Assembly: GCA_002327765.1 (NCBI GenBank)
Contig: DCUH01000133.1
Location: 58,885-122,884 of the forward strand
Direction of reading: 5' to 3'
Source: a bacterium UBA2219
Lineage (GTDB): Bacteria; Desulfobacterota; Deferrimicrobia; Deferrimicrobiales; Deferrimicrobiaceae
DNA: 64,000 bases
Shown: one piece after another, positions 1-64,000 of the stretch
Layout of the letters: each line of letters begins with the position of its first letter
Numbering within the stretch: the stretch's first letter is position 1
The notes under the pieces: generated by a model
The model's database searches: none
What the model was told of the DNA's origin: nothing
The model's input: the letters and a program-made list of their open reading frames with translations, nothing else
Translations under genes and position numbers: made by a program

Positions 1-548
1 TCGCCGGTCAGAAGCTCCGTGTCGAGTTTGGCCCCCCGGTTCTCCTTCAACGCCTCGAGCGCCTTCTCGAAGTGCGACCGCTCGATCCCCATGACGGTGG
101 AGCCGAACATGGTGATCAGCCGCCGGTAGGTGTCGAGGACGAACCGCTCGTTCCCGGTCTTATCGACCAGCGCCTTCATGGTCGTCGGGGTCATCCCGAG
201 GTTCAGGACGGTGTCCATCATCCCCGGCATGGAGAACTTCGATCCGGAGCGGACGGAAAGAAGGAGCGGCTCCTTCGCGCCCCCGAACTTCATCCCCATC
301 GCCCCCTCGACCTTCTTCAGGTTGAGGAGCACCTGTTCCCACATCCCGGCGGGGTATTTCTTCCTGTTCTCGAAGTAGGAGTTGCACGCTTCGGTGGTGA
401 TGGTGAACCCGGCGGGAACCGGGATCTTCAGGCGCGTCATGTTGGCGAGCCCGGCGCCCTTCCCTCCCAGCAGGTCCTTCATCGTACCGGTGCCGTCGGC
501 CTTCCCGTTACCGAAATAATACACATACTTTTTCGCCATCTTAGCCAT
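1..548 (-). CDS. ppdK: Pyruvate, phosphate dikinase, N-terminal part (partial; continues beyond window start)
   Basis: Reverse-strand translation from ATG (rev-comp of 546-548) gives MAKMAKKYVYYFGNGKADGTGTMKDLLGGKGAGLANMTRLKIPVPAGFTITTEAC..., the canonical PPDK N-terminus. RBS GGAGGG lies 5 nt upstream. The ORF runs off the window edge, so it is absent from the ORF track. Confidence 0.85.
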   Translation of the reverse strand, partial: MAKMAKKYVYYFGNGKADGTGTMKDLLGGKGAGLANMTRLKIPVPAGFTITTEACNSYFENRKKYPAGMWEQVLLNLKKVEGAMGMKFGGAKEPLLLSVRSGSKFSMPGMMDTVLNLGMTPTTMKALVDKTGNERFVLDTYRRLITMFGSTVMGIERSHFEKALEALKENRGAKLDTELLTG

Positions 549-691
549 CACTGCCCTCCGAGAGGCATGGTTGGTTTACAGATGCCTATTATATGGAAAT
601 ACGAGGGGAAAAGAAAATAGGGGCGAAAGGGCCCTTCCCCCGCGGGAAGCCCCCTTTCGCCCCGAAAACCGCGAATGCCGAAGCCTGCGGA

Positions 692-1603
692 CTAATGCTT
701 CTCCTTGCTCTCCTGCTCCGCCAGGACCGCGTTCGTCACCGTAGCGGACTTGGCCGCCTTCTTGTCCCGGATCATCTTGCCAATGGCAAGGACGGCGATG
801 ATGAATACGATATTGACGGCCCAGATGAACCAGTGGGGGGTCGGCTGGCCCCCGAAGAGAGCGTTCGATATCAACCCGGGGTGCCACACGCCTTCTTTGA
901 AGGTTCCGCCCACCCACGGGTCCGTGGTGATCAGCTCGCCCGATACCTTGCCGAGAACCGCTGCGCCGATCCAGACGATGATCGGGTACTTGTCCATCAG
1001 CATCGATAGGAGCGAGCTCGTGCCGACGACGAACGGGATGCTGACGACCAGACCGAAGAGCAGCAGGAAGAGGTTCCCCTTCGACGCGCCGCCGACCGCC
1101 AGCATGTTGTCGAGGGACATGACGAAGTCGGCGATGACGATCAGCTTGATCGCCTCCATCAGCTTGCTCGCCGATTCGACGTGCTCATCTTCGTGCCCCT
1201 GCGTCAAAAGCTTCACGGCGATCCAGAAGATCGCGATTCCGCCGGCGAACTTCAGCAAGGGGATGCGCAGCATCAGCGACACGACCATGGTGCAGATGAT
1301 CCGCAGCACGACCGCGGCGCCCGCGCCGAGGATGATGCCCCATTTCCTCTGTTTCGGGGGAAGGTTCCGGACGGCCAGGGCGATGACGACGGCGTTGTCG
1401 CCCGCCAGGACCAGGTCGATCAGGATGATCTCGAGCACCGCCTGAAAGAACGCCCCGGTGAAGGCGATCCAGCCCAGCTCGAAGCCAAAGAGGTTCAAAT
1501 GCCACGCATCCGGCGGCGCTTCCATTATATGCCCGCCCGATGCCAGGAGCTGGGGCAGGAAGCTGTCGAACCCGAGCATGTTCAGCCAACTCACATCAAA
1601 CAT
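692..1603 (-). CDS. TerC family integral membrane protein
   Basis: 303-aa multi-TM ORF with GDNAVVIAL and DNMLAVGGASKGN motifs typical of TerC/YjbE. GGAGG RBS 8 nt upstream of the ATG. Confidence 0.85.
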   Translation of the reverse strand: MFDVSWLNMLGFDSFLPQLLASGGHIMEAPPDAWHLNLFGFELGWIAFTGAFFQAVLEIILIDLVLAGDNAVVIALAVRNLPPKQRKWGIILGAGAAVVLRIICTMVVSLMLRIPLLKFAGGIAIFWIAVKLLTQGHEDEHVESASKLMEAIKLIVIADFVMSLDNMLAVGGASKGNLFLLLFGLVVSIPFVVGTSSLLSMLMDKYPIIVWIGAAVLGKVSGELITTDPWVGGTFKEGVWHPGLISNALFGGQPTPHWFIWAVNIVFIIAVLAIGKMIRDKKAAKSATVTNAVLAEQESKEKH

Positions 1604-1664
1604 GTAAAACCTCCATCGTTTCTGATTTCCGCTACGGGAGACGGATATTTTCGTGCGAGGCGAT

Positions 1665-2606
1665 CTACATTTTCTTCCGCATCGATTGCCAGCAGTTGGC
1701 GATCGCCGCCTTCAGGAAGCCCTTCGCGGCGGAAGCCTCGGTGGGACAGTAGCCGAGAAGCCCCCGCGCGGAGGCGTCGGAAAGCTCCCAGGGGTCGGCC
1801 AGGAAGGCGGCCCCCGTCCATTCCGGCCTGGGGATGCAACGAACCTCGGAGCGTGAACCGGCGACGTCCCGGGCCATGCGGGCGACCTCTTCCCAGGTGA
1901 CGTAGACGGTGGAGAAGTTGAACGTCTGCCCGAACGCTTTCTCGTTGAAAAGGCACCGCCCCATCCCCTGGGCCAGGTCGGGCATGTAAAGGAAACTGCC
2001 GCCGGAGCCCTCGGGCACTTCCAGGGGGCTTCCGGAGGCAGCGGTTTTCAGCATTTCACGCAGGTGCTTTCCGCCGATCGAGTCGCCGAACGCCCACCAG
2101 AAACGCACCACGGTGGCCGGGACCTTGCCCCCCTTGCCGTACATGAGGCAGAGCTTCTCCGCCGCGGCCTTGGCGATGCCGTAAAGCGGCTTCCTTGCGT
2201 GCTCCACGAGGAGGGGGTGCTCTTCGTCGATCGGGGAATACCGTGGCTTTCCGTACACGACGGCCGTGCTTGTGTAGATCAGGTGCCGTACCTTCCGGGC
2301 GGCCGCCTCCTCGAGAAGATAAAGGTGGCCCTTGAGGTCTCCCTCGAACACTTCCAGCGGGTCTTCGGAAAAGGACCAGGCCAGGTGGAGTATCGCGTCC
2401 ACCCCCTCGACGGCCGACCTGACGGCGTCCCTGTCCTCGAGCCCCGACTGGATGAAGCTGAACCTATCGTTCTTTATCGACCGGACGGGCTCCACGTTCT
2501 TGTCGATCACCCGGACCGCATGGCCGCGTTCCAGAAGCCAGGCAACCAGGGAACGGCCGCAGTCCCCCGCCCCCCCGGTGATCAGGATTTTCGATCCGTT
2601 CGTCAT
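1665..2606 (-). CDS. NAD-dependent epimerase/dehydratase (extended SDR)
   Basis: N-terminal ILITGGAGDCG Rossmann motif, catalytic YGIAK (YxxxK), 313 aa. Confidence 0.85.
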   Translation of the reverse strand: MTNGSKILITGGAGDCGRSLVAWLLERGHAVRVIDKNVEPVRSIKNDRFSFIQSGLEDRDAVRSAVEGVDAILHLAWSFSEDPLEVFEGDLKGHLYLLEEAAARKVRHLIYTSTAVVYGKPRYSPIDEEHPLLVEHARKPLYGIAKAAAEKLCLMYGKGGKVPATVVRFWWAFGDSIGGKHLREMLKTAASGSPLEVPEGSGGSFLYMPDLAQGMGRCLFNEKAFGQTFNFSTVYVTWEEVARMARDVAGSRSEVRCIPRPEWTGAAFLADPWELSDASARGLLGYCPTEASAAKGFLKAAIANCWQSMRKKM

Positions 2607-2773
2607 GTTCTTCCGCTTCCTATGAAAAAAGGGAGCGGCTCGGGAAATCGACCGAACCCGATTCCCCTGACCGCTCCCCCAAGGCCAAATGGAGCAAACA
2701 GGCAGTCACAAACGTTTCTCCGGTACCATCGGCCGTTTCCCGGCCGACATTCGTGATCGCTACTACCCCGGAC

Positions 2774-4291
2774 TCACCCGGGTCCGACACTGCTTTTCTG
2801 CGCCTTTCTTTTCGCCAGGAATTCCGAAATGCTCGGCCAGAAGAAGATGATGATGGCCGCGATCATGAGCGGAAGTGCGATCGGGGGCGCGAACAGGACG
2901 AGAGGGCTGCCGCCCGAAATGAGCAGCGCCTGCCGCAGCGCCGATTCCGCCATGTCGCCCAGGACGAGCGCCAGGACGCAGGGGGCCAGCGGGTAATCGA
3001 GCTTTTTGAACAGGTACCCGAAAACGCCGAAGATGATCATGTAATAGATGTCGATCAGCCGGTTGTTCACCGCGTAGGCGCCGATCGCGCAGACGTACAC
3101 GATGATGGGCATGATGATCGCGAAGCGGACCTGGAGGATCGACGCGAAGATCGGCGCGAACGCCAGAACGACGATGAGCCCCAGGGTGTTGCCGATCCAG
3201 CAGCTTCCGATGAAGCCCCAAACGAAGTCCGCATGTTCCTTGAAGAGCATCGGTCCGGGAACCAAACCGAAGATCATGAGACCGCCCATGATGACGGCCA
3301 TGGTCGGGGAGCCGGGGATTCCCAGGGTGATCATAGGGAGGGCCGCAGAGGTGCCGGCCCCGTGGGCGGCCGCCTCGGGGGCGACGATCCCGTCCGGGGC
3401 GCCTTTTCCGAACATTTCCTTGTTCTTCGACCCCTGCTTGGCGAAGCCGTACGCCATGAAGGACGCGGGGGTCGCGCCGCCGGGCTTCAGCCCCATCCAG
3501 CAGCCGACGAGCATGCCGAGGATGAGCGCCTTGTATTCCTTGAACACTTCGAGAACACCGCTCGTAATATCCTTCAAATGGATCTTTCCGCCCTTGCCTT
3601 CGATCTTCAGGCCTTCCTCGACCGTGAGGAAGATCTCGCCGAGGCCGAACAGACCGATGACCGCGACGATGAAGTTGAACCCGCCCATCAGGTTGATGGA
3701 GCCGTACGTCAGCCGGAGCGCCCCCGTGACGGTGTCCATGCCGACCGAGGCCAGCAGGAACCCGAGGAAGATGGAAACGCAGGTCTTGACCGCGTCCTTG
3801 CCGCCCAAACCGACGAAAGCGCTGAACGTGAGCATCATGACGGCGAAGATCTCGGCGGGGCCGAACCGCAGCGCGAACTCCGAGATGATCGGCGCGAAGA
3901 AGCTGAGCATGATGACGCCGAGAACGGCGCCGAAGAAGTGGGACACGAACGCCAGAACCAGGGCCCTGCCCGGCTCCCCCTTGTTCGCCATTGGGTAGCC
4001 GTCGAATGTGGCCGCCACCGACCATGGCTCGCCGGGGATGTTGAAGAGGATGGACGTGATGCTCCCTCCGTAGAGCGACCCCCAGTAGATGCTCGCCAGG
4101 AGGATGATGCCCGCGATGGGGGGCATTGCGACCGTGAGCGGGATGAGGATGGCCACTCCGTTCGCACCGCCAAGGCCGGGAAGAACGCCGACGATGACGC
4201 CGAGAACCAGCCCGATCATGGCGACCAGGAAGTTGTACGGCTGCATCGCAACGGAGATGCCCAGCCATAGGTTATGCATATTCTCTGCCAC
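2774..4291 (-). CDS. tctA: Tripartite tricarboxylate transporter large permease TctA
   Basis: 505-aa polytopic membrane protein with TctA/DUF112-type repeats. Adjacent to tctB and tctC. Confidence 0.9.
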   Translation of the reverse strand: MAENMHNLWLGISVAMQPYNFLVAMIGLVLGVIVGVLPGLGGANGVAILIPLTVAMPPIAGIILLASIYWGSLYGGSITSILFNIPGEPWSVAATFDGYPMANKGEPGRALVLAFVSHFFGAVLGVIMLSFFAPIISEFALRFGPAEIFAVMMLTFSAFVGLGGKDAVKTCVSIFLGFLLASVGMDTVTGALRLTYGSINLMGGFNFIVAVIGLFGLGEIFLTVEEGLKIEGKGGKIHLKDITSGVLEVFKEYKALILGMLVGCWMGLKPGGATPASFMAYGFAKQGSKNKEMFGKGAPDGIVAPEAAAHGAGTSAALPMITLGIPGSPTMAVIMGGLMIFGLVPGPMLFKEHADFVWGFIGSCWIGNTLGLIVVLAFAPIFASILQVRFAIIMPIIVYVCAIGAYAVNNRLIDIYYMIIFGVFGYLFKKLDYPLAPCVLALVLGDMAESALRQALLISGGSPLVLFAPPIALPLMIAAIIIFFWPSISEFLAKRKAQKSSVGPG

Positions 4292-4309
4292 GTTGATCTC
4301 CCTCCAATA

Positions 4310-4792
4310 TCAAAATGGAAGCGTATACAGACTTCCCAGCCACCCCGACGGCAGCGGAATCAGGAACAACCGGTCGAAAATGATGTAAAGGGAAACGGGG
4401 AACAGAATGCCAACCATAAAGCACTTGACCCACTCAATCTTTCCGACTTCCCGCATGTAGAAGACGATGAAGACGAACGCCGAGACGTGAAGACCGAGAA
4501 TCGGGATGAGCGAAACCATTACGGTGGACGGGATAAGTACCCACAGGATCGGCTTCAGGCCCCCCTCCTGGATCAACGGCTTCCCGGGGCCTTCCGCCTT
4601 CAGTTTTTTGATTCCCTTGAAGATGGTGAGGGTCGTTCCGATAATGACGCCCAGCGCCAGGTAAAACGGAAGGTAGCCGGGTCCGGGACCGATCGTCGGG
4701 TCCCAACGGAACCCCAGCCGGACGGCGTCAAAAAGACAGATCGCCCCCAACACGAATAAAAAGACAGCCAGCCAAATGTTGGCCTTGCGCAT
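4310..4792 (-). CDS. tctB: Tripartite tricarboxylate transporter small subunit TctB
   Basis: 160-aa protein with 4 TM segments, lying between tctA and tctC in the usual operon order. Confidence 0.75.
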   Translation of the reverse strand: MRKANIWLAVFLFVLGAICLFDAVRLGFRWDPTIGPGPGYLPFYLALGVIIGTTLTIFKGIKKLKAEGPGKPLIQEGGLKPILWVLIPSTVMVSLIPILGLHVSAFVFIVFYMREVGKIEWVKCFMVGILFPVSLYIIFDRLFLIPLPSGWLGSLYTLPF

Positions 4793-4892
4793 CTTCCCTC
4801 CCCTATCCGAACCGATATTAGAAGCTGCACAAATGGAGGAAGCAGGGCAGGGTCGTCCTGCTTCCTCCGGTTTTTAACCTTTCCGGTCCTTG

Positions 4893-5881
4893 TTACTTCA
4901 GAAGCTTTCCGGAGGCCATGAGTTCCTTGGTCTCTTTTTCCTTGGCTTCGAGCCAGGTAACGTACTCCGCGCCGGTAATGAACGCAGGCTTCAGCCCCAT
5001 GTCTTCCGTGTACTTCTTCCACTCGGGCGTCTCGGTGACCTTCTTCATGACGTTGACGTAGAAGTCGATCTCTTCCTGCTTTACACCCGGAGCCATGAAG
5101 ATGCCGCGGAGCATCAGGTAGCTGATGTCCTTGCCCGTGGCCTCTTTCATCGTGGGAACGTCTTTCCAGCCGGCGAAAGGCATTCTCTCGTGGTCGAGCA
5201 GAGCCAGCGGCTTCAGCCGGCCGGCTTTCCAGTGGCTGACCGCTTCCGCCGGGTTGTTGACCGTCGAGTCGACGTGCTTGCCGACGAGCTCGACCGCGAC
5301 CGCGCCGCCGCCCTTGAACGGGACGTAGTTGAACTTCACGCCGAACTGCTGCTCGAGGAGGACCGTGATGATCTGGTCTTCCTGCTTTGCACCCGTGCCG
5401 CCCATGGTGAACTTGCCGGGGGTCTTCTTGACCTCGGCGAAGTAATCATTGGGGGTCTTGTACGGAGTCTCGGCGTTGACCCAGAGGATGAAATAGTCGA
5501 GCGCCAGCCGCGCGACCGGGGTCATGTCCCGCCAGTTGAAGGGAACGCCCGTCGCGAGCGGCGTGGTGAACAGGTTGTCGAGGGTGATGATGATGACGTG
5601 CGGGTTGCCCTTCTGGCCCTTCACATACATGAAACCTTCGGCACCGGCTCCAGCGGACTTGTTGATGACGACGAAGGGTTTGGGGGAAAGCTTGTGCTTG
5701 GAAATGATCGGAGCGATGAAGCGAGCCATAACGTCCGCGCCGCCGCCGGCACCTGCCGGGATGATGAACTCGACGGGCATCTTCGGCTCCCAGGCTTTTG
5801 CTGTGCCAATTGAGGTGATGACCAGCGCCAATGAGCATGCGAGAACCATGAGAATCTTAAGCCCAGTAAACCTCTTGCTCA
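4893..5881 (-). CDS. tctC: Tripartite tricarboxylate transporter substrate-binding protein TctC (Bug family)
   Basis: Periplasmic binding-protein fold with signal peptide MSKRFTGLKILMVLACSLALVITSIGTAKA. Start chosen at internal ATG (rev-comp of 5879-5881), preceded by a GGGGG RBS. The longer ORF-track start adds a non-signal N-extension. Confidence 0.85.
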
Positions 5882-6165
5882 TGGAATACACCCCCATGTG
5901 AGATTTTTTGTTGCCGACCTCAACAGTCACATACAACAAGCCTCCTCCCTTCTTTTGGAGCATCCCCGGGGCTTGATCGAACAGGAACGCTGTTCGTCCA
6001 TCCTTCTGTCCGGGCCAACGCCAAGGCAGGCCTCAGGCACAGTGTCCCGGGAGCGGCTCCAGGGGGGATAAACCTGGCGGCGCAACCGGGACCGATTATA
6101 TCTCCTGCAAGGATAGACGATTTTCCCAACTTTGCATTCAAAATTTTTGTGTCCAGAAGTGGAGC

Positions 6166-6193
6166 GAGGGACACAGGTCGCCCTGTGTCCCTC
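6166..6193 (-). terminator. Perfect 12-bp hairpin GAGGGACACAGG-tcgc-CCTGTGTCCCTC immediately 3' of porB; possible terminator of the por operon
   Basis: Seen directly: 12-bp perfect inverted repeat with 4-nt loop, 16 nt after the porB stop. The downstream U-tract is weak (acaaaaauuuug begins 8 nt later), so the call is tentative. Confidence 0.3.
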
Positions 6194-6208
6194 GTCCGGT
6201 GCACCGTG

Positions 6209-7219
<1,011 letters not shown>

Positions 7220-7222
7220 TTA

Positions 7223-8416
7223 CTAGATGCCGTTGTCGAAACCGCACCAGTAAACGTACTGGTCGCACTTGCCCTGCTTCGCGTGCTTCTCGAGGATCTT
7301 CGCCATGTTGTAGAACTCCTCGAGAGAGATGACTTCGCCGCCCAGACCGGCCATGAACGAGCAGCAGACGGGCTGCTTCGGCGAATCATACAGGGAGGCG
7401 CGGACTTCGTGCTGCAGCTCGCCGCCCTTCATCGCGCCGCCGTAGCAGGTCTGCGACTCGACGACACCGACGGCCTTGAACTTGGAGAGAACTTCGCAAA
7501 CGGCAGCGGTCGGCCAGGGACGGACGAAGCGGAGCTTCACCATACCGACCTTCGCGCCCTTCTTGCGGAGGTGGTCAACCGCAAACCGGGCGGTACGGCA
7601 GTGGGCGCCCTGCAGGAAGAACACGTACTCGGCGCCGTCGGTCTTGTATTCTTCGAGCCACACGGGATAGCTGCGGCCCATGGCCTTGTTGTAGTCGTTG
7701 ACGGCCTGCTCGATAACCTTCGGGGCGTTCAGGAACGCCTGGGCTCTCTGCAGGTCGATCGCCGGCCCCTGGTCCGGGAAGATCTGCGGGCCGTGGTTGG
7801 TCGGGTTCTGGGGATTCAGGGCGTGCGGGCAGTTGTAAGGAGGCAGATACTCATCGACCGCGGCCTGGTCCGGGATGCTGACCTTGTTGGGGATGTGCGA
7901 CACGAAATAACCGTCCTGCACCTGCCACTGCGGCAGCATGACCTTCGGGTCTTCGCCGGCTTTGTAGTAGATGATGCAGTTGTCCATGCTCTCTTCCGGC
8001 GTCTCGGCCCAGCCGAGGATCCACCCCTGGTTGTTCACGGACATGACGTCGGTGTGCTCGGAACCGAAGTCGCCGGGGGGGTCATACGCACGGTCTGCGA
8101 TCGCCATCTGGCACGGATACCGGCCACCGGAGATCGGGGAGTACACTTCCATCGCATACGCAACACCGACGCCCGAGGAGCCCGTGTAAGCACGGGCGCC
8201 GGCCGCCGACGCACCCTGGGTAACCGAAACCTGGGCGTGCTCGCCTTCGCCGTGCACGAACTCGGCATCCAGCTCACCAGCCGCCACCATTCTCGACAGC
8301 TCCATCATGATACCGGTATACGGACGGATCGGGTACGAGGTGATGACCTCGACTCTCGCCAACTTGGCGCCGTTTGCAGTGGCGGCGCAACCTGCCATGT
8401 AAGCTTCTTTCGGCAT
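7223..8416 (-). CDS. porA: 2-oxoacid:ferredoxin oxidoreductase alpha subunit
   Basis: 397-aa protein with the POR alpha domain architecture. Lies between the delta and beta subunit genes. Confidence 0.9.
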   Translation of the reverse strand: MPKEAYMAGCAATANGAKLARVEVITSYPIRPYTGIMMELSRMVAAGELDAEFVHGEGEHAQVSVTQGASAAGARAYTGSSGVGVAYAMEVYSPISGGRYPCQMAIADRAYDPPGDFGSEHTDVMSVNNQGWILGWAETPEESMDNCIIYYKAGEDPKVMLPQWQVQDGYFVSHIPNKVSIPDQAAVDEYLPPYNCPHALNPQNPTNHGPQIFPDQGPAIDLQRAQAFLNAPKVIEQAVNDYNKAMGRSYPVWLEEYKTDGAEYVFFLQGAHCRTARFAVDHLRKKGAKVGMVKLRFVRPWPTAAVCEVLSKFKAVGVVESQTCYGGAMKGGELQHEVRASLYDSPKQPVCCSFMAGLGGEVISLEEFYNMAKILEKHAKQGKCDQYVYWCGFDNGI

Positions 8417-8436
8417 GTGAATTCTCCTCCTGGGAT

Positions 8437-8784
8437 CTAGTAAGGCTTATCAAGACGGGCGACGCCGCCTTTGAAATTCAGTTCGTTCTCGAGCCGAAGC
8501 GCATCGGCCGGGCACTCTTCCACGCAAATCCGGCAGCCCTTGCAGTAAATGGCGTCCCACACCATCTTCTCGGACTTCGGATCCAGGTGCCAGCAGCTGT
8601 CCGGGCAATAGATGAAGCAGTTGAGGCAGGTGGTGCACTTTTCGTGATCGATGACCGGGCGCTCGATCCGCCAGTTGCCGGTCTTCATCATCGGCTGCTC
8701 GCCGACCGGGGCCGGAACCACGGCGCCGTCAGCGATTTCCAGGTGCTTGGGAATCCGGAACTTTTCGCAGTACAGAGGACTCAT
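8437..8784 (-). CDS. porD: 2-oxoacid:ferredoxin oxidoreductase delta subunit (2x[4Fe-4S] ferredoxin)
   Basis: Two CxxCxxCxxxCP motifs (CTTCLNCFIYCP and CKGCRICVEECP) in a 115-aa protein. Confidence 0.85.
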   Translation of the reverse strand: MSPLYCEKFRIPKHLEIADGAVVPAPVGEQPMMKTGNWRIERPVIDHEKCTTCLNCFIYCPDSCWHLDPKSEKMVWDAIYCKGCRICVEECPADALRLENELNFKGGVARLDKPY

Positions 8785-8803
8785 GTTTTTCTCCTTCCAG
8801 CCC

Positions 8804-9418
8804 TTATAAAGTTTTCACTACGGCGGTCTTGGCGCCTTCCTTCACACCCGCCTTGTTCGCCGCGGAAGCGACGACGTGGTCCAGCTTGAACTTGTCGCAA
8901 ACCTTGGTAGCCGCGCCGCACAGCGGAGCCGCGATGCCGACCGCGACCGAAACGGCTTCCACGCCGCCTTCAGAACCCATGAAGTCGACGCTCTCCAGGC
9001 CGGTGCCGCCCGCGATGCCGGTGGCATCCACGAGAACCAGCGCGGACAGAAGGTCCTTGTTCGGGATCAGGGAGAGGATCTCGTCGGCCGACCGCTTGGT
9101 GTTGACGACGAGCTGGCCGCCCTTGGGCATCCCGCGAAGAATGTCGATGCCCTTGATGATGGTGTCGTCCATGACGAGGACGAGCTGCGGGTTGTCGTTT
9201 TCATAGAGGTACCGCATCTCGATCTCTTCGTCGCTGACGCGGCAATACTTGCGAAGCGGAACCTGCACGCGGTCCGGAAGGTCCGCGTAGTTATCCCAAG
9301 CCTGGACGAACTTGCCGTCCTTCGCCGCTGCATTGGCGAGGACCAGCGAGAGGTGTCTTCCTTCCATATCCTGGATCACGCCACGGCACCAGATCGTTAC
9401 TTCAAACACATCTGCCAT
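8804..9418 (-). CDS. porG: 2-oxoacid:ferredoxin oxidoreductase gamma subunit
   Basis: POR gamma fold (MADVFEVTIWCRGVIQDMEG...). Start set at internal ATG (rev-comp of 9416-9418) with a GGAGGA RBS. The ORF-track start adds 24 basic residues that are unlikely to be real. Confidence 0.85.
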   Translation of the reverse strand: MADVFEVTIWCRGVIQDMEGRHLSLVLANAAAKDGKFVQAWDNYADLPDRVQVPLRKYCRVSDEEIEMRYLYENDNPQLVLVMDDTIIKGIDILRGMPKGGQLVVNTKRSADEILSLIPNKDLLSALVLVDATGIAGGTGLESVDFMGSEGGVEAVSVAVGIAAPLCGAATKVCDKFKLDHVVASAANKAGVKEGAKTAVVKTL

Positions 9419-9522
9419 TTTGTCCTTCCTCCTTCGTTTGTCTACGTCTATGCGGATAGGTACGTACTGCCGAACAACTTCTTGTTTCACCTCCTTTCCC
9501 GTCGTTTATGCCGAGACTTCGC

Positions 9523-10251
9523 CTACTGCACCCTGCTCTTTCTCCCCATCATTTCGAAAAGGCTGTTCTCTATGTCGATCAGGTGCTCGCGCATGGCCGC
9601 CGCCGCGCCTTCCGGATCGCGGGCCTTGATCGCGTCGAGCAGCTCCCTGTGGCGCTGTATGGATTTCTCGGGCCTGCCCTCGACCTGGAGAAAATTGTCC
9701 CGGCTCTCCAGGAAAAGGCTCATGTTGTTGTCGACAATGTGGAGGAGAAAACGGTTCCTCGCCGCACCGGCCAGGAGGTAATGGAAGTTCCGGTCGATCT
9801 CCGTGCCCGACCCGCCCCTGGTGATCTCCCGCTCCTGGAGGGCCAGGGTTTTCTCCATCACCTGGATCTCTTCGTCGGTCGCGCGTTCGGCAGCGAGCCA
9901 TGCGAGCTGCGGCTCGATCAGCCGGCGCATCTCGAACAGCTCCCGCTGGCCGTCCTTCTCGGAACAGATGACGGAGGCCAACGGGTTGACCAGCGATTCC
10001 ACGGGATGTTTCGCGATGTAGGTGCCGTTGCCTTGACGGCTCTCGAGAAGGCCCTGACTTTCCAGGGAACGGATGGCCTCGCGGACGGAAGAACGGCTGA
10101 CCCGAAAGACCTCAGCCAGTTCCCGCTCGACGGGGAGCTGATCTCCGGACTTGAATCGACCCTTGTCGATCATGTCTTTGATCTTCGCAACGATTTCCTC
10201 ATACACTCTCGTCTTCTTGACCGGCTTGAACAGCTTTAACTTCTTCTTCAC
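9523..10251 (-). CDS. GntR-family transcriptional regulator, FadR/FCD subfamily
   Basis: N-terminal winged HTH (YEEIVAKIKDMIDKGRFKSGDQLPVERELAEVFRVSRSSVREAIRSLE) plus a C-terminal FCD ligand-binding domain. 242 aa. Confidence 0.85.
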   Translation of the reverse strand: MKKKLKLFKPVKKTRVYEEIVAKIKDMIDKGRFKSGDQLPVERELAEVFRVSRSSVREAIRSLESQGLLESRQGNGTYIAKHPVESLVNPLASVICSEKDGQRELFEMRRLIEPQLAWLAAERATDEEIQVMEKTLALQEREITRGGSGTEIDRNFHYLLAGAARNRFLLHIVDNNMSLFLESRDNFLQVEGRPEKSIQRHRELLDAIKARDPEGAAAAMREHLIDIENSLFEMMGRKSRVQ

Positions 10252-10276
10252 CCGGGCTCCCCGCCGAAAGAGGGCG

Positions 10277-12436
10277 CTAGCGTTTCAGCGCGCGGGCTTT
10301 GATCGTGGAAGCGGCCCCGGCCAGTTCGACCGCCTGGTCGAAATGCTCCGAGGAGATCGTAAGCTTCGAGAAATCGGGCTTCTCCTCCTTGCAGATCGCC
10401 TCGTCGACGACGGCGAGAACGGCCTTCTTGCACATGGTTTCGATGTCGGCCCCGGTCCACCCGTCGGTCTTGTCGGCGAGCACGTCGATGTCGACCTCGG
10501 TGCGGAACGGCAGCGTCTGCAGGAACATCTGCAGGATCTCCAGCCGCTCCTCCCTCGGGGGAAGCGGGAACTCGATGACGGAATCGAAGCGGCCCGAGCG
10601 GAGCAGCGCGGGCTCCATCAAGTCGATCCGGTTGGTGGCGGCGAGGTACATGACGCCCAGGGAGCTCTGCAGGCCGTCGAGCTCGCGGAACAGCTGGCTG
10701 ACGAGCCTCTGGGAGGCCTGCCCGGCGTCCTCCGCCGAACGGGCCGGCGCCATGGTCTCGATCTCGTCGAAGAACAGGATGCAAGGCGAGGCCTGCTTGG
10801 CCCGCTTGAAGACTTCCCGGAGCCCCTTTTCCGATTCCCCGACCCACTTCGACAGCAGGGTGGGCGGGTCGACGGTGAACAGGGTCATGCCCATCTCGCC
10901 CGCGATGGCCTTGGCCATCATGGTCTTCCCGGTCCCGGACGGGCCGGAGAAGATCACGCCCCGGGGAGGCGTCAGGCGGGAGCCGGCGAAGAGGGAAGAG
11001 CCCCGCAGGGGCAGCCGCATCATGGAAAGCAGGTTCTTCTTGATCTGGTGCAGACCGCCGATGTCCTTGAAGAAGACGTTGGGACGCTCGCTCATGAACT
11101 CGCGCGTCGAGGTGGGCTCGACCTCCTTGTAGGCGGTCATGAAGTCCCCGGCGGTTACCTTGACCTCCTGCCCCTCTTCCAGCTTGGGCTTCTGGTCCAC
11201 CTCGAACTTGACCGACGGCATGAGGCGCCGCAGGGCCGCCATGCCCGCCTCGGTGCAGAGGGCGGAGATGTCGGCGCCGACGTACCCGTGGGTGATCTCG
11301 GCCAGGCGCTCCAGATCGACGTCGTCGGCCAGCGGCATCTTGCGGGAGTGGATCTTCAGGATCGCGAGGCGCTCATGCCGCTTCGGCACGCCGATCGTGA
11401 TCTCGCGGTCGAACCGGCCCGGGCGCCGGAGGGCGAAGTCGACGAGCTCCGGCATGTTGGTCGCGCCGATGATGACGATTTCCCCGCGGCCGACGAGGCC
11501 GTCCATCAAGGCCAGGAGCTGCGCCACGACACGCTTCTCCACGTCGCCCACGACGGTGGCCCGCTTCGGGGCCAGGGCGTCCATTTCGTCGAAGAAGATG
11601 ATGGCGGGGGCGTTCTTCCGGGCTTCCTCGAAGACCGCCCGCAGCTTGGCCTCGCTCTCTCCGTAGAACTTGTGGATGAGCTCGGGGCCGTTCACGTGGA
11701 GGAAGTGGGCCCGGACCTCGTTGGAGATGGCCCGCGCGATGAGGGTCTTCCCGGTTCCCGGGGGCCCCGACAGGAGGACTCCCTTGGGCGGGTCGATGCC
11801 CAGCTGGGCGAACATCTCGGGGAACTTCAGGGGAAGCTCGATCATCTCGCGGACGTGGCCGAGCTCCTTTTCCAGGCCGCCGATGTCCTCGTAGGAGGTC
11901 CGCGTCGCCTTCTCGGAAGCGAAATCGGTGCCCCGGAACGAGATCTCGGTGTGGGCGGTGATCCGGATGGCACCGCGGGGGCTGGCGCCCTCCACCATGT
12001 AGAACACCGGCTTGGTGCCGAACATGACGATCTGGATCCGGTCGCCGATGACGACGTGAAGGCCCTGAAGGAGCAGCCGGATGTGGGGGATCTCCGCGTC
12101 CTTCGGCAGCGGGCTGCGGACGTCGACGGGGGCCAGGATGACGCTGTCGGCCTGCTTATAGGGAACCTTCTGGACGGTGCATTCCTCGTCGACGGAGATC
12201 TGCGCGTTGTCGCGCGTGATGCCGTCGATCAGGACCAGCCCCTGGCCGCAGAACTGCTGGGGTGCGTGCGCGGCGCGGGCCACGGTCGAGCGGCGGCCGG
12301 TTATGAGGAGAGCGTCCCCGGGAATCGCGTGGAGCCGGTCCAGGTCGTCCGGGTCCAGCCGGGCCAGGCCCTTGCCTTCATCCTCGATAAACGCTCTAGT
12401 AACTTTCAGGGAAAAATCATCGGGAGATTTTGCCAC
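10277..12436 (-). CDS. Cdc48/VCP-like double-ring AAA+ ATPase
   Basis: 719 aa. CDC48-type N domain followed by two AAA modules, each with Walker A (GPPGTGKT / GPSGTGKT), Walker B (IIFFDEMD / ILFFDEIE) and second-region-of-homology arginines. Confidence 0.9.
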   Translation of the reverse strand: MAKSPDDFSLKVTRAFIEDEGKGLARLDPDDLDRLHAIPGDALLITGRRSTVARAAHAPQQFCGQGLVLIDGITRDNAQISVDEECTVQKVPYKQADSVILAPVDVRSPLPKDAEIPHIRLLLQGLHVVIGDRIQIVMFGTKPVFYMVEGASPRGAIRITAHTEISFRGTDFASEKATRTSYEDIGGLEKELGHVREMIELPLKFPEMFAQLGIDPPKGVLLSGPPGTGKTLIARAISNEVRAHFLHVNGPELIHKFYGESEAKLRAVFEEARKNAPAIIFFDEMDALAPKRATVVGDVEKRVVAQLLALMDGLVGRGEIVIIGATNMPELVDFALRRPGRFDREITIGVPKRHERLAILKIHSRKMPLADDVDLERLAEITHGYVGADISALCTEAGMAALRRLMPSVKFEVDQKPKLEEGQEVKVTAGDFMTAYKEVEPTSTREFMSERPNVFFKDIGGLHQIKKNLLSMMRLPLRGSSLFAGSRLTPPRGVIFSGPSGTGKTMMAKAIAGEMGMTLFTVDPPTLLSKWVGESEKGLREVFKRAKQASPCILFFDEIETMAPARSAEDAGQASQRLVSQLFRELDGLQSSLGVMYLAATNRIDLMEPALLRSGRFDSVIEFPLPPREERLEILQMFLQTLPFRTEVDIDVLADKTDGWTGADIETMCKKAVLAVVDEAICKEEKPDFSKLTISSEHFDQAVELAGAASTIKARALKR

Positions 12437-12498
12437 TGTCGGTCGCCTCGCCGTGGGATGTATTCAGCCGAACGACTTGTATACAGAATACAAACTGA

Positions 12499-12509
12499 TG
12501 GTCTGACCA
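12499..12509. promoter_or_regulatory. Perfect palindrome TGGTCTGACCA (FadR/GntR-type operator-like) about 60 nt upstream of the cdc48-like start
   Basis: Seen directly. It matches the core of FadR-subfamily operators (TGGTCnGACCA). It sits in the promoter region of the minus-strand cdc48-gntR-porGDAB gene string. Confidence 0.35.
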
Positions 12510-12704
12510 AAATATAGTGGAACGACCGGTCGGTGTCAAGGGAAAACTGGGTGGGGGATGAGGCAAGAAGGAAACGTAATGCTTCCGATTAGTTATACTC
12601 TTTTGCTTTACGCAGCCCCCGTCCCCGCCGGGGTTCCCCGCGCGATCCCCGCGCGGGGACGGAAGCCGAATCGCCTCGAAAGAACGAGCCGAACCCGGAC
12701 CGGA

Positions 12705-13196
12705 TCAGCTCGGCCCGCCGCAGTGGTGCACGAGGACCGGGAACTTCGACTTGGCCAGGATCTTGGTCGCGAGGTTCCCGAACAGCGAGCCCAGCAACCC
12801 GGGATTGCCGTGGGTCGAGATGAAGATCATGTCGCACTTCTTTTCGGCGGCCACCTTCAGGATGCCGTCGACGGTGTCTTCGCCGGGAACATGCGCCAGT
12901 TCGCAGGGCACGCCGACGCTGTCGCACATCTTCTTCGCCACCGCGAGCGACTTTGCCGCCTCCGCCTCCTTCTCCCCGTCGACGCCGAACATGGCCGCCT
13001 TCGCCGCAGCGACGTCGGACAGCGACGTCAGCTCCTTCATGTCGTGGAGCCTCAGGATGTCGCCGGAGGAGAGCTTCCCGGTGACGCATACCGCGGTAAC
13101 CTTGGCCCCCATCGTCTTCGCGATCTGGACGCCGTGGCAGACACCGAACACGCACTTCCCCAAACCGTCCGTGGGCAACAGGATATTCTTGTACAT
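12705..13196 (-). CDS. Universal stress protein UspA family
   Basis: MYKNILLPTDGLGK... with the C-terminal ATP-binding motif (GSxxG-like: STHGNPGLLGSLFGNLATKI). Start at internal ATG (rev-comp 13194-13196) with a GGAGG RBS. The longer ORF-track version overlaps the tRNA and its terminator and is rejected. Confidence 0.8.
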   Translation of the reverse strand: MYKNILLPTDGLGKCVFGVCHGVQIAKTMGAKVTAVCVTGKLSSGDILRLHDMKELTSLSDVAAAKAAMFGVDGEKEAEAAKSLAVAKKMCDSVGVPCELAHVPGEDTVDGILKVAAEKKCDMIFISTHGNPGLLGSLFGNLATKILAKSKFPVLVHHCGGPS

Positions 13197-13240
13197 GGGA
13201 CCTCCTTCGTGATCTGCCGGCCGAAAACCCGGAATGGTTA

Positions 13241-13270
13241 TTATCCCGATCAAAAGGCCGTGCCTGTCAA
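13241..13270 (-). promoter_or_regulatory. Putative sigma70-type promoter of uspA (TTGACA-18nt-GATAAT)
   Basis: On the minus strand: TTGACA (rev-comp of 13265-13270), an 18-nt spacer, then GATAAT (rev-comp of 13241-13246). It lies about 45 nt upstream of the uspA start. Confidence 0.3.
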
Positions 13271-13299
13271 GCGCAAATCCCGGCGTTGGGTCGCTTTCG

Positions 13300-13343
13300 G
13301 GGAAAAAAAGGGGGGTGCGGGCAACGGCGCCCGCAACCCCCGG
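13300..13343 (-). terminator. Rho-independent terminator downstream of tRNA-Pro
   Basis: Minus strand: GGGGGTTGCGGGCGCCGTTGCCCGCACCCCCC hairpin followed directly by TTTTTTT, 8 nt after the tRNA 3' CCA. Confidence 0.6.
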
Positions 13344-13350
13344 GTGGGCA

Positions 13351-13427
13351 TGGTCGGGATGACTGGATTTGAACCAGCGACCCCCTGGTCCCGAACCAGG
13401 TGCTCTACCAGGCTGAGCCACATCCCG
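13351..13427 (-). tRNA. tRNA-Pro (anticodon CGG), CCA encoded
   Basis: Hand-folded cloverleaf: acceptor CGGGATG/CATCCCG; D arm GCTC-AGCCTGGTA-GAGC; anticodon arm CCTGG-TTCGGGA-CCAGG (anticodon CGG); T arm GCTGG-TTCAAAT-CCAGT; discriminator A; 3' CCA. Confidence 0.9.
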
Positions 13428-13503
13428 ACGCGAAAGGAAACTATCCTACCAACGGCGTCGCCGGGTCGTCAATAGGGAGATTCCGGCGCCTCGCCCGCCT
13501 CCT

Positions 13504-14145
13504 TCACAACCCCATCGGCTCGCCGCAGACGATCACCGTGATGTCCGAGTTCGGCGGCTTCCGCTCGATGATCGAATAGACGCGGCAGATGCGCTGGGGG
13601 GAGGAGCATTCCTCGCAGAGGCCGGTGACCGCGCAGGGCGTGGAAAGCTGCAGGCGCCTGGCGTTCCGGGGAGCGGCCACCGACTTGATCCGCTTGATCG
13701 CCTCGGCGACGTCGGCCACGATCTTGTTCGCGCCCGCGACCACCATGATCTTCTTCGGGCCGAACGTCATCGCGTTCGTCCGGTTGCCGTTCATGTCGAG
13801 GTTGACGAGGCACCCGTTCAGCGTGACCGCGTTGGTCCCCGACAGGAAGAGGTCGCAGGTCAGCTCCTCGTGGCGAACGGCGGCCTTCTCCCCGGCGGGG
13901 ACCCGCCCGTGGTCCAGCAGCCGCTTCCCCTTCCCCGCGAGCGCCTCGTGGATCCCCAGCTCCCCGACGGTCATCGACCCGCCGAAGCCGATGGAGACGG
14001 CCTTTTCGCACTCCGCCAGCAGGCGGTCCCGGGCGGATTCCCTGTCGGGGAGGAACAGGGCGTCGAAACCGTTCTTCCGCAGCGCCTCGACGCACCGTTT
14101 CCCCCGCTGCTCGAAATGCCACAACCCGATCTCCAGTCGGTCCAC
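13504..14145 (-). CDS. LUD-domain (LutC/YkgG-like, DUF162) protein
   Basis: 213-aa protein with the lactate-utilisation LUD fold signature region (FGGSMTVGELGI..., MVVAGANKIV). Confidence 0.7.
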   Translation of the reverse strand: MDRLEIGLWHFEQRGKRCVEALRKNGFDALFLPDRESARDRLLAECEKAVSIGFGGSMTVGELGIHEALAGKGKRLLDHGRVPAGEKAAVRHEELTCDLFLSGTNAVTLNGCLVNLDMNGNRTNAMTFGPKKIMVVAGANKIVADVAEAIKRIKSVAAPRNARRLQLSTPCAVTGLCEECSSPQRICRVYSIIERKPPNSDITVIVCGEPMGL

Positions 14146-14175
14146 TGCGCGCCCCCCTTCCCGGGCGATCGCCCG

Positions 14176-14853
14176 TCAGGCCTTGAGGCCGACGGCCGAG
14201 CGGATGTTCCGCTTCATGCGCCCGATCGTCTCCTTGTAGTCCGGCGTCCCGAAAACCCCCGACCCCGAGACGATCACGTTCGCCCCGGCAGCCGCCACTT
14301 CCCCGACATTGTCGGCCTTGATCCCGCCGTCCACCTGGATGTCCACGTCCAGCTTCGCCCGCCGGATCTGCGAGCGGAGCAGCTCGATCTTCGCCAGCGA
14401 CGCCGGGAGGAACGCCTGCCCCCCGAACCCGGGGTTGACGCTCATGATCAGGACCATGTCCACGTCCTGGAGGACCCATTCGACGGCGGAAAGCGAGGTG
14501 CCCGGGTTCAGCGCCACGCCGGCTTTCCTGCCCAGCTCCCGGACCCGGGCCACGGCGCGCTGGAGGTGGGGCGTGGCCTCCGGGTGGACCGTGATGATGT
14601 CGGCCCCCGCACCGGAGAACGCGTCGATGTACCGCTCGGGCTCGACGATCATCAGGTGCACGTCCAGCGGTATCGTGGCGCATTTCCTGATCGCCTCGAC
14701 CACGAACGGGCCGATGGTGATGTTGGGGACGAACCTGCCGTCCATGACGTCCACGTGGAGGAGGTCGGCCCCCGCCTCCTCGATGGCCCGGATCTCCTCC
14801 GCCAGCCTCCCGAAGTCGGCGGACAACAGCGACGGCGCGATGTAATAGTCCAT
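14176..14853 (-). CDS. rpe: Ribulose-phosphate 3-epimerase
   Basis: Typical Rpe sequence (IAPSLLSADF...LHVDVMDGRFVPNITIGP...GGQAFLP...DGGI). 225 aa, with AGGGGAG RBS. Confidence 0.9.
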   Translation of the reverse strand: MDYYIAPSLLSADFGRLAEEIRAIEEAGADLLHVDVMDGRFVPNITIGPFVVEAIRKCATIPLDVHLMIVEPERYIDAFSGAGADIITVHPEATPHLQRAVARVRELGRKAGVALNPGTSLSAVEWVLQDVDMVLIMSVNPGFGGQAFLPASLAKIELLRSQIRRAKLDVDIQVDGGIKADNVGEVAAAGANVIVSGSGVFGTPDYKETIGRMKRNIRSAVGLKA

Positions 14854-14880
14854 GGATCTCCCCTTTCCCCGTATCCTACC

Positions 14881-14929
14881 TTAGAACCGGGACGTAGATG
14901 AGTTCTTCCGCAGTTCAGGGACACTCATG
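14881..14929 (-). repeat. Copy D of the ~50-nt repeat family, inverted relative to A/B/C so that it points toward rpe
   Basis: Rev-comp reads CATGAGTGTCCCTGAACTGCGGAAGAACTCATCTACGTCCCGGTTCTAA. It lies 30-75 nt upstream of the rpe start. Confidence 0.6.
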
Positions 14930-14967
14930 AAATCCCGGTTTGTCCGACTTGTCGGGCCGAATCCTTT

Positions 14968-15018
14968 CATCTCTGTCCCTGTTTTGCGGAAGAACTCATC
15001 TACGTCCCGGTTTTGTGG
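14968..15018 (+). repeat. Copy A of the ~50-nt repeat family
   Basis: CATCTCTGTCCCTGTTTTGCGGAAGAACTCATCTACGTCCCGGTTTTGTGG. It lies upstream of the caspase-like gene. Confidence 0.6.
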
Positions 15019-15029
15019 TCCGCCTCCTG

Positions 15030-15080
15030 CATCTCCGTCCCCAGGCTGGTGAGGAACTCATCAACGTCCCGGTTCCGGGG
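15030..15080 (+). repeat. Copy B of the ~50-nt repeat family (tandem to A)
   Basis: CATCTCCGTCCCCAGGCTGGTGAGGAACTCATCAACGTCCCGGTTCCGGGG. It ends 22 nt before the caspase ATG. Confidence 0.6.
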
Positions 15081-15102
15081 GCGGTCCTGGGGAGGTGCTT
15101 CC

Positions 15103-15963
15103 ATGAAGAAGAAGGCGTTGCTGGTCGGCATCGACAAATACCCGGATCCGCGCGACGGGTTGAGGGGGTGCGTCAACGACGTGCGCCTGATGGAGGAAAC
15201 GCTTCGCGGGGAATACGGTTTCTCCGGCAAGTCCGACATCCGCATCCTCGCCGACTCCCGCGCCACGACGGACGCGATCCTCGACGGCCTTTCGTGGCTC
15301 GTCGCCGGGGCGGCCCCCGGCGATTCCCTCGTGTTCCATTACTCCGGCCACGGTTCCCAGGTGCCCGACGACCGGCACGGCGACGAGACGTCCGACGGCC
15401 TCGACGAGATCCTTTGCCCCTACGACCTCGACTGGGACCGCCCGTTGACCGACGACCGCCTTGCCGCCGCGTGCGCCGGCATCCCGAGGGATGCGCTTCT
15501 TACCGTCATCCTCGACTGCTGCCATTCCGGCACCGGCCTGCGCGAGACCGGCCGCCCCTGCGGCCCGGCCCGCCCGCGCTTCATGCCGAGCCCGTCCGAT
15601 CCGTTCCCTCCGGCCCTGCGCCCCGTGCGCCGGTTCGGGGTATCCGTCACGAGGACCAAGGCGGTGCTGCTCGCCGCCTGCCGCGAAAACCAGACGTGCG
15701 CCGACGCCCCGATCGGCGCCTCCTGGCACGGCGCGCACACCTATTACCTCTGCCGGGCCTTGCGCCATGCCAACTGGATCGCAACCTATCGCGCGCTCGT
15801 CGCCTCCATGGGAGACGCCCTCGCCCGGGCCGGCTTCGACCAGGCCCCCCAGCTCGAGGGGCCGTCCCGCCTCCTGTCCTCCCGGTTCCTGGAACCTCCC
15901 CCGAAGGGGGGCGCCCGGAGGGAAACGGGGATGCGCATCGGGCTCCCCCTGCTGTGCCGGTGA
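15103..15963 (+). CDS. Caspase-like peptidase (peptidase C14, orthocaspase), stand-alone catalytic domain
   Basis: ALLVGIDKYPD...LRGCVNDV, His in HYSGHGSQ, and catalytic Cys in DCCHSG. 286 aa with no fused effector domain. GGGGAGG RBS. Confidence 0.85.
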   Translation: MKKKALLVGIDKYPDPRDGLRGCVNDVRLMEETLRGEYGFSGKSDIRILADSRATTDAILDGLSWLVAGAAPGDSLVFHYSGHGSQVPDDRHGDETSDGLDEILCPYDLDWDRPLTDDRLAAACAGIPRDALLTVILDCCHSGTGLRETGRPCGPARPRFMPSPSDPFPPALRPVRRFGVSVTRTKAVLLAACRENQTCADAPIGASWHGAHTYYLCRALRHANWIATYRALVASMGDALARAGFDQAPQLEGPSRLLSSRFLEPPPKGGARRETGMRIGLPLLCR

Positions 15964-16065
15964 GACGGCCGCCCTCCTTTTTCCGGAGAAAAGGGGGTTG
16001 CCGCCGGGCTATGCTGAAAGGCGAGGAAGAGAATCCGTCCGGTTCCATCGGAAAGGAGCTGTTCC

Positions 16066-18378
16066 ATGCCGGTCCGCGCGGCTTGTCTGGGATACCCTCG
16101 CATCGGGATCGACCGGGGATTGAAGAAGGCGCTCGAAAGCCACTGGGCGGGGAAGCTTTCCGCGGAGCAGCTCAAAGGCGTAGCCTCCGCGCTCCGCCGG
16201 GCCGCCTGGATGTCGATGAAGGTCGCCGGGATCGACCATATCCCGGGCAACGACTTTTCGCTGTACGATCACGTGCTCGACATGGCGGTCGCCGTCGGCG
16301 CCGTCCCCGCGCGCTACCGCCGCATCGAGGACCCTCTCGCCCGCTATTTCGCGATGGCGCGGGGGCTTCAGGACCACGCGGCGGGCATCGATGTCCCGGC
16401 GCTCGACATGACCAAGTGGTTCGACACGAATTACCACTACATCGTCCCGGAGCTGGAGGAGCGGCAGGCGTTCCGGCTCGACGCGTCGAAGATCCTGTCC
16501 GAGGTGGAGGAGGCGCGCTCCCTCGGGGTCGAGATCCGCCCCGTGGTCCCCGGCCCGGTCACCTTCCTGATGCTGTCCCGGTTCGGGCCCGGCGCGCGCG
16601 GTGGGCGCGTTCCCCTCGACCTTCTCGGCGCGCTGCTGCCGGTCTACGGGGAGCTGCTCGCGGCGCTGGCCGCTCGGGGCGTCGCGTGGGTCCAGGTCGA
16701 CGAGCCCTGCCTGGTCCTGGATCTCGACGACCGCGCCGCGGAAGCGTACCGGATCGCGCTTCGCCGGCTCGCCGCCTGCGAAAGCCGCCCGCGGCTGATG
16801 GTCGCTACCTGCTTCGGCCCTGTCGCCCGCAACCTGCCTCTGTTCGCGGAGTCGGGATGCGACGCCCTCCACGTCGACCTGGCGAGGGCCCCGGGCCAGC
16901 TGCAGGCGGTCCTCGACGGGCTTCCTCCCGAAGCGCAACTCTCCCTCGGCGTGGTGGACGGCCGCAACATCTGGCGCGCCGACCTGGACGCCGCCCACGC
17001 GCTCGTCCGGCGCGCCCGCGAGGCGCTCGGGGAGGAGAGGTTGTCCGTCGCCCCCTCCTGCTCCCTGCTCCACGTGCCGATCGACCTCGCCGCCGAGAAG
17101 CGGCTCGACCCCGGGCTGAAAGGCTGGCTCGCCTTCGCCGCCCAGAAGCTCGCGGAGGTGCGGGCGCTGGCGGACGCGGCCGGAGACGACGCGCCGGCGG
17201 GGCCGTTCTTCGAGGAGGCGCGCGCGGCGCTGGCCGGGCGGCGGGCGTCGCCCCGGACGCGCGACCCGGAGGTTCGGGCCCGGGCCGCCGCCGTGGACGC
17301 GGCGATGCTGCGCCGGGCCGCCCCCTTCGGGGAGCGCATCGCGAAGCAGCGGGCGCGCTTCGGCCTGCCGCTCCTGCCGACGACCACGATCGGCTCGTTC
17401 CCCCAGACCGCGGAGGTCCGCGAGGCCCGCGCGAAACGGCGGAAGGGGCAATGGACGGAAGAGGAGTACGAGGGCTTCCTCCGGGAGCAGGTGCGAAGGT
17501 GCGTCGCGACCCAGGAGAAGCTGGGGCTCGACGTCCTGGTTCACGGGGAGTTCGAGCGGAACGACATGGTCGAATACTTCGGGGAGAAGCTCGAGGGGTA
17601 CGCCTTCACCGAAAACGGCTGGGTCCAGAGCTACGGCTCCCGGTGCGTGAAGCCCCCCGTGCTCTTCGGGGACGTGTCGCGGCGCGCCCCCATGACGGTG
17701 GAATGGTCGGGGTTCGCCCGGTCGCTTTCGCGGCGGCCCATGAAGGGGATCCTCACCGGCCCGGTCACGATGCTCCAGTGGTCGTTCGTCCGGGACGACC
17801 AGCCGCGCGAGGAGACGTGCCTGCAGGTGGCGCTCGCGCTCCGCGACGAGGTGGCCGACCTCGAGGCCGCGGGGATCGCCATGATCCAGGTTGACGAGCC
17901 GGCGATCCGGGAAGGGCTGCCGCTGCGCCGCGGGGACCGGGCGGCATACCTGCGTTGGGCGGTCGACGCCTTCCGCCTCGCCACGAGCGGGGTCCGCGAC
18001 GAGACCCAGGTCCACACGCACCTGTGCTATTCGGAGTTCGGGGACATCATGGATTCCATCGTGGAAATGGACGCGGACGTCCTTTCCATCGAGTCGTCCC
18101 GCTCCGGGATGGAGCTGCTCTCCGATTTCCGACGCTGCAGCTACCCGAACGAGATCGGCCCCGGCGTCTACGACATCCATTCGCCGCGTGTTCCGTCCGC
18201 CGGGGAAATGGAGGAGCTGATCGCGAAGGCGGCCGAGGCGATCCCGCCGGCGCGCCTTTGGGTGAACCCGGACTGCGGCCTCAAGACGCGCGGCTGGACG
18301 GAGGTCGAGGCGGCGCTCGGGAACATGGTGGAAGCCGCGCGCCGGGTGAGGGAGCGGCTCGGCCCCCGGGAGGGCTGA
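16066..18378 (+). CDS. metE: Cobalamin-independent methionine synthase (5-methyltetrahydropteroyltriglutamate--homocysteine S-methyltransferase)
   Basis: 770 aa with N- and C-terminal MetE (UroD-like) barrels, a conserved N-terminus (VRAACLGYPRIGIDRGLKKALE) and a C-terminal Zn-binding region (HTHLCYSEF...DCGLKTR). Confidence 0.95.
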   Translation: MPVRAACLGYPRIGIDRGLKKALESHWAGKLSAEQLKGVASALRRAAWMSMKVAGIDHIPGNDFSLYDHVLDMAVAVGAVPARYRRIEDPLARYFAMARGLQDHAAGIDVPALDMTKWFDTNYHYIVPELEERQAFRLDASKILSEVEEARSLGVEIRPVVPGPVTFLMLSRFGPGARGGRVPLDLLGALLPVYGELLAALAARGVAWVQVDEPCLVLDLDDRAAEAYRIALRRLAACESRPRLMVATCFGPVARNLPLFAESGCDALHVDLARAPGQLQAVLDGLPPEAQLSLGVVDGRNIWRADLDAAHALVRRAREALGEERLSVAPSCSLLHVPIDLAAEKRLDPGLKGWLAFAAQKLAEVRALADAAGDDAPAGPFFEEARAALAGRRASPRTRDPEVRARAAAVDAAMLRRAAPFGERIAKQRARFGLPLLPTTTIGSFPQTAEVREARAKRRKGQWTEEEYEGFLREQVRRCVATQEKLGLDVLVHGEFERNDMVEYFGEKLEGYAFTENGWVQSYGSRCVKPPVLFGDVSRRAPMTVEWSGFARSLSRRPMKGILTGPVTMLQWSFVRDDQPREETCLQVALALRDEVADLEAAGIAMIQVDEPAIREGLPLRRGDRAAYLRWAVDAFRLATSGVRDETQVHTHLCYSEFGDIMDSIVEMDADVLSIESSRSGMELLSDFRRCSYPNEIGPGVYDIHSPRVPSAGEMEELIAKAAEAIPPARLWVNPDCGLKTRGWTEVEAALGNMVEAARRVRERLGPREG

Positions 18379-18603
18379 CTCCCCGGCTCCTTCGGCATCG
18401 CGTGGCATCCGCCCGTCGCCGGGCGCGCGACGGGGCCGGCCCCGCTCCGCCATGCAGCCCCGCTCCCCTTGCCCGTTTCCGCCGCTTCCGGTACTATCCC
18501 CATGCAGCGGAATCCGGTGCGCCGGGCTGCGGGAGACGTCGCATCGGGCAGCGATGCCCACGACGCCGACGATGCCGTCGACGCGGAAAGCGGGGAGCGG
18601 TCC

Positions 18604-19098
18604 TTGGAACCGAAATGGTACTTGGTCAAGACGAAGGCCCTGAACGAGAACCGGGTGGTCACTCGCCTCCTCGGCGCCGGGTACGAAGTCCTTTTCCCCA
18701 AGATCCGGAAGAAGTCGCGGCGCCACAAGGGCGTCTTCGACGTCCGGCCCCTCTTTCCCACGTATCTCTTCGTCCTTTTCCGCGGGGACGAGCTCAAGAC
18801 CATCAAGTACACCCACGGCGTCGCCCGCGTCATCTGCTTCGGCCTGGAGCCCCAGGAGGTCGATGAAGAGATCATCGTCGCGATCCGGGAGCGGATGGAC
18901 GCCGAAGGGTTCGTCAAGCTCGAGCCGAAGAAGGTCGAACTCGCCCCCGGCCAGAAGGTCAAGATCGGCGAAGGCCCCTTCGCGGGGCTCGACGCCATCT
19001 TCCTCGAGGAGCTTCCCGACCGCGAGCGCGTAGTCCTGCTCCTCGACGCCGTCTCCAGCTATAAGCTGACGATCGGGAAGAGCGACCTGGAGACGTAG
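18604..19098 (+). CDS. NusG-paralog transcription antiterminator (RfaH/UpxY/LoaP-like; NGN + KOW)
   Basis: MEPKWYLVKTKALNENRVVTRL... NGN domain and a C-terminal KOW (GQKVKIGEGPFAGLDAIF). Start chosen at TTG 18604, with a GGGGAG RBS 6 nt upstream. The ORF-track ATG at 18469 would add 45 non-conserved residues. Confidence 0.75.
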   Translation: MEPKWYLVKTKALNENRVVTRLLGAGYEVLFPKIRKKSRRHKGVFDVRPLFPTYLFVLFRGDELKTIKYTHGVARVICFGLEPQEVDEEIIVAIRERMDAEGFVKLEPKKVELAPGQKVKIGEGPFAGLDAIFLEELPDRERVVLLLDAVSSYKLTIGKSDLET

Positions 19099-19238
19099 GC
19101 CCCCTCCGGCTGCGGGCCGGAACACCCCAAAAAAACAGAAAGAACAGCCCCCGGAGGTTGATATGATCAGGGGTACTGTCGCGTCCGGAGAAAATCATCC
19201 TGAACGCCACGGGGGGATCATTTGCCGCTCCCCTTATG

Positions 19239-19250
19239 GGCGGTAGCTTG
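19239..19250 (+). promoter_or_regulatory. ops-like element GGCGGTAGCTTG (consensus GGCGGTAGnnTG) in the leader of the polysaccharide operon
   Basis: Exact match to the 12-nt operon-polarity-suppressor consensus. It lies on the non-template strand, 140 nt downstream of the NusG-paralog gene and 125 nt upstream of the first export gene. Confidence 0.35.
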
Positions 19251-19373
19251 CCCGCCGGCCCGGCAACGCTCTTGTGATCGGAAGCGAAATTGGTAAACTG
19301 GCCCGAACAGCTTGTAAAGCGCCATGAAATAAGGAAAAGGGCGCCCTTCCGGAAGCAGAGGAGGACGAATCTC

Positions 19374-22300
19374 TTGCGGTTCCTGCCCCGCCATCTCTGT
19401 CCCCGTTCTGGTGAAGAACTCATCAACGTCCCGGTTCTGTGGGTCGCTCTCCTTCTCGCGCTCCTCCTGGTGCTTTCTGCGGGCGGGCCCGCCGGCGCGG
19501 CGGAGCCGCTCTCCTCCGGGGTCACTCCCGAGCAGGCGGCCGCGATGCGGCAGCTCGTAGGGTCCGACCCCGAGGCGGCGAAGGCGGTGGAGGAAACGCT
19601 CCGGAGGAAGGCGGAAGAAGCGGAAGGCGGGGGCGGGAGCGCGGCCGGGACGGCGGGCGAGGCGGAAAAGAGGGACCTCTTCGGGGGAAAAGCCGCGCCC
19701 GAAGGGTCGGAGGCCCGGGCCGCGCGGATCGCGGCGGAGCCGCGGTACGACTGGACGAAGTCCACCTACGTCGGCGGGCTCTTCGGGAAGCGACTCACCG
19801 CCCGGGAGCGGGAGACGCTGCCCCATTTCGGGCACGACCTGTTCGCCTTCTCCTCCGTGACGCTGCAACCTCATGAAAACCTGCCGGTTTCGCCGGGATA
19901 CGTCGTCGGGCCGGGCGACGAGATCGTGGTGCGGATGTGGGGGCGCGTCGAGGGGACGCAGCGCATGGTGGTCGACCGCGACGGGAAGATCTTCTTCCCG
20001 AAGTTCGGCTCCCTCTACGTGGCCGGGAAGACCTTCGACGAGGTGCGGGCCTTCCTCATGGGGAAGGTCCAGACGATCGCCGAGGTCAGCTCCGACGTCG
20101 GCCTGGGGCAGATGAAGGGGATCCGCGTCTCCGCGATGGGCGAGGTGCGCTTCCCGGGGTGGTACAGCGTCAGCTCGCTCCACACGGCGATGCAGGCGCT
20201 CTCCGCCGCCGGGGGGATCAAGGACATCGGCTCGCTGCGCCGGATCCTGATCCGGCGCGGGGGAGGCGTGGCCGGGGAGGTCGACCTGTACGATTTCCTC
20301 CTCAAAGGGGACACGCGCGGGGACATCCACCTGCTGCAGGGCGACGTCGTCTTCGTCCCGGTCGTGGGGAAGCTCGCGGCGGTCGCGGGGGAGGTCCGCC
20401 GCCCCGCCATCTACGAGCTGAAGGGGGAGCGGTCGCTGCTCGACCTGATCCGCCTCGCGGGCGGGTTCACCCCGGCGGCCTACAAGCGGCGCGTCCAGGT
20501 GGAGCGGCTCGAGGGGAACACCGCGCGCGTGGTCTTCGACGCCGACGCCGACGCGCTGGAAAAGGGCGGGCACGGCTTCGAGCCGGCCGACGGCGACTTG
20601 GTGCGCGTCTTCCCGATCGTCCTGGCCGAGGAAAACGCGGTCCGTGTCGAGGGGAACGTCCAGCGCCCCGGCCGGTACGAGATGAAGAAGGGCATGACGG
20701 TGGGATCCCTCTTCAAGGGGGAGAAGGAGTTCCTGCCCGACACGTATTTCGACTACGCGCTGATAACCCGCCTCGTGCCTCCCGACCTGCGCAAGGAGGT
20801 CGTCCCGGTCAACCTGCGCGAGATCGTGCTGGAGCGCAAGCCCGGCTCGGACGTGCCCCTCAAATCCCGCGACACGCTGCGGGTGTTCCGCAGGAGCGAG
20901 TTCCGGGACTACCCGAGGGCGTCCATCTCCGGGGAGGTGCGGCTGGTGCGGGCGGGGCTGCTCAAGGAACCGGGGCTCGACAACCAGGCGGAGGAGAGGT
21001 TGCTCCGGGACGAGGCGGGCGGGGAACGGCTCGACGGTCAGGCGTCAGGGCGGGAAGCGGAGCGGCGCGCTGCCGCGTTCCCGGGCGCGGACGGCCTGCG
21101 CTCCGGCATGCGCCCCGTGGATTCCGTCGCCGCCGCCGATCTCCGCGATCGGGAGTTGCGCCGGATGGATCCGCGCAGGGCGGATCCGCCCGACCGGATG
21201 CTCCCCGACAGGGAACGGGACGCCCGCGGCGCGGCGCCCCGGGACGCGAACGGCCGCGACGCCAACCGGCGCGACCCGTCGGCCCGCGAAAGGGCGCTTC
21301 GGGACGCGGCCGACCGCGGCATGGACACCCGCGCCGAGGAGATCCTGAAGGCGGAGGAGCGCGGGGCGGACGTCCGCGACGTGGACGCCCCCAGGGCGGA
21401 GTCCCCCTTCTGGCGCGACGCGGTCTCCTTCGAGATCCACGGCGGGACGCGGGTGGCCGACCTCGTCCGGATGGCGGGCGGCCTCACCCGCATGGCGCAC
21501 CTCGATCGCGCCGAGATCGTCCGCGTGGACGAGAACCGCAACTACCGGACGATCTACTTCCACCTGGGCAAGGCGGTCGCCGGCGACCCGCAGGAGAACA
21601 GGCTCCTGGAAAACGAGGACCAGGTCCGCATCCACTCGGTGCTGGAGATGTCGTCCCGCAAGACGGTGTCCGTCTCGGGCGAGGTGAACCTGCCGGGCGA
21701 CTTCGTCCTCACGGAAGGGATGAAGCTGTCCGACCTGCTGTTCAAGGCCGGCGGTTTCCGGGAGAGCGCCTACCGGAGGGAGGCCGAGCTGGTGCGCCGG
21801 GAGGTCAACGTCCAGGGCGACCTCGTCAAGACGCAGGCGGTGGTCGTCTATCCCGACCGCGCGCTGTCGGGCGACAACACGGCGGACATCCCGTTGAAGG
21901 CCGACGACTACCTCTACGTCCGGCAGATCCCCGACTGGGGCGAGAAGATCGTCGTCACGCTGGCGGGGGAGTTCCGCTTCCCGGGGACCTACGCGGTGGC
22001 GAAAGGCGAGCGGATCAGCTCCGTGATCGAGCGGGCGGGCGGCTACACGACGGGCGCCTACGTGAAGGCCGGCGTCTTCACCCGCGTCTCCACCCGCGAG
22101 GCGCAGCAGCAGGCGATCGACCGGATGATCGAGGAGCTCGAGACCTCGATCGCGGAGAAGGGGCAGGAGGTGGGCGCCGCCCTCGACAAGGAGGACGTCG
22201 AGTCGAACCGGCAGCTTCTCGAGGCCCGAAGGAACCTCGTCTCCCAGCTGCGGAAGCTGAAGGCCCAGGGGCGGGTCATCGTGCGCCTTCGGGACCCCGA

Positions 22301-22715
22301 CGCGATGAAGGGGAGCAGCGACGACATCTTCCTGGAAGACGGCGACCGGCTCTACGTGCCGCAGAAGATGAACGTGGTGAACGTCGTGGGGAGGGTCTAC
22401 AACCCGACTGGCGTCGTCTACGACCCGGCGAACGACACCCTGGGCCATTACCTGAAGAGGGTCGGCGGGCCCGCGGGCAACGCGGACGAGGACAACATCT
22501 TTCTCCTGAAGGCGGACGGCTCGGTGGTGAGCCGCGCCAACGCCGACGGCAACTTCTTCACCGGCGGCTTCATGTCCTCGAAGGTGGAGCCGGGCGACTC
22601 CATCATCGTGCCGCAGAAGCTGTTCGAGGCCCGGGCGATGAAGGACGTGAAGGACCTCATCCAGATCATGTACCAGATCGCCGTGTCGGTAGGCGTGCTG
22701 GTGGTGGCGTTTTAG
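19374..22715 (+). CDS. Polysaccharide export protein, Wza/KpsD-like with Poly_export and multiple SLBB domains (paralog 1, about 1113 aa)
   Basis: Repeated SLBB-type modules (VVGPGDEIVVRMWGRVEG..., GEVRFPGWYSV..., GEVRRPAIYELKGERSLLDLIRLAGG..., GEFRFPGTYAVAKGERISSVIERAGG...). TTG start with an AGGAGGA RBS. Signal-like hydrophobic core WVALLLALLLVLSAGG. Contains an Arg/Asp-rich low-complexity insert of about 140 aa. Confidence 0.85.
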   Translation: MRFLPRHLCPRSGEELINVPVLWVALLLALLLVLSAGGPAGAAEPLSSGVTPEQAAAMRQLVGSDPEAAKAVEETLRRKAEEAEGGGGSAAGTAGEAEKRDLFGGKAAPEGSEARAARIAAEPRYDWTKSTYVGGLFGKRLTARERETLPHFGHDLFAFSSVTLQPHENLPVSPGYVVGPGDEIVVRMWGRVEGTQRMVVDRDGKIFFPKFGSLYVAGKTFDEVRAFLMGKVQTIAEVSSDVGLGQMKGIRVSAMGEVRFPGWYSVSSLHTAMQALSAAGGIKDIGSLRRILIRRGGGVAGEVDLYDFLLKGDTRGDIHLLQGDVVFVPVVGKLAAVAGEVRRPAIYELKGERSLLDLIRLAGGFTPAAYKRRVQVERLEGNTARVVFDADADALEKGGHGFEPADGDLVRVFPIVLAEENAVRVEGNVQRPGRYEMKKGMTVGSLFKGEKEFLPDTYFDYALITRLVPPDLRKEVVPVNLREIVLERKPGSDVPLKSRDTLRVFRRSEFRDYPRASISGEVRLVRAGLLKEPGLDNQAEERLLRDEAGGERLDGQASGREAERRAAAFPGADGLRSGMRPVDSVAAADLRDRELRRMDPRRADPPDRMLPDRERDARGAAPRDANGRDANRRDPSARERALRDAADRGMDTRAEEILKAEERGADVRDVDAPRAESPFWRDAVSFEIHGGTRVADLVRMAGGLTRMAHLDRAEIVRVDENRNYRTIYFHLGKAVAGDPQENRLLENEDQVRIHSVLEMSSRKTVSVSGEVNLPGDFVLTEGMKLSDLLFKAGGFRESAYRREAELVRREVNVQGDLVKTQAVVVYPDRALSGDNTADIPLKADDYLYVRQIPDWGEKIVVTLAGEFRFPGTYAVAKGERISSVIERAGGYTTGAYVKAGVFTRVSTREAQQQAIDRMIEELETSIAEKGQEVGAALDKEDVESNRQLLEARRNLVSQLRKLKAQGRVIVRLRDPDAMKGSSDDIFLEDGDRLYVPQKMNVVNVVGRVYNPTGVVYDPANDTLGHYLKRVGGPAGNADEDNIFLLKADGSVVSRANADGNFFTGGFMSSKVEPGDSIIVPQKLFEARAMKDVKDLIQIMYQIAVSVGVLVVAF
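19392..19443 (+). repeat. Copy C of the ~50-nt repeat family, overlapping the 5' end of the first export gene
   Basis: CATCTCTGTCCCCGTTCTGGTGAAGAACTCATCAACGTCCCGGTTCTGTGGG. Confidence 0.6.
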
Positions 22716-22724
22716 GGAGACGGG

Positions 22725-23612
22725 ATGAAAATGAAATCCACTCCGTATCCCGTTGGGGATGAAATCACCGTGGGAGATCTCCTGGAGAGACTGCGCGGCA
22801 ACTGGTTGAAGATCGTCCTGCTGTCGGCGGCGGCGGGAATCTTGACGTACATCGTGTTGCTTGCGAAGCCGAATGTCTACCGGACGACGGCCGTCATCGC
22901 TCCCGCTGTCGAGGAAAAGAGGACGAACTCGACCATCGGGGCGCTCGCATCGATCGGCATGGAGATTGGAAGTCCGAACAGGCTGGAAGATCTGGAGACC
23001 CTCTTCAAGAGCAAAGATCTCTCCGTGCGTGTGTTCGGGAAGCACGACCTCTGGTCGATCGTGCTCGGAGACCGGTTCAATCACGCAACGGGTAAGATCC
23101 GGGGCCGATGGACGGACCTGACGGAGAAGGGGGGAAGATCGCCTTCGGAATGGGATGCCATACGCACAGCGGAGAAGCGGCTGACCATATCCATCAACAA
23201 GAGGAGCGGCACGCTTTCCGTTTCGTTCGATGCGCCCTCCCCGGAAGGGTCCGCGAAAATCGTGGGGTATTACCTCGATGAAGGGAAAAGTCGATTACAG
23301 GAAGAGGCGCTGGGGCGCGCGATCATGAACAAGAAGTTCATCGAGGAGCAGATAGCGAAAACCCACGATGCGTTGACGCGTGACCGGCTCTATTCCCTGT
23401 ACAGCCAGGAGGTCGAGCGGGAGATGATGGGGCGGAACCGGGAGCAGTTCGGGTTCCGGATCATCGACACGCCACGTGTTCCGGACAGGAAGGTGCATCC
23501 CGGGAAGGTGTCCGCGGTTATCGCGGCCTATTGCATCGTCTTCTTCATAGGGTGCGTGTTTTTCGCCCTTCGTGGGAACGGGAGGGGGCGGGGAACGGAA
23601 GTACCGAGGTAG
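22725..23612 (+). CDS. Polysaccharide co-polymerase / chain-length determinant (Wzz-like; no kinase domain)
   Basis: N-terminal TM (WLKIVLLSAAAGILTYIVLL), a periplasmic coiled region, and a C-terminal TM (VSAVIAAYCIVFFIGCVFFAL). 295 aa. Confidence 0.75.
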   Translation: MKMKSTPYPVGDEITVGDLLERLRGNWLKIVLLSAAAGILTYIVLLAKPNVYRTTAVIAPAVEEKRTNSTIGALASIGMEIGSPNRLEDLETLFKSKDLSVRVFGKHDLWSIVLGDRFNHATGKIRGRWTDLTEKGGRSPSEWDAIRTAEKRLTISINKRSGTLSVSFDAPSPEGSAKIVGYYLDEGKSRLQEEALGRAIMNKKFIEEQIAKTHDALTRDRLYSLYSQEVEREMMGRNREQFGFRIIDTPRVPDRKVHPGKVSAVIAAYCIVFFIGCVFFALRGNGRGRGTEVPR

Positions 23613-23651
23613 CCATAAGGCCGCTACCTCGCGGAATCCCGGTTTCTGCGC

Positions 23652-24917
23652 GTGGGGAAAGATCTCTATATGTACCACGCATTGAACGCCAGCCAAGTGG
23701 CGTTGGGCGTGGTTTTCCATTTCCTCCTCGCGAGGCGGTTCGGGGCGGGGGCGGAAACGGATGTGTTTTTCCTGTCAGCCGTCGTCATAGGATTCCTTTC
23801 CCTAATAGGATCGCTTTTTTCGGAGATGTTCCTCCAGCACTACTGCAAGCTGCTGGCCCGGGATACCGGGAACGCGGAGGAATTCTACCAGGCGGCATTT
23901 ACTCATTCCATCCTTCTCGGCGCGATCAGCATCGCTTTCGGTAACTCGTTTTTCCACCTGATAACGGGGCTGTTTGCTCCTGGTTTTGATGATGGCCGGG
24001 CTTCGCTTTTCCGTGATTTCTTTTTTCTTCACAGCGGGACCTTGTTGCTTTCCCGCGCAGTCGGTTTGAACAATTCACTTCTGAACGCCCACATGCGATT
24101 CTTTCTCCCGTATTTCCTGTCCGTCGTCCTTCAAGCGATAAACATCATCTTCCTGGTCGCTTTTTCCGACCGTTGGGGAATCCGCGCGCTGGCGGCAGGA
24201 TCGGTCACCGGGGTCCTGGTTTCCTTCGGGATACAGGCGCTGGCTGTCCCGCGCCTAGTCGGCGTCCGGATGAGGATCCGCCTGTGGCATCCCTCTATAC
24301 GGCCCATGGCGGCGAGCAGCGTGTCTCTGCGTCTCGGGTACCAGGTCTGGGGTCTCAGGGATCTCATCACCGCGAATGTACTTTCCAGGCTCCCCGCCGG
24401 ATCCGTCAGCGAATTTTTCTATGCGATGAGGATCGTCTCCATCTTGTTTACCGTTACCAGCTCCCCGATCCTCCAGATCTTCCAATCGAAGGCGTCCCAC
24501 CTTGCTGCCGAGGAGAGGGCAAAGGACATCCTCCCGTTGGCGCGTCAGGCGATCCTGAAAAACGTTCTGTTGTTCTCCGCGGCCGCCCTGGTCACGGCCG
24601 TTCTCCTTCCGGAGGCGCTTCATCGTCTGTTCCGGGAGGCGATGAGCCCGGATTCGATGGATTCCATCTATTATCTGTTCCTGGCGTTCGTTCCCGTGTA
24701 CGTAATTATGGCCGTCGAGGCGCCCTACCTCCAGACGGTGATCGCCATGGTGCGCGGCGACGTAGTATTCTGGATCTCCACCGTCTTCATCACGGTTTAT
24801 TTCTTGGGAGTCCAGGCGATGGGAGTCTCTCGGGGTCCGTTCGGCCTCGTTGTGAGCATGGCGGTGGCGCAGGCGGTGAATCTCCTTTTGTATGCCCGTT
24901 TCGTCGAGCAACGGTAA
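23652..24917 (+). CDS. MOP-superfamily polysaccharide flippase (Wzx-like)
   Basis: 421 aa with about 12 predicted TM helices and polysaccharide biosynthesis protein topology. Confidence 0.75.
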   Translation: MGKDLYMYHALNASQVALGVVFHFLLARRFGAGAETDVFFLSAVVIGFLSLIGSLFSEMFLQHYCKLLARDTGNAEEFYQAAFTHSILLGAISIAFGNSFFHLITGLFAPGFDDGRASLFRDFFFLHSGTLLLSRAVGLNNSLLNAHMRFFLPYFLSVVLQAINIIFLVAFSDRWGIRALAAGSVTGVLVSFGIQALAVPRLVGVRMRIRLWHPSIRPMAASSVSLRLGYQVWGLRDLITANVLSRLPAGSVSEFFYAMRIVSILFTVTSSPILQIFQSKASHLAAEERAKDILPLARQAILKNVLLFSAAALVTAVLLPEALHRLFREAMSPDSMDSIYYLFLAFVPVYVIMAVEAPYLQTVIAMVRGDVVFWISTVFITVYFLGVQAMGVSRGPFGLVVSMAVAQAVNLLLYARFVEQR

Positions 24918-25860
24918 TGCCGTCTCCTTTCATCAGCGTCGTCATCAACTCGTATAACTACGCCGAATTCGTCGCGCAGGCAGTCCAAAGCGTCCTTGCC
25001 CAGCGGTTCCCGCCGTCCGACCGGGAGATCTTGATGATTGATGACGGTTCTTCGGACGGCACAGGGAAGGTGATGGCGGCATATGCGGGCAGCGTACGGT
25101 ACATACGGAAGGAAAACGGGGGCCAGGCTCTGCATTGAACCTGGGCTCGGCAATGGCTCGCTGGGAGATCGTCTGCCTGCTGGATGCGGACAACTGGTTC
25201 TACACCGACAAGCTTGCGGCCGTGGCCGAAAAATTCCGCCGCGAGCCGGAAACCGGGGTCGTCTACAACCGGTTCGATATCATCGACAAGGACGGGTTGA
25301 TCCGGCATGCCGCCGTTCCCCGTCGGCTCATCGAGGGCGATTTGTCGGCGCTCGTTCGAATCTGGCGTGCGCCGGGTTCACCTACTTCCGGGATATCGGT
25401 CCGCCGCGAGATCTTGAAGAGGATTCCGGTCCCCGAATCATCGTTCCGAATCTGCGCGGACTCCTTCTTCCCGGTTATCCTCCCCCTCGTCGCAAACGTC
25501 GGCGTCCTCAATGAAACGTTGCACGCATACCGGGTCCACGACCGAAACGGCTACCTTGGTAAAGCGGAAGAGCAGCGATTGGAAATCCACAGGGTTCAAT
25601 GGAATGTCTTGCAAAGATACGCGACAGATCTCGGCTACCCGTTGTTCGACGCGTTCAGGACAATCGAAAGGGCGCGAGGATTTCAGGAACGAAAGGAGAA
25701 TTTCTTTCGGGGAGCGAGGTTCCTCAAGGCGATGGAAGGGTCCCGCGGGCTTCGGGCATGGACTTTCGCGAAGCTCGTGCTTGCCACCATCTTCCCGCCG
25801 GATGGTGTTTCCTTCCTTCGTCGTTTCCGCCAGCGGATGAGTAGGGAATCAGGATTTTGA
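24917..25860 (+). pseudogene. GT2 glycosyltransferase disrupted by a -1 frameshift in a G5 tract (25118-25122)
   Basis: Frame A gives MPSPFISVVINSYNYAEFVAQAVQSVLAQRFPPSDREILMIDDGSSDGTGKV...ENGGQALH*. The -1 frame continues as NLGSAMARWEIVCLLDADNWF...(DAD motif). Adding one G would restore a contiguous ENGGPGSALNLGSAMARWEIVCLLDADN GT2 core. Confidence 0.7.
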
Positions 25861-25878
25861 ACGGATATCGATAAGGCA

Positions 25879-27174
25879 ATGACCAATATCCGACCGGTAG
25901 CCATCGCGGGGCGGCAGAGGGTCCACGGACTGGCGCTTCCCTGCTTGTACCAGCTGGAAATTCTGGATATCGCCGCCTTCCTCGTGCCCGTCACGCGGTT
26001 CATCGAAATCAGCCTGGTCGGGAGGCTCTTCCTGACGGATGTGCTGCTGGCGTGCATCCTCCTCCTGCTGTTGCCGGCCCGAGGGAAACGGCTTCGCGAG
26101 CGTCTTCCGTTGACGTTCCTTCTGCTGGCGCTTCTCTGGTTATCTGGGCAGCTGGCGGCGGACATTGTCCGGCAGGCGGAATTTCGGGATTATGCAAGGG
26201 GATGGTCGAAGATCCTGTTCACCATGATCAATTTCAGCGCGCTTTATCTGATGCTGGTCGGGAACAGGCGCCGCCTGATTCTGTACGCCGGCGGCTTGGC
26301 GGCAGGAGGGCTGGCGACGTATCTCTTCAACCCGAGCGTCTTCGCCGAAGGCCTGCCGTGGAAATTCGGATACGGGGAGTCCGTCACCTGGCTGATGGCG
26401 CTGTTAGCGACATTGCTTGCCGTCAACGGAAAAACCGGCCTGTATGCCGCGTGCACGGTCCTGGCGTCTTCTGCGGTCCTGAACCTGTCGATGGGCTTCC
26501 GAAGCCTTGGCGGAATCTGCTTCTTGTCATCCTGTTACCTGTTCCTCCTGGCTCGCTGGGGGGATGGGCTTGCAAAAGGGGGCGGTCTGCGAAGAATCCT
26601 GGTCGTCGGGGGGGCGCTGGCAATTTCCGGAGCGCTCGTTTATGCGGCATACGGACACGCGGCCCGCTCCGGATGGCTCGGCGAAAACGAACTGGGGAAA
26701 TTCGAGTCTCAGCTCTTGGGGAAGTACGGATTACTGCTCGGGGGTCGCGGCGAGGTGCTTGCGGCCGGCCGGGCCATCTACGATTCGCCGCTGCTAGGTC
26801 ATGGATCGTGGGCGAAGAATTACGATTATTCGTATTTTTATTATGAGCTGATGCGGCGGTCGGGCTATGTCGTGGAGGGGGAGGTCGAGGATGGACTGAT
26901 CCCCTCTCATTCCCACCTGCTGGGGGCGTGGGTCGAGGCTGGATTGGCGGGAGCCTTGTTCTGGATTTGGGTCCTGAGTCTTCCTGCTCGCGTAATGTTC
27001 GGTGTGTACGGAAAGGTGTTCCGATTGGCGCCGTTGGCGGTGCTCTTTGCCTTATTGTTGATCTGGGATGTGCTCTTTTCCCCGTATGGGGCGGCGCAGC
27101 GCTTTGTGACGCCATACTATGTCGTTTTCATGATGAGTTGCTTGTGTGTGAAGCATCCGGGAGGGGTGGATTGA
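25879..27174 (+). CDS. O-antigen ligase/polymerase-family membrane protein (Wzy-like)
   Basis: 431 aa with about 10-12 TM helices and a large periplasmic loop, as in Wzy_C/O-antigen ligase proteins. Lies in the cluster next to the flippase. Confidence 0.6.
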   Translation: MTNIRPVAIAGRQRVHGLALPCLYQLEILDIAAFLVPVTRFIEISLVGRLFLTDVLLACILLLLLPARGKRLRERLPLTFLLLALLWLSGQLAADIVRQAEFRDYARGWSKILFTMINFSALYLMLVGNRRRLILYAGGLAAGGLATYLFNPSVFAEGLPWKFGYGESVTWLMALLATLLAVNGKTGLYAACTVLASSAVLNLSMGFRSLGGICFLSSCYLFLLARWGDGLAKGGGLRRILVVGGALAISGALVYAAYGHAARSGWLGENELGKFESQLLGKYGLLLGGRGEVLAAGRAIYDSPLLGHGSWAKNYDYSYFYYELMRRSGYVVEGEVEDGLIPSHSHLLGAWVEAGLAGALFWIWVLSLPARVMFGVYGKVFRLAPLAVLFALLLIWDVLFSPYGAAQRFVTPYYVVFMMSCLCVKHPGGVD

Positions 27175-27953
27175 AATTTTCAATAGTCACGTTGTCATTC
27201 AATCAGGGGAAATTTCTGGAAGAAGCGATCCTTTCCGTCATTCGACAGGATTATCCTGATATTGAATATATAATTGTGGACCCTGGATCCACGGATGGAA
27301 GCAGAGAAATAATAGAAAAATACAGAAGGAGTATTGCAAAGATCATATTCGAGGAGGACAACGGGCCTGCAGACGGCTTAAACAAAGGATTCCGGGCTGC
27401 GAAAGGAGATATTCTCGGATATATCAATGCCGATGATTATTACGAGCCCGCCGCTTTCACGCATGTTGCCGAAATATTTAAAAACAAACAGGATGTTGCT
27501 GTCGTTAATGGGGCGATCAGGATCGTTGACGGCCGTGGGCGGGCGAAATGGCGTAGGCGGATGTCCGACGCATTCGACCTGGAAAATTTCGCGGAAGGAA
27601 TGTGCTGGGTCGGCCAACAAGCCACATTTTTCCGGAAGACCGTTTTTGGCAACCCGGTAACGTTCAACTCGGGAAACAGGACCTGCTGGGATGCGGAATT
27701 TCTTGTGGACCTGGCATTAAATGGTTGCTTGTTTCACCGGCATCCAAAAGTATTGGGAAATTTCCGGGTCCATGAAGGATCGATCACCGGGTCGGGGCGT
27801 TTAGAGTCGCTCTATCGACAGGATATCGATCGAATCCGGAAAATCATTAGCAGGAGTATAACTAGACGGCGCCCCGGATACGTCAATGCCCTGTTGCGCG
27901 TGATGTACAAGTTCGACATCCGGCGCCAATTCATGAACTACACCGTCAGATGA
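27171..27953 (+). CDS. Glycosyltransferase family 2
   Basis: KFSIVTLSFNQGKFLEEAILSVIRQDYPDIEYIIVDPGSTDGS...INADDYY (DxD). TTG start overlapping the upstream stop (gaTTGAaa). Confidence 0.8.
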   Translation: MKFSIVTLSFNQGKFLEEAILSVIRQDYPDIEYIIVDPGSTDGSREIIEKYRRSIAKIIFEEDNGPADGLNKGFRAAKGDILGYINADDYYEPAAFTHVAEIFKNKQDVAVVNGAIRIVDGRGRAKWRRRMSDAFDLENFAEGMCWVGQQATFFRKTVFGNPVTFNSGNRTCWDAEFLVDLALNGCLFHRHPKVLGNFRVHEGSITGSGRLESLYRQDIDRIRKIISRSITRRRPGYVNALLRVMYKFDIRRQFMNYTVR

Positions 27954-27964
27954 AGGAAAGGTCC

Positions 27965-29020
27965 ATGAGGATTACCGTCCTATGGGCCAGCCTGGCCAGT
28001 TATTCCTGCGCGTTCTTCCGGGAGATTGCGAATCTTGGATGTCCTTTGCAGATTGTGTATCAGCCCGTGGATGAGGAGGCTCCGTACCAGGGATTCGACC
28101 TTTCTTTCTGCACGGCGGCAATGGAAGATTTCAAGGACACAAAAGCCCGGTTGGATTCAATGGTTTCGGATTTCCGTCCCGATTGCATACTGATGTCGAC
28201 CTGGTGTTACCCCCATTTCAGGAAATTGGCGAGAGCTGTTCGCAAAAAAGGTGTTTACGTGGTATCCGCAATGGACAACCAATGGCATGGGAGCTTACGG
28301 CAGCATATCGGAGTCTTGTCGTCACGGTTTTTTTTGAAACCCTGCATCGATACGTTTTTCTTGCCAGGAGACCGCCAGGCCTATTTTGCCCGGAAACTCG
28401 GGTATGGGAAGGTGATTTACGGATTCGGCGCCACAGACGTACGCCAATATTCCAGTGCGATACCGATCACGAGGCGTCCGGGAAATTTTCTTTTTTTCGG
28501 AAGGCTCCTTCCGATAAAGGGGGTCAGAGAACTCATCGACGCCTATGCGATATATCGAAAAGCGGTAAAGGAGCCATGGGGCTTGAAGGTGGTGGGGAAG
28601 GGGCCCATGGACTGACTGTTACGATAGGTGGAGGGGGTGGATGCTCTCGGATTCGTCCAGTCGGCGGAAATCCCTTCGGTTATGAACGAGGCCCAGTGCC
28701 TTGTCCTGCCGAGTCGATTGGAGAATTGGGGCGTGGTGATCCAAGAGGCGGGGGTAGCAGGTTTGCCTGTGATTACGACGGATGCCTGCGGCGCGGTGTC
28801 GACGTTCGTTCGGGACGGGATAAACGGATATATCGACCCCGTTGACAGGGACTATTTGGCGCAGGCCATGGTACGGATGACGGAATTGAGCCGACCGAAA
28901 CTGGAGGAAATGTCCGCGGCTGGTTGCCGGCTGGCCCGGATTTCAGATGTACGGATGGTAGCCGAATATTTTTTGGACACCGTCCGGATCATGATCAGAT
29001 CGAAGCGGCATCATCGATGA
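27965..29020 (+). pseudogene. GT4 (GT-B) glycosyltransferase interrupted by two in-frame stop codons (TGA 28613-28615, TAG 28625-28627)
   Basis: The N-terminal half ends ...FFGRLLPIKGVRELIDAYAIYRKAVKEPWGLKVVGKGPMD*. The same frame then reads LLR* VEGVDALGFVQSAEIPSVMNEAQCLVLPSRLENWGVVIQEAGVAGLPVITTD... Across the break this is a collinear GT4 C-domain (xVGxGP...LG...V.F.G.V....L......L.LPS...E.FG.V..EA...G.PVI) with no length change. Confidence 0.65.
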
Positions 29021-30162
29021 ACATAGCATATTTGACAACTTCTGATCCGTTAGACATTTCTGGCTGGTCTGGGCTGAACACATATATCTTGAGGACGCTT
29101 CAGGGAAGCGGTTTCCGAGTTGCGCCTATAGGGAATCTCAAGAAAAAGATAAACCCGCAGAATGTTCTGAAAGCATTCTGGTACAGGAAGATAGCGTCCA
29201 GTTCATATATCTTGGAACAGGATCCTGCCGTATTGAAATATTATGCCAGCCAAATCGAGAGTCGGCTTTCATCAATTCAATATGATTTGATTTTCAGTCC
29301 CAGCACGATTCCCATTGCCTATCTGGATACAAAAAAGCCGATAGTATTTTGGACGGATGCGACTTTTGCTGGGATGATTAATTATTATCCTTATCCATTT
29401 TCAGGTTTGTGTGCTGAAAGCATAAAGAATGGAAATGATATGGAACAGAGGGCTCTATCTAAATGTCGTATTGCTATATACAGCTCAGACTGGGCCGCAG
29501 ACACCGCAATAAAATGCTATGATGTGGATCCTATAAAAGTTAAGGTTGTCCCATTTGGCGCAAATGTTGAGTGCAATAGAAGCATTGATGATATTGAGGA
29601 TATGCTGAGGAAAAAGAATTTAGATATTTGTAAATTGCTATTCGTAGGGGTGGATTGGGGAAGGAAAGGAGGGGTTTTTGCGTTGGAGGTGGCTGAATTA
29701 TTGAATTGCCGAGGCATTCCAACAGAATTGCACGTGATTGGTTGCGATCCTAAAATTAAGATTCCTAAGTTTGTAAAGAAGCATGGGTTTATTTCCAAAA
29801 GGACTAAATCAGGAGAAATATGTTTTGATCAGTTGATGGCCGAATCGCATTTTTTGATTTTGCCTGCACGAGCGGAGTGTTGTGCAGTTGTCCTTGCCGA
29901 GGCAAATTCTTTTGGGCTTCCCACTCTGGCTTCGAGAACAGGAGGAATACCTACGGTAATCCGGAACGGGAAAAACGGCCAGACATTCGATATGAGCGAA
30001 GGCCCCGAGGCATATTGTAAATATATCGAAAGCGTTTTTTCATCGAAACAGTTTTATCGTGAATTGGCGCTCGCTTCGTTCCACGAATATTCCGAAAGAT
30101 TGAACTGGTCCTCCGCAGGGCGAAAAGTTCATGATCTGATAAAAGAACACTGCCGCGGATAA
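29017..30162 (+). CDS. Glycosyltransferase family 4 (low GC, about 42%)
   Basis: MNIAYLTTSDPLDISGWSGLNTY... GT-B N-domain, and a C-domain with EANSFGLPTLASRTGGIPTVI (E-x7-E region). The ATG overlaps the upstream stop (cgATGAac). Confidence 0.8.
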   Translation: MNIAYLTTSDPLDISGWSGLNTYILRTLQGSGFRVAPIGNLKKKINPQNVLKAFWYRKIASSSYILEQDPAVLKYYASQIESRLSSIQYDLIFSPSTIPIAYLDTKKPIVFWTDATFAGMINYYPYPFSGLCAESIKNGNDMEQRALSKCRIAIYSSDWAADTAIKCYDVDPIKVKVVPFGANVECNRSIDDIEDMLRKKNLDICKLLFVGVDWGRKGGVFALEVAELLNCRGIPTELHVIGCDPKIKIPKFVKKHGFISKRTKSGEICFDQLMAESHFLILPARAECCAVVLAEANSFGLPTLASRTGGIPTVIRNGKNGQTFDMSEGPEAYCKYIESVFSSKQFYRELALASFHEYSERLNWSSAGRKVHDLIKEHCRG

Positions 30163-30175
30163 AGGTTTTCGCAAT

Positions 30176-31081
30176 ATGCCATTAGATATACCTGGTTCCG
30201 AATGTCCCATCTGCAGAAGTGGAACGATTAAGGCCAGTCTCCATTTCCCGTATTGTTATTGGCGGTGTGTGTCGTGTGGATCGTCTCATCTGCATCCTCA
30301 ACCGACCAATGAGGAACTGGAACGGTACTATGAGGTTTTTCATTTGCCTTCGGAAGCCGGCGGCATCTATGCCGATTTCGAAGACAGGGTTCAATCTGAT
30401 TTTTCTGTAAAAGCGGGAATCGTATCCCGCTTGTTGAAAAACAATGGCGGGCAAGACTTAGGCAATAAGCGTGTATTGGATGTGGGTTGTGGGAAAGGTT
30501 TTTTCGTCCGGGAACTCCTGAAATCAGGAATTTCCGTTGAAGGGATCGACCTGTCTTCGAGCGCAATTTCAGAAGGGAAAGAGGTACATGGAATCAGAGG
30601 ATTGCGTATTGGGCGGATAGAATATCAGGAGGATTGGTCAGAGCGATTCGATGCCGTAACGGCTTGGGCGACGTTGGAGCATCTTCCATCTCCCCAAGAT
30701 TTTCTGAATTCGGTCAGGAGGGTTCTGAAGCCTGATGGTTTACTTGTTTTCGATACGGGGTTGGCCGGAGACTATCTGGATCGGCATGCTCCGGGATTGA
30801 TCCAGTGGTACGACCCCCCGCAGCACCTGTTCGTCTTCAGTCTCGCGGGGCTCGAATTGCTGCTGAAACAATCCGGTTTTTCGATTATTTCCTGCGACAA
30901 AAATTTCGAAAGGACATCAGGCCGCCGCCTGTTGAAATACGTCAGGAACAAAATTCTTGTTACCGTGACCGCCGGCATCTTCCGTGCCGCCTTAGGAAAA
31001 AGGCAGTATCAAAGGATGCGGATGGAAAGCAAAATGCCTTACGGTTCATTGGTCATGATAGCGGCACGGCGCGTTTCTTAG
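30176..31081 (+). CDS. Class I SAM-dependent methyltransferase with N-terminal zinc ribbon
   Basis: CPICRSG...CVSCGS zinc ribbon, then motif I VLDVGCGKGFF and post-I/II motifs. 301 aa. Confidence 0.8.
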   Translation: MPLDIPGSECPICRSGTIKASLHFPYCYWRCVSCGSSHLHPQPTNEELERYYEVFHLPSEAGGIYADFEDRVQSDFSVKAGIVSRLLKNNGGQDLGNKRVLDVGCGKGFFVRELLKSGISVEGIDLSSSAISEGKEVHGIRGLRIGRIEYQEDWSERFDAVTAWATLEHLPSPQDFLNSVRRVLKPDGLLVFDTGLAGDYLDRHAPGLIQWYDPPQHLFVFSLAGLELLLKQSGFSIISCDKNFERTSGRRLLKYVRNKILVTVTAGIFRAALGKRQYQRMRMESKMPYGSLVMIAARRVS

Positions 31082-31083
31082 AC

Positions 31084-32256
31084 TTGAAGATCCTGCATGT
31101 CATTGCAAGTATCGCGTTGAGATATGGCGGCCCATCCAAGGCCTGCTTGGAAATGGCGCGCGCCCAGGTGGAACTTGGCAATGACGTCAGTATTTACACG
31201 ACAAATCAGGATGGGGCCGGCACCTTGGACGTGCCCACCTACCGCCCGGTTCTTCGGGAGGGAGTGGATATTAGATATTTCCCGATCCAGCACCCGAAAA
31301 GATGGGGAGCCTCCTTTCCGATGGCGATGGCTCTGAAGAAGAAAATTCCGGGCATCGATATCGTTCACATTCATACCCCTTATATGTTTCATACATTCAT
31401 AACAGCATCGCTATGCGATCGTTTTTCAATACCATATGTTTTAACTCCCCATGGCACGCTGGACCCCTATATCTACAACAGGCACAGACTGCGCAAGCGA
31501 ATCGCCGAATTACTTTTCCAGGACCGGATCACCCGGCGCGCATCCGCGATCCATTTCATCACGGAGGAAGAAAAGGCGCTGGCGGAGCCTTACATCCATG
31601 GCGCTCCAGGGTATGTGGTTCCGATCGGGTTGAGCGTCGAGGAATACTGCGGCCGGCCATCCAAAGGAATTCTTTTTACCCGGTTCCCGGAATTAAAAGG
31701 GAAGAAGATCATCCTTTTCCTGGGGAGGATCAATTTCATAAAAGGGCTGAACATCGTGGCGCGCGCGTTTGCCGCCGTCGCAAGGAAACGCGAGGATGTC
31801 CACCTTCTCATAGCCGGGCCTGACGACGATGGATACGGGGAAAAGGTCACCGGATGGCTGAAGGAGGAAGGTGTATTCGAAATGTCCACCTTCACCGGCA
31901 TGCTTCTCGGGGAGGAAAAGCTGGAGGCGTTCTACGGGTCCTCGGTTTTTGTCCTTCCGTCCTATTCCGAAAACTTCGGAATAGCGGTCCTGGAAGCCAT
32001 GGCGTGCGGGCTGCCCGTGATCGTTTCGGACAAGGTGAACCTGTGGCCTGAGATCATCGAGGCGAAAGCGGGCGAGGTCGCACCCTGCAATGCGGAAGCG
32101 TTTTCCCGGAAGATTCTGGCGGTCTTAGAAGATGATGATGCCGCCCGGAAAATGGGGATGAACGGCGCGGCGCTCGTGCGCGAAAGATATTCCTGGCCGG
32201 AAGTCGCCGCACGGATGATCGAGATGTATGCCTCGCTGGTCCCTCCAGATCCTTGA
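31084..32256 (+). CDS. Glycosyltransferase family 4
   Basis: LKILHVIASIALRYGG... N-domain, and a C-domain with FVLPSYSENFGIAVLEAMACGLPVIVSD. TTG start 3 nt after the upstream stop. Confidence 0.8.
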   Translation: MKILHVIASIALRYGGPSKACLEMARAQVELGNDVSIYTTNQDGAGTLDVPTYRPVLREGVDIRYFPIQHPKRWGASFPMAMALKKKIPGIDIVHIHTPYMFHTFITASLCDRFSIPYVLTPHGTLDPYIYNRHRLRKRIAELLFQDRITRRASAIHFITEEEKALAEPYIHGAPGYVVPIGLSVEEYCGRPSKGILFTRFPELKGKKIILFLGRINFIKGLNIVARAFAAVARKREDVHLLIAGPDDDGYGEKVTGWLKEEGVFEMSTFTGMLLGEEKLEAFYGSSVFVLPSYSENFGIAVLEAMACGLPVIVSDKVNLWPEIIEAKAGEVAPCNAEAFSRKILAVLEDDDAARKMGMNGAALVRERYSWPEVAARMIEMYASLVPPDP

Positions 32257-32466
32257 CATGGAGCCGCTCGGGATCGATTTTCCGGAAATGCCCGGCGCCA
32301 TCGGGGAGTTTCCTCCGTGCCCGGTCGGCGTGTCGTTCATGACCAGCCAGTATTCCTATGCGATGCAAAGCTTCGCCACCGTGCGCCTGCTTACTGGGTG
32401 CGACGACCGCAGCCAGCGGATTCAAGAAATATGTTTCTTTGCCACGTAGAATAAATATAGCGAAAT

Positions 32467-33363
32467 ATGAACATGAATGAATATAATGATATGTCTAACA
32501 TAAACTGTTGTATTTGTGGTTCAAAAGTTAGTTTATGGAACAAATTATCTTCGGGGGTCAATGTTTATTTTTTAATGTTGTGTAAAAGCTGTAGATTTGC
32601 TTTTGCATATCCAAGGCCGGAAGCATCTAGTTTATATGATTTATATTCAAAATCGAGTCAAGGTGTTTCTTGTTTAATTAAATATGATGACGTGATAGAT
32701 GAAGAAAAAAGAAATCCGAATTCCGTAATAGATGCTGAAAGAATGATTAGTAAAATAATAGATATGCTTTCGAAAAATAACATTTCGAGTAGAAAATTTT
32801 TAGAAGTCGGCAGTGGATACGGTTTTTTTTCGAAAAAAGCCATGGAAAAAGGGTTCGATGTGACAGCTATTGAACTTGCGGAAACAGAGCGGGCAATCAC
32901 AAAGAAGATGACTGGTTTGGATCCTGTTGCTGTTTCTTTTGAGGATTTTTCGGGAAGTTCCAAATTGTTCTCGTCAATTCTTATGAGCCAGGTGCTTGAG
33001 CATGCATTGGATGTGGATAAGTGGATCGGCAAGGCGTCATCGTTGCTTGTCCCGGGTGGGGTACTCGCTATCGCATTGCCGAATTTTGATAGTATTGTCC
33101 GGATTTTTCTTGGAACCAGAGACCCGTATATCTGTCCACCGATTCATTTGAACTATTTTACGAAAGAAAGTTTATCAAGGCTTCTGGCCAAGCATGGATT
33201 TGGAAACATATATTGCAATTTCGTCTATAGGATTAGCAAAGATGCCATTAACAGGCGTCTCTCTCCGTTGATAGGCCCTTTTATTCCAATAAAGAGTGTA
33301 TTGAGGTTGGCCTACAATTTTGGAGTTGGTATGTTTATAAACATGTACGCAGTAAAAATATAA
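32467..33363 (+). CDS. Class I SAM-dependent methyltransferase with N-terminal zinc ribbon (very low GC, about 37%)
   Basis: CCICGS...CKSCRF ribbon, motif I FLEVGSGYGFF, and the same overall layout as the 30176 and 34310 paralogs. Confidence 0.75.
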   Translation: MNMNEYNDMSNINCCICGSKVSLWNKLSSGVNVYFLMLCKSCRFAFAYPRPEASSLYDLYSKSSQGVSCLIKYDDVIDEEKRNPNSVIDAERMISKIIDMLSKNNISSRKFLEVGSGYGFFSKKAMEKGFDVTAIELAETERAITKKMTGLDPVAVSFEDFSGSSKLFSSILMSQVLEHALDVDKWIGKASSLLVPGGVLAIALPNFDSIVRIFLGTRDPYICPPIHLNYFTKESLSRLLAKHGFGNIYCNFVYRISKDAINRRLSPLIGPFIPIKSVLRLAYNFGVGMFINMYAVKI

Positions 33364-33429
33364 ACGAGTTGTTTCCAAATACGACTATTTTTATTATCTG
33401 AAACGGTAGCATGTCCGATGATGCGTTAA

Positions 33430-34320
33430 ATGACTGAGTTGCCTGAAAAGATCCCCGTCTCCGTCCTCGTCCCGACCCGGAACGAGGAATCGAACTTGGA
33501 AGCGTGCCTGTCCTGCCTGAAGCCGTTCGGCGAGGTGATCGTATACGATTCCTTGAGCACCGACCGCACGGTCGAGATCGCCGAAAAACACGGCGCGACG
33601 GTGGTCAGGAGGGAATTCGACAATTTCGCCGCGCACAAGAACTGGGCGCTGGAGAACATCCCGTTCCGCCACGAGTGGATCCTGATGGTCGACGCCGACG
33701 AGCGGGTCGGAAGCGGGCTGGCAGAGGAGATCGAGCGGGTCGTGTCGCGGAACGATCCGGCCTTCGACGGCTATTTCGTGGCGCTGAAGTACATGTTCGC
33801 GGGGAAGTGGATGCGTCATGGAGGATGGTATCCCGGCTGGCAGCTGCGCCTGTTCCGCCAGGGACGGGTTCGGTACGAATCGCGGCTGGTGCACGCGCAC
33901 GCGATGCTCGAAGGGAACTCCGGCCGCCTGGGGAACGATCTGCTGCACGAGGATTACAAGGGGATCGAGCGGTATTTCGACCGGCATAACGCCTATTCGA
34001 GCATGGAGGCGGTCGAGGTTTACCGTGCTTTGGCATCGCAGGCGGCTCCTTCCGGGCAGATCGAGCCCTCGCTCTTCTCTACGGGGCCCAAACGCCGGCG
34101 GTACCTGAAATCGCTGGCGTACCGGTACCTGCCGTTCCGCCCGCTCTTCAAGTTCCTGTGGCTGTACGTGTTCCGGGGCGGGTTCCTCGACGGCCGGATC
34201 GGCTTCCGGTTCTGCCTGCTTCACACGTTCTACGAGTACCAGGTCAGTCTGAAGATCGAGGAGCTGCGCGATCCCGGTTCGCCGCTGCGAAGGAAGTACC
34301 GGGAGTACCTTGACGGCTGA
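33430..34320 (+). CDS. Glycosyltransferase family 2
   Basis: VSVLVPTRNEESNLEACLSCL...VIVYDSLSTDRT...MVDADE (DxD). 296 aa. Confidence 0.8.
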   Translation: MTELPEKIPVSVLVPTRNEESNLEACLSCLKPFGEVIVYDSLSTDRTVEIAEKHGATVVRREFDNFAAHKNWALENIPFRHEWILMVDADERVGSGLAEEIERVVSRNDPAFDGYFVALKYMFAGKWMRHGGWYPGWQLRLFRQGRVRYESRLVHAHAMLEGNSGRLGNDLLHEDYKGIERYFDRHNAYSSMEAVEVYRALASQAAPSGQIEPSLFSTGPKRRRYLKSLAYRYLPFRPLFKFLWLYVFRGGFLDGRIGFRFCLLHTFYEYQVSLKIEELRDPGSPLRRKYREYLDG

Positions 34321-35266
34321 CCGTCTTCCGTCGAATGGCCGCACCCGGTGCCTCGATTGCGGCGGCCCACTCGCCGTTCAGGAGTCCGGCCTCTTCGACA
34401 CGCGTTTCGGCGTTCCCGGCGATTACTCCTTCGCCGTCTGCGGCGCGTGTGGCCTGGAGCAGCTGACGCCGCGCCCCTCGCAGGAAGAGCTCGACCGCCT
34501 CTACGCCTCCCATTACAACTTCGGGGGGGAGCGGGGCACCGCCTACACGTCCGCCCGGCTCCGGTTCCACGGTTCCCGGCTCTACCGCCTCTGGACCCGG
34601 ATCGACGGGGATGTCTTCTTCCACGGCGTGAAGGGGAGCGGGCGGCTGCTGGACGTCGGCTGCAACGAGGGGCGCGGCCTCCTCTTCTATCGGGGCAACG
34701 GATGGGAGGCGGAAGGGCTGGAGCCGAACGCGGGCGCGGCGGCGGCGGCGCGGGGCCTGGGCTTCCCGGTTCACGCCATGCCGCTGCGGAACTTCCTGCC
34801 GGAAAAACCGTACGACGTCGTCGTCCTGTCGAACGTCCTGGAGCACTCGCAGGACCCCAGGGGGATGCTCGAACGGGTGCGCGGCATCCTCGCCCCCGGC
34901 GGCCGGTTGTGGGTCAGCGTGCCCGACGGCGACAGCGTCCTCCGGGGCGTGTTCGGCCGCTCCTGGATCAACTGGCACGTGCCGTTCCACGTCGTGCTCT
35001 TCACGCGGCGCACGCTGGGGCGGCTGCTGGAGGAGACGGGCTTCCGCGTCGAGTCCGCCCGGCGGGAGACTCCGGCCCTGTGGGCCGCGCAGTCGCTGGT
35101 CGCCGCGGCGTTCGCGCGGCCCGGGGCACCCACGCGGCAGTTGCGCAACCCTCTGCTCGTCGGTCCTCTCATCGTGGGCATCCGGGCGTTCCTCTTCCCG
35201 CTTCTGTGGCTGGCCAACCGGTCCGGCCGGGGCGACTGCCTCGTGGTCGAGGCGGCGCGCGACTGA
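34310..35266 (+). CDS. Class I SAM-dependent methyltransferase with N-terminal zinc ribbon (high GC)
   Basis: CLDCGG...CGACGL ribbon, motif I LLDVGCNEGRGL, and the same architecture as the 30176 and 32467 genes. Confidence 0.75.
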   Translation: MTADRLPSNGRTRCLDCGGPLAVQESGLFDTRFGVPGDYSFAVCGACGLEQLTPRPSQEELDRLYASHYNFGGERGTAYTSARLRFHGSRLYRLWTRIDGDVFFHGVKGSGRLLDVGCNEGRGLLFYRGNGWEAEGLEPNAGAAAAARGLGFPVHAMPLRNFLPEKPYDVVVLSNVLEHSQDPRGMLERVRGILAPGGRLWVSVPDGDSVLRGVFGRSWINWHVPFHVVLFTRRTLGRLLEETGFRVESARRETPALWAAQSLVAAAFARPGAPTRQLRNPLLVGPLIVGIRAFLFPLLWLANRSGRGDCLVVEAARD

Positions 35267-36501
35267 TGCGCGTCCTGGTCTGCGGCATGAATTACGCCCC
35301 CGAGCCGGTGGGGATCGGCAGGTACACCGCGGAGATGGCCGAATGGCTGGCCGCGCGGGGCCACGAAGTGCGGGTCGTGGCGGCGCCGCCGCATTACCCG
35401 GCGTGGAAGGTCGGGGCGGGATACCGGGGCTGGGCGTACAAGAGGGAGATGATCCGCGGGGTCGACGTGCTCCGCTGCCCCTTGTGGGTCCCCGGGAACC
35501 CGGAGCGGCCCACCCGCCTTTTCCATTTCCTGTCATTCGCCGTTTCCAGCTTCCCGGCCGTGCTGGCCCAGGCGTTCTGGCGCCCGGACGTGGTGTTCGC
35601 GGTCGAGCCGACGCTCTTCTGCGCACCCGGGGCGTTGGCGGCGGCGCGCCTTTCGGGAGCACGGGCGTGGCTGCACGTCCAGGATTTCGAGGTGGAGGCG
35701 TTCTTCGGCCTGGGCTTCGCGCCGGGAGGCCCGGTGAAGCGATGGGTCGCGGCGGTCGAGGGGTGGCTGACGCGCCGGTTCGACACGGTCTCGACCATCT
35801 CCCGGCGGATGAGCGACCGGCTTTCCGCGCTCGGGGTGGACGGGTCCCGCGCGGCGCTGTTCCCGAACTGGGTGGACACGGAGCGGGTCCGGCCGGGCGC
35901 CGGCGGGCGAGATTTCCGCAAGGAGTGGGGGCTTGCGCCCGGAAGCCGGATCGTCCTGTACGCCGGCAGCATGGGAAGGAAGCAGGGGCTGGAACTGGTC
36001 CTGGAGGCCGCGGCGGCGGTCAAGGAAGAGTGCCCGGAAGCCGTCTTCCTGATGGTGGGCGACGGCTCGGCGAAGAACGACCTCGAGAGGACGGCCGGCG
36101 GGATGGGCTTGCGGAACGTCCTGTTCAAGCCGCCGCAGCCGGAGGAGGACTTCCCCGCGCTGCTTTCGTCCGCGGACGTCCACCTGGTCGTCCAGAAGAA
36201 AGGGGTCGCCGACGCGTTCATGCCGTCGAAGCTGACCGGCATCCTGGCGGCGGGGGGGACGGCGGTCGTCACGGCGGACGCCGATTCCGAGCCCGGCCGC
36301 CTGGCGGCGGAGCATCCGGGCATCTTCCTCCTCGTGCCCCCGGAGGATCCCGCGTCGTTCCGCGAGGCGCTGCGGTCGGCGCTGTCGGGGGCCGGCGCAG
36401 GAGGGAACCGGGTTGCCCGGGAGTACGCGGAAAAGATTTTGTCCAAAGATATTGTGTTGGCGGAATTTGAGGGTATGCTTTTCTCTGGGAAGAAGTCCTG
36501 A
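35266..36501 (+). CDS. GT4 glycosyltransferase, WcaI-like
   Basis: MRVLVCGMNYAPEPVGIGRYTAEMAEWLAARGHEVRVV... N-terminus typical of WcaI-type GT4, plus a C-terminal GT-B nucleotide-binding domain. Confidence 0.8.
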   Translation: MRVLVCGMNYAPEPVGIGRYTAEMAEWLAARGHEVRVVAAPPHYPAWKVGAGYRGWAYKREMIRGVDVLRCPLWVPGNPERPTRLFHFLSFAVSSFPAVLAQAFWRPDVVFAVEPTLFCAPGALAAARLSGARAWLHVQDFEVEAFFGLGFAPGGPVKRWVAAVEGWLTRRFDTVSTISRRMSDRLSALGVDGSRAALFPNWVDTERVRPGAGGRDFRKEWGLAPGSRIVLYAGSMGRKQGLELVLEAAAAVKEECPEAVFLMVGDGSAKNDLERTAGGMGLRNVLFKPPQPEEDFPALLSSADVHLVVQKKGVADAFMPSKLTGILAAGGTAVVTADADSEPGRLAAEHPGIFLLVPPEDPASFREALRSALSGAGAGGNRVAREYAEKILSKDIVLAEFEGMLFSGKKS

Positions 36502-37227
36502 ATGCGGAAGGGCCCGGTCTCGATGAACGCCTCCTGCGCGGTCAAGCGCGCTTTCGATATGTTCCTCGCGGCGTCGATCCTCCTGGCGACCTCGCCGGTG
36601 CTCGCGCTGGTGGCGCTGCTGATCCTGCTGCTGGAGGGGAGGCCGGTGATCTACGTCTCCCGCAGGCAGGTGTCGTTCGGCCGGACGATCCCGGTCTACA
36701 AGTTCCGCACCATGGTGCGCGACGCGACCTCCCGGAAGTACCGCCTCAAGGAGCGGTTCATGCGGGACGGCTTCCTCGACATCCCCCGCACATGCGAGGT
36801 CTACACGCCGATCGGCCGGGTCCTGGAGCGGCTGCAGATCGTGGAGCTGCCGCAGATGGTGAACGTCCTGCTCCACGGGATGAGCCTGATCGGGAACCGC
36901 CCGCTGCCGGCCGAGAACGTCAAGCTCCTGCGGAAATTCCCCGGCTGGAAGGAACGGTTCGACAGCCCCGCGGGCATCACGGGGATCGCGCAGGTCGTCG
37001 GCCGCCTCGAGCTGACGCCGGCCCAGCGGCTCGATCTCGAGCGCGCCTACTCGAAGGTGTACCGGGAAGGCAACATCCTCTGGTGCGACCTGAAGATCTT
37101 CTTCTGCACGCTGTACGTGATCGTATTCGCCAGGGGCATCCCGCTCGAGAAGGCGTACCGGCTGGTCGGGATCGAGCATAAAGTCGCCGAGCTGCAACCG
37201 ATCATTCAGACAAGCGTCCAGACATGA
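36502..37227 (+). CDS. Polyprenyl-phosphate sugar phosphotransferase (bacterial sugar transferase, priming enzyme; EpsL/WbaP C-domain type)
   Basis: FDMFLAASILLATSPVLALVALLILLLEGRPVIYVSRRQVSFGRTIPVYKFRTMV... and PQMVNVLLHGMSLIGNRP (bac_transf hallmark). Confidence 0.85.
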   Translation: MRKGPVSMNASCAVKRAFDMFLAASILLATSPVLALVALLILLLEGRPVIYVSRRQVSFGRTIPVYKFRTMVRDATSRKYRLKERFMRDGFLDIPRTCEVYTPIGRVLERLQIVELPQMVNVLLHGMSLIGNRPLPAENVKLLRKFPGWKERFDSPAGITGIAQVVGRLELTPAQRLDLERAYSKVYREGNILWCDLKIFFCTLYVIVFARGIPLEKAYRLVGIEHKVAELQPIIQTSVQT

Positions 37228-37949
37228 ACGTGCTGGTGCTCGGTGCGTCCTCCGCCGTCGGCGCGGGGGTGGCCGAGGCCTTTTCCCCGGGCAACCGGCT
37301 GCTCCTCACGGGCCGGGACGCGTCCCGGCTGGAGCGCGCCGCGGAGCGATGCCGCGCCGCGGGGGCTTCCGCCGTCTCCTGCGTGGCGTGGGACCTGCGG
37401 AATGGGCCGGGCGATCTCGGGCAGGCGGCCGTCGACTTCCGGCCGGACCTGTTCGTAAACGCGGCCTCGGCGACGAGCCGCCTTCGGGACGACCGGATCG
37501 ACCCCGCCGGGATGGATGGTCTTCTGGCCGTCGACGTGGCCGTCCCGCTCGACCTGGTCCGGGCCCTGCTGCCGGAGCTGGGCGGCCGCCCGTTCGGCGT
37601 CATCTTCATATCCTCCTTCCTTTCGGCGGTCCGCAGCCCCGGACGCGAGATATATGGTTCGCTGAAAAGGGTCCACGAGACGGCCCTCCGGGGGATGGCG
37701 GACTCCCGTCCGGGCCTCCGGCTGCTGATCGTCCGGGTTTCGAAGAGGATTCCGACGGACATGGGGAGCCCGGAAGCCGGCCGCCTCGGCGCGGCGGTCC
37801 GGAAGGGGTATTTCGAGGGCGGGCGGGTCATGTATCATGGAGTTGCCGGCCGCCTGGCCGAGGCGCTCTACGGGTTCCAGCCGTTCCTGTTCTCCCTCGC
37901 GGTCCGGATCGACCGTTTCCTGCACGGAAGGTCTTCCACATCCCGATGA
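37224..37949 (+). CDS. Short-chain dehydrogenase/reductase (SDR)
   Basis: VLVLGASSAVGAGVA Rossmann motif and YGSLK catalytic motif. 241 aa. Confidence 0.7.
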   Translation: MNVLVLGASSAVGAGVAEAFSPGNRLLLTGRDASRLERAAERCRAAGASAVSCVAWDLRNGPGDLGQAAVDFRPDLFVNAASATSRLRDDRIDPAGMDGLLAVDVAVPLDLVRALLPELGGRPFGVIFISSFLSAVRSPGREIYGSLKRVHETALRGMADSRPGLRLLIVRVSKRIPTDMGSPEAGRLGAAVRKGYFEGGRVMYHGVAGRLAEALYGFQPFLFSLAVRIDRFLHGRSSTSR

Positions 37950-37962
37950 AAGAGGTAGGCCA

Positions 37963-38625
37963 ATGCGCAAGCTCCTCCTGCTCTCCCTGATCGTCCTGCT
38001 CGCCGCCCCAGCCTTCGCGGAGCCCCCCCAGACAGAGGACCAGAAGGTGCTCTACGCCCTCGGCATGCTCCTCAACCGCTCGGTCGCCTCCTTCCAGCTC
38101 TCGCCCGCGGAGCTGGAGTTCGTGAAGCAGGGGATGACGGACGCCGTGGCGGGGAAGCCGTCCGCCGTGGACCTGCAGGCGTACGGCCCGAAGGTGCAGG
38201 CGCTGAACGAGGCGCGCCGCAAGGCGCAGGCGGACAAGGCGGTCTCCACCGGGAAATCGTTCGAGGAGAAGGCAGCGAAGGAGAAGGGCGCCGTTAAGAC
38301 CGCCTCCGGCCTGGTTTACCAGCCCTTGAAGGAAGGGACCGGGAAGGCCCCGGGCCCGGCCTCCACGGTGAAGGTGCACTACCGCGGGACGCTTCCCGAC
38401 GGGAAGGAGTTCGACAGCTCGTACAAGCGGGGCACCCCCGCCGAGTTCCCGCTGAACGGCGTCATCAAGTGCTTCAGCGAGGGGCTGCAGATGATGAAGG
38501 TGGGCGGAAAGGCGAAGCTGGTCTGCCCCGCGAAGATCGCCTACGGGGACCAGGGGGCGGGCGACGTCATCCCGCCGGGGGCGACCCTCCAGTTCGAGAT
38601 AGAGCTTCTCGGAATTAAGGAGTAA
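37963..38625 (+). CDS. FKBP-type peptidyl-prolyl cis-trans isomerase (FkpA-like), secreted
   Basis: Signal peptide MRKLLLLSLIVLLAAPAFA, and an FKBP domain with VKVHYRGTLPDGKEFDSSY...GATLQFEIELLGI. Confidence 0.85.
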   Translation: MRKLLLLSLIVLLAAPAFAEPPQTEDQKVLYALGMLLNRSVASFQLSPAELEFVKQGMTDAVAGKPSAVDLQAYGPKVQALNEARRKAQADKAVSTGKSFEEKAAKEKGAVKTASGLVYQPLKEGTGKAPGPASTVKVHYRGTLPDGKEFDSSYKRGTPAEFPLNGVIKCFSEGLQMMKVGGKAKLVCPAKIAYGDQGAGDVIPPGATLQFEIELLGIKE

Positions 38626-38636
38626 AATCAACGGTT

Positions 38637-40544
38637 ATGTCCAAGAGCGTGGCCGGGGAGCATTTCTTCCTGCGGTACCGGCTTTTCCTGAAGCTGGTGC
38701 TCCACGGGGTCATCTGCGTCATGGCGTTCCTGGGGGCGTATTTCCTCCGGTTCGAATTCTCCATCCCTTCCCAGTACTTCCCCGTCATCCGGGAAGCGGT
38801 CCCGATTCTGCTGCTGGCGAAGGCGGCTGGGTTCTCCGTCTTCGGCCTGTTCCACGGGTGGTGGCGGTACGTCGGGATCCGGGACGTTCTGCCGATCGCG
38901 GGCGGGTGCGCCCTCGGGTCGTCCCTGTTCTTCGCGGTCGCTTTCTTCCTGTACCCCCCCTCCTCCATTCCCAGGTCGATCTACGCCCTCGACTGCATCC
39001 TGACCTTCCTGTTCGTCATGGGGGCGCGGTACCTGATCCGCTTCAGCCGGGAGACGTTCGAGCGGCGGTCTCACCCGGCAAACCGGCGCGTCCTGATCGT
39101 GGGGGCGGGATCGGCGGGGCAGATGATCGTCCGGGAGATCCGGGCGAACCCGTCCCTGGGGATGATCGAGGTCGGCTTCGTGGACGACGATCCGCGGAAG
39201 CTGCGCGCCCGGATCGACGGCGTCCCGGTGCTGGGGCACCACGGGGACATCCCGCGCCTCTGCGAGGACCAACGGGTCGACGAGATCATCATCGCCATCC
39301 CCTCCGCCCCGCCGTCCCGTCTGCGGCACATCCTGGAGCACTGCCGCGACGCGAAGGCGAGGGCCCGGATCCTCCCGGGGGTCGGGGACCTCATCGACGG
39401 GAAGGTCAGCGTGAGGGACCTCCGGAACGTGGATCTCCAGGACCTCCTCGGGCGCGACCCGGTCCGGCTGGACACCGACCTGCTGAGCCGGAACATCAAG
39501 GGGAAGACGGTGATGGTGACCGGCGCCGCCGGCTCCATCGGTTCGGAGCTGTGCCGCAAGATCGCCGCCCTGTCGCCCGCCCGGCTGGTGATGTTCGAGA
39601 TCGCGGAGAGCCCGCTGTTCGACTTCGAGATGGAGATGCGGGAGAGGTTCCCCGGTATCAGCGCCGTCCCCGTGATCGGCGACGTGCGGGACCGCTCGCG
39701 CGTGGAGGAGGCGCTCCGGATCCACCGGCCGTCCATCGTGTACCACGCGGCGGCGTACAAGCACGTCCCCATGATGGAGATGCACCCCGTGGAGGCCGTG
39801 AAGACGAACGTGCTGGGGACGCGGATCCTCGCCGAGGCGTCCGCGAAGTACGAGGTCGAGAGGTTCGTCCTCGTCTCGACCGACAAGGCGGTCCGCCCGA
39901 CGAACGTGATGGGGGCGACGAAGCGGCTCGCGGAGCTGGTCATCCACAACATGAACGGCGAAGGCCGCCGCACCGTGTTCGTGGCGGTCCGGTTCGGAAA
40001 CGTGCTGGGCAGCGTGGGCAGCGTGATCCCGATCTTCCGGAAGCAGCTGGAGACCACGGGGAAGCTGACCGTCACGGATCCCGCGGCCACCCGCTACTTC
40101 ATGCTGATCCCGGAGGCGGCGGGGCTGATCCTCCAGGCGGGGGCGATGGGGAAGGGCGGGGAGGTGTTCGTCCTCGAGATGGGCGAGCCCATCAAGATCG
40201 TCGACCTGGCGGAGAACCTGATCCGTCTCTCCGGGAGGGAGCTGGGCGTGAACGCCGAGATCGCCTTCACCGGCCTGCGCCCCGGCGAGAAGCTGCACGA
40301 GGAGCTGGTCATCGAGGGGGAGGACGTCGAGCGCACCGACCACCCCAAGGTGATGAAGCTGATCGGCAGCGAGACGATGCCGCCGGGGTGGGCCGAGCGG
40401 CTGGACGAGTTGATCCTCACCGCGACCGCGGGCGAACGGGTCGGCGTCGTCGGCCTGCTGGACGCCCTCGTGAAAGGGTACAACCCCCGATACGAGTACC
40501 ACAAGGCGCCCGCCGGCGAGGACGCCTCGAAATCGTTGCATTGA
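38637..40544 (+). CDS. Membrane-bound nucleotide-sugar 4,6-dehydratase/epimerase (CapD/WbpM/PglF family)
   Basis: Four N-terminal TM helices, a central regulatory region, and a C-terminal extended-SDR domain with VTGAAGSIGSEL and YKHVP... 635 aa. Confidence 0.9.
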   Translation: MSKSVAGEHFFLRYRLFLKLVLHGVICVMAFLGAYFLRFEFSIPSQYFPVIREAVPILLLAKAAGFSVFGLFHGWWRYVGIRDVLPIAGGCALGSSLFFAVAFFLYPPSSIPRSIYALDCILTFLFVMGARYLIRFSRETFERRSHPANRRVLIVGAGSAGQMIVREIRANPSLGMIEVGFVDDDPRKLRARIDGVPVLGHHGDIPRLCEDQRVDEIIIAIPSAPPSRLRHILEHCRDAKARARILPGVGDLIDGKVSVRDLRNVDLQDLLGRDPVRLDTDLLSRNIKGKTVMVTGAAGSIGSELCRKIAALSPARLVMFEIAESPLFDFEMEMRERFPGISAVPVIGDVRDRSRVEEALRIHRPSIVYHAAAYKHVPMMEMHPVEAVKTNVLGTRILAEASAKYEVERFVLVSTDKAVRPTNVMGATKRLAELVIHNMNGEGRRTVFVAVRFGNVLGSVGSVIPIFRKQLETTGKLTVTDPAATRYFMLIPEAAGLILQAGAMGKGGEVFVLEMGEPIKIVDLAENLIRLSGRELGVNAEIAFTGLRPGEKLHEELVIEGEDVERTDHPKVMKLIGSETMPPGWAERLDELILTATAGERVGVVGLLDALVKGYNPRYEYHKAPAGEDASKSLH

Positions 40545-42034
40545 AAGCAAGGTTTCCATTCCCTTCCGCCGCCGTCCTTTTCGCGCTGCTCGCGCTCGCC
40601 GCGGCGCCGGCGCATCCCGCGGACCTCGACCTGGTCGAGGAGCGGGAGGTCTACGTCGCGCTGGACAAGCTGAACGCGATGGGGCTGCTGCCCGGCTTCC
40701 TGGCGAACACGCGCCCCTACGACATGCAGGCGGTTCGGGCGGCCGCGGGGGACGTCCAGTGGGCCGGGATGGCCGTGCCGGAATCCGTCGCCGATCTGGG
40801 CCGGTGGGTCGCCTGGCGGTCGAGCCACGCGAACATGGTCCGCGGGCAGCTGTCGGCGGGCTATTCCAGGGAACCTCGGGTTGAGGAAAACAGCGGCGCG
40901 ACGCGGACGCCCGACGGGTACTCGATCCGGGGCACCGCCCTCGGCCGCTCCGAGCCGTATCCCTGGCTCTCCTTCGGCGGCAAGGCGACGGCCTGGACCG
41001 GCGAGGAGGACGGCGCGCGCATGGCGGGCTATTCCGCACAGGCCGGCCACAAGTACGCCTCCCTGCAGGCGGGGAAGATCACGACCTGGTACGGCCCCGG
41101 GCGCCGCGGCTCCCTGATCTTCACGAATAACGCGGAGCCGTATCCCGGCGTGCGTCTCCACAACCCGGTGCCCATCCCGATCACGGGATTCTTCTCCTTC
41201 CTGGGGCATTTCCAGTACGACCTGTTCGTGGCCCGGATGGACAAGGACCGGCCGGTGCCGGAGACGATGCTTTCGGGTATGCGTCTCGCCCTGCGGCCCA
41301 ACCGTTACCTGGAGATCGGCGCTTCCCGGGCGATGCACTTCGGGGGGGAGGGGTACGACGACGGCTTCAGCGCCTGGTGGGACGCGTTCAAGGGGAAAGA
41401 GGAGGGCGACCTGGAGAACACCCGGAACCAGCTCGGGGGGTTCGACGTCCAGCTGACGCTGCCCTTCAAGACCTTTCCCGTGCAGCTCTACTTCGAGGCC
41501 GCGGGGGAGGACCAGTCCCGGGGGGAAGGGATCGAGTTCCTCCCCATGCCGGAGAAGTGGGCGTACTTGGGCGGGGTGTTCTTTCCCGCCCTCTTCGGGA
41601 CCCCCCGGCTCGATTTCCGGGCGGAGTACGCGGACAACCGCGTCCACCACGAGGGCGACATCTGGTACACCCACCCTTACTCCCCGCACGAATACAAGGG
41701 GCGGATCCTCGGCCACCCGATGGGCACGGACGCGCGGGATCTCATGCTGCAGGGGCGATGGTTCCTCCTTCCGTCCACGTACCTGGAATTCACGATGAAC
41801 TTCACCGACCGGTACCACCCGGGGCCGTCGACGGAAAAGACGACCGGTTTCCGCACGGCGTTCGTGGGCTGGCTCACCCCTTCCGTCCGGGCCGGCGCGG
41901 GGGTCCTGCTGGAACGGGTGAAGAACCCGGGCGGGGCCGCGGTCGGCACGCGGGACGAATTCGCGTATTATATCGATCTGTCCTGGCAAATTTCCGGCGG
42001 CAATGTTCCGGCTTCCTCCAAGGAGAGACCATGA
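40541..42034 (+). CDS. wzi: Wzi-family outer-membrane capsule assembly protein
   Basis: Signal peptide (KARFPFPSAAVLFALLALAAAPAHPA). Blocks matching E. coli K30 Wzi as I recall it: WYGPGRRGSLIF ~ WWGPGYEGSLIR; LEIGASRAMHFGGEGYDDGFSAWWDAFKGKE ~ LELGASRIMQWGGEGRPESFSNFWDGLTGKD; NQLGGFDVQLTL ~ NQLAGFDFKFKL; AAGEDQS ~ MIGEDES. TTG start overlaps the capD stop. The ORF track shows only a long read-through ORF in this frame. Confidence 0.75.
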   Translation: MKARFPFPSAAVLFALLALAAAPAHPADLDLVEEREVYVALDKLNAMGLLPGFLANTRPYDMQAVRAAAGDVQWAGMAVPESVADLGRWVAWRSSHANMVRGQLSAGYSREPRVEENSGATRTPDGYSIRGTALGRSEPYPWLSFGGKATAWTGEEDGARMAGYSAQAGHKYASLQAGKITTWYGPGRRGSLIFTNNAEPYPGVRLHNPVPIPITGFFSFLGHFQYDLFVARMDKDRPVPETMLSGMRLALRPNRYLEIGASRAMHFGGEGYDDGFSAWWDAFKGKEEGDLENTRNQLGGFDVQLTLPFKTFPVQLYFEAAGEDQSRGEGIEFLPMPEKWAYLGGVFFPALFGTPRLDFRAEYADNRVHHEGDIWYTHPYSPHEYKGRILGHPMGTDARDLMLQGRWFLLPSTYLEFTMNFTDRYHPGPSTEKTTGFRTAFVGWLTPSVRAGAGVLLERVKNPGGAAVGTRDEFAYYIDLSWQISGGNVPASSKERP

Positions 42035-44550
42035 TTCGCCATTTATCCCGGGGATTGTTCGCGGTCGTGCTTCTGCTGGTTTCGGGTCTCCACGGCGCAT
42101 GGGCCGTGGACCTTTTCGGGACGGGAGGCGGGGTTTTCGGCCCGGCGCAATCCGGCGACGCGGACGCCAGGGGCTATTACCAGGGGACGGGGTCGAGATC
42201 CCCCTACCAGCCGACGGGGGATCCGTCCTCCGCCTATCCCCTGGGGGGCTATCCCTACCCGATGATGGGCGGCGACACCCTGGCGGATCAACCCGGCCCG
42301 CCGTCCGCGCCCGCCCCGACGCTTCCCCCCCTGCCGCCGGAAGGCCAGTCCGCGTTCGAGCAGTTCGTTTCGGGAAAGATCGAGATCACGAAAGCGCAGC
42401 TCGACGTGATCGTTTCCGACCCGGCGATCGTTTTCACGAATTTCCTCGCGGGCGTCCCCAACGGGACGGTGGCCGTGCCGGTCGGCATCGTCATGCCGCC
42501 GGGGGCGGCGGCGCCGGCGAAGCCTCCGGAATCGGCCGAGCAGAAGGCCGCGGCCCCCTCCTCCGACAACGTGGCGCCCGCCGCGACCGCCGGCTACCTC
42601 GTCGGCCCGCGGGACCGGATCGCCGATGCGTTCCGGCTCCTGGGGATCGCGAGCCCGTATTCCATTTCCATGGACCTGAAGCATTTCGGGCTCGACCTCT
42701 TCGAGCAGGGCCGTTCCGGCTTCCTCACGACGGCCAATCTCCCCGTGGGGCCCGACTACGTGCTGGGCCCAGAGGACGAGGTGAAGATACGGGTCTGGGG
42801 CAAGGTCGAAGGGGCATGGATCCGGCGGATCGAGCGGGACGGCACGGTCCGGCTGCCGAAGGTCGGCGTCGTCTCCCTCGGAGGGCTGAGCTTCGCGCAG
42901 GCGAAGGAAACGCTCCACAAGGAGTATTCGAGGGTGTTCACCGGGTTCGAGATGAACGTAACCCTCGGGGCGCTTCGCACGATGACCGTGTACGTCGTGG
43001 GCAACGCCCGGATGCCGGGCGCCTACACGGTGTCGTCGCTTTCGACGCTGGTGCACGCCATGATGCAGGCCGGCGGGCCGTCCAAGGCCGGGTCCATGCG
43101 CGACATCCAGATCCGCAGGGACGGGATGACGGTTTCCCACTTCGACATGTACGACCTGCTGCGGCACGGGGACAAGTCCGGCGATCCGAGGCTCCTGCCG
43201 GAGGACGTGATCTTCATCCCCCCCGTCGGCCCGGTCGCCGCGATCGCGGGCAGCGTGAGCCGCCCGGGGCTGTACGAGCTGAAGGGGGAGCGGACCGTTT
43301 CGCAGCTCATCGAGCTGGCGGGGGGGCTGAACGCCCTGGCGTTCCGGGGCCGGCTGCAGATCGAGCGGATCGTGGAGAGCAACCGCCAGATCGTGTTCGA
43401 ATCCGACCTCGCCGAATGGAAGGAAAGGGAGGTCGACCTCCGTTCCGGCGACATCCTCAAGGTCTTCCAGATCGTCAAGGACCAGCGTACCGTCCGCGTG
43501 ACGGGGGCCGTTCTCCGGGAGGGCGATTACGGGTTCACCCCCGGCATGACGGTGAAGGACCTGGTCGGCCTGTCCGGCGGGGCGAAATATTACGCGTACC
43601 TGAAGGAGGCGGAGCTGGCCCGCCTGTACCTTTCCGAGCAGGGGCCGCGGGTGGAGAAGGTCAACCTCGACCTGGAAAATGCGATGGCCGGGGATGCCCG
43701 GTCGAACCTGCCGCTGCAGGAAAACGACCACCTGTTCGTCCGGACCATCCCCGAGTGGGGCACGTACACGCAGGTCTCGGTCCTGGGGGAGGTCCGGTTC
43801 CCCGGCACCTACACCGCGCGGAAGGGGGAGCGGCTCTCCTCCCTGATCGAGAGGGCCGGCGGCTACACGTCGAGCGCCTACGTCCGGGGCGCCGTGTTCA
43901 CGAGGGTCAGCGTGCGGGAGACCCAGCAGAGGATGCTCGACGAGTCCATCGCGCGGCTGGAACGGGACCTGATGGCACAGAGCGCCGCTTCCGCGGCGAC
44001 CGCGGCCTCCGGCGAGGAGCTGGGGGCGAAGGAACTGGAGGTCCGGCGGGTCCAGGCGCTGGTGGAGAAGCTGCGGACCTTCAAGGCCCGGGGGAGGATG
44101 GTGCTGGAGGTGTCCTCGCCGGAAAAGATGAAAAACACCATGAACGACATCGAGCTCGAAAACGGGGACGTCCTGTACGTGCCCCAGAATCCCCGGTGCG
44201 TCCACGCGTTGGGCGCCGTGTTCAACCAGGCGACGTTCGTTTTCGACAAGAGCAAGGGGGTCGAGGATTACATCACGATGGCCGGCGGGTTCATGGACTC
44301 CGGCGACAAGGAGCGCGTCTACATCCTGAAATCGAACGGGTCCGCGGTCCGTCCCGACAGCGGCCGTTTCTTCCTGCTCCCCGGGTCTTCGTTCTCCTCG
44401 GCGGACGGCAAGCCGATACTGGAATCCGGGGACACCATCGTGGTGCCCGAGAAGATCGACCGGATCGCGTGGCTCCGCAACACTAAGGACGTCTTCCAGA
44501 TCCTGTTCCAGGCGACGATGGCGGCCGGCGTCGTGATCGCAGCGTTGTGA
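42033..44550 (+). CDS. Polysaccharide export protein, Wza/KpsD-like with multiple SLBB domains (paralog 2, 839 aa)
   Basis: Signal peptide MIRHLSRGLFAVVLLLVSGLHGAWA. SLBB modules (VLGPEDEVKIRVWGKVEG..., GSVSRPGLYELKGERTVSQLIELAGG..., GEVRFPGTYTARKGERLSSLIERAGG...). Collinear with paralog 1 except for the insert. Confidence 0.85.
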
Positions 44551-44574
44551 GAGGCATCGACACGGGAGCGTAGA

Positions 44575-45717
44575 ATGGACCCCGACACGACCATCCGCGA
44601 GGAAGAAATCGACTGGGGTGCGGTGTTCCGCGCCCTGTCCCGGAGGAAATGGCTCATCCTTCGTGTCGCCGCCGCGACCGCGGTGATCGCCGCCCTGGTC
44701 TCCCTGTTCCTGCCCGTCTATTACGAGGCGGAAACGAGGATCTACCCTCCCCAGGACAAGGGGGGCAACCTCGCGGCGCAGCTCATGGGCCAGGGAGGGG
44801 GGTTGATCGCCCTCGCGACGGGGGCCGCGGGCGTCAGCGTCAAGTCGACGGGCGAGCTGTACGTGTCCATGATGAAATCCCGCACGGTCCTGGACCGGCT
44901 GGTCGACCGGTTCGACCTGCTGAAGCTATACGGGAAGAAGTACCGGCAGGACGCCCGGAGGGAGCTCCTCGACCTGCTCAAGGCCCGGGAGGAGCGGAAG
45001 ACGGGGATCATCGTCCTCTCCGTGCAGGACAAGGACCCGAAACGGGCGGCGGAGCTCGCCAACGCCTTCGTGGAGGAACTCCGGTCCCTGACGGGCGGGC
45101 TGTCGATCTCGGAGGCCGGCCAGCGGCGCCTGTTCTTCGAGGAGCAGCTCGCGCGGACGAGGGATGCGCTTTCCCGCTCCGAGGAAGAGATCAAGGAGTT
45201 CCAGCAGCGGACCGGCATGTTCCAGATCGACGCGCAGGCGGGCGCCATCATCGAAAGCATCGCGCAGCTGCGGGCGAGCATCGCGATGAAGGAGGTCCAG
45301 GCCAAGGTCCTGCGGTCGTTCGCGACCTCCCGGAATCCCGACCTGCAGCGGGTCGAGGAGGAGCTCCGGGGGCTGCGCTTGGAGCTGGAGAAGGTGGAGA
45401 CGAAAAAGGGGAGCGGCTTCGACCCCCTCATGTCCTCGGGCCGCGTCCCGGAGATGGGCTTGGAATATCTCCGGAAGATGCGGCAGCTGAAATACAACGA
45501 AACACTCTACGTGCTCCTCGCGAAGCAGTTCGAGCTGGCGAAGCTGGACGAGGCGAAAGAGGCGGTCGTCATCCAGGTGATCGACCAGGCGGTCCCCCCG
45601 GAGCGCAAGTCCAGGCCCCAGAGGGCGTCGATCGTCCTGCTCGCGACGGGGCTGGCGCTCCTGCTCTCCTCGTTGTACGTGCTGTTCGGCGAACGCCCGT
45701 GGAAGAGGGCGGGTTGA
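44575..45717 (+). CDS. Polysaccharide co-polymerase / chain-length determinant (Wzz-like, paralog 2)
   Basis: N-terminal TM (LILRVAAATAVIAALVSLFLPV), a long coiled-coil periplasmic region, and a C-terminal TM (IVLLATGLALLLSSLYVLF). No Walker motifs. Confidence 0.75.
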   Translation: MDPDTTIREEEIDWGAVFRALSRRKWLILRVAAATAVIAALVSLFLPVYYEAETRIYPPQDKGGNLAAQLMGQGGGLIALATGAAGVSVKSTGELYVSMMKSRTVLDRLVDRFDLLKLYGKKYRQDARRELLDLLKAREERKTGIIVLSVQDKDPKRAAELANAFVEELRSLTGGLSISEAGQRRLFFEEQLARTRDALSRSEEEIKEFQQRTGMFQIDAQAGAIIESIAQLRASIAMKEVQAKVLRSFATSRNPDLQRVEEELRGLRLELEKVETKKGSGFDPLMSSGRVPEMGLEYLRKMRQLKYNETLYVLLAKQFELAKLDEAKEAVVIQVIDQAVPPERKSRPQRASIVLLATGLALLLSSLYVLFGERPWKRAG

Positions 45718-45793
45718 CCGGGGAAGATCCCCTTCCCATGCCGCCGGAACGGGAAGGAAGGCCGGCCTCCGCTCCGCGCCGGGTGCCCCTCCC

Positions 45794-47332
45794 GTGAGCC
45801 GGCCCCTCAGCGGGCGGCTCATGGTCCGCAACGCCCTGGCGAACGTCGCGAGCGGGGCCTCCGCCGCACTGCTCGCCATCGTCCTGCCGCCCGTCCTCGT
45901 GCGCGCCCTGTCGGCGGAAGTCTACGCCACGTGGGCCCTCATCCTCCAGATCGGGGCCTACACTGCGCTATTGAATTTCGGGATCCAGACGGCCGTCGGC
46001 CGGTTCGTGGCCCGCTACGACGAAACCGGCGAGACCGGCCGCCGCGACGAGCTGGTGTCCACGGCCTGGGCGGTCCTGTCGGCCAGCGCGGCGGCGGGGA
46101 TCCTGGCGATGCTCCTGCTTTCGGCCTTCCTCCCCGAATTTTTCCCGAGGATCCCCGCCGCGGTCCGCCGGGAAGCGCAGGGCTCCCTGGCCTGGGTCGG
46201 GACCTCCCTGGCGCTGGGCCTTCCGTTCTCCGTCTTCATGGGGATCTTCATAGGCCGCCAGAGCAACGGGATCCCCGCGGTGATCCAGGTGGTGAGCCGC
46301 CTCGCCACGGGGGTCGGGATCTACCTCGTCTGCATCTTCTCCCCGACCCTGCTGTCCATGGCGAAGGTCTTCGCCGGGGTGAACTTCTGCACGTACGCGT
46401 TCCAGTACCTCGTGCACAGGCGCTGGAACGGGGACTGCGACATCCGCCCGGGGCTGGCCGGCAGGTCGGCGTGGGCCGACCTTTGGGACTACTGCTTCAG
46501 TCTCACCGTCTGGAGCCTGGCCTCGCTGATGGTTTCCGGCCTGAGCCTGGTGATCGTCGGGAGGCTCGATTTCGGGGCCGTCGCCGCGTTCGCGATCGCC
46601 TCGGGCCTCGTCACCTTCATCAGCGGCCTGCAGGGCGCCGTCTTCAACGTGCTGATCCCGGTGGGCGCCGTCCTCCAGGTCGACACCGACGGGGACCGCC
46701 TCCGCCGCATGCTCCTGAACAGCACCCGCTACGGCGTGCTGCTCCTGCTGGCCTCGGGGCTGCCGCTGTTCGTCTTCGGGGACTTCCTGCTGAAATACTA
46801 CGTCGGCCCGAAATGGATCCCGCAGACGCTGCCGCTTCTCCAGTTGCTCGTCGTGGGGAACCTGATCCGGCTGTCCGCCGTGCCGTACGTCTCCCTGCTG
46901 ATCGGGACCGGGCAGCAGCGGCTGGTCATCGCCAGCCCGCTGCTGGAAGGGTTCACGAACCTCCTCTCCAGCGTTTTCCTCGGGTTGCGGTTCGGCGCCC
47001 GCGGCGTGGCGGTCGGCACCATCCTCGGGGCGGTGGTTGGGCTGGTTTTCCATATCCTGTACAATTTCCCCAGGACGGACCAGATCCCGGCCCGGGCGGG
47101 CCGGTTCGTGCGGGAGGGGCTGCTCCTTCCGCTGGTCCCCGCGCTGCCCTGGGCCGCGTGGGTCTTCCGGGACCGGATCCTCCCTTCGGGGGGATCGGCG
47201 GCGTTTCCGCTGTTCCTGGCGGTCGCCGGATCGACGCTTTACCTTTTGTGGAAATTCGTCCTCCGCCGGGAAGAGCACGAGGCGCTGGCGGGCTTTCTGC
47301 GCCGGAGGGGACAAGGGGCCGACCGCGCGTGA
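45794..47332 (+). CDS. MOP-superfamily oligosaccharide flippase (Wzx-like, paralog 2)
   Basis: 512 aa with about 12-14 TM helices. Confidence 0.75.
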   Translation: MSRPLSGRLMVRNALANVASGASAALLAIVLPPVLVRALSAEVYATWALILQIGAYTALLNFGIQTAVGRFVARYDETGETGRRDELVSTAWAVLSASAAAGILAMLLLSAFLPEFFPRIPAAVRREAQGSLAWVGTSLALGLPFSVFMGIFIGRQSNGIPAVIQVVSRLATGVGIYLVCIFSPTLLSMAKVFAGVNFCTYAFQYLVHRRWNGDCDIRPGLAGRSAWADLWDYCFSLTVWSLASLMVSGLSLVIVGRLDFGAVAAFAIASGLVTFISGLQGAVFNVLIPVGAVLQVDTDGDRLRRMLLNSTRYGVLLLLASGLPLFVFGDFLLKYYVGPKWIPQTLPLLQLLVVGNLIRLSAVPYVSLLIGTGQQRLVIASPLLEGFTNLLSSVFLGLRFGARGVAVGTILGAVVGLVFHILYNFPRTDQIPARAGRFVREGLLLPLVPALPWAAWVFRDRILPSGGSAAFPLFLAVAGSTLYLLWKFVLRREEHEALAGFLRRRGQGADRA

Positions 47333-48099
47333 AGGTCATGACGACGCTGGGCAAGCTGGCGGACCAGGGCCGTTTCCGGCTGTTTTTGTGGAGGAGGATC
47401 CGCCCCCATTTCGCCGGCGCGCACGGGATCGAGATCGGGGGCCCCAGCAACCCCTTCAAGGCCACGGGGTTCATGCCGGTCTATTCCGCCGCAAGGCGGG
47501 TCGACGTGTGCAACTTCAGCGACCGGACGATCTGGGAGGGTACGCTCGCGTCGGGGTTCACCTTCGCGCCGGAAGGGCGGACCATCGGCATGCAGTACGT
47601 CTGCGAGGGGTCGAACCTGTCGATCCTCCCGGAGGGGTCGTACGATTTCGTCCTTTCCTGCCACAATCTGGAGCATTTCGCCAACCCGTTGAAGGCCGTG
47701 TCGGAATGGCTGAGGATCCTGAAGGGGGACGGGGTCCTGCTCCTGGTCCTCCCGGATCCCGCCAGGACGTTCGACCGGGGGAGGGACGTGACGCGGTTCG
47801 ACCACCTCCTGAAGGACTTCGAGGAGAACGTCGGGGAGGACGACCAGACCCACGTTCCGGAAGTGGTCGAGAGGACGGATTTTTCCGTCTACCCGAAGAA
47901 CATCGCCGCGACGACGGAGGAGTTCGCGGGATTATGCCGCGACAACCTGAACAACCGCAGCATGCATCACCACGTGTTCGACCGGGACCTCCTGGAGCGC
48001 ATTTTCGACGGGTTCTCGTTGAAGACCCGGTTCTGGGCGAAGGTGCTGCCGTATCACCAGGTCATCGTCGGGCAAAAGACGGCGAAGGCGGCGGTTTGA
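47329..48099 (+). CDS. SAM-dependent methyltransferase (Methyltransf_11/23-like)
   Basis: GIEIGGPSNPF and LSCHNLEHFANP motifs. Start overlaps the upstream stop (GTGA); alternative ATG at 47338. Confidence 0.7.
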   Translation: MKVMTTLGKLADQGRFRLFLWRRIRPHFAGAHGIEIGGPSNPFKATGFMPVYSAARRVDVCNFSDRTIWEGTLASGFTFAPEGRTIGMQYVCEGSNLSILPEGSYDFVLSCHNLEHFANPLKAVSEWLRILKGDGVLLLVLPDPARTFDRGRDVTRFDHLLKDFEENVGEDDQTHVPEVVERTDFSVYPKNIAATTEEFAGLCRDNLNNRSMHHHVFDRDLLERIFDGFSLKTRFWAKVLPYHQVIVGQKTAKAAV

Positions 48100-49326
48100 A
48101 TGGAAGCCGGCGCATCCAGATCGTTTTCCTCCCGGATCAGCGTGTTTTCCTGGTTCGTCGCGGTCTACCTGATCATCTACATTTTCCCGTTCGCGGTGCT
48201 GGTTCTCCAGGACGAGATCGACCTCAAAGAGCCCGGCACCCGCACCCATTTCCGGTTCGCGATGCTGTACATACTTTCGTACGTGGCTTCCGGCTTCCTG
48301 CTGTCGGCGATTGCGTCGTACTACAAAAGGGAAACGTCCTATTCGAGCGGCTACGTGGAAGGCCGCGTGCTGGGAAAAAGGGCGATCGCGGACCGGGTCG
48401 CCACGGTCATGGGATACCTGGGGTCGATCTTCATCGTCCTGTATTACGTGAGCGGCGGCTACAAGAAGATCATGATGCTCGGGTCGGAAATCGAGGCCTG
48501 GGAATACCGGATCATCGGGTATGACGATACGAGCCGCGTATTGACCGCGCTTCTCGAGATCTCGAGACGCATATTGATGCCCTATGCTCTGCTGGTGAAA
48601 CTGGCTTTCAAGAAATTCCATGTCGGGAGGAAGGATCACAGCCTCCTTCTGTTCCTGCCGGTGGCGGTCCTTGGGGCGGTCGTCAACCTGGACAGGGGGC
48701 CCGTATTCCTCTACCTGTTCCTCGCGATTTTCTTTATTCTCATCACGTCCCGGTCCGGCTACCTGCTGAAATTTTCCTATCTGCTGGTCTTCATCTTCTG
48801 CGTCGGCGTGATCGGGGGCGTCGTCACCCTGCTGCAGCACAACATCGTCGATTTCGACCTGGTCCGCTTGTCCCAGACGTTCTTTCCGATCGTGTTCGAC
48901 CGGATCGTTCTCGACCCGGTCCGCATGGCGGAGGAGTACGCGTTCAGCGACGTCTCGCTGTACGGGAATCCCCTGTACCTGAAATATTCCCGCCTGGGGG
49001 CGCTGGTCGGCGCGGAATACGTGGGGACGGAGCACCAGTTTTCCTTCTACGTGACGCCCGTCGGCCTGGTGGGGGACATCTGGAGGAATTTCGGCATGCC
49101 GGGCGCCGTGATCGTCGGCATGGTCCACGGGCTCCTGTTCAAGATCCTGTCTTCCCTTTTGAAGAAATGCGATTTCGCGGCGACACTGCCCGTGTATTTC
49201 CTGGTGATAATATTAATATTCTACCTGTTCTACTCCGGCATGTTCTCCCAGGGGCCGTTCGCGCTCCTGTTCATGATATTCATCATGTCGTATTCCAATA
49301 AATTGTTTTCAAGGGAATATGCATAA
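48100..49326 (+). CDS. Putative polysaccharide polymerase (Wzy-like/EpsG-like polytopic membrane protein)
   Basis: 408 aa, about 11 TM helices, rich in aromatic residues. Sits next to the flippase and the acetyltransferase. Confidence 0.55.
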   Translation: MEAGASRSFSSRISVFSWFVAVYLIIYIFPFAVLVLQDEIDLKEPGTRTHFRFAMLYILSYVASGFLLSAIASYYKRETSYSSGYVEGRVLGKRAIADRVATVMGYLGSIFIVLYYVSGGYKKIMMLGSEIEAWEYRIIGYDDTSRVLTALLEISRRILMPYALLVKLAFKKFHVGRKDHSLLLFLPVAVLGAVVNLDRGPVFLYLFLAIFFILITSRSGYLLKFSYLLVFIFCVGVIGGVVTLLQHNIVDFDLVRLSQTFFPIVFDRIVLDPVRMAEEYAFSDVSLYGNPLYLKYSRLGALVGAEYVGTEHQFSFYVTPVGLVGDIWRNFGMPGAVIVGMVHGLLFKILSSLLKKCDFAATLPVYFLVIILIFYLFYSGMFSQGPFALLFMIFIMSYSNKLFSREYA

Positions 49327-49925
49327 TGAAAAGGGACTTCAGCGGCGAAAGCGCCGTCAACACCATCATGCGGGCGATGCGGGCTTTCGGCTGCAGGGCG
49401 AGGGGCCGGTTCTATTCGTACCTGAACGCGTTCGCACCCGGCAGCTCGAAGCGCGTGGCCTTCGGGGCGAACCCGAAATTCATGAACTCGAAGAAGATAC
49501 ACCTCGGGAACAACGTGAGCTTCGGCAACCTTTGCCGCCTGGAATGTTATTCGAGCGGCGCGTACCCTGCGGGCGACCGGCCCAAGATATCGATCGGGGA
49601 AAACTGCAGCTTCGGCGATTTCAACCACATCGGCGCCGTCAACGAGGTGACGATCGGCAGGAATCTTCTGTGCGCGAGCAAGGTCCTGATCATCGATCAC
49701 GATCATGGCCGGTGCGGCAGCGAGCTGAAGAACCACGCCGCCGTCCCCCCGACGCAGAGGGAGCTCGTGAGCAAGGGGCCGATCCGCATCGGCGACAACG
49801 TCTGGATCGCCGAGTCCGTGGTGATCCTTGCGGGGGCCGACATCGGCGACGGCGCGGTGATCGGGGCCAACAGCGTCGTCCGGGGCGTCGTGCCGCCCGG
49901 CACGGTGCACACGTCGAAGTCCTGA
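49326..49925 (+). CDS. Left-handed beta-helix (hexapeptide-repeat) sugar O-acetyltransferase, WcaF/CysE-like
   Basis: Hexapeptide repeats (IGENCSFGDFNHIGAVNEVTIGRNLL...IRIGDNVWIAESVVILAGADIGDGAVIGANSVV). Confidence 0.8.
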   Translation: MKRDFSGESAVNTIMRAMRAFGCRARGRFYSYLNAFAPGSSKRVAFGANPKFMNSKKIHLGNNVSFGNLCRLECYSSGAYPAGDRPKISIGENCSFGDFNHIGAVNEVTIGRNLLCASKVLIIDHDHGRCGSELKNHAAVPPTQRELVSKGPIRIGDNVWIAESVVILAGADIGDGAVIGANSVVRGVVPPGTVHTSKS

Positions 49926-49992
49926 AGGGGGACGCGTCATCCGGATCTACACCTTTTTTCTCCCTCAATTCCACGAATGCCATTACAACAAC

Positions 49993-51126
49993 ATGTGGTG
50001 GGGCAAGGGATTCACGGAATGGGAGATCGTCCGAAACGCGAAGCCGCTGTTCCCGGGGCACCTTCAGCCCAAGGTCCCGGCCGGGGGCTACTTCGATCTG
50101 ACGGAAGAGGGGCAGATCGAGGCGCAGTTCCGCCTGGCGCGGTCCCACGGGATCGACGGTTTCGTCTTCTACCATTACTGGTACGAGAAGAAGCGTCCCC
50201 TCGGGAAACCGCTGGACCTCGTGCTCGGGAACCGGGGCCTGGACGTAAAATTCAGCCTTTGCTGGGCGAACCATTCGTGGACGAGGTCGTGGAGGAACCG
50301 GGCCGGTTCCCTGGACGTGCTGATCGAGCAGACCTACGAAAAGGATTGCGGGAGCCGCCGCGCGCATTACGAATTCCTTCACCGCGCCTTCGTCGACGCC
50401 CGGTATATCCGCGTCGACGGGAAGCCGCTTTTCCAGATCTACGTCCCGGAGGAGATTCCCGACCTGGCCGGATACCTGGACGGTCTGCGGGAGCATTGCC
50501 TGAAGGCCAGCGGGACCGGGCTCCACGTCTCGGCCCTGGTGACGGGATGGAGGCCCGGGTGGGGCCATGCGAGGCATTTCGATTCCCTCACCCTGCTCCA
50601 GCCGGCGCTGGCGCTGTTCTCCCCGGCGGATATCTTTTCCGGAAACCGCGCCGGGAAAATGGATGCGAGCTACTGGTCCGCCCGGGTCAGGGCGCTGCCG
50701 TTGCCCGTGAAGAAGATCCTTTATCGGGTCCAGGACCGGTTTTTCAACAGGGTGTCCATGTTCGATTACGGGGACGTGTGGGACAAATTGCTGGTGCAGA
50801 CGGAAAATTCACATAAGCAGGGAATGCCGGTGTTCCCGTGCGCGTTCGTCGATTTCGACAACACGCCGAGGTACGGGGGGCGCGCCAGGATCATCAAAGG
50901 GTTTTCCCCGGAATCGTTCGGCGGATACCTGAAGAAGCTGCTTTCGCTGTCCGTTCGTTCGTCCCGGGAAGGGATCGTTTTCATCAACGCGTGGAACGAA
51001 TGGGGCGAGGGGATGTATCTCCAGCCCGACGAGGACTTCGGGAACGCCCGGTTGACGGAAGTTCTCGAAGCGAAAAAGGGAGCGCTCGCTTCGGGAGGGC
51101 ACGGAACCGGCGGGGGGACGGAGTGA
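49993..51126 (+). CDS. WbsX-family glycosyltransferase (Glyco_tran_WbsX)
   Basis: WWGKGFTEWEIVRNAKPLFPGHLQPKVP..., characteristic of the WbsX family. The conserved family N-terminus (RIYTFFLPQFHE) is encoded in-frame upstream of the first ATG with no canonical start; a possible ATC start at 49939 lies 6 nt after a GAAGGGGGA RBS. Confidence 0.75.
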   Translation: MWWGKGFTEWEIVRNAKPLFPGHLQPKVPAGGYFDLTEEGQIEAQFRLARSHGIDGFVFYHYWYEKKRPLGKPLDLVLGNRGLDVKFSLCWANHSWTRSWRNRAGSLDVLIEQTYEKDCGSRRAHYEFLHRAFVDARYIRVDGKPLFQIYVPEEIPDLAGYLDGLREHCLKASGTGLHVSALVTGWRPGWGHARHFDSLTLLQPALALFSPADIFSGNRAGKMDASYWSARVRALPLPVKKILYRVQDRFFNRVSMFDYGDVWDKLLVQTENSHKQGMPVFPCAFVDFDNTPRYGGRARIIKGFSPESFGGYLKKLLSLSVRSSREGIVFINAWNEWGEGMYLQPDEDFGNARLTEVLEAKKGALASGGHGTGGGTE

Positions 51127-52379
51127 GGGTCTGGCTGATCACGGTGGGGGAGCCGCTGCCCATCGACGACGACAACCCCCGCCTGTTGCGGACCGGCATC
51201 CTTTCCGACGTCCTGGCCCGGCGGGGGGACGAGGTCCTCTGGTGGACCTCCGCCTTCGACCACGTGCGGAAACGGCATCGTTGCCCGACGGATGCGGAAA
51301 GGGAGGCCGGCGCCCGGTGCCGCATCCGGTTGCTCCACGGGAGAGGCTACGACAGGAACGTTTCCGTCGCGCGCTACCTGGACCACCGGGAGGTGGCGCG
51401 GAAATTCCGGGAGCGGCAGGGGAGCGAACCGCGGCCGGACGTGATCGTGTGCTCCCTTCCCACCGTGGAGCTTTGCGTCGAGGCGGTCCGGTACGGAGAG
51501 AGGAACCGCGTTCCCGTGGCCGTCGACATCCGGGACCTGTGGCCGGACCTGATCGCGGAAATCGTCCCCCCGTGGGGCCGGTCCACGATGAAGCTGCTGC
51601 TTTCGCCGCTGTTCCGGGACGTCCGGGAGGTTTGCTCGAAAGCGACGGCGCTGTTCGGCCTGACCCCGGAGTTCCTGGACTGGGGGCTGGGCTACGCCGG
51701 CCGGGAAAAGAGCGGCCTGGACAGGGTGTTCCCGATGGGCTACGTTGCCCACGCCCCGCCGCGGGAAGAGGTGGAGGAGGCGTCGAAGCGGTGGGAGGCC
51801 GCCGGCGTCTCCGCGGAAGACTTCAACCTCTGCTACTTCGGGGCGATCGGCCGCCAGTCGGATTTCGGTACGGTCATCGACGCCGCGAGGATCCTGTCGC
51901 GCGGCCCGCGCCGGTTCCGGTTCGTCCTCTGCGGGAACGGGGAGAAGCTCGATCATTACAGGAAATACGCCGCCGGCTGTCCCGGGATCCTTTTCCCGGG
52001 GTGGGTGAACCGTGCGGAGATCTACTCCCTGATGAGGATCTCCTCGGCGGGCCTCGTTGCGTTCCTGAACAAGAAGAACTACACCTGGAACCTCCCGAAC
52101 AAGCCGATCGAGTACCTGTCCGCGGGGCTGCCCGTCGTCTCGAGCCTTACCGGGGTCCTCCAGAGGCTGCTATCCGGGAACCGGTGCGGCGTGACGTACG
52201 AGGAGGGGAATCCGGAATCGCTGGCCGAAGCCCTCGTCCGCCTGTACGATGACAGGAATGAGCTGCGCCGGATGGCGGGCAATGCGAAGGATCTGTACGA
52301 CAGGTCGTTCCAGGCGGAGCGGGTCTACGGCGAAATGGCCGGGCACCTGCAGCGCATGACGGAGGAGTGGAGGCGATGA
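51123..52379 (+). CDS. Glycosyltransferase family 4
   Basis: GTG start overlapping the upstream stop. GT-B fold with a C-terminal nucleotide-binding region. 418 aa. Confidence 0.8.
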   Translation: MRVWLITVGEPLPIDDDNPRLLRTGILSDVLARRGDEVLWWTSAFDHVRKRHRCPTDAEREAGARCRIRLLHGRGYDRNVSVARYLDHREVARKFRERQGSEPRPDVIVCSLPTVELCVEAVRYGERNRVPVAVDIRDLWPDLIAEIVPPWGRSTMKLLLSPLFRDVREVCSKATALFGLTPEFLDWGLGYAGREKSGLDRVFPMGYVAHAPPREEVEEASKRWEAAGVSAEDFNLCYFGAIGRQSDFGTVIDAARILSRGPRRFRFVLCGNGEKLDHYRKYAAGCPGILFPGWVNRAEIYSLMRISSAGLVAFLNKKNYTWNLPNKPIEYLSAGLPVVSSLTGVLQRLLSGNRCGVTYEEGNPESLAEALVRLYDDRNELRRMAGNAKDLYDRSFQAERVYGEMAGHLQRMTEEWRR

Positions 52380-53266
52380 GCGGGGCGAGGGAGGGCGCGG
52401 CGGGCGCGCACCGTTCCGGGGAGGATGTCCAGGTCTTCCTCGAGGCGCTGCGGGCCGTGGAGGCCGTGCGCGACGAGGAGTGGATGGCGGGGCTCGACGA
52501 GAGGAAACGGATCGAGCTCGTATTCCACGACAAGCACAGGGACCGGCAGAAGGAGCAGGCGCTCGACAAGGACACGTTCGACAAGCTCTACGGGAACAAG
52601 AAGTATTACTCGACCACGGAGCTTTCCAAGGAGTACCTGGACGGGTGGATCGCCCGGGAGGCGCGAGGGGGGATCTTCCTCGATTACGCCTGCGGCAACG
52701 GGGCGTACGCGATCAAGGCCGCCAAGGCCGGGGCGGCCCTCTCCGTGGGGATAGACATCAGCCCGGTTTCCGTGTCGAACGCCCGGCAGGACGCCGAACG
52801 GGAGGGGGTTGCCGGGAACACGAGGTTCCTTCAGGCGGACGCCGAGGACACGCGGCTTCCGGCGGGCTCTGTCGACCGCGTCCTCTGCAACGGGATGCTC
52901 CACCACCTCGATCTCTCCCGCGCCTTCCCGGAGCTCGAAAGGATCCTGGCGCCGGGCGGCCGCATCCTCGCCGTCGAGGCGCTCGATTACAACCCCGCGA
53001 TCAGGCTGTATCGGCGCCTGACGCCGGACATGCGGACCGAATGGGAGAAGAACCACATCCTCGACCTCGGGGACCTCGAATACGCCCGCCGCTTCTTCAC
53101 GCTGGGGGAGGTCCGCTACTGGCACATCACGAGCATCCTGGCGCCCCACGCGAGGGCGCTGCTGCCCGTGCTGAACCGGATCGACCGCGTTCTCACGAGG
53201 ATCCCGCTGGTCCGGCTCATGGCGTGGATCTTCACGTTCGAGCTCGTCAAGGCGGAGCGCCTCTGA
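52376..53266 (+). CDS. Class I SAM-dependent methyltransferase
   Basis: Motif I FLDYACGNGAYAI, and Methyltransf_11-type LAPGGRILAVE. ATG overlaps the upstream stop. Confidence 0.75.
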   Translation: MSGAREGAAGAHRSGEDVQVFLEALRAVEAVRDEEWMAGLDERKRIELVFHDKHRDRQKEQALDKDTFDKLYGNKKYYSTTELSKEYLDGWIAREARGGIFLDYACGNGAYAIKAAKAGAALSVGIDISPVSVSNARQDAEREGVAGNTRFLQADAEDTRLPAGSVDRVLCNGMLHHLDLSRAFPELERILAPGGRILAVEALDYNPAIRLYRRLTPDMRTEWEKNHILDLGDLEYARRFFTLGEVRYWHITSILAPHARALLPVLNRIDRVLTRIPLVRLMAWIFTFELVKAERL

Positions 53267-54042
53267 TGGAGGTCGATTTCCTGTCCGTGACGGAGTTGAC
53301 GGGGGACGACGTAACCGCCGAACAGGTCGACCGGATCTGCCAGCGCTATTACTGGGCCGGGGAGCATTGCCGGGGGAAGGACGTCCTCGAGGCGGCCTGC
53401 GGGACCGGGCAGGGCGCGGGGTACCTGGCCGGGCTGGCGAAAAGCTACTGCGCCGGCGATTATTCGGAAAGGATCCTGGAGATCGCCCGCGCCCATTACG
53501 GCGGGCGGGTCGCGTTCCGGCGGTTCGACGCCCAGGAGATGCCGTTTGGCGACGGTTCGTTCGACGTCGTGGTCCTGTTCGAGGCGATCTATTACATTCC
53601 TTCCGCCGAGCGGTTCGTCTCGGAATGCCGCCGCGTGCTGCATCCCGGCGGGAAGGTGCTGATCGCCACGGCGAACAAGGACCTGTACGACTTCAACCCC
53701 AGCCCGCACAGCGTCGCCTATTACGGCGTCCCCGAGCTGAGGGACGTTTTCGCCCGGCACGGCTTCGCGACAGCGTTCTTCGGCAACACGCCCGTGGACG
53801 GTCTCTCGCTTCGCCAGAGGATGCTCCGGCCGGTGAAAAAATTCATCGTGGACCGGGGGCTCATGCCGAAGACCATGGCGGGAAAGAAGTTCTTCAAAAA
53901 GCTCGTTTTCGGGTCCCTCGTTCCCATGCCGCCGGAAGTCCTTCCCGGCATGGTCCCTCGACAGGAGCCGGTCCCCCTTTCCGGCGACCGTCCCGATACG
54001 AGGCACAAGGTCCTCTACTGCCTGGCGACGGCCCCGGGGTGA
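53266..54042 (+). CDS. Class I SAM-dependent methyltransferase
   Basis: Motif I VLEAACGTGQGAGYL, and VLHPGGKVLIAT. ATG overlaps the upstream stop (ctgATGg). Confidence 0.75.
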   Translation: MEVDFLSVTELTGDDVTAEQVDRICQRYYWAGEHCRGKDVLEAACGTGQGAGYLAGLAKSYCAGDYSERILEIARAHYGGRVAFRRFDAQEMPFGDGSFDVVVLFEAIYYIPSAERFVSECRRVLHPGGKVLIATANKDLYDFNPSPHSVAYYGVPELRDVFARHGFATAFFGNTPVDGLSLRQRMLRPVKKFIVDRGLMPKTMAGKKFFKKLVFGSLVPMPPEVLPGMVPRQEPVPLSGDRPDTRHKVLYCLATAPG

Positions 54043-54046
54043 CGGC

Positions 54047-54682
54047 GTGGGCAAACGGCTGTTCGACGTCGTTTTTTCCGCGATGGGCCTGTCGATCCTG
54101 GCCCCTTTCCTGCTCCTCCTCGCCGCGGCGATCAAGCTCGATTCTCCCGGGCCGGTCTTCTATCGCGGGGTCCGGGTGGGGCTGGGCGGCCGCCCCTTCC
54201 GAATCTACAAGTTCCGAAGCATGGTGGCCGACGCCGAGTCGAAGGGCGCCTCGTCGACCAGCGGGGCCGACCCGCGGGTCACCCGCACCGGGCGGTTCAT
54301 CCGGCGGTGCAAGCTGGACGAGTTCTCCCAGTTGATCAACGTGCTTTTGGGGGACATGAGCCTGGTCGGCCCCCGCCCGGAGGTGCAGAAGTACGTCGAC
54401 CGGTACACCGACGAGGAAAAGGTTATACTGACGGTCCGTCCCGGAATCACCGACTGGGCCTCCATCAAGTACCACAACGAGGGGGAGATCATCGAGTCTT
54501 CCGGGATCGCCGACGCGGACGAGGCGTACGAGCGGCTCATCCGGCCCGGGAAGCTCCGGCTGCAGATGAAATACGTCCGGGAGCGCAACATGTGGATCGA
54601 CATCCAGATCATTTTCCGCACGATCCTGACGATTGTTTCCGGCCGCGCGGGGGGCGGCCCGGTCGGGATCCCGGAGGATTGA
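54047..54682 (+). CDS. Small monotopic polyprenyl-phosphate sugar phosphotransferase (PglC/WcaJ-C-domain type; second priming enzyme)
   Basis: MGKRLFDVVFSAMGLSILAPFLLLLAAAIKLDSPGPVFYRGVRVG...YKFRSM...LINVLLGDMSLVGPRP. 211 aa with a single N-terminal re-entrant helix. Confidence 0.85.
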   Translation: MGKRLFDVVFSAMGLSILAPFLLLLAAAIKLDSPGPVFYRGVRVGLGGRPFRIYKFRSMVADAESKGASSTSGADPRVTRTGRFIRRCKLDEFSQLINVLLGDMSLVGPRPEVQKYVDRYTDEEKVILTVRPGITDWASIKYHNEGEIIESSGIADADEAYERLIRPGKLRLQMKYVRERNMWIDIQIIFRTILTIVSGRAGGGPVGIPED

Positions 54683-54695
54683 AGGGCGGAAGCGG

Positions 54696-55883
54696 ATGCG
54701 TTTCTCCATCAATCCCCACATCGAGAAGGTCATCTTCCCGCCGATCGTGGAGATCAAGCGCTCGGTCGTCGGGGACGCGGCGCCCTGCGGGAAGCCGTAC
54801 ATCGACCTCTGCCAGGCGGTGCCCGATTACCCGCCGGCCCGGGAGATGGTCGAGGCGCTGACGGCGCGGCTGCACGAACCGGAAACCGCCCTGTATACCT
54901 CCGACGAGGGGCTCCCCGAGGTCCGGGAGGCGGTCTGCCGGCGGTACCGGCGGATGTACGGCGCGTCCCTTTCGGCGGACAGCGTCTGCCTGACCGTCGG
55001 CGCCAGCCAGGCGTTCTGGCTGGCCATGGTCGCTCTGTGCGCCGCGGGGGACGAGGTCATCCTGCAGGTCCCGTTCTACTTCGACTACGACATGGCGCTC
55101 GGGATGATGGGGATCCGCCGCGTCTACGCGCCGTTCCGGGAGGAGTCCGGCGGCCTGCCCGACGCGGAGGCGATCGAGGCGCTGATCACTCCCCGCACCC
55201 GGGCGATCCTCCTCGTGACGCCCAGCAACCCGACGGGTGTCGTGATTCCTCCGGAGCTCCTCGACCGGCTTTTCGAAACGGCGAAACGGGCCGGGGTCGC
55301 GCTGGTGGTCGACGAGACCTACGCCGACTTCATCGCCGGCGGCGCACGTCCCCACGGGCTGTTCGGGCGCCCCGACTGGCGGGACCACTTCGTCCACATC
55401 ATGTCGTTCGGCAAGACGTACGCGATGACCGGCTACCGGGCCGGCCTGCTGATCGGGTCGGAGCGGTTCCTCCACCAGGCGATGAAGGCCCACGACACCA
55501 TGGCGATCTGCCAGCCGACGCCGACCCAGATCGCGCTGGGGTACGGCCTCGACCGCCTCGACGAATGGGTCGCGTCCAACCGCCGGATGATGGAGCGGCG
55601 GCACGACCGCTTCCGGGAGGAGTTCACGGCGCCGGGGAACCCCTTCGCGCTGGTCGCCAGCGGCGCTTTCTTCGCGTGGATCCGGCACCCCTACCGGGGC
55701 GCGTCGGGATGGTCCGTCGCGCGGAGCCTCATAGAGAAAGCGGGGCTGGTCACGCTGCCGGGGGAGATCTTCGGGCCGGAAATGTCGCGCTACCTCCGCG
55801 TGGCATTCGGTAATATCGTGGAGGAGCGGATCCCGGAGGCGGTTTCCCGATTCCGGGAGCTCAAGGGAGAGGAAGCGGGATGA
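54696..55883 (+). CDS. PLP-dependent aminotransferase, class I/II fold
   Basis: SFGKTYAMTGYRAGLL (Schiff-base lysine context). 395 aa. Confidence 0.8.
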   Translation: MRFSINPHIEKVIFPPIVEIKRSVVGDAAPCGKPYIDLCQAVPDYPPAREMVEALTARLHEPETALYTSDEGLPEVREAVCRRYRRMYGASLSADSVCLTVGASQAFWLAMVALCAAGDEVILQVPFYFDYDMALGMMGIRRVYAPFREESGGLPDAEAIEALITPRTRAILLVTPSNPTGVVIPPELLDRLFETAKRAGVALVVDETYADFIAGGARPHGLFGRPDWRDHFVHIMSFGKTYAMTGYRAGLLIGSERFLHQAMKAHDTMAICQPTPTQIALGYGLDRLDEWVASNRRMMERRHDRFREEFTAPGNPFALVASGAFFAWIRHPYRGASGWSVARSLIEKAGLVTLPGEIFGPEMSRYLRVAFGNIVEERIPEAVSRFRELKGEEAG

Positions 55884-56986
55884 GAAAAGTGCGGTTCGTG
55901 GAACCGGCGAAAGTCTACCGGATGATCAAGGACGAGCTCGACGCCGCCTATTTCGACTGCATGGCGAGGGGGGAGCTGATCGACCGCGGGCACCTTCGGA
56001 GCTTCGAGGAGAACCTGGCGCGGTTCGTGGGGACGAAATACGCCGTGGGGCTGAACAGCGGCTACGACGCGCTTCACATGTCGCTGCGGGCGGCGGGGAT
56101 CGGTCCCGGGGACGAGGTCGTCGTCCCGGCGCACACGTTCGTGGCGACCTGCTCCGCGGTGGTGAACGTGGGCGCGACGCCCGTGCTGGTCGATGTGGGG
56201 AAGGATTTCAACATCGACGTCGACCGGGTCGAGGAGTCCCTGACCCCGAGGACCCGGGCGATCATCGCCGTCCATCTGAGCGGGTACATGGCCGACATGC
56301 CCCGCATCCTGCGGATCGCGGAGAAGCACGGGCTGAAGGTCGTGGAAGACGCGTGCCAGAGCCTGGGCAGCAGCATTGACGGGAAGATGGCGGGCTCCTT
56401 CGGCCTCACTGGCTGCTGGAGCTTCTACCCGTTCAAGATCCTGGGCGGGTACGGGGACGGCGGGGCGGTCACGACGGACGACCCCGAAGTTGCGCTGTTC
56501 GCCCGGCGGATGCGGTACAACGGGGAGGACCGGGACACGGGGGAATACCACGGCCACGGCTTCACCTGCCTCCTGGACAACCTCCAGGCGGCGTTCCTTG
56601 ACGTGAAACTGCGGCATCTGCCGGCCTGGATCGTCCGGCGGAAGGCCGTCGCGGAGATGTACCGGCGCGGCTTGAGCGGCATCCCGGGCCTGATGCTGCC
56701 GCATTACGACCGCCCCGGATTCGATCATGTCTACCAGAACTACACGGTCCGCTCGACGCGTGGGAACGAGTTCTCTGAATACCTGAAGGCCAACGGCATC
56801 GAGGTGCTCACGCAGTTCCGGAAGCCGTACTACCGGCACGAGGCGCTGGGCCTTCCGGACCGCGGCTTCCCGGAAACGGAGGCCCTGAGCCGCGAGGTAT
56901 GCTCCCTTCCGATGAACGTGGAGCTCGACGACGAAGAGATCGAATACGTCATCCGCATGGTGCGTTCCTTTTACGGGCTCGCATGA
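55880..56986 (+). CDS. DegT/DnrJ/EryC1/StrS-family sugar aminotransferase
   Basis: Typical DegT motifs (GDEVVVPAHTFVAT, FYPFKILGGYGDGGAV, CSLPMN). Confidence 0.9.
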   Translation: MRKVRFVEPAKVYRMIKDELDAAYFDCMARGELIDRGHLRSFEENLARFVGTKYAVGLNSGYDALHMSLRAAGIGPGDEVVVPAHTFVATCSAVVNVGATPVLVDVGKDFNIDVDRVEESLTPRTRAIIAVHLSGYMADMPRILRIAEKHGLKVVEDACQSLGSSIDGKMAGSFGLTGCWSFYPFKILGGYGDGGAVTTDDPEVALFARRMRYNGEDRDTGEYHGHGFTCLLDNLQAAFLDVKLRHLPAWIVRRKAVAEMYRRGLSGIPGLMLPHYDRPGFDHVYQNYTVRSTRGNEFSEYLKANGIEVLTQFRKPYYRHEALGLPDRGFPETEALSREVCSLPMNVELDDEEIEYVIRMVRSFYGLA

Positions 56987-57966
56987 AGGACGGAGGTGAC
57001 CGCGGATTGAGGGTGTCCCCGAAAGACCTCTACCGCGCGATGGTCCGCATCCGCGTCTGCGAGGAGAGCTTCGTCGAGCCGATCCTCGCCCGGGAGATCC
57101 TGTGCCCGGTCCACCTTTACACCGGTCAGGAGGCGGTGGCCGCCGGGGTCTGCGCGGCCCTGTCGAAGGAGGATTACATCTTCGGCAACCACCGTTCCCA
57201 CGGGCATTATCTCGCGAAGGGCGGCGGCATGAGGGAGCTGGTGGCCGAGGTGTATTGCAGGGAAACGGGCTGCTCCCGGGGGTGGGGCGGCTCCATGCAC
57301 CTCGTGGACCCCTCCGTCGGCATGATGGGTTCCGCGCCCATCGTGGCGGGGACGGTCTCCCTGGCGCTGGGGGCCGCGCTCGCCTCGAAGATCCGCGGCG
57401 ACGGCCGGGTCGCCGTCAGCTTCTTCGGTGACGGCGCCAGCGGCGAGGGGGTCCTGTGCGAGTCGCTGAACTTCGCCGCGCTGGAGAGGCTGCCGCTCCT
57501 GTTCGTCTGCGAGAACAACCTCTATTCCACGCACCTGCCCATCGACGAGATCCGCGTCAGCCGGAAGATCTTCGAGCTGGGAATCCCGTTCGGCGTGACG
57601 AGCCGCCGCGTCGACGGGAACGACGCCCTCGCGGTCCACGAGGCCGCGCGGAAAGCGGTGTCCATGTGCCGGAAGGGAAAGGGGCCGGTCTTCCTGGAGT
57701 GCCTGACGTACCGCATGCGGGGCCACGTCGGACCGGACGACAACATCCAGGGGACGCACACCGACATCCGCCCGCCGGCCGAGGTGGAGAAGTGGCGGCG
57801 GAAGGATCCTATCCGGAGGATAGAGCGTCACATCCTGAGGAACCGGGTCGCATCGCGGGAGGAGCTGGCGGAGATCCGCGCCGAGGCGGAAGCGGAAGTC
57901 CGCGAGGCGCACGATTTCGCCCGGCGCAGCCCGTTTCCGGGAGAGGGGATTACTGAGCCGACATGA
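56983..57966 (+). CDS. TPP-dependent dehydrogenase E1 component alpha subunit (PdhA/AcoA-like)
   Basis: TPP-binding motif (GDGASGEGVLCESLNFAALERLPLLFVCENNLY) and phospho-loop region (YRMRGHVGPDD). Confidence 0.85.
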   Translation: MKDGGDRGLRVSPKDLYRAMVRIRVCEESFVEPILAREILCPVHLYTGQEAVAAGVCAALSKEDYIFGNHRSHGHYLAKGGGMRELVAEVYCRETGCSRGWGGSMHLVDPSVGMMGSAPIVAGTVSLALGAALASKIRGDGRVAVSFFGDGASGEGVLCESLNFAALERLPLLFVCENNLYSTHLPIDEIRVSRKIFELGIPFGVTSRRVDGNDALAVHEAARKAVSMCRKGKGPVFLECLTYRMRGHVGPDDNIQGTHTDIRPPAEVEKWRRKDPIRRIERHILRNRVASREELAEIRAEAEAEVREAHDFARRSPFPGEGITEPT

Positions 57967-58940
57967 CCGCGAAGGGCCGGAAGTTGACCTATAGCCTCGC
58001 GATCAACGAGGCGCTCCACCAGTCGATGGAACGGGACGATTCCGTCCTCCTCCTCGGGCAGGGGGTCAAGAGTCCCTGGTACGTCGGGAACACGGCCCAG
58101 GGCCTGTTGAAGCGGTTCGGGAAGCTCCGGGTGATCGACACGCCGGTGTCGGAGAACGCGATGACCGGAGCCGCCGTCGGGGCCTCCATCGTCGGGATGC
58201 GCGCGGTGGTCGTCCACCCGAGGGTGGATTTCATGCTGTACGCCTTCGACCCCATCGTCAACGAGGCGGCCAACTGGTCCTACATGAACGGCTCCCGGAC
58301 CCCGGTCCCGGTGGTCTTCTGGGGAGTCGTCAACCGCGGGGGGGAGCAGGCCGCCCAGCACTCGCAGTCCCTTCACGCGACGTTTTCCCACGTCCCCGGC
58401 CTCAAGGTGGTGATGCCCGCCACTCCATTCGACGCGAAGGGGCTGATGACCGCCGCGATCCGCGACGACGGCCCCGTGGTCTTCATCGACGACCGGTGGC
58501 TGTACGACGTCGAGGGCGTGGTCCCCGCGGAGCCCTACGTCGTTCCGATCGGGAGGGGGATCGTGCGGAGGGAGGGGAAGGACGTGTCGCTGGTCGCGTC
58601 GTCCTACATGGTCGCGGAATCGATGAAAGCCGCCGCGATTCTCGAGCGGGAAGGCGTCGACGCCGAGGTCGTCGACCTGCGGACGGTCAAGCCGCTGGAT
58701 GTTGCGCTGATCCTTGCGTCGGTGGGGAAGACGGGCCGCGCGGTGATCGTGGACGGCGGCTGGAAGACGTGCGGCCTGGCCGCCGAGGTGGCCGCCCTCA
58801 TCGCGGAAAACGGTCTCTGCGGCGGGAAAAACCTCATCCGGCGGGTCACCCTGCCGGACACCCCGGCGCCCGCGAGCCGATCGCTGGAGAAAGGATATTA
58901 CCTCGACGCCCGGAAGATCGTCGAGGCCGTGATGAGGTAA
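57963..58940 (+). CDS. TPP-dependent dehydrogenase E1 component beta subunit (PdhB/AcoB-like)
   Basis: Transketolase-like pyrimidine-binding domain (VIDTPVSENAMTGAAVGASIVGMRAVV) plus a C-terminal domain. Confidence 0.85.
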   Translation: MTAKGRKLTYSLAINEALHQSMERDDSVLLLGQGVKSPWYVGNTAQGLLKRFGKLRVIDTPVSENAMTGAAVGASIVGMRAVVVHPRVDFMLYAFDPIVNEAANWSYMNGSRTPVPVVFWGVVNRGGEQAAQHSQSLHATFSHVPGLKVVMPATPFDAKGLMTAAIRDDGPVVFIDDRWLYDVEGVVPAEPYVVPIGRGIVRREGKDVSLVASSYMVAESMKAAAILEREGVDAEVVDLRTVKPLDVALILASVGKTGRAVIVDGGWKTCGLAAEVAALIAENGLCGGKNLIRRVTLPDTPAPASRSLEKGYYLDARKIVEAVMR

Positions 58941-58968
58941 GCGGAACCCGGGTTTTCGCGGTTCCCGC

Positions 58969-59481
58969 TCAGTGCCCCCAGAACGTCTCCACCAGCCCCG
59001 CCTTCCAGCCGTCCCCTTCCCGGAACATTCTCAGCACCGCCGGCCGGTCCGCCCCCTGGCGGGTGATCAGCACCTCCGCCCGGTCCTTCTCCCAGGCCCC
59101 CATCTGCCAGCGGCTTTTCTCGAGCGCGTCGTCGGGATCGAACCTGCGGAGGAACGCCTCCCAGTATTCCCGCGAGATCGGCCCCCCCGCGGCGAAATCC
59201 TCCCGAATCCGCTCCTTCGGGAACGGCGGGGCGCCGGTCCTGCGGATCGCGTCGTCGGTTTCCGAGATGATCGTTTCGCGCGATTTCCCGGTAAGGACGC
59301 GCCAAGTCGCGGGGTAATCCTTCGTCTTCATCGTCCGGAAGAGCGTTTCGGCGGCGTCGAGGATCGAATGAACGGCGAGCGTGTCCGGCGGCGGGCCGGC
59401 TTCGGCGCGGAACGCGCCGGGTGAAAAAAGAAACGCCGCGATCGCGAGGATCACGGCGTCTTGCCGCAACAGGGCCTTCAA
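58969..59481 (-). CDS. Small secreted protein of unknown function (170 aa)
   Basis: TTG start with signal peptide MKALLRQDAVILAIAAFLFSPGAFRA. The ORF-track version is extended N-terminally by a Pro/Arg-rich translation typical of spurious high-GC frames. Last gene of the gfc-like operon. Confidence 0.5.
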   Translation of the reverse strand: MKALLRQDAVILAIAAFLFSPGAFRAEAGPPPDTLAVHSILDAAETLFRTMKTKDYPATWRVLTGKSRETIISETDDAIRRTGAPPFPKERIREDFAAGGPISREYWEAFLRRFDPDDALEKSRWQMGAWEKDRAEVLITRQGADRPAVLRMFREGDGWKAGLVETFWGH

Positions 59482-59497
59482 GCCGGCCGGGCCCCGG

Positions 59498-59860
59498 TCA
59501 TGGGCTGGTAGTGTGGGCCGGAGAGGAGGAGGAGCCGCCCCCGCCTCCCGCCGCCACGGCGATGAGCGCCGCCGCCGCGACCCCGCCCGCGATCCAGCCC
59601 CACGTCCCCCTGGAGATGCCGGAGGAGGTCTTCTCGCCCGCGGCTTCCCCGGCGGTCGCCGGGCCGGTGGGCACCCCGGAGGTCGCGGGCCCTCTCGGCC
59701 AGGTTTCCCAGGGGGAAGATTTGAGCGCGGGCTTGGGAGCCGGCGCGGGATCGGCCGCCAGCACGGGCGCCACCGCCATGATTTCGAAGGAAAGGAAGCA
59801 GGCAAGCGACAGCAGCGCCGCAAAGATCTTCACGGGGATGCGGGACCGGCAGATCGTCAT
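59498..59860 (-). CDS. Small secreted Pro/Ala/Gly/Ser-rich protein with C-terminal hydrophobic helix (GfcA/YjbE-like architecture)
   Basis: MTICRSRIPVKIFAALLSLACFLSFEIMAVAPVLAA signal, a low-complexity PAPAPKPALKSSP...GPATAGEAAGEKTSSG stretch, then a WGWIAGGVAAAALIAVAAGGGGG helix. AAGGGGA RBS 6 nt upstream. Confidence 0.45.
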   Translation of the reverse strand: MTICRSRIPVKIFAALLSLACFLSFEIMAVAPVLAADPAPAPKPALKSSPWETWPRGPATSGVPTGPATAGEAAGEKTSSGISRGTWGWIAGGVAAAALIAVAAGGGGGSSSSPAHTTSP

Positions 59861-59885
59861 GATAATCCCCTTATGGATCGAAATG

Positions 59886-62039
59886 TTACCTGATTCCCTT
59901 GTACAAGTCCCGGGTGTCCTTGTCAAGCAGTATATCCGTGTTGCGCCCGATGAAGTCGGCCAGCGGGTGGTAGTGGTCGATGTCCTGCCCGGCGTCCCGC
60001 GTCCATGGAGAGAGGCTGATCCGGTAGGCGGTCCGCGAATCCCGCCCCAGGAAGAGCCGGATCGGGATCGTGACGGAGATCCCCTTGTCGTTGTACCCCC
60101 GGTTGAGCGAATCGGTGAAGTCGGAGGTGTCGGTGGTGGTGTACCACGCGGTCAGGGTCACCCCGCGGATGAACTTCGACATCGAGAACCGGGCCCCGTA
60201 ATCGCCCGCCAGGAACCGGCCGCCCTTGACGTCGAACCAGAGGTCGGCCTCCGGGACGTTCAGCCGCCCGCAGAGGAAGGCCGTCTTGTACCAGTTGTCT
60301 CCGGTGAGCCGGAACGGATCGTCCGGAGAGCGCTTCCGGACGGCGCTTCCCCCCGCGCTTCCGATCAGCCGCCCCCTGAAGAAAGGAACCGCGATTTCGG
60401 CGTCGAAGCCGGCGTACTGAATCTCGAGCATCCCCGCGGTGACGCGCGCGAAAATCGGGGAATCCGTCTTCACGATCTGGTCGAACAGGAGCCTGCCCAG
60501 CGCGAAATCCTGCTCTTTGTATTGGCCGACATCACTGCGCACCGGGTTGGAGAGCGGCTCCACGGTGCTGCTGACGTCGTTGAACGGGTACGCCTCCAGC
60601 CCCATGACGGCAGTACCGCCCCTCCATGGAAAGAGGTTCAGGTTCGCGATGGCGCCGCCCCGGAAGCTTATGAAACGCGATGCTTGGTTCAGGTAGGCGT
60701 CCAGCGCCGGCTTGATCTCCCAGCCGTACCGGCGGCGGCTGGTCGTGTTCCGGATCGGGTCCCCGATGGTTTCCGTCCGGAACGAGGAGACCTCGAAGAA
60801 ACGGCTTCGGGGCATGCGCCCCTCGCGGAGCATCTCGAGGGCCGCGGTCGTCGTGATGAACTCGACCATCGGAATGCCGTTTTCCTTGATGCGGATGCGG
60901 ACGTATTCGTACCGGGAGGGGACCATCGGGGCGATGGAATCGACGGCGGCCGCGACGGCGTCGGGGGTGTAGAAATACCGGTTGTTCTCCGCGTCGACGC
61001 GCAGGAAGTAGTCGTCCCCGTCCACCCCGACGTCACTGAAGCCGGATGCGAGAAGCGCGGCGGCGATCCGTTCGGCCAGCGGGTTCTGCCGTTCCGCGTC
61101 CGGTTCCTTGTAGGGCGGGTCGTAGATGGGCAGGATCGGCCGCCCGATGTCGAAGGAGACCGTGGCGCCGAGGCCGAGCTCCTCCCCCCGCTGCCAGCTG
61201 GCGTCGACCTCCAGCCAGCTAAAGGGTTTCAGGCGCACGCCGGCGTTGATCTTCGAGCGGACCGGCTCCGTGAAGTATTTTGGTTGCGCGGGGTCACGGG
61301 TCTGCCGCTCGTACCGGACCGGGCTGTATTCCACCGACAGGGTGATCCAGTCGGTGGCGGCGAACTGGACCCCCCCGAAGAGCTGCGCGTCCCGCCACCA
61401 CGAATTCGGGCTGGTGAACATTTCCACCTTGAACCCGTCGATCTGCTCGGGAAGCGGCTGCTTGCCCAACCGTCCGTTCCCCAACCCGATGGTGAAGTCG
61501 AACGGGTAGAGCTGCTTGCTGGCAACGATCGACTGCGAGGGGTAGATGCGCGTTCCCTGCGGGTCGGAGATCGCGATGGCGAGGGCGGGTAGGTAAATCC
61601 CTTCCTTCACCAGCTGCAGCTTCAGGTCGAAGGCCTTGTCCTTGAAGTCGCCGTACCCTGATCCGGTGTCGCTGTCGAACCCGGGAATGCCACTTGTTTC
61701 CGTGATCCGCCCGTTCACCTCGAGGCGGTCGAACAGCCCCAATGTGACCCTGTAATAGCGGTAAGGGTGGACCTCCGTGATGCCGAACCGGTAGCGGTTC
61801 TGCTGCATCACCCGGGCGTTGGGGATCTCGTAGAGGCCGGTCAGGCCGTAGTTGGACGGGGAGGTGAACGGCTCGTCGCCCGCGCGGGCGGGAGGGGCGG
61901 CCGGCGCGGCGGCGAGCAGCAGCGCGGCGAGGGCGGCGGCCAGGAGCAGGAAGGCGCGGGCGCGGCGGGTGGGGGCGCGGCCGCTCCGGGCATCGGGCCG
62001 ACATGCGGGCCGCGCGTCCCGTGCGGCGCGGCCCGGCAA
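59886..62039 (-). CDS. YjbH/GfcD-family outer-membrane exopolysaccharide/group-4-capsule protein
   Basis: FKDKAFDLKLQLVKEG...ASKQLYPFDFTIGLGNG...LSPWTRDAGQ matches YjbH blocks as I recall them (YKDKAFDLKLRLWEE, ASKAWGPFDFTLGLGWG, WTPLTRDGGQ). Start placed at the in-frame TTG (rev-comp 62037-62039) before the hydrophobic signal AFLLLAAALAALLLAAAPA. Start position is uncertain. Confidence 0.8.
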   Translation of the reverse strand: MPGRAARDARPACRPDARSGRAPTRRARAFLLLAAALAALLLAAAPAAPPARAGDEPFTSPSNYGLTGLYEIPNARVMQQNRYRFGITEVHPYRYYRVTLGLFDRLEVNGRITETSGIPGFDSDTGSGYGDFKDKAFDLKLQLVKEGIYLPALAIAISDPQGTRIYPSQSIVASKQLYPFDFTIGLGNGRLGKQPLPEQIDGFKVEMFTSPNSWWRDAQLFGGVQFAATDWITLSVEYSPVRYERQTRDPAQPKYFTEPVRSKINAGVRLKPFSWLEVDASWQRGEELGLGATVSFDIGRPILPIYDPPYKEPDAERQNPLAERIAAALLASGFSDVGVDGDDYFLRVDAENNRYFYTPDAVAAAVDSIAPMVPSRYEYVRIRIKENGIPMVEFITTTAALEMLREGRMPRSRFFEVSSFRTETIGDPIRNTTSRRRYGWEIKPALDAYLNQASRFISFRGGAIANLNLFPWRGGTAVMGLEAYPFNDVSSTVEPLSNPVRSDVGQYKEQDFALGRLLFDQIVKTDSPIFARVTAGMLEIQYAGFDAEIAVPFFRGRLIGSAGGSAVRKRSPDDPFRLTGDNWYKTAFLCGRLNVPEADLWFDVKGGRFLAGDYGARFSMSKFIRGVTLTAWYTTTDTSDFTDSLNRGYNDKGISVTIPIRLFLGRDSRTAYRISLSPWTRDAGQDIDHYHPLADFIGRNTDILLDKDTRDLYKGIR

Positions 62040-62080
62040 CCGGTCGCGGATCCCGGCGACGCGGGCGGAGAGGGCCGGCG

Positions 62081-63022
62081 TCACGGTGGGCTCGCGGGCG
62101 CGCCTTCGACGGGCGCGCCGCCCCCGGTCCCGGGCGCCCCCGGAAGGACCACGGGGGTACCGGTGATCTCCGCGGCGCGCATCAGGACCCCGGGGACCCG
62201 GCGCGCGGTCCTGCGCGGAAGGCCGGGGAGCGTGGGGCGCGGCACGACGATCGCGTCGCCCGGGCCGATCTCGGGAATGGACCGGGCGAGCGCCGTCACC
62301 TCCCAGCGGGCCGCGGCGCGGTTCCAGGAGACGAAGCCGGGGGTCAGGAGCGCCGTCGTTCCGTCCGCCCGCAGCAGGTAGACCGCGCCGCGGTCCGCGT
62401 CGCCGGCGTACCCGCCGGCCCGGCGGACGTATTCCGCGAGCCGCAGCCCCGGGGAGAACGGCACGCGGGCTGGAGCCTCCCGCGCCGCTCCGCCGACCGC
62501 CCCTGCAATCGCGACGGTATCGTCCCTCGCGGGGATGCGGAGCGCGTCGCCCTCCTCCAGCCGCAGGTCGTCCGGGCTGTTCTTCAGGAGCCGCGGGTGC
62601 GTCATCCGCACGGGGACCCTCCCGGCGGGGCTCAACCCCATGAGGAGGGCGACGACGGGGCGCAGCGCGTCGCCCGCCGCCCCGGAGCCGCCGGTATCGA
62701 GGGCGAGCGTCGCGGCCGCGTTGTCGAGCTCCGCCTTCCCGGCCGCCCGGGCGGAAAGACGGATGAGCGCCGCCCCGCGCGGGTCCGCGCCGTCGGTGAA
62801 CCCGCCCGCGGCGAGCACCAGGGAGGAAAGGGTCGCGTCGTGGGGAAGGGTGTAGGCGCCGGGGCGCCTCACCTCGCCTTCCACGGTGACGGCGATCGGC
62901 CACGGGCCGCCCAGCGCGCGGACCGTTCCCGGCAGGAGGAGGGCGCACGCCGCCGCAAGGAGGAGGAAACCGGCCGTTTTCCCGGCCCTGGGGCCGCGCG
63001 GGCATTGGAGGAGGCGGGGCAT
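62081..63022 (-). CDS. GfcC/YjbG-like periplasmic protein with SLBB-type domains
   Basis: Signal peptide MPRLLQCPRGPRAGKTAGFLLLAAACALLLPGTVRA, then VTVEGEVRRPGAYTLPHDATLSSLVLAAGGFT (SLBB-like). Lies immediately upstream of the YjbH-like gene. Confidence 0.6.
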   Translation of the reverse strand: MPRLLQCPRGPRAGKTAGFLLLAAACALLLPGTVRALGGPWPIAVTVEGEVRRPGAYTLPHDATLSSLVLAAGGFTDGADPRGAALIRLSARAAGKAELDNAAATLALDTGGSGAAGDALRPVVALLMGLSPAGRVPVRMTHPRLLKNSPDDLRLEEGDALRIPARDDTVAIAGAVGGAAREAPARVPFSPGLRLAEYVRRAGGYAGDADRGAVYLLRADGTTALLTPGFVSWNRAAARWEVTALARSIPEIGPGDAIVVPRPTLPGLPRRTARRVPGVLMRAAEITGTPVVLPGAPGTGGGAPVEGAPASPP

Positions 63023-63148
63023 CCCCCGGAGTATACCGCGGAGCCGCCCGTTTTCGCCCTCTTCGACTTCCTTCTTGTTTAAAGTTTGCGATATCCTTAG
63101 CCGATCAGTCTGAATGTGTAATATATCGGCAAACATGGGGGAATCCGG

Positions 63149-64000
63149 ATGAACGTATCGATCGTGGGCACCGGCTACGTGGGGCTGGTCACCGGCGTGT
63201 GCCTGGCCGAGCGCGGGAACGAGGTTCTGTGCATCGACGCGAACCCGTCGATCGTTGAGCGGCTGACCCGCGGCGAAGTGACCATCTACGAGCCGGGGCT
63301 GGAAGAGGTCTACGCGCGGAACCAGAAGAAGGGGCGCATCTCCTTTTCGGGGGATCTCGAAAAGGCCGCGAAGGCCGACGTGATCTTCCTTTGCCTGCCG
63401 ACGCCTCCCGGCGAGGACGGCTCGGCGGACCTGCAATACGTGCTGAGGGTGGCCGGGGAGCTGGGGAAGATCTTTTCCCGCATGCGCAACCCGGAATACA
63501 AGGTGATCGTCGACAAGTCGACCGTGCCGGTCGGGACGAGCGAGAAGGTCCGGGCGGAGATCCGGAAATATTCCGGGCCGGATTTCGATTTCGACGTGGT
63601 CTCGAACCCGGAATTCCTCCGGGAGGGGTTCGCGGTCGAGGATTTCCTGCGGCCGGAGCGCGTGGTGATCGGGTCGGGCAGCGAGCGGGCGGTCCTGGTC
63701 ATGAAGGACCTGTACGAGCCGTTCCTCCAGCCGGGGAGCGCGGTCTTCGTGATGGACGAGCGCAGCGCCGAGGTCACCAAGTACGCAGCGAACGCCTTCC
63801 TCGCGCTGAAGATCTCCTACATGAACGACCTGGCCAACTTCTGCGAGGCCGTGGGGGCGGACATCGACAAGATCCGCGAGGGGATCGGCTCCGACTCGCG
63901 CATCGGGAAGAAGTTCCTCTTCCCCGGGCTGGGATACGGCGGCTCGTGCCTCCCGAAGGACGTGAAGGCGCTGCTGAGGACCGCGGAGGACGCGGGGGCC
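63149..64000 (+). CDS. ugd: UDP-glucose 6-dehydrogenase, N-terminal part (partial; runs off window end)
   Basis: MNVSIVGTGYVGLVTGVCLAERGNEVLCIDANPSIVERL... and GGSCLPKDV. Absent from the ORF track because it has no stop inside the window. Confidence 0.9.
   Translation, partial: MNVSIVGTGYVGLVTGVCLAERGNEVLCIDANPSIVERLTRGEVTIYEPGLEEVYARNQKKGRISFSGDLEKAAKADVIFLCLPTPPGEDGSADLQYVLRVAGELGKIFSRMRNPEYKVIVDKSTVPVGTSEKVRAEIRKYSGPDFDFDVVSNPEFLREGFAVEDFLRPERVVIGSGSERAVLVMKDLYEPFLQPGSAVFVMDERSAEVTKYAANAFLALKISYMNDLANFCEAVGADIDKIREGIGSDSRIGKKFLFPGLGYGGSCLPKDVKALLRTAEDAGA

Follow-up and report, generated by a model that had tools for sequence, protein, structure and literature searches.

The question raised by this locus is whether two sets of polysaccharide assembly and export genes that lie in tandem make two polymers from a single transcription unit. 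The locus belongs to an uncultured high-GC soil or sediment bacterium and was analysed in a stretch of 64,000 nucleotides, here called the window. GC3 frame analysis together with Pfam and NCBIfam scans places 35 co-directional genes on the + strand between 19374 and 58940, a cluster of about 40 kb. Each set comprises an OPX (Wza-like) export protein, a PCP (Wzz-like) co-polymerase, a Wzx, a Wzy-like protein and a PglC-like priming transferase. We put the probability at about 0.68 that this is one RfaH/ops-headed operon with two Wzx/Wzy-dependent, kinase-less export lines and two different surface polysaccharides as products; the co-transcription and the polymers themselves are what we infer.

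Organisation of the gene cluster

The gene layout bears out the original prediction of two diverged assembly/export sets, each with its own glycosyltransferases, methyltransferases and priming transferase. Every part comes from a known family; the two-set arrangement is real and only moderately unusual. The genes of set 1, and the two that come after its PGT1, are:

19374..22715, +, OPX1, long Wza-like outer-membrane export protein, 1113 aa; Poly_export, 7 SLBB and 3 SLBB_2 stretches
22725..23612, +, PCP1, Wzz-type co-polymerase, 295 aa; Pfam Wzz 30.7 bits (cut-off 25.5)
23652..24917, +, Wzx1, MOP-family flippase, 421 aa; Pfam MurJ 50.9 bits (cut-off 27.4)
24917..25860, +, GT2 glycosyltransferase, frameshifted; Pfam match in the downstream part only
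25879..27174, +, Wzy1, polytopic, Wzy_C/WaaL fold, putative repeat-unit polymerase; from homologues and AF2 fold
27171..27953, +, GT2 glycosyltransferase; Pfam Glycos_transf_2 2.6e-29
27950..29020, +, GT4 glycosyltransferase with two in-frame stops; halves match the N- and C-terminal parts of Glycos_transf_1
29017..30162, +, GT4 glycosyltransferase, 42% GC; Pfam
30176..31081, +, SAM-dependent methyltransferase; Pfam Methyltransf_23 1.7e-25
31084..32256, +, GT4 glycosyltransferase; Pfam 3.5e-33; orthologues 66-69% identical in L010 and L007
32467..33363, +, SAM-dependent methyltransferase, 37% GC; Pfam; 210-nt gap directly 5'
33430..34320, +, GT2 glycosyltransferase; Pfam; 73-75% identity in L010 and L007
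34310..35266, +, SAM-dependent methyltransferase; Pfam
35266..36501, +, GT4 glycosyltransferase; Pfam; frame set by GC3 plot
36502..37227, +, PGT1, small Bac_transf priming phosphoglycosyltransferase; Pfam Bac_transf 4.3e-38
37224..37949, +, short-chain dehydrogenase/reductase (SDR); Pfam adh_short
37963..38625, +, periplasmic FkpA-like FKBP prolyl isomerase with signal peptide; Pfam FKBP_N and FKBP_C; NCBIfam FKBP-type isomerase, with BamJ at 83.6 bits, below cut-off

OPX1 is 100% identical to the called protein P0001; its signal is of the Sec type, with no lipobox, and its hydrophobic C-terminal helix is conserved. PCP1 has two TM segments and a weak GNVR match and is without a kinase domain. 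A PCP1-type gene lies within 3 kb after the OPX1-type gene in 13 of 21 related loci. Wzx1 is polytopic and matches TIGR01695 (4e-18). Wzy1 itself has no Pfam match; PF04932 (Wzy_C) is matched by 18 of its 35 homologues, and the sole meaningful PDB fold match of its AF2 model (pLDDT 88) is WaaL (7TPG; probability 1.00, TM 0.5). The modelled Wzy_C/WaaL fold would fit a polymerase or a ligase alike, and the polymerase call is putative.

Set 2 follows directly:

38637..40544, +, CapD/PglF-type membrane UDP-GlcNAc 4,6-dehydratase; Pfam Polysacc_synt_2 9e-115
40541..42034, +, Wzi-family outer-membrane beta-barrel; Pfam Caps_assemb_Wzi 231.8 bits
42031..44550, +, OPX2, long Wza-like export protein, 839 aa; Poly_export, 4 SLBB and 3 SLBB_2; GC3 frame
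44575..45717, +, PCP2, Wzz/GNVR co-polymerase, 380 aa; Pfam Wzz 57.1 bits, GNVR 40.6 bits
45794..47332, +, Wzx2, putative MOP flippase, 512 aa; sub-threshold NCBIfam matches; polytopic
47329..48099, +, methyltransferase; GC3 frame; Pfam Methyltransf_11
48100..49326, +, Wzy2, putative repeat-unit polymerase; TIGR04370 E = 9e-4, below cut-off; polytopic
49326..49925, +, hexapeptide O-acetyltransferase, WbbJ-like
49993..51126, +, WbsX-family glycosyltransferase; Pfam 6.9e-91
51123..52379, +, GT4 glycosyltransferase
52367..53266, +, methyltransferase
53266..54042, +, methyltransferase
54047..54682, +, PGT2, small PglC-like priming phosphoglycosyltransferase; Pfam Bac_transf 2.7e-61
54696..55883, +, class I/II PLP aminotransferase; Pfam; NF005732 520.8 bits, above cut-off
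55880..56986, +, DegT/PseC-type sugar aminotransferase; Pfam 3.8e-95
56983..58940, +, TPP-dependent E1 alpha (56983-57966) and E1 beta (57963-58940), the final cluster genes

The Wzi, which matches E. coli Wzi (2YNK) at 4.6e-22, is the sole copy in the window. OPX2 starts at ATG 42031, which corrects the 42033 given originally; the methyltransferase at 47329-48099, found by GC3 frame and Pfam, is an addition to the earlier gene list. OPX2 matches Wza (2J58) at 2.7e-10, and its C-terminal helix (809-838) is seen in an AF2 model of low confidence. Both OPX proteins are long and non-lipoprotein, and carry many SLBB domains as well as a membrane helix at the C-terminus; Pfam Wza_C is detected in neither. 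PCP2, like PCP1, has two TM segments and is without a kinase domain. Wzx2 has no Pfam match, and its NCBIfam matches to WZX_like (9.3e-10) and MOP flippase (4.4e-6) are each below cut-off. Residues 14-396 of Wzy2 align to positions 10-394 of the 396 in the TIGR04370 profile, which is its full length. The identities of Wzx2, Wzy1 and Wzy2 are thus putative, resting on sub-threshold or fold-level matches.

The combination of Wzi with a long multi-SLBB OPX had been regarded as unusual, but the pairing is recurrent in relatives. In 11 of 27 related metagenome loci, Wzi lies directly 5' of the OPX1-type gene; in others (L040, L044, L090, L092) it lies directly 3'. In the literature, class 1 OPX proteins carry 1-14 SLBB domains, and Wzi barrels are encoded near OPX genes of all classes (PMC9603273).

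Divergence of the two sets

The two Wza-like proteins are collinear multi-SLBB paralogs, as predicted, with 36-38% identity. PGT1 and PGT2 are 30% identical and PCP1 and PCP2 28% (across 76 aa); pairwise comparison detects no similarity between Wzx1 and Wzx2 or between Wzy1 and Wzy2. The sets are therefore not near-identical. Each of the 240 database matches falls cleanly into one of two groups, OPX1-type with a median of 1000 aa and OPX2-type with a median of 819 aa. The tandem two-set layout is found in two other genomes. ENA contig_22916 (1.88 Mb) has an OPX1-type gene at 1677623 followed by Wzi, Wzz, Wzx, Wzy_C and PGT genes and then an OPX2-type gene at 1695527; CAWHIM010000019.1 has the two types at 34212 and 53767. 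The metagenome contig pair L097 and L098 has OPX1-PCP1-OPX2-PCP2 contiguous. Relatives are labelled Deltaproteobacteria, Deferrimicrobiaceae or Syntrophorhabdaceae. The suggestion that one locus was duplicated and is now diverging gives way to old paralogs in two separate orthologue groups, which stand in tandem in other genomes too. Judged by sequence comparison, the cluster encodes two ancient, separate Wzx/Wzy-dependent lines in tandem; it is a native surface-polysaccharide supercluster whose layout is conserved in the lineage of its relatives.

A recent duplication is extremely improbable as the origin of the two sets, and so is an artefact of assembly, for example a MAG contig that is chimeric or collapsed. 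The window does come from a metagenome assembly and there are sharp GC shifts within the cluster, but identity between the sets is merely 28-38% or undetectable, and contigs of another assembly match 25798-28295, 28421-31147 and 41415-46665 with 0-2 mismatches. Low identity, independent contigs and the recurrence of the tandem, including the side-by-side OPX-PCP pairs of L097/L098, rule this reading out. The original prediction had linked a fusion artefact to separate loci in related genomes; the artefact falls away, and separation is seen in one relative (L003), where an OPX2-type set stands alone, with an RfaH-like gene and an ops of its own at the head. The two sets are thus not obligatorily linked.

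Variable cassette and disrupted genes

GC content drops from 0.70 to 0.37-0.60 across 22.7-34 kb. In a close relative, the DNA is 92% identical through OPX1 and similarity stops at 22727; its PCP1 protein is 56% identical and the downstream genes differ. From PCP1 on, the set-1 cassette is low in GC and is swapped in this relative. The OPX genes are conserved and have the GC content typical of the genome. Behind them lie low-GC cassettes that vary between relatives and, in the manner of serotype loci, are exchanged by recombination.

Set 1 had been described as complete, but two of its glycosyltransferase genes are disrupted, so it is not strictly so. The GT2 gene at 24917-25860 is shifted in frame by 1 nt near 25118: its 73 N-terminal codons (MPSPFISVVINSYNY...) and the rest, from 25135, do not share a reading frame, and the Pfam match is confined to the downstream part, at profile positions 70-166. 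The GT4 gene at 27950-29020 is interrupted in frame by TGA at 28613-28615 and TAG at 28625-28627, two stops within 12 nt; another contig, L096, assembled separately from short reads, has both of them, and the orthologue in L010 is intact and of the same length. With two glycosyltransferases inactivated, polymer 1 is probably altered or lost in this genome.

If these two breaks mean that set 1 is non-functional, only one polymer would be made here. Set 1 would then be decaying after cassette exchange and the set-2 polymer alone would be made, a possible but less likely reading. It draws on the position of both lesions inside the low-GC set-1 cassette, on the reproduction of the GT4 stops in a separate contig and on the intact L010 orthologue. 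The GT2 frameshift, however, is known from the window assembly; some 14 further genes of set 1 are intact, among them those for the 1113-aa OPX1, PCP1, Wzx1, Wzy1 and PGT1, and the loss of one or two glycosyltransferases can instead give a simpler repeat unit.

Leader, transcription and products

The RfaH-like gene and the ops element in the leader are both additions to the original prediction. The elements flanking the cluster are:

18604..19098, +, RfaH-like NusG paralog; Pfam NusG
19159..19167, +, extended -10-like box TGATATGAT, candidate operon promoter by resemblance to consensus only
19236..19277, +, 13-codon mini-ORF MGGSLPAGPATLL, codons 2-5 of which contain ops GGCGGTAGCTTG
59431..59461, scored on the - strand, GC-rich 13-bp hairpin with a T tract, in the convergent gap past the cluster end

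The open reading frame of the RfaH-like gene is open from 18469; the likely start is TTG at 18604, which gives 164 aa. Its top NCBIfam match is TIGR01955 RfaH (95.6 bits, less than the cut-off of 144.5), ranked above UpxY, NusG and LoaP, and its best PDB matches are to E. coli RfaH (6e-10, vs 1.5e-4 for NusG). In 21 of 27 related loci, the 3 kb upstream of the OPX1-type gene contain an RfaH-like gene. The leader between it and OPX1 is 275 nt long and contains an exact ops element at 19239-19250, the single match to the 12-mer within 64 kb, with 0.12 expected by chance. Of 39 related leaders that follow an RfaH-like gene, 36 keep the ops core GGCGGTAG (context CGCATGGGCGGTAGCCTGCC), with a start codon immediately 5' of it in 34 of those 36. 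Boxes similar to that at 19159 (TGTTATAAT, GTATAAT etc.) are found 75-100 nt 5' of ops in most related leaders. The leader matches neither the JUMPstart model nor any other Rfam family.

Transcription probably starts at a promoter in this leader. On reaching ops, RNA polymerase would be loaded with the RfaH-like factor and become termination-resistant, which would allow read-through of all 35 genes. Genes in the cluster overlap or are spaced by at most 76 nt, with the 210-nt gap at 32257-32466 as the sole exception; PGT1/SDR, CapD/Wzi and Wzi/OPX2 overlap by 4 nt. At the junction of the sets, start and stop codons overlap and genes overlap or lie at most 13 nt apart. Elsewhere in the cluster the + strand contains no further ops, and set 2 has none ahead of it. 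Neither promoter-like nor terminator-like sites show enrichment within the cluster; the consensus promoter scan is little informative for this organism. The original idea of two polymers from one transcription unit fits the single ops behind the RfaH-like gene, the junction overlaps and the lack of enriched internal sites. The 210-nt gap and the 66-76-nt gaps are candidates for internal promoters.

Two adjacent loci transcribed independently, with a set-2 promoter somewhere at ~36.5-42 kb, are unlikely; co-directional packing would then be mere genomic neighbourhood, as for adjacent enterobacterial cps/rfb loci. The consensus scan, which says little here, leaves room for such a promoter, and the L003 set has its own RfaH-like gene and ops. 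The junction is plastic: between PGT1 and OPX2 the window carries SDR, FkpA-like, CapD and Wzi genes that are extra in comparison with L007 and L091. Against independence stand the tight junction spacing and the lack of a + strand ops or terminator-like site in its intergenic gaps; likewise, six internal OPX2-type genes of relatives have no ops in the 10 kb on either flank.

In the one-operon reading, family membership suggests that each line would build its own undecaprenyl-phosphate-linked repeat unit, flip it, polymerise it in the periplasm and export it via its own PCP-OPX conduit. The probable role of the single Wzi barrel is to anchor or organise polymer at the surface. Cooperation of the sets on a single product, as a lipid-linked primer or adaptor plus main chain or through a mixed OPX1/OPX2 channel, is very doubtful. 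There is one Wzi per locus, and in L097/L098 the OPX-PCP pairs directly adjoin as if they were one export module. However, a priming transferase, a flippase and a polymerase-like protein are present in each of the two sets, a combination that marks separate repeat-unit pathways, and the variable cassettes change independently among relatives.

Comparison with known systems

The group 1 capsule of E. coli K30 and Klebsiella consists of wzi-wza-wzb-wzc and a serotype-specific wzx/wzy/glycosyltransferase region, controlled by RfaH via an ops/JUMPStart leader. The present cluster resembles it in the Wzx/Wzy pathway, with Wzi, OPX and PCP at the head and a variable low-GC serotype cassette behind, and in the exact ops core and RfaH-type factor. 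It differs in being without a Wzb phosphatase or Wzc kinase domain, both PCPs stopping just past TM2. Its OPX proteins (839 and 1113 aa) have 7-10 SLBB domains, vs 2 in Wza, and are without a lipobox or detectable Pfam Wza_C; the RfaH-like gene is part of the locus, and there are two tandem OPX/PCP/Wzx/Wzy/PGT sets.

In Klebsiella and E. coli, the capsule locus (cps) and the O-antigen locus (rfb) are adjacent and have variable cassettes exchanged by recombination. The two are transcribed as separate units, each behind a leader of its own, and an OPX/PCP pair is known from the capsule locus only. The side-by-side loci and variable, recombining cassettes are shared with the present cluster; here, in contrast, both sets have an OPX/PCP pair, and the junction has overlapping coding sequences with no ops or sizeable gap.

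Class 1 OPX proteins (Saidi et al. 2022) are defined as Poly_export-SLBB(1-14)-Wza_C; ~78% have a lipoprotein signal and the median length is 378 aa (PMC9603273). The proteins described here share Poly_export followed by many SLBB domains, a conserved C-terminal helix of ~30 hydrophobic residues and a nearby Wzi-type barrel, but Wza_C is undetected by Pfam, the signal is Sec/SPI rather than the typical lipoprotein type and the lengths far exceed the class median.

NusG paralogs encoded beside their targets include LoaP and 'monomorphic' RfaH orthologues (PMC13015549). As in LoaP systems and Bacteroides UpxY capsular loci, a specialised paralog lies directly 5' of its presumed target polysaccharide operon. 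Unlike UpxY, it scores best as RfaH; the leader has an enterobacterial-type ops core rather than a UpxY-type leader, and a single paralog and a single ops would serve two export sets.

Several parallel Wzx/Wzy-OPX-PCP pathways are also present in Myxococcus xanthus (EPS, BPS and MASC), an environmental bacterium formerly placed in the Deltaproteobacteria, and the cluster scan gave partial matches to NCBIfam EpsY. Myxococcus OPX proteins are short (class 3) and paired with PgaA-like barrels, and their pathways are at separate loci (PMC9603273), whereas those of the present cluster are long, end in a C-terminal helix and are encoded in tandem.

Gene content of the cluster

The window has a GC content of about 68%, which drops to 37-45% in an island at 22.7-34 kb. 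Spurious ORFs are plentiful at such GC; reading frames were set by third-position GC plots, and each candidate ORF was then scanned with Pfam and NCBIfam. This gives 35 genes in 19374-58940, all on the + strand. Adjacent genes share 1-13 nt or are spaced by no more than 76 nt, with the sole exception of a 210-nt gap (32257-32466). The genes form two sets (suffixes 1 and 2), each with a Wza-like export protein (OPX), a Wzz-like co-polymerase (PCP), a Wzx, a Wzy-like protein and a priming phosphoglycosyltransferase (PGT), together with glycosyltransferases (GTs).

Features of the polysaccharide cluster (window coordinates, strand, description)
19374-22715, +, OPX1, 1113 aa; Poly_export plus about 10 SLBB domains
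22725-23612, +, PCP1; Wzz
23652-24917, +, Wzx1; MurJ, 50.9 bits (cut-off 27.4)
25879-27174, +, Wzy1, Wzy-like; fold and homologue evidence
GT and methyltransferase content of set 1, +, three GT2, four GT4 and three methyltransferases
36502-37227, +, PGT1; Bac_transf, 131.1 bits (cut-off 27)
after PGT1, +, SDR, then a periplasmic FkpA-like prolyl isomerase
38637-40544, +, CapD
40541-42034, +, Wzi, overlapping the OPX2 start; the single Wzi in the window
42031-44550, +, OPX2, 839 aa; start at ATG 42031
44575-45717, +, PCP2; Wzz
45794-47332, +, Wzx2; sub-threshold flippase matches
47329-48099, +, methyltransferase
48100-49326, +, Wzy2; TIGR04370, sub-threshold
between Wzy2 and PGT2, +, acetyltransferase, WbsX GT, GT4 and two methyltransferases
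54047-54682, +, PGT2; Bac_transf, 206.6 bits (cut-off 27)
cluster end, +, two aminotransferases, then a TPP-dependent E1 alpha/beta pair ending at 58940

The original prediction had the coordinates right except for the start of OPX2, and it overlooked the methyltransferase at 47329-48099. The tail of set 2 (54696-58940) encodes a class I/II aminotransferase, a DegT aminotransferase and a pyruvate-dehydrogenase-like E1 alpha/beta pair. These enzymes are uncommon for glycan loci and may point to an amino sugar with an unusual acyl or branched substituent. The FkpA-like FKBP isomerase (37963-38625), which has an NCBIfam BamJ match below cut-off, lies at the junction of the two sets; it is absent at the equivalent position in the related loci L007, L001 and L091.

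Several genes flank the cluster. Convergent to its end is a gene for a 1039-aa YjbH/GfcD-family outer-membrane protein (59886-63005, -; PF06082, 409 bits), followed by a UDP-glucose dehydrogenase gene (63149-64000, +). YjbH/GfcD barrels have been reported near OPX genes (PMC9603273), and OPX1 or OPX2 may have this protein as a second barrel partner. Many relatives (L014, L019, L025, L040, L044, L090, L092) have a conserved caspase-like Peptidase_C14 gene a short way upstream of the RfaH-like gene, often with a DUF5647 gene between the two. In the window (15013-15963, 16066-18378), MetE separates the caspase-like gene from the RfaH-like gene; MetE is also directly upstream of the RfaH-like gene in relatives L010 and L099. 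Further upstream, the Usp ORF (12705-13421), as called mechanically, shares its 5' end with a tRNA gene (13354-13427, -; Rfam, 66.5 bits), so the real start of that ORF must be further downstream.

Export and polymerisation proteins

OPX, PCP, PGT, CapD, Wzi and Wzx1 all score above curated cut-offs. OPX1 and OPX2 have Poly_export scores of 61.2 and 59.3 bits and SLBB scores of 165.8 and 135 bits, and the OPX match to Wza in the PDB has an E-value of 2.7e-10. The PCPs match Wzz at 30.7 and 57.1 bits (cut-off 25.5) and have transmembrane segments close to both ends. Wzi, a predicted lectin barrel, matches PF14052 at 231.8 bits (cut-off 30.1) and structure 2YNK at 4.6e-22. Wzx2 is polytopic but has only sub-threshold NCBIfam matches (WZX_like, 38 bits; MOP). 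Exact-product look-ups for CapD, OPX1 (P0001) and Wzx1 returned no match.

The Wzy-like proteins are assigned less firmly, and neither has a Pfam match at E <= 10. The alignment of Wzy2 to TIGR04370 spans the whole protein, but its 18.3 bits fall short of the 40-bit cut-off. No family matches Wzy1 directly; 18 of its 35 homologues match Pfam Wzy_C. A profile of these homologues found only chance matches among PDB sequences. A fold search with the Wzy1 AF2 model (pLDDT 88) reached one real PDB match, the WaaL O-antigen ligase 7TPG. The WaaL and Wzy_C evidence fits polymerase and ligase alike; we infer from the context that Wzy1 is a polymerase. A reading of set 1 as an O-antigen pathway with WaaL-type ligation was rejected: the OPX1-PCP1 pair is tightly conserved, and set 1 has no other polymerase candidate.

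Both OPX proteins have Sec signals and lack a lipobox. Their C-termini share a conserved hydrophobic segment (...KDxxQILYQIAVxxGVLxxAF), the core of which, Q[IL][ILM][YFA][QN], is found inside the last 30 residues in 216 of the 240 OPX matches listed. Wza_C (PF18412) was not detected in either C-terminus with Pfam at E <= 10. In the AF2 model of OPX2 the segment is predicted to be helical, with low pLDDT; the model as a whole (pLDDT 59.8) is too poor for a fold search. The same low-confidence model has a long helical hairpin between SLBB domains at residues 626-682 (about 43906-44076). A Class 3 OPX working with a beta-barrel, as in Myxococcus, was considered and rejected, as both OPX proteins keep the predicted C-terminal hydrophobic helix.

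Divergence and age of the two sets

The sets are far from near-identical. OPX1 and OPX2 are collinear with 36-38% identity, OPX1 having additional SLBB repeats; PCP1 and PCP2 are 28% identical over 76 aa, and PGT1 and PGT2 30%. Pairwise comparison detected no similarity between Wzx1 and Wzx2 or between Wzy1 and Wzy2. The prediction of two diverged sets is thus confirmed. OPX relatives number thousands in the databases, and each of the 240 matches listed belongs unambiguously to one of two groups, OPX1-type (median 1000 aa) or OPX2-type (median 819 aa).

Sequence identity, synteny and independent contigs all led to the rejection of a recent duplication, or of an assembly artefact fusing two loci. 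The contigs agree with the window, with 0-2 mismatches, at three sites within the cluster. Paired export genes recur in relatives. On a 1.88-Mb ENA contig (L092) the order is caspase, DUF5647, NusG paralog, OPX1-type, PIN, Wzi, Wzz, Wzx, GT, Wzy_C, GT, acetyltransferase, DegT, PGT, OPX2-type and Wzz, followed by nonulosonic-acid genes and a second flippase; 17.9 kb lie between the OPX1-type and OPX2-type starts. The PIN-domain gene (L092 13491-13823) is an insertion between the OPX1-type gene and Wzi. CAWHIM010000019.1 has an OPX1-type gene at 34212, accompanied by Wzi and Wzz, and an OPX2-type gene at 53767, the latter preceded by orthologues of the window GTs 31084, 33430 and 35266. OPX1-PCP1-OPX2-PCP2 are contiguous in L097 (39-7867) and L098, and L044 (10109-18175) has the order OPX-Wzi-OPX-PCP.

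Because such tandem or adjacent layouts recur, two OPX/PCP pairs per locus is an old lineage trait with variable spacing. The arrangement is ancient and conserved, which speaks against the proposal of a duplicated locus in the process of divergence. The alternative layouts in L097, L098 and L044 suggest that the export pairs began as neighbours and biosynthetic cassettes were inserted between them later, or the reverse.

Lesions and cassette exchange in set 1

Contrary to the prediction, set 1 is not complete. In the window's assembly a 1-nt frameshift near 25118 splits the GT2 gene (24917-25860), and two stops lying 12 nt apart in frame (28613/28625) interrupt the GT4 gene (27950-29020). The GT4 orthologue in L010 is intact and of equal length, and the same two stops are present in L096, a separate contig of another assembly. 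Since all other genes are intact, both lesions are probably real and not general assembly noise.

The close relative L099 has 92% DNA identity to the window across OPX1, and the match stops at 22727 (L099 4607). As a protein, its PCP1 shares only 56% identity with the window PCP1, and a different set of genes comes next, with another flippase and a Wzy_C protein. The two sequences part abruptly at a recombination breakpoint between OPX1 and PCP1, the point at which GC falls in the window. Set-2 cassettes vary among relatives too.

Proposed transcription unit and ops element

Immediately before the cluster comes a NusG paralog (18604-19098). Among families it matches TIGR01955 RfaH best, at 95.6 bits and below the 144.5-bit cut-off; its best PDB match is E. 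coli RfaH (6e-10), ahead of NusG (1.5e-4). The 275-nt leader between this gene and OPX1 (19099-19373) carries the sequence GGCGGTAG of ops, the RfaH recruitment element. The element GGCGGTAGnnTG is matched exactly on the + (non-template) strand, in what would be transcribed leader. GGCGGTAGCTTG at 19239-19250 is unique in the 64 kb as a full ops 12-mer (chance expectation 0.12), and there is no further + strand ops core elsewhere in the cluster. Of 39 related leaders behind RfaH-like genes, 36 have the core. Six internal OPX2-type genes of relatives have no ops within 10 kb; only L003, in which an OPX2-type set is directly behind its own RfaH-like gene, has one.

Rfam matched no family, including JUMPstart, in 18900-19500 at E <= 1; at gathering score across the whole window, the leader had no match and only the tRNA at 13354-13427 was found. 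Scans for sigma-70 promoters and intrinsic terminators inside the cluster gave counts equal to shuffled expectation and neither support nor exclude internal signals. A strong hairpin (59431-59461) follows the cluster, and coding sequences overlap at the set 1/set 2 junction. Taken together, the RfaH-like gene, the single ops, the end hairpin and the junction overlaps support a putative single long, RfaH-assisted transcription unit. Of the earlier proposal of two polymers from one transcription unit, the two diverged sets stand, and the single unit is plausible in view of the ops, the RfaH-like gene and the overlaps.

A start codon immediately precedes the ops core in 34 of 36 related leaders (including those of L014, L092, L090, L033, L035, L023, L030, L016, L054, L068 and L085). 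In nine of the 34, this ATG or GTG is the start of the first gene (Wzi or OPX1-type, MGGSL...), mostly with a GGAGG or CGAGG Shine-Dalgarno sequence. In the other 25 it opens a short ORF, often of 14 codons (MGGSLPVFRSGxSx), with a stop overlapping the OPX1 start (ATGA). Where a long ORF lies downstream, the stop is no more than 5 nt from its start in 19 of 21 cases, some of the loci being near-duplicates. The window keeps a 13-codon remnant of the short ORF (19236-19277), which has no Shine-Dalgarno sequence. Such a position of ops may tie the loading of RfaH to the start of translation. A limited check of the RfaH literature found no mention of this placement; if functional, it would bear on how RfaH couples transcription to translation.

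A tentative joint reading, to which we give a probability of roughly 0.35, is that one locus-encoded RfaH-type factor, acting at one ops, licenses a 35-gene operon of about 40 kb. Its products would make two chemically different surface polysaccharides, exported through two paralogous conduits of long OPX and kinase-less PCP with one shared Wzi. Ancestrally, ops would have formed codons 2-4 of the first translated ORF, so that anti-terminator loading and ribosome coupling were set at the same nucleotides. That ORF would have been the first gene or else a leader ORF of 14 codons with its stop overlapping the first-gene start (ATGA).

Relation to known systems

All components belong to well-studied families, and the understanding of polysaccharide export is unchanged. 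What the cluster adds is an uncultured soil and sediment group that keeps two parallel Wzx/Wzy export lines in one very long operon-like unit. At the head of this unit are an RfaH-type factor and a canonical ops in a lineage outside the usual RfaH range, since RfaH is mostly proteobacterial (PMC7593976). RfaH orthologues adjoining long LPS-type operons have recently been described (PMC13015549). The cluster is a natural test case for the reach of RNA polymerase after one anti-termination event, and for two OPX/PCP conduits side by side without tyrosine-kinase control.

The combination of Wzi with a long multi-SLBB OPX, which had been thought unusual, proves to be ordinary. Among 27 related metagenome loci, 11 have Wzi directly upstream of an OPX1-type gene; in L040, L044, L090 and L092 it is directly downstream of one. 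Class 1 OPX proteins have 1-14 SLBB domains, and Wzi barrels occur near OPX genes of all classes (PMC9603273).

Judged by its sequence, the cluster is an organisational variant of known Wzx/Wzy-OPX-PCP systems with putative RfaH/ops control. The cassettes behind its conserved export genes are swapped in the same pattern as in serotype loci. Both PCPs stop just after the second transmembrane segment and lack a kinase domain, and no BY-kinase (Wzc) or phosphatase (Wzb) domain was found among about 55 proteins scanned across the window. Compared with the strict E. coli group 1 capsule system, the cluster thus has Wzi but neither the Wzc BY-kinase nor the Wzb phosphatase.

Follow-up and report, generated by a model that had tools for sequence, protein, structure and literature searches.

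The GT2 glycosyltransferase gene at positions 24917-25860 (forward strand) of the window, the whole 64-kb stretch of DNA that was analysed here, has very probably been inactivated by a genuine and recent deletion of one base. As judged from the sequence, the gene would have encoded an enzyme that adds one sugar to an undecaprenyl-linked repeat unit, and its inactivation would form part of a wider loss of transferases in the same locus. Codon comparison with orthologues assigns the missing base to the third position of an alanine codon between 25128 and 25129 (ancestral ENGG-QASA-LNLG), and the G5 run nearby is an incidental bystander made up of the Gly-Gly codons of an NGG motif. As the deletion lies beside, and not within, the G run, the gene would be an ordinary inactivated gene and not an on/off switch.

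Two halves of one GT2 domain

The ATG at 24917, which overlaps the TAA stop of the MurJ-type flippase gene upstream, opens a frame that reads MPSPFISVVINSYNY...RYIRKENGGQALH and has the tail ...YIRKENGGQALH (RKENGGQALH) ahead of a premature TGA at 25136-25138. This N-terminal remnant (24917-25138, forward strand; 73 codons) carries the DDGS nucleotide-binding motif, D42 D43 G44 S45 in the repaired GT2, and the NGG motif. The -1 frame is open from 25045 to 25860, reads ...PGSALNLGSAMARWEIVCLLDADN... and ...PGSALNLGSAMARWEIVCLLDADNWFY..., and closes with a stop at 25858-25860. From 25129 to 25860 (forward strand) it holds the remainder of the enzyme, S72 to F314, with W83 (25162-25164), the DXD motif D90-A91-D92 (25183-25191) and N93 (25192-25194). 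The D90-A91-D92 triplet of the repaired protein aligned with the DSD of chondroitin synthase 2z87.

In a Pfam scan the N-terminal piece matched profile positions 1-66 of PF00535 (53.9 bits) and the C-terminal piece positions 70-166, and the frame-repaired protein matched positions 1-165 of 168 without a break (104.1 bits, cut-off 23.3). Together the two pieces form one GT2 domain (PF00535, GT-A fold), cut at profile positions 66/70, and the claim of the earlier note that a GT2 gene is here split over two frames was borne out. The one uninterrupted ORF of GT2 family members is interrupted in the window by TGA 25136-25138, the rest lying in the -1 frame. The GC3 frame signal displayed a frame switch at about 25100-25126, with coding periodicity kept on both sides of the break. 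For annotation purposes, the ORFs 24917-25138 and 25135/25153-25860 belong together as a single GT2 pseudogene; gene callers differed in the start of the C-terminal piece, which was set at TTG 25135 in Logan (241 aa) and at ATG 25153 in NCBI (235 aa). With regard to sugar specificity, no NCBIfam equivalog reached its cut-off in the NCBIfam scan.

Intact, single-ORF orthologues of the gene were found in contigs L003 (315 aa; product P0002) and L085 (320 aa; product P0003), so that the comparison with orthologues proposed in the earlier note speaks against the two halves being genuinely separate genes. Contig L003 has the same order as the window, Wzz-MurJ-GT2-next gene, with 73% nucleotide identity over 3.99 kb, and the frame in the window is thus disrupted relative to an intact orthologue in conserved order. 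A search of 5.8 billion protein clusters returned homologues but no intact and near-identical GT2 allele, and a GTDB genome scan with the close-homologue alignment returned only distant GT2s (at most 41% identity over comparable coverage) and no close orthologue. Searching JGI metagenome contigs for intact or variant alleles, using exact flanks with a gap of 14-20 nt allowed, gave 0 matches, the collection evidently being without the strain. Exact-product look-ups for P0001, P0124 and the C-terminal piece of the GT4 gene described below gave no match, because the gene callers had picked different starts.

Position of the missing base

The earlier note had located the frameshift inside the G5 homopolymer at 25118-25122 (forward strand). 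Adding one G to GGGGG does restore the GT2 core, giving ENGGPGSALNLG..., exactly as was claimed. The location itself was not borne out, since codon alignment and the profile score of the QASA repair both put the gap after 25128. To map the lesion, every single-base insertion between 25112 and 25136 was enumerated. The GGQASA family motif (ENGGQASALNLGS) was obtained only by insertion at 25127-25129, and insertion in the G run yielded the PGSA version of the earlier reader, ENGGPGSALNLGS. The junction-spanning sequences of the restored frames are ENGGPGSALNLG or ENGGQASALNLG, and the corresponding junction peptides ENGGPGSALNLGSAMAR or ENGGQASALNLGSAMAR. At the break, the closest homologues P0002 (68% identity), P0003 (44%), P0005 and P0007 read RKENGGQASA(V/F/L)N(L/M)G and P0004 reads QENQGQAAAINKA, GGQA(S/A)A being present in 5/5 of the closest homologues.

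The same placement emerged from the codons. Those of L003 are AAC GGG GGG CAG GCA TCC GCG GTG AAC, those of the window AAC GGG GGC CAG GC- TCT GCA TTG AAC, and those of L085 AAC GGC GGG CAA GCG TCT GCC TTC AAC. Nucleotide mismatches relative to L003 numbered 4 with the gap after GC (25128) and 7 with any gap within the G run. A profile built from the five closest homologues favoured the QASA repair (427.3 bits) over the PGSA repair (418.6 bits) by 8.7 bits. On the wide 104-sequence profile the two repairs were just 1.3 bits apart, because proline and glycine are present there in distant members. A PGSA repair accepted on protein plausibility was rejected, as the codon alignment and the close-homologue profile discriminate against it. 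Thus, at 25128-25129 (forward strand), the third base of the alanine codon appears to have been lost from an ancestral CAG GCN TCT, at a non-repetitive site with no repeat tract, 6-7 nt downstream of the G run. In the codon alignment with L003 and L085, the G5 run itself keeps its native register and spans the two glycine codons (GGG GGC) of the conserved NGG motif. What is corrected here is the role of the neighbouring homopolymer, a bystander, and the lesson for method is that a homopolymer beside a frameshift is no proof of its cause; it is the codon-level comparison with orthologues that decides.

Reality of the lesion and probable decay of the locus

The truncated 73-aa product is recorded without any difference in three contigs, namely the 144,627-bp NCBI/ENA contig, from which the window presumably stems, L001 (the Logan assembly of SRR5323303, 6,204 bp) and L002 (JGI 3300001580, 4,145 bp). 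Across the site, L001 and L002 each match the window at 100.000% identity. The JGI 3300001580 assembly was made from Illumina data of Suncor tailings pond 6, sample 2012TP6_6 (PMC5029510), and matching of the SRA and ENA accessions to the literature returned the JGI sample only. A further contig, ENA ERZ27315071 (L084), is 100% identical to the window over 25798-28295 and ends short of the site. At window position 28803, a single C/T difference was observed relative to position 2212 of L086, another Logan contig of SRR5323303, at 22 nt from the contig end. Being one base off the window, L086 is no copy of the same consensus, and the difference suggests strain-level polymorphism in the population.

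These contigs bear on the alternative that the frameshift is a sequencing or assembly error and that the true genome carries an intact gene, which had been allowed for in the earlier note and which we consider very unlikely. Contigs of metagenome-assembled genomes can carry consensus indels, and the GT2 is otherwise perfectly preserved. The lesion recurs in L001 and L002 and is hence reproducible, but these assemblies may share one read set; the four assemblies may likewise come from overlapping read sets, making a systematic artefact, or intact alleles at low frequency, conceivable, and on account of this possible overlap a slim chance is left for assembly error. Against it, the missing base lies outside any homopolymer, at least one dataset is Illumina, and the window contig, JGI and Logan assemblies that span the site agree exactly while stemming from different pipelines. 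Moreover, one SNP separates L086 from the window, so that L086 represents another consensus, and the second broken gene nearby was disabled by substitutions, which are untypical of indel artefacts. An error-prone assembly with widespread frameshifts was also rejected, as the GC3 frame plot and Pfam coverage gave ordinary gene boundaries elsewhere.

Having been broken, the gene seems to have changed little. No further stop was found in the downstream -1 frame up to 25858-25860, and this, together with the retained GC3 signal and the good preservation of the GT2, makes the frameshift look recent. Two unusual residues were considered as a sign of long decay. The residue directly after the DXD motif, N93, is Asp in 104/104 homologues, and W83 is Gly in 84/104 and Trp in none. 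In the alignment with SpsA, TDDN stands against the DADN of the window, so Asn has precedent. Over the conserved columns the window protein was no outlier, with 22-43% of the family deviating as much (80-95% thresholds). Thus, N93 and W83 were rejected as a decisive sign of long decay, the protein being no outlier overall and SpsA having Asn at the equivalent position.

The GT2 gene belongs to a polysaccharide biosynthesis and export locus that was delineated by Pfam and NCBIfam scans at 18469-37227 (forward strand). At its head is an RfaH/UpxY-like antiterminator, a NusG paralogue (18469-19095, forward strand), whose presence suggests operon-specific antitermination. It is followed by a Wza-like exporter of 1,141 aa (19290-22715, forward strand), which is unusually long, with multiple SLBB domains and a long central low-complexity insert rich in Arg, Asp and Ala. 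Next come Wzz (22725-23612), the MurJ-type flippase (23652-24917), the broken GT2 and a multi-pass membrane protein that gave no family match (25879-27174). Further downstream, the locus encodes an additional GT2 along with three intact GT4s, one more GT2 and three methyltransferases. Its initiating polyprenyl-phosphate sugar transferase is encoded at 36502-37224, after which a second Wzi/Wza/Wzz/flippase set follows. This second export and assembly set (40607-47329, forward strand) comprises Wzi, an 835-aa Wza-like exporter, Wzz/GNVR and a flippase-like protein, and a YjbH-family exopolysaccharide protein is encoded at 59886-63005 on the reverse strand; more than one surface-polysaccharide pathway is therefore encoded in the window. 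Over about 26-34 kb, the glycosyltransferase/methyltransferase core, GC content is 0.48-0.55, down from about 0.65-0.70, a low-GC block that is consistent with lateral acquisition. Judged by MetE similarity, the host of the locus is an uncultured deltaproteobacterium, its best named matches being Deltaproteobacteria and Thermodesulfobacteriota MAGs with about 79% identity.

A second transferase of the locus is disabled as well. The GT4 glycosyltransferase gene at 27950-29020 (forward strand) contains two nonsense codons, TGA at 28613-28615 and TAG at 28625-28627, in a gapless alignment to intact homologues of 345-357 aa. Both stops fall on sense residues of the homologues (GPMD*LLR*VEGV versus GPLAELLRGVAGV), and both are also present in the Logan contig L086. 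It is odd that they lie 12 nt (four codons) apart in a gene that is otherwise well kept, with its conserved residues, and they may have arisen from a single multi-nucleotide event. This GT4 should be annotated as a further pseudogene. The locus as a whole carries three disabling lesions in two transferases, other genes appearing intact by domain coverage, which would indicate a recent loss of two or more sugar-adding steps.

The other suggestion of the earlier note, that of a decaying gene, is thus supported by the intact syntenic copies in L003 and L085, by the same broken allele in L001 and L002, and by the neighbouring GT4 with its two nonsense codons. The loss-of-function allele appears to be fixed in the sampled population. 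We propose that loss of a single nucleotide from the GT2 (GT-A) gene of a Wzx/Wzy-type surface-polysaccharide locus would cause translation from ATG 24917 to stop after 73 residues, leaving the remaining 243 codons, including those of the DXD motif, out of frame. The GT2 enzyme activity would be lost, and either the repeat unit would be short of one sugar or the pathway would be shut down. Surface-glycan loci commonly lose transferases, and the cause may be pressure from phage or predation, or relaxed selection within the community of the tailings pond; a selected loss, for example an escape from phage for which the glycan is the receptor, and neutral decay are both possible.

Switching, recoding and comparison with known systems

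Phase variation, whereby slipped-strand mispairing in the G5 run would toggle the gene between OFF (G5) and ON (G6), was the other reading put forward in the earlier note, and is highly improbable. Phase-variable loci typically have tracts of 8 or more G/C exactly at the length change, and ON/OFF variants occur within populations. One more G in the run reopens the frame in the window, and the resulting residues P70 and G71 are found in 29/104 and 12/104 family members, respectively, making a G5 to G6 reversion conceivable. However, the ancestral lesion is outside the G run, and no hypermutable simple repeat was found at the frame change (GC^TCT, 25128/25129). Five G is a short run, and runs of at least five G number 135 in the window. 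Neither is the run kept as a tract in the orthologues, being G6 in frame in L003 and interrupted, GGCGGG, in L085. Its length is identical in all three assemblies that cover the site, and no ON allele was found in the protein database. With no repeat at the lesion, the run in native register and no length variant among assemblies, a phase-variable gene is not supported. A slip from G5 to G6 would reopen the frame at the cost of two tolerated substitutions and could therefore serve for reversion, but the run gives no sign in these sequences of acting as a switch. An idea we regard as the least probable of all is that rare +1 slippage in G5, at the level of DNA, RNA or the ribosome, restores the ENGG-PG-SALNLG variant and thereby a low-frequency ON state; if true, G5 slippage would give an environmental deltaproteobacterium a compensatory 'second-site' switch for a surface-glycan transferase, next to the original deletion. 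The phase-variable glycosyltransferases of Neisseria, Haemophilus, Campylobacter and Helicobacter are of the same class, that of surface-glycan transferases, and the window likewise has a G run close to its frame change. In contrast to those loci, the run in the window is a G5 in native register, the indel is outside it and no variants were seen.

It is similarly improbable that an active enzyme is still made from the broken gene, whether by -1 frameshifting or transcriptional slippage at C GGG GGC, or by restart at TTG 25135 and assembly of the pieces. The -1 frame is open throughout the overlap at 25045-25138, the TGA stop overlaps the TTG as TTGA (25135-25138), and the G5 run 12 nt upstream could mimic a Shine-Dalgarno sequence, so that a restart at TTG 25135 is conceivable from the sequence. 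Set against this, no slippery X_XXY_YYZ heptamer was found in the overlap at 25045-25138, and no stimulatory RNA structure in the downstream 90 nt, where the MFE was -28.5 kcal/mol and the shuffle mean -28.9 (z = +0.13). The split falls within the GT-A nucleotide-binding fold, at Pfam positions 66/70, and off any domain boundary; as the orthologues are single ORFs, the split arrangement is not conserved. A natural split enzyme of the Alg13/Alg14 type was rejected, the break being inside a single GT2 domain and the orthologues unsplit. Programmed -1 frameshifting was rejected likewise, in that neither heptamer nor structure was found and L003 and L085 are unshifted. The dnaX gene and the transposases of IS elements are examples of programmed -1 ribosomal frameshifting, and as in those cases two overlapping frames serve one protein in the window. 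Unlike them, the GT2 is without a slippery heptamer and without a downstream stimulatory structure, and the shift is not conserved.

The closest resemblance to the GT2 gene, read as a genuine loss of function through one deleted base, is found in the frameshift pseudogenes of O-antigen and EPS loci, which it matches in having a single-base indel inside a GT2 catalytic domain, intact syntenic orthologues, and a further disabled transferase in the locus. Glycosyltransferase pseudogenes with a frameshift are an already known and common kind of feature in surface-glycan loci, and the importance of the present case beyond annotation is small. Compared with the O-antigen and EPS pseudogenes nothing essential differs, the host here being an uncultured deltaproteobacterium of oil-sands tailings and not a studied pathogen or isolate.

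Follow-up and report, generated by a model that had tools for sequence, protein, structure and literature searches.

The question raised by this locus is how a glycosyltransferase gene came to carry two in-frame stop codons in close succession, and whether the gene can still give rise to a working enzyme. The gene lies on the forward strand of the 64,000-nt stretch of DNA that was analysed (hereafter the window). Its main features are as follows, with positions in the fold given for P0003, its closest intact homolog (55% identical).

27965..29020, + strand: probable GT4 (GT-B, retaining-type) glycosyltransferase pseudogene, 351 codons, with two in-frame stops inside
28613..28615, + strand: first in-frame stop, TGA, at E217 of P0003 in a one-turn helix
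28625..28627, + strand: second in-frame stop, TAG, at G221 of P0003 in the coil preceding C-domain strand beta3
28628..29020, + strand: downstream remnant ORF, 130 aa from GTG 28628 or 127 aa from GTG 28637, a candidate for translational restart

The probable true start of the gene is ATG 27965 (MRITV...), and an alternative ATG lies upstream at 27950, where it overlaps the stop codon of the GT2 gene before it. Read from 27950, the frame runs through ...GLKVVGKGPMD, the TGA, LLR, the TAG and VEGVDALGFVQSAEIPS... to the final TGA at 29018-29020, and the C-terminal remnant directly 3' of the TAG reads VEGVDALGFVQ. Three sense codons (9 nt) separate the two stops, whose first bases are 12 nt apart. 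A preliminary description of this DNA had pointed out two in-frame nonsense codons 9 nt apart without an indel; the TGA and TAG are both present, and the alignment to homologs is free of gaps.

The assignment of the gene to the GT4 (GT-B) glycosyltransferases in the preliminary description is borne out by its Pfam match and by its intact homologs. With the stops masked, the joined translation matches Glycos_transf_1 (PF00534) and Glyco_trans_1_4 (PF13692) over residues 179-310/321, crossing both stops, with scores of 76.0 and 83.8 bits against gathering cut-offs of 26.4 and 27. Taken separately, the N piece covers positions 16-58 of the profile and the C piece positions 75-166. No Pfam GT4 N-domain model matches the N-domain. 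The E-X7-E motif is present as E258-NWGVVIQ-E266, of which E266 is invariant and E258 nearly so in an alignment of 33 sequences (the query and 32 intact homologs). The database search returned 370 relatives, and the intact GT4 homologs are 345-380 aa long and share 41-55% identity with the query over 94-99% of its length; the nearest are 345-357 aa long, are 52-55% identical and cover 96-99% of the query. No relative is more than 55% identical in a set of 5.8 billion proteins, and the best relatives among GTDB species representatives and among JGI metagenomes are 51% and 54% identical, respectively. The gene is a member of the GT4 family by descent, but its two-domain ORF is interrupted.

No gap is found near the lesion in the alignment with the 32 intact homologs, and this alignment, together with the single Pfam match, confirms that the N- and C-halves are collinear. 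Exactly two codons are altered, in agreement with the earlier statement that the nonsense codons are the sole lesions of the gene. What sets the gene apart from its intact homologs is consequently a disabling lesion with collinear flanks. In 91 tblastn alignments across the site, which represent ~67 genomic and metagenomic loci, the residues at both stop columns are variable: the TGA column holds S, A, K, N, H, G, E, D, Q, R and others, with Cys in none of the homologs, and the TAG column holds mostly G, but N, S, A, D, K, L, Q and E as well. Several of the intact homologs have the LLR that stands between the stops, which is identical in P0003, P0004, P0009 and P0013. Stops at this site occur in none of the 91 alignments, and no homolog split at or near the site was found among the 370 proteins or the ~67 loci. 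The short database proteins P0097, P0086, P0094, P0052, P0066, P0078 and P0098 all continue through the stop site. P0097 (232 aa) was considered as a naturally split homolog and was rejected, as it reads through the site and comes from a long-read contig rich in broken genes.

All 46 invariant residues are kept in the query, 14 of them in the C part. At 90%-conserved columns, the query deviates at 8 of 66 positions in the N part and at 3 of 37 in the C part, compared with homolog medians of 2 and 2; no other sequence in the set diverges as much, which confounds this excess, and most of the deviations at highly conserved columns are conservative. Apart from the stops, in which alone decay is seen, the gene looks healthy.

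Several ways in which the interrupted stretch might have been put together were also considered. A compensated frameshift across the stops was rejected: the other two frames read TDCYDR and LTVTIG, which are unlike the family, and the in-frame LLR fits it without a gap. The tiny inserted or replaced patch that the preliminary description had offered as an alternative did not hold up either, given the gap-free alignment, the family residues of LLR and the single-copy state of the 21-mer in the window. A templated origin by a copied patch was rejected as well, in that no further copy of the 21-mer occurs in the 64-kb window at up to 3 mismatches. Local repeats around the stops are short and at chance level only. 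A partial inverted match between CTGACTG (28612-18) and CAGTCGG (28658-64) suggested quasi-palindrome templating, which was discarded, as it would template C, not T, at the first base of the TGA.

To place the stops in the fold, the predicted model of P0003, which is gap-free against the query at the site, was used as a proxy. This model has a pLDDT of 95.8 and shows a two-domain GT-B fold, and its top Foldseek matches are MshA, PimA, BshA and PglA (probability 1.00, TM 0.76-0.79, 14-18% identity). The C-terminal Rossmann domain of P0003 opens with strand 174-178, followed by beta2 (206-210), a one-turn helix (216-219) and beta3 (225-229), and both stop columns lie between beta2 and beta3. In the P0003 model the break is therefore ~45 residues into the C-terminal domain, and the split lies away from the GT-B domain boundary, as previously noted. 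The E-X7-E motif and all 14 invariant residues of the C part lie downstream of both stops, and the downstream remnant comprises the C-domain from beta3 onwards, including E258-X7-E266 (28736-28762). In GT4 enzymes, the E-X7-E motif and the C-domain form the nucleotide-sugar site. Translation that stops at the TGA would yield a product of 216-221 aa, consisting of the acceptor (N) domain and beta1-alpha1-beta2 of the donor domain. This N-terminal product cannot be catalytically competent alone, because it has no E-X7-E motif and is without the greater part of the nucleotide-sugar site.

The double-stop gene belongs to a polysaccharide locus in which a further gene is disrupted:

18469..40544, + strand: Wzx/Wzy-type polysaccharide locus, recognized by its gene content
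24917..25860, + strand: frameshifted GT2 glycosyltransferase, with a G5 run at 25118-25122; a 73-aa N piece is followed by 241 aa in the -1 frame
27000..34000, + strand: low-GC transferase/methyltransferase cassette, 42-53% GC vs 65-70% in the flanks and genome

The 5' part of the locus encodes a NusG-like antiterminator, a 1141-aa multi-SLBB Wza-like exporter, Wzz and a MurJ/Wzx-like flippase. These are followed by the frameshifted GT2, a Wzy-like membrane protein, a GT2, the GT4 with the double stop and a second GT4; then by a methyltransferase (MT), GT4, MT, GT2 and a 717-aa GT4; and, in the 3' part, by a Bac_transf initiating transferase, SDR, FKBP and Polysacc_synt_2. The low-GC cassette contains a GT2, three GT4 and two methyltransferase genes. 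The MetE is 78-84% identical to those of Deltaproteobacteria/Thermodesulfobacteriota MAGs, a marker that places the uncultured host among the deltaproteobacteria. One relative of this host, with a MetE that is 82% identical, shares the caspase-MetE-NusG-Wza-Wzz flank and has different central genes; a syntenic ortholog of the GT4 gene is absent from this relative. Because of its low GC content, and because the relative keeps the flank but not the centre, the block of glycosyltransferase genes is a cassette that varies between strains and is exchanged horizontally, like those of O-antigen and capsule loci.

The frameshifted gene is the first GT2 of the locus and lies 3.5 kb upstream of the double-stop GT4. 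One G added at the G5 run restores a 314-aa GT2 with a contiguous Glycos_transf_2 match (1-165/168) of 104 bits, compared with 32 bits for the fragment. The frameshift is also found in the Logan SRR5323303 and JGI 3300001580 contigs, i.e., in three assemblies with the window. It was absent from the preliminary description. Disabling lesions thus affect two of about a dozen biosynthetic genes in the locus. Because the GT2 upstream is also frameshifted, the balance shifts to plain decay of the locus. At 41.4 kb begins a further polysaccharide locus, which encodes its own 1057-aa Wza-like exporter and its own Wzz; this second locus may make the first dispensable and so relax selection on it.

Before the stops are read as lesions, it has to be asked whether they are real and whether they are read as stops. 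If the genome had sense codons at this site, the stops would be consensus errors or a result of strain mixing, for which it could be said that the contig is derived from a metagenome and that the GT4 gene contains at least one polymorphic site:

28803, + strand: C/T polymorphism, Thr285 in the window vs Met in the Logan and ENA contigs, at a variable family column

This site is the only difference within the GT4 gene between the window and those contigs. However, the 61-nt stretch 28590-28650 with both stops is identical in the Logan assembly of SRR5323303 and the ENA MEGAHIT assembly ERZ27315071, so that the same stretch comes from three assemblies and assemblers, although these possibly share reads or a sample and their agreement is one of assemblers, not of independent samples. 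The Logan contig is unbroken through both stops. The product of the N-terminal ORF is found in a public protein collection, from the 144,627-bp source contig (NCBI/ENA) and, in a 221-aa version, from the Logan assembly. Other contigs, from Logan and from the JGI metagenome 3300001580, match the window at 100% identity, the former over 6.2 kb and the latter over 4.1 kb; given this identity over 4-6 kb, the source population is essentially clonal and the consensus is clean. Two substitution errors that both make stops, lie 12 nt apart and survive the consensus are themselves very unlikely. The stops at 28613-15 and 28625-27 are probably not an artefact, and the chance that they are one is small. 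It is also exceedingly improbable that they are recoded, with the TGA read as selenocysteine (or Trp or Gly) and the TAG as pyrrolysine or another residue, or that double readthrough gives the full-length enzyme. Selenocysteine is decoded by some deltaproteobacteria and pyrrolysine by a few, and a UGA followed by C, as here, is a comparatively leaky stop context. Nevertheless, no SECIS-like hairpin is found 3' of the TGA (folding energy against shuffled sequence, MFE z = 0.33), and in the whole 64-kb window the Rfam scan matched only a tRNA, with no family at the stops, and ARAGORN found only tRNA-Pro. Both stop columns are variable in homologs and neither is of a Cys or Lys type, and for double readthrough two small probabilities would have to be multiplied. 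At both borders of the gene there are ATGA overlaps (27950-53 and 29017-20), with neighbouring-gene TGA at 27951-53 and 29018-20; because both neighbouring genes end at TGA, the standard genetic code is indicated, and the long ORFs of the window terminate normally.

The stops could also be real and yet harmless, if translation terminated at the TGA and reinitiated at GTG 28628 or GTG 28637, and the resulting chains of 216 aa and 127-130 aa reassembled. The gene would then encode an in-use two-polypeptide GT-B enzyme, in which the N piece and the C piece with the E-X7-E motif complement one another although the Rossmann sheet is broken between them, a position of which we know of no case among natural GT-B enzymes. 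The Shine-Dalgarno-like GGAGG just after the TAG and the in-frame GTG abutting it speak against a pseudogene, as does the healthy look of the rest of the gene. The candidate starts are only 12-21 nt from the TGA, the genes of the operon are translationally coupled via their ATGA overlaps, and the ENA gene caller annotated the 127-aa downstream ORF; moreover, the break falls within a surface helix/loop, and every invariant residue is retained in both halves. The GGAGG (28630-34) pairs with the anti-SD at -9.8 kcal/mol, but its spacer to GTG 28637 is 1-2 nt, compared with 4-9 nt at genuine starts in the window with comparable pairing. GTG 28628, at which the preliminary description had offered the restart of a bipartite enzyme as an alternative, has no Shine-Dalgarno pairing (-3.0 kcal/mol), and none of the ~67 loci is split; this alternative finds no support. 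The downstream half, for which a ribosome-binding site of its own was to be tested, has a purine run that is well paired only before GTG 28637, at the short spacer. The purine run after the TAG encodes V-E-G-V, which corresponds to the family-conserved V/I-x-G-V/I, and is therefore no evidence of an evolved ribosome-binding site. A scan for internal promoters and terminators gave nothing above shuffle expectation. In addition, one stop would be enough for a designed split and two are present, the break cuts a beta-sheet and not the interdomain linker where known split GT-B pairs divide, and the neighbouring GT2 is plainly frameshifted. Neither a conserved split nor a well-spaced start for the downstream half was found, and a two-piece enzyme in use is very doubtful. 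Low-level termination-reinitiation at the downstream GTGs may occur; nothing points to selection for such a restart.

We conclude that the gene is most probably a GT4 pseudogene that lost its function recently and lies in a polysaccharide cassette that varies between strains and is itself decaying, whether one mutational event or two produced the stops. Two base substitutions would have turned variable-position codons of a surface helix/loop in the C-domain into TGA and TAG, and the stops would have led to loss of function of the gene. The inactivation appears to be recent, because every invariant residue is still intact. The preliminary description had called two independent nonsense mutations this close together improbable, and the calculation agrees: given the codons that make up the gene, p is ~0.02 for two independent nonsense hits that lie no more than 4 codons apart. 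Single-base ancestors of the TGA that match homolog residues are GGA (G), TCA (S) and CGA/AGA (R), and those of the TAG are GAG (E), AAG (K), CAG (Q), TCG (S) and TTG (L). The homolog residues are compatible with both changes being G>T (GGA and GAG) and with both being C>T (CGA and CAG). It is conceivable, if improbable, that a strand-specific clustered mutagen made both stops in one hit, e.g., CGA>TGA and CAG>TAG by cytosine deamination.

Two independent hits, the first inactivating and the second neutral, are the default model for a pseudogene, and the GT2 frameshift shows that lesions accumulate in the locus. Nonsense changes make up 4.3% of the single-base changes in the GT4 gene, however, so that ~22 other substitutions are expected per neutral nonsense hit. 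As all 46 invariant residues are intact despite this expectation, and given p ~0.02 for two hits so close together, a single clustered event is more economical. Of the de novo mutations in one bacterial mutation-accumulation study, 4.2% were at most 50 nt from another, far above random expectation (PMC5833318). A single clustered (multinucleotide) event probably made both stops, and their independent origin is rather unlikely.

On this reading the double-stop GT4 gene is an ordinary phenomenon, and the closeness of the stops is its only mildly unusual feature. For the ORFs at 27950/27965-28615 and 28628/28637-29020, annotation as a single pseudogene is appropriate, and not as a pair of short glycosyltransferase genes. 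Taken together, the GT4 stops and the GT2 frameshift suggest that the original product of the locus is no longer made by the population, which may instead depend on the second locus from ~41 kb. If a single event made both stops, the gene provides a small natural case of clustered multinucleotide mutation; if the halves did cooperate, a GT-B enzyme would here be split, unusually, within a domain.

Alg13/Alg14 and pneumococcal pairs of the Cps14F/Cps14G type are naturally split GT-B enzymes encoded by two adjacent ORFs. Such natural pairs split between the two domains, are kept as pairs in many genomes and carry proper start signals. The present gene resembles Alg13/Alg14 and Cps14F/Cps14G in that its GT-B is found in two adjacent ORFs, which would be the sole route to any remaining function. 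Unlike in those pairs, the break lies inside the C-domain sheet, occurs in only one clonal population, involves two stops and is followed by no well-spaced ribosome-binding site. With the GT4 enzymes MshA (3c4q), PimA (2gej), BshA (3mbo), PglA (8dqd) and WaaG (2iv7), it shares the two-Rossmann fold, Glycos_transf_1 and E-X7-E. The subfamily differs from the solved GT4 enzymes in that the beta2-beta3 helix of its C-domain is reduced to one turn, and the present copy is interrupted and only 14-18% identical to any of them.

The rfb cluster of E. coli K-12 is a cryptic or decayed O-antigen cluster. Another is that of Yersinia pestis, in which, as Skurnik et al. reportedly found in 2000, several genes are inactivated by frameshifts or nonsense mutations when compared with Y. 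pseudotuberculosis O:1b. Here, by contrast, the host is no host-restricted pathogen but an uncultured deltaproteobacterium from the environment, the stops are unusually close, and the locus has no intact sister lineage of the kind available for decayed O-antigen clusters. With its two substitutions 12 nt from each other and none besides them apparent close by, the lesion is like multinucleotide mutations (PMC5833318). In its Wzx/Wzy organization, its low-GC variable core and the small lesions that have knocked out more than one transferase gene within an otherwise intact-looking locus, it is like decayed O-antigen and capsule clusters.

Two polysaccharide loci are found in tandem in the window, and both begin with a Wza-like exporter that is followed by a Wzz-type protein. 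The two exporters are unusually large, and each contains at least four SLBB domains:

19290-22715, Wza-like exporter of the first locus, 1141 aa
41377-44550, Wza-like exporter of the second locus, 1057 aa

The second locus extends over about 41-57 kb of the window, and several of its large ORFs (45794-47332, 48100-49326 and 49977-50816) have no Pfam match. The first gene of the first locus (18469-19098) encodes a NusG-family (RfaH/UpxY-like) protein, which is shared with L074 (7491-7985), a host relative whose MetE is 82% identical; presumably, this protein is an antiterminator specific to the locus that serves the long operon. Upstream, a gene for a caspase-domain (Peptidase_C14) protein (15013-15963) is directly 5' of the MetE gene. 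In relatives (L074 874-4966), the two genes are separated by an anaerobic ribonucleotide reductase pair, NrdD and a radical-SAM activase, which is missing from this position in the window. Near the other end of the window, the GC content of 62001-63000 is very high (78.5% in a 1-kb window), and this stretch is contained in one long ORF:

59886-63005, minus strand, ORF of 1039 aa

Within the first locus, a GT2 glycosyltransferase gene (24917-25860) is frameshifted, with 73 codons in one frame followed by 241 codons in the -1 frame and the junction at a G5 run (25118-25122). Insertion of one G yields a 314-aa protein with a full-length, contiguous Glycos_transf_2 match. The same frameshift is found in contigs of Logan SRR5323303 and JGI 3300001580. 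The gene could be a fixed pseudogene, or the short homopolymer could serve as an on/off switch.

Single-base differences between assemblies were found at two positions. At 28803, in the C-terminal remnant of the double-stop GT4 gene, the window has C and the Logan and ENA assemblies have T, which makes residue 285, at a variable column, Thr in the window or Met; around this position one of the Logan contigs L001 and L002 ends and the other begins. At 31135, where the following GT4 gene has its start region, T of the window is replaced by A in the ENA contig L003, 12 nt from the contig end, and this difference may be a contig-end error.

The GC content of the central part of the first locus is 42-53%, while that of the surrounding genome is 65-70%:

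27000-34000, low-GC island with GT2, GT4 and methyltransferase genes

Because L074 retains the NusG/Wza/Wzz flank with different central genes, the core of the locus is a hypervariable and horizontally exchanged region.

Follow-up and report, generated by a model that had tools for sequence, protein, structure and literature searches.

Four tightly packed minus-strand genes (g1 to g4, positions 63022 to 58969) in the 64,000-nucleotide stretch of DNA analysed here, which we call the window, probably form a single operon encoding a lineage-specific gfc/yjb outer-membrane module of the kind found with Wzx/Wzy-type polysaccharide loci. The module is of the known E. coli gfc/yjb type, with modest variation, and is no new kind of system. 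Its sole new element is the product of the last gene, an apparent YjbH-linked accessory protein that may, by analogy, stand in for the lipoprotein GfcB. The features that bear on this reading are as follows.

62081 to 63022, minus strand: g1, GfcC/YjbG-like periplasmic protein, 313 aa, ATG start
59886 to 62084, minus strand: g2, YjbH/GfcD-family outer-membrane protein, 732 aa (GTG 62084) or 717 aa (TTG 62039)
59498 to 59860, minus strand: g3, 120-aa small protein of YjbE/GfcA-like architecture, ATG start
58969 to 59481, minus strand: g4, 170-aa secreted protein with predicted NTF2-like fold, TTG start, unnamed YjbH-linked family
58941 to 58968: predicted stem-loop in the 28-bp gap between g4 and a convergent transketolase-like E1-beta gene
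63023 to 63148: divergent intergenic region between g1 (minus) and a UDP-glucose dehydrogenase gene (plus), presumed promoter region
63149 to 64000, plus strand: UDP-glucose/GDP-mannose dehydrogenase gene (Ugd), divergent from g1 and cut by the window end (PF03721, E = 3e-58; PF00984, E = 5e-33)
40541 to 42034, plus strand: Wzi (PF14052, E = 1.8e-68)
42031 to 44550, plus strand: Wza-like OPX protein (Poly_export and SLBB)
44551 to 45717, plus strand: Wzz/GNVR co-polymerase (Wzz and GNVR), like the two preceding genes in the adjacent Wzx/Wzy-type cluster
about 19.4 to 22.7 kb: second Poly_export and SLBB exporter (PF02563)

Organization of the operon and its flanks

The genes lie in the order g1-g2-g3-g4, with gaps of 25 bp (g2/g3) and 16 bp (g3/g4) and no space for a further gene, and each has a GC3 of 0.87 to 0.92 in its own frame. 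An earlier note, made from the sequence alone, had listed these four ORFs, and all are present at the coordinates it gave except that the start of g2 likely differs. The stop at 59886 stands and the TTG at 62039 chosen in that note is in frame, but a GTG at 62084, also in frame, shares a GTGA with the stop codon of g1. This is the likelier start because it matches the 4-bp overlaps called for the corresponding genes in two relatives (L003 and L004), and g2 therefore most likely encodes 732 aa.

On the basis of the short gaps, the GTGA overlap between g1 and g2, and the hairpin that follows g4, we infer that the four genes are cotranscribed. The hairpin is predicted at about -15 kcal/mol on either strand; it lacks a T-run and so is not a canonical intrinsic terminator, and a scan of the operon for such terminators gave nothing above shuffled expectation. 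It is likely a bidirectional transcript end. Upstream of g1, the 126-bp intergenic region is 52% GC, compared with 68 to 71% in its flanks, and is presumed to hold the operon promoter; it contains no sigma-70 consensus, and a promoter scan of the operon likewise did not exceed shuffled expectation. The dehydrogenase gene is the divergent neighbor in relatives L002 to L004 as well. No RNA elements were found near the operon with Rfam.

A YjbH/GfcD-family protein and its GfcC-like candidate partner

Assignment of g2 to the YjbH/GfcD family, as originally proposed, is unambiguous. The Pfam model PF06082 matched at E = 1.5e-122 (score, 411 bits; cut-off, 24 bits) over model positions 3 to 656 of 658, and tblastn gave full-length matches to E. 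coli YjbH and GfcD (~25% identity, E = 1e-44). The signal peptide, read from the sequence, ends ...LLLAAALAALLLAAAPAAPPARA/GD. In this family, two barrels, one of 12 strands at the N terminus and one of 13 strands with a lateral gate at the C terminus, flank a periplasmic middle domain (PMC11494523), and the full-length HMM coverage of g2 supports a similar domain layout. GfcD/YjbH is described as being among the most widespread outer-membrane protein families, and its function is still hypothetical (PMC8346858, PMC11494523).

The proposed relation of g1 to GfcC held at the level of profile and fold but not at the Pfam cut-off. PF06251 (GfcC_C) scored 13.4 bits (E = 0.085), below the 20-bit cut-off, and the precomputed PF06251 label was carried by 0 of 92 g1 homologues; SLBB (E = 4e-19) and SLBB_2 were the only Pfam domains found, and Poly_export (PF02563) was absent. 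A search of the PDB with the g1 profile returned GfcC (3P42) as the top match (E = 4e-8), and hhalign gave 92% to GfcC and 91% to YjbG. Between its signal peptide and its C-terminal amphipathic helix (residues 270-287, hydrophobic moment ~0.6), the sequence has two beta-grasp (SLBB) domains along with an inserted helical hairpin. The AF2 model (pLDDT 79) places a beta-grasp domain, the helical hairpin, a second beta-grasp domain, and the amphipathic helix in the order found in GfcC, and 3P42 was again its top Foldseek match (E = 2e-11; TM 0.60 to 0.63 on the target), ahead of Wza. These comparisons support g1 as a GfcC/YjbG-like, probably periplasmic protein. Two other identities were considered and rejected. 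A cysteine in the signal peptide might have marked a lipoprotein, but it is unconserved in the family and its AAAC context is a poor lipobox; a class-3 OPX protein would carry the Poly_export domain.

Conserved synteny and absence of GfcB/YjbF

The related genomes carrying g4 are MAGs that bear the label Deferrimicrobium or "Deltaproteobacteria." In all 20 species-representative loci with enough upstream DNA, YjbH directly precedes g4, g3 was detected by tblastn in 17 of these 20, and an SLBB protein lies upstream in each of the 16 related loci that reach far enough. Gene calls with Pfam labels agree with this tblastn-based synteny. Two divergent, lower-GC relatives of g4 (L034 and L035) also adjoin YjbH; in L035, a small gene lies on the opposite strand. 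The description of the operon as rearranged is accordingly right in that its order differs from the A-B-C-D of E. coli, but it does not denote a recent event, since the order GfcC-like, GfcD-like, small protein, g4 is fixed across the whole lineage.

In ~11 loci, and in proteins P0289 to P0292, the SLBB protein and YjbH are fused in frame, as in the 796-aa product of L002. Of the GfcC-like protein, the fused forms retain only the first beta-grasp domain with the hairpin, matching g1 residues 31 to 166. The g1 and g2 products, whose counterparts form one chain in these sister genomes, would be made in coupled fashion in the window, with g2 as a YjbH/GfcD-type outer-membrane beta-barrel and g1 as its GfcC-like periplasmic partner.

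The locus has no gene for the lipoprotein GfcB/YjbF, as the earlier note had stated. PF11102 (GfcB/YjbF) matched none of the ~55 window ORFs scanned with Pfam, its label was not found among the gene calls of relatives L002 to L004, and tblastn and phmmer searches of the window and the related loci with E. coli YjbF and GfcB gave no match below E ~1. The lipoprotein was thus found neither in the 64-kb window nor in ~30 related loci. The E. coli proteins GfcB, GfcC, and GfcD assemble into a complex and are regarded as one unit, and this B-C-D trio makes up the conserved core (PMC8592465). The present lineage as a whole keeps the barrel and the GfcC-like partner without GfcB near the barrel gene, and in its place an unrelated NTF2-like, probably periplasmic protein is strictly linked to the pair. 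The lineage thus offers a natural comparison for the role of the third component.

The two small downstream genes

The g3 gene starts at an ATG with an AAGGGG Shine-Dalgarno sequence upstream. Its product consists of a signal peptide, a WETWP motif, an AGEAAG...G.S.GT segment, a Gly/Ala-rich hydrophobic stretch, a run of five glycines, and a Ser/Thr tail. A reading of this C terminus as a PEP-CTERM/GlyGly-CTERM signal was discarded: the glycine run and the hydrophobic stretch stand in the opposite order, and a basic tail is missing. The g4 gene starts at a TTG, the same point at which its homologues begin with M-K-x-L-L-R. Neither product had a match at E <= 0.1 in Pfam or NCBIfam, and g4 belongs to no family there. 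The structure model of g4 is confident and predicts an NTF2-like alpha+beta cone, in which N-terminal helices pack on a curved antiparallel sheet. That the operon encodes an extra secreted protein, as first noticed, is correct.

GC-rich DNA yields many long chance ORFs, and in L003 the gene caller put the small gene on the opposite strand. There is nonetheless only a negligible chance that the two small ORFs are spurious frames of a GC-rich genome. At E <= 1e-3, protein homologues number 85 for g3 and 204 for g4, in both cases with many invariant residues and with conservation that tolerates indels, and on these grounds both are real genes rather than GC-rich noise. In addition, GC3 is 0.87 in the assigned frames, the g4 model is confident, and the position of the small ORFs is conserved across related loci.

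The likeness of g3 to GfcA/YjbE noted at the outset stands for architecture, whereas the sequence similarity is sub-threshold and compositionally biased. It is conceivable, if distinctly less probable than kinship, that g3 is a lineage-specific small membrane-anchored protein unrelated to YjbE/GfcA, the likeness being compositional only. PF11106 (YjbE) matched 16 of 25 members of the g3 family, the best at E = 9e-4, but every match falls below the gathering score, and for the window g3 itself E is 0.96. With hhalign, the g3 profile gave YjbE a 30% probability (P = 5.6e-4) over a local match of 23 aa and found nothing in GfcA. Moreover, neither YjbE nor GfcA has anything corresponding to the conserved WETWP motif, and the g3 family profile misses the small proteins of L034 and L035. 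On the other side, YjbE is the family matched by most g3 members, and in a control search E. coli GfcA, an accepted YjbE paralogue, itself failed to match PF11106 at E <= 10, from which it follows that the model is narrow. All three proteins show the same succession of signal peptide, low-complexity region, Gly/Ala/Val hydrophobic stretch, G/S/D/N run, and Ser/Thr tail. The C-terminal pattern common to them, although composed after the sequences had been seen, occurs in only 1 of the 507 ORFs of this GC-rich window, and a small g3-type protein lies beside YjbH in each lineage examined, gene order notwithstanding. Shared architecture and sub-threshold matches thus point to g3 as the putative counterpart of the small low-complexity YjbE/GfcA proteins.

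Relation to the neighboring polysaccharide clusters

The Wzi and Wza-like exporters reported near the operon are real, in the form of the PF14052 match and the two Poly_export and SLBB genes. PF02563 is present in both OPX proteins; both also end in a hydrophobic C-terminal helix and seem capable of crossing the outer membrane unaided. Neither a Wzb nor a Wzc kinase was seen beside the operon. The further claim that three capsule-assembly paradigms share one neighborhood is overstated: pairing with Wza-type exporters is normal for gfc-type modules. The E. coli group 4 operon itself joins gfcABCD to paralogues of Wza/Wzb/Wzc, and Saidi et al. 2022 (PMC9603273) list 66 to 79 GfcD/YjbH homologues no more than 10 genes away from an OPX gene. 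The locus leaves the general view of capsule export as it was, and most of it is ordinary.

In the window and in L002 to L004, the operon is surrounded by genes for sugar nucleotides and EPS, a context in which it may contribute to capsule or exopolysaccharide production. In the reading that we favor, g4 would be a periplasmic NTF2-like protein serving as a dedicated accessory of this type of YjbH; it would most plausibly occupy the slot of the enterobacterial outer-membrane lipoprotein GfcB/YjbF, as an adaptor or ligand carrier docking on the GfcC-like protein and the barrel. The resulting complex may help to export or anchor polysaccharide from the adjacent clusters and would work beside the two Wza-like exporters, as GfcBCD does beside GfcE in E. 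coli. Any such substitution would be analogy, not homology, because the predicted NTF2-like fold of g4 differs from the LolA-like beta-sandwich of GfcB, no sequence relation between the two was found, and g4 lacks a lipobox. The stronger proposal, that g4 represents an unnamed family of periplasmic NTF2-like proteins, each an obligate partner of barrels from one YjbH/GfcD branch and a functional replacement for GfcB/YjbF, is a tentative one with the odds clearly against it. In that role g4 might, for example, hold the hydrophobic anchor of a lipid-linked glycan or bridge the GfcC-like protein to the barrel. If true, the carrier slot of an outer-membrane machine could be filled by unrelated cone-shaped folds, and such an exchange would argue that the YjbH/GfcD machine handles a hydrophobic ligand. 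Mature g4 (residues ~29 to 170) would be a compact, soluble protein of 140 residues. More speculatively still, g3 might be cargo of the FapF-like N-terminal barrel.

There are two other readings of the operon. One takes it, in line with a proposal for E. coli yjbEFGH, as a self-contained exporter that handles its own polymer, with YjbH as the exit pore and no accessory role toward the Wzi/OPX/PCP clusters. It has in its favor that K-12 yjbEFGH does not adjoin wza-wzb-wzc and that an alternative route of export through GfcD has been put forward (PMC8592465, PMC11494523); in addition, the present operon is convergent to the big clusters and transcribed separately, and L035 carries the SLBB-YjbH-g4 set without EPS genes downstream. 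We consider it unlikely, however: none of the four genes encodes a glycosyltransferase, flippase, or polymerase, the neighbors in the window and in L002 to L004 are genes for sugar nucleotides and EPS, and the seemingly outer-membrane-spanning OPX proteins reproduce the arrangement of GfcE plus GfcD in E. coli. Somewhat less probable again is that g4, perhaps together with g3, is a passenger that does something unrelated in the periplasm, for instance as a small-molecule-binding or enzymatic NTF2-like protein, and merely shares its location with YjbH in this lineage. NTF2-like folds include many enzymes and ligand binders, g4 has no Pfam family or annotation, and its most distant relatives (E ~1e-10) occur in unrelated contexts, not beside YjbH.

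Comparison with known systems

One close parallel is the E. coli gfcABCD operon (with gfcE-etp-etk), in which a GfcD/YjbH-family protein likewise follows an overlapping GfcC-like gene with two beta-grasp domains, accompanied by a small signal-peptide protein of low-complexity Gly/Ala/Ser/Thr composition, beside Wza-type OPX and PCP genes (PMC8592465). The present locus differs in having no GfcB lipoprotein, an extra NTF2-like secreted protein, and the order C-D-A'-X rather than A-B-C-D. Its transcription is also separate from that of the OPX/PCP genes, with which it converges, no Wzb/Wzc kinase was seen beside it, and the identity of g2 to GfcD is only ~25%. Like E. coli yjbEFGH, it is a stand-alone four-gene operon; YjbG resembles g1 by the hhalign score of 91%, and YjbE is the best, though sub-threshold, family of g3, with GEAAG and ...AA(T/G)GGG(D/G)GS... 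segments in common. Unlike yjbEFGH, it lacks YjbF and contains g4, and its small gene comes after the barrel gene instead of first.

Myxococcus xanthus pairs a class-3 OPX protein with the Wzp porin and so combines a periplasmic SLBB protein that has no pore of its own with an outer-membrane beta-barrel (PMC9603273), a likeness that may concern the mode of working. In contrast, g1 lacks Poly_export, the defining domain of OPX proteins; Wzp is 18-stranded, whereas the barrel here is of the YjbH double-barrel type; and the OPX proteins of the window carry their own hydrophobic C-terminal helices. In Vibrio, wbfD-wbfC-wbfB (orf1-wbfDCB) is a gfcBCD-type set that is also transcribed separately from wza-wzb-wzc and is tied to exopolysaccharide production (PMC8592465), but it keeps a GfcB homologue (wbfD) that the present locus does not have. 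Finally, the GfcC-GfcD fusion OtnG of Burkholderia thailandensis (cited in PMC8592465) resembles the ~11 sister loci in which a GfcC-like part is joined to YjbH, whereas g1 and g2 of the window are separate genes.

Organization of the operon

Four tightly packed open reading frames (ORFs) occupy positions 58969-63022 of the minus strand in the order g1-g2-g3-g4, as an earlier note had described them:

63022-62081, minus strand: g1, GfcC/YjbG-like periplasmic protein; ATG start, backed by alignment with 25 homologues
Stop at 59886, minus strand: g2, YjbH/GfcD outer-membrane protein; in-frame TTG at 62039 and in-frame GTG at 62084
59860-59498, minus strand: g3, 120-aa signal-peptide protein; ATG start with AAGGGG ahead of it
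59481-58969, minus strand: g4, 170-aa secreted NTF2-like protein; TTG start, where homologues begin M-K-x-L-L-R

Each gene has a GC3 of 0.87-0.92 in its own frame, and gaps in the operon are 25 and 16 bp. The 28 bp between g4 and the convergent gene are filled by a hairpin (about -15 kcal/mol), and 126 bp of 52% GC lie between g1 and a UDP-glucose dehydrogenase gene that diverges from it. The start previously proposed for g2, TTG 62039, is in frame; however, GTG 62084 is likelier because it overlaps the g1 stop as GTGA and because 4-bp overlaps are called at this junction in two related loci (L003 and L004). The database copy of g1 (P0206, 351 aa) begins at ATG 63136, 38 codons upstream of 63022, which leaves just 12 bp before the divergent Ugd gene begins. 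Because the homologue alignment favours 63022, this public gene call is probably too long.

g2 and g1 encode a YjbH/GfcD protein and a GfcC-like protein

g2 is a full-length member of the YjbH/GfcD family, aligning over its whole length with both E. coli proteins at ~25% identity; its match to PF06082 (E = 1.5e-122) confirms the assignment for which the earlier note had proposed that check. The GfcC-like identity claimed for g1 fared less simply: Pfam returned SLBB only, with GfcC_C below threshold, but deeper profile and structure comparison points to a GfcC-type protein. The best solved structure for a profile of 26 g1 homologues was GfcC (PDB 3P42; E = 4e-8), and hhalign gave 92% for GfcC and 91% for YjbG over about 140-150 residues, a stretch that takes in the helical insert, a conserved GR(V/L)PV strand, and a WN motif. 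In an AlphaFold model of g1 (pLDDT 79), two beta-grasp domains flank a helical hairpin, and an amphipathic helix lies at the C terminus; Foldseek searches with this model placed 3P42 first (E = 2e-11), with Wza behind. We also considered g1 as a Wza-type outer-membrane polysaccharide exporter (OPX) and rejected this, since g1 has no Poly_export domain.

g3 resembles YjbE and GfcA

Among the 85 homologues of g3, common features are a cleavable signal peptide, the invariant motif WETWP, an AGEAAG..G.S.GT segment, a hydrophobic stretch rich in Gly and Ala, a run of 5-7 glycines, and a Ser/Thr tail. E. coli YjbE also has GEAAG, followed by an AA(T/G)GGG(D/G)GS segment that it shares with g3, and E. 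coli GfcA ends in LAVVAANDSGDGGSHNTSTTTSTT. PF11106 (YjbE) was the Pfam family matched by most g3 members (16/25), all below threshold (best E = 9e-4), and the g3 profile gave a weak local hhalign match to YjbE and none to GfcA. The PF11106 model is itself narrow, because GfcA, run as a control, does not match it at E ≤ 10. A C-terminal pattern, composed post hoc after the sequences had been inspected, matches YjbE, GfcA, g3, and 23 of 25 g3 relatives; among 507 ORFs of this GC-rich window, it matches g3 alone. The earlier GfcA/YjbE-like label has shared architecture and sub-threshold hits behind it, and we regard it as reasonably probable that g3 is the YjbE/GfcA counterpart.

g4 is a YjbH-linked family

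g4 matched no family in Pfam or NCBIfam. It has 204 homologues in a set of 5.8 billion proteins and 196 representatives (E ≤ 1e-3) in a library of 1.84 billion, nearly all of them stand-alone proteins of 150-190 aa. All aligned members carry a signal peptide, no lipobox cysteine is conserved across them, and no relation to YjbF or GfcB was found. Six separate stretches of a 2,123-aa protein (P0438) match the g4 profile (positions about 52-119; E = 1.6e-11), and part of the g4 domain may serve as the repeat unit of this giant protein.

The g4 profile, run against 185,579 species with one genome each, yielded 24 loci, all in metagenome-assembled genomes labeled mostly Deferrimicrobium, Deferrimicrobiaceae, or "Deltaproteobacteria." Candidatus Deferrimicrobium is placed in candidate phylum MBNT15 (PMC9386147), and by the names of these relatives the window would fall there too. 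YjbH lies directly upstream of g4 in 20/20 loci with enough upstream DNA, and g3 was detected between them by tblastn in 17; at least one of the other three has a 120-aa ORF called in the gap. All 16 loci reaching that far have an SLBB protein ahead of YjbH, in two architectures. The window, L008, L011, L012, and L022 have a separate two-domain g1. Elsewhere, a short SLBB part equivalent to g1 residues 31-166 (first beta-grasp domain plus hairpin) adjoins YjbH, in frame in 11/12 cases (about 11 loci: L002/L010, L009, L016, L018, L019, L020, L025-L028, and L030), giving a fusion product of about 800 aa. It is called as a single 796-aa product in L002, and both Pfam domains share a chain in P0289-P0292.

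The YjbH-g4 link is kept in two more divergent relatives. L034 runs from YjbH through an 84-aa YjbE-like protein ending SGSSGSNTTTSHH to g4, and L035 has an SLBB protein, YjbH, and g4, with the g3-like gene convergent on the other strand:

L034 2281-2535: YjbE/GfcA-like small gene, between YjbH and g4
L035 3858-4250, minus strand: YjbE/GfcA-like small gene, convergent, after g4

The small gene, which comes first in E. coli, thus shifts position and strand among lineages, always within the module. The two most distant g4 relatives (E about 1e-10) lie in unrelated contexts. In the fragmented relative L032, gene calls place a 123-aa ORF and a DUF3187 protein after SLBB-YjbH (11324-12328); HMM searches found g4-like and g3-like sequence in overlapping frames at 10411-11316, which suggests assembly frameshifts.

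A locus without GfcB

The earlier note had seen no GfcB/YjbF lipoprotein, and wider searches agree. PF11102 matched none of about 55 window ORFs scanned with Pfam and is missing from the gene calls of L002-L004; searches with the E. coli YjbF and GfcB sequences (tblastn, phmmer) reached an E of about 1 at best across the window and about 30 related loci. The E. coli GfcB, GfcC, and GfcD proteins assemble into one complex; the B-C-D genes are described as the conserved gfc core, with 1-4-bp overlaps, and OtnG is a known GfcC-GfcD fusion (PMC8592465). Whereas E. coli gfcABCD and yjbEFGH begin with the small gene, the window operon places it after the barrel gene; about 11 sister loci show the Burkholderia OtnG-like fusion state, in contrast to the unfused, two-domain g1 of the window.

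The YjbH family is ancient and widespread (PMC8346858), and GfcD/YjbH, for which predictions give a laterally gated double barrel, has been suggested to export polysaccharide carrying a lipid anchor (PMC8346858, PMC11494523). By homology and linkage, g2 would be the outer-membrane component and g1 its periplasmic partner, a coupling supported by the GTGA overlap and the natural SLBB-YjbH fusions; g3 would correspond to YjbE/GfcA. g4 is likely to be a genuine part of the module. Its putative role as a dedicated periplasmic accessory in place of GfcB is a more doubtful proposal, made from the absence of GfcB at these loci, the strict linkage of g4 to YjbH, and the cone or trough shape of both folds. 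The family assignments of the operon are ordinary; what is new is the lineage-wide C-D-A'-NTF2 architecture lacking GfcB and the link of the unnamed g4 family to YjbH.

Neighboring polysaccharide clusters

Two polysaccharide clusters lie on the plus strand between about 18.4 and 58.9 kb. Cluster 1 contains a NusG-like gene, an OPX gene (Poly_export + SLBB), Wzz, a flippase, and glycosyl- and methyltransferases. Cluster 2 contains a Polysacc_synt_2 gene, Wzi, a second OPX, Wzz/GNVR, more transferases, two aminotransferases, and a TPP-dependent E1 alpha/beta pair:

40541-42034, plus strand: Wzi (PF14052, E = 1.8e-68)
42031-44550, plus strand: second OPX (Poly_export + SLBB)

The Wzi and Wza-like neighbors named earlier are therefore present, but their co-occurrence with the operon is not unusual, because gfc-type sets often adjoin OPX genes. 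In E. coli, the group 4 operon joins gfcABCD to paralogues of Wza/Wzb/Wzc. Likewise, 66-79 GfcD/YjbH homologues lie within 10 genes of OPX genes (Saidi et al., PMC9603273).

The two OPX and Wzz-type co-polymerase sets are separate (18379-22715 and 40541-45717); the first is headed by the NusG-like (UpxY/RfaH-type) gene, and Wzi occurs only in the second. Both OPX proteins have a hydrophobic C-terminal helix, and neither a Wzc-type kinase domain nor a Wzb phosphatase was seen among the scanned window ORFs. Five sizeable cluster ORFs without a Pfam match at E ≤ 0.001 (45581-47329, 48100-49323, 25861-27171, 27866-28612, and, on the minus strand, 35394-36647) may encode polymerase or ligase-type membrane proteins, although the minus-strand ORF may not be a gene. 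Within cluster 1, a low-GC island (24000-34000; 48-58% versus 66-71% in the flanks) spans the genes for the flippase, glycosyltransferases, and methyltransferases, a pattern typical of serotype-variable regions that are exchanged horizontally. Cluster 2 ends (54633-58940) with a class I/II aminotransferase, a DegT-type aminotransferase, and the TPP-dependent E1 alpha/E1 beta (transketolase-like) pair, an enzyme set unusual for a sugar pathway whose product may be a branched or keto-acid-modified sugar. Elsewhere in the window, a tRNA gene lies at 13354-13427 on the minus strand, and a caspase-like peptidase C14 gene (14902-15960) lies between ribulose-phosphate epimerase and MetE.
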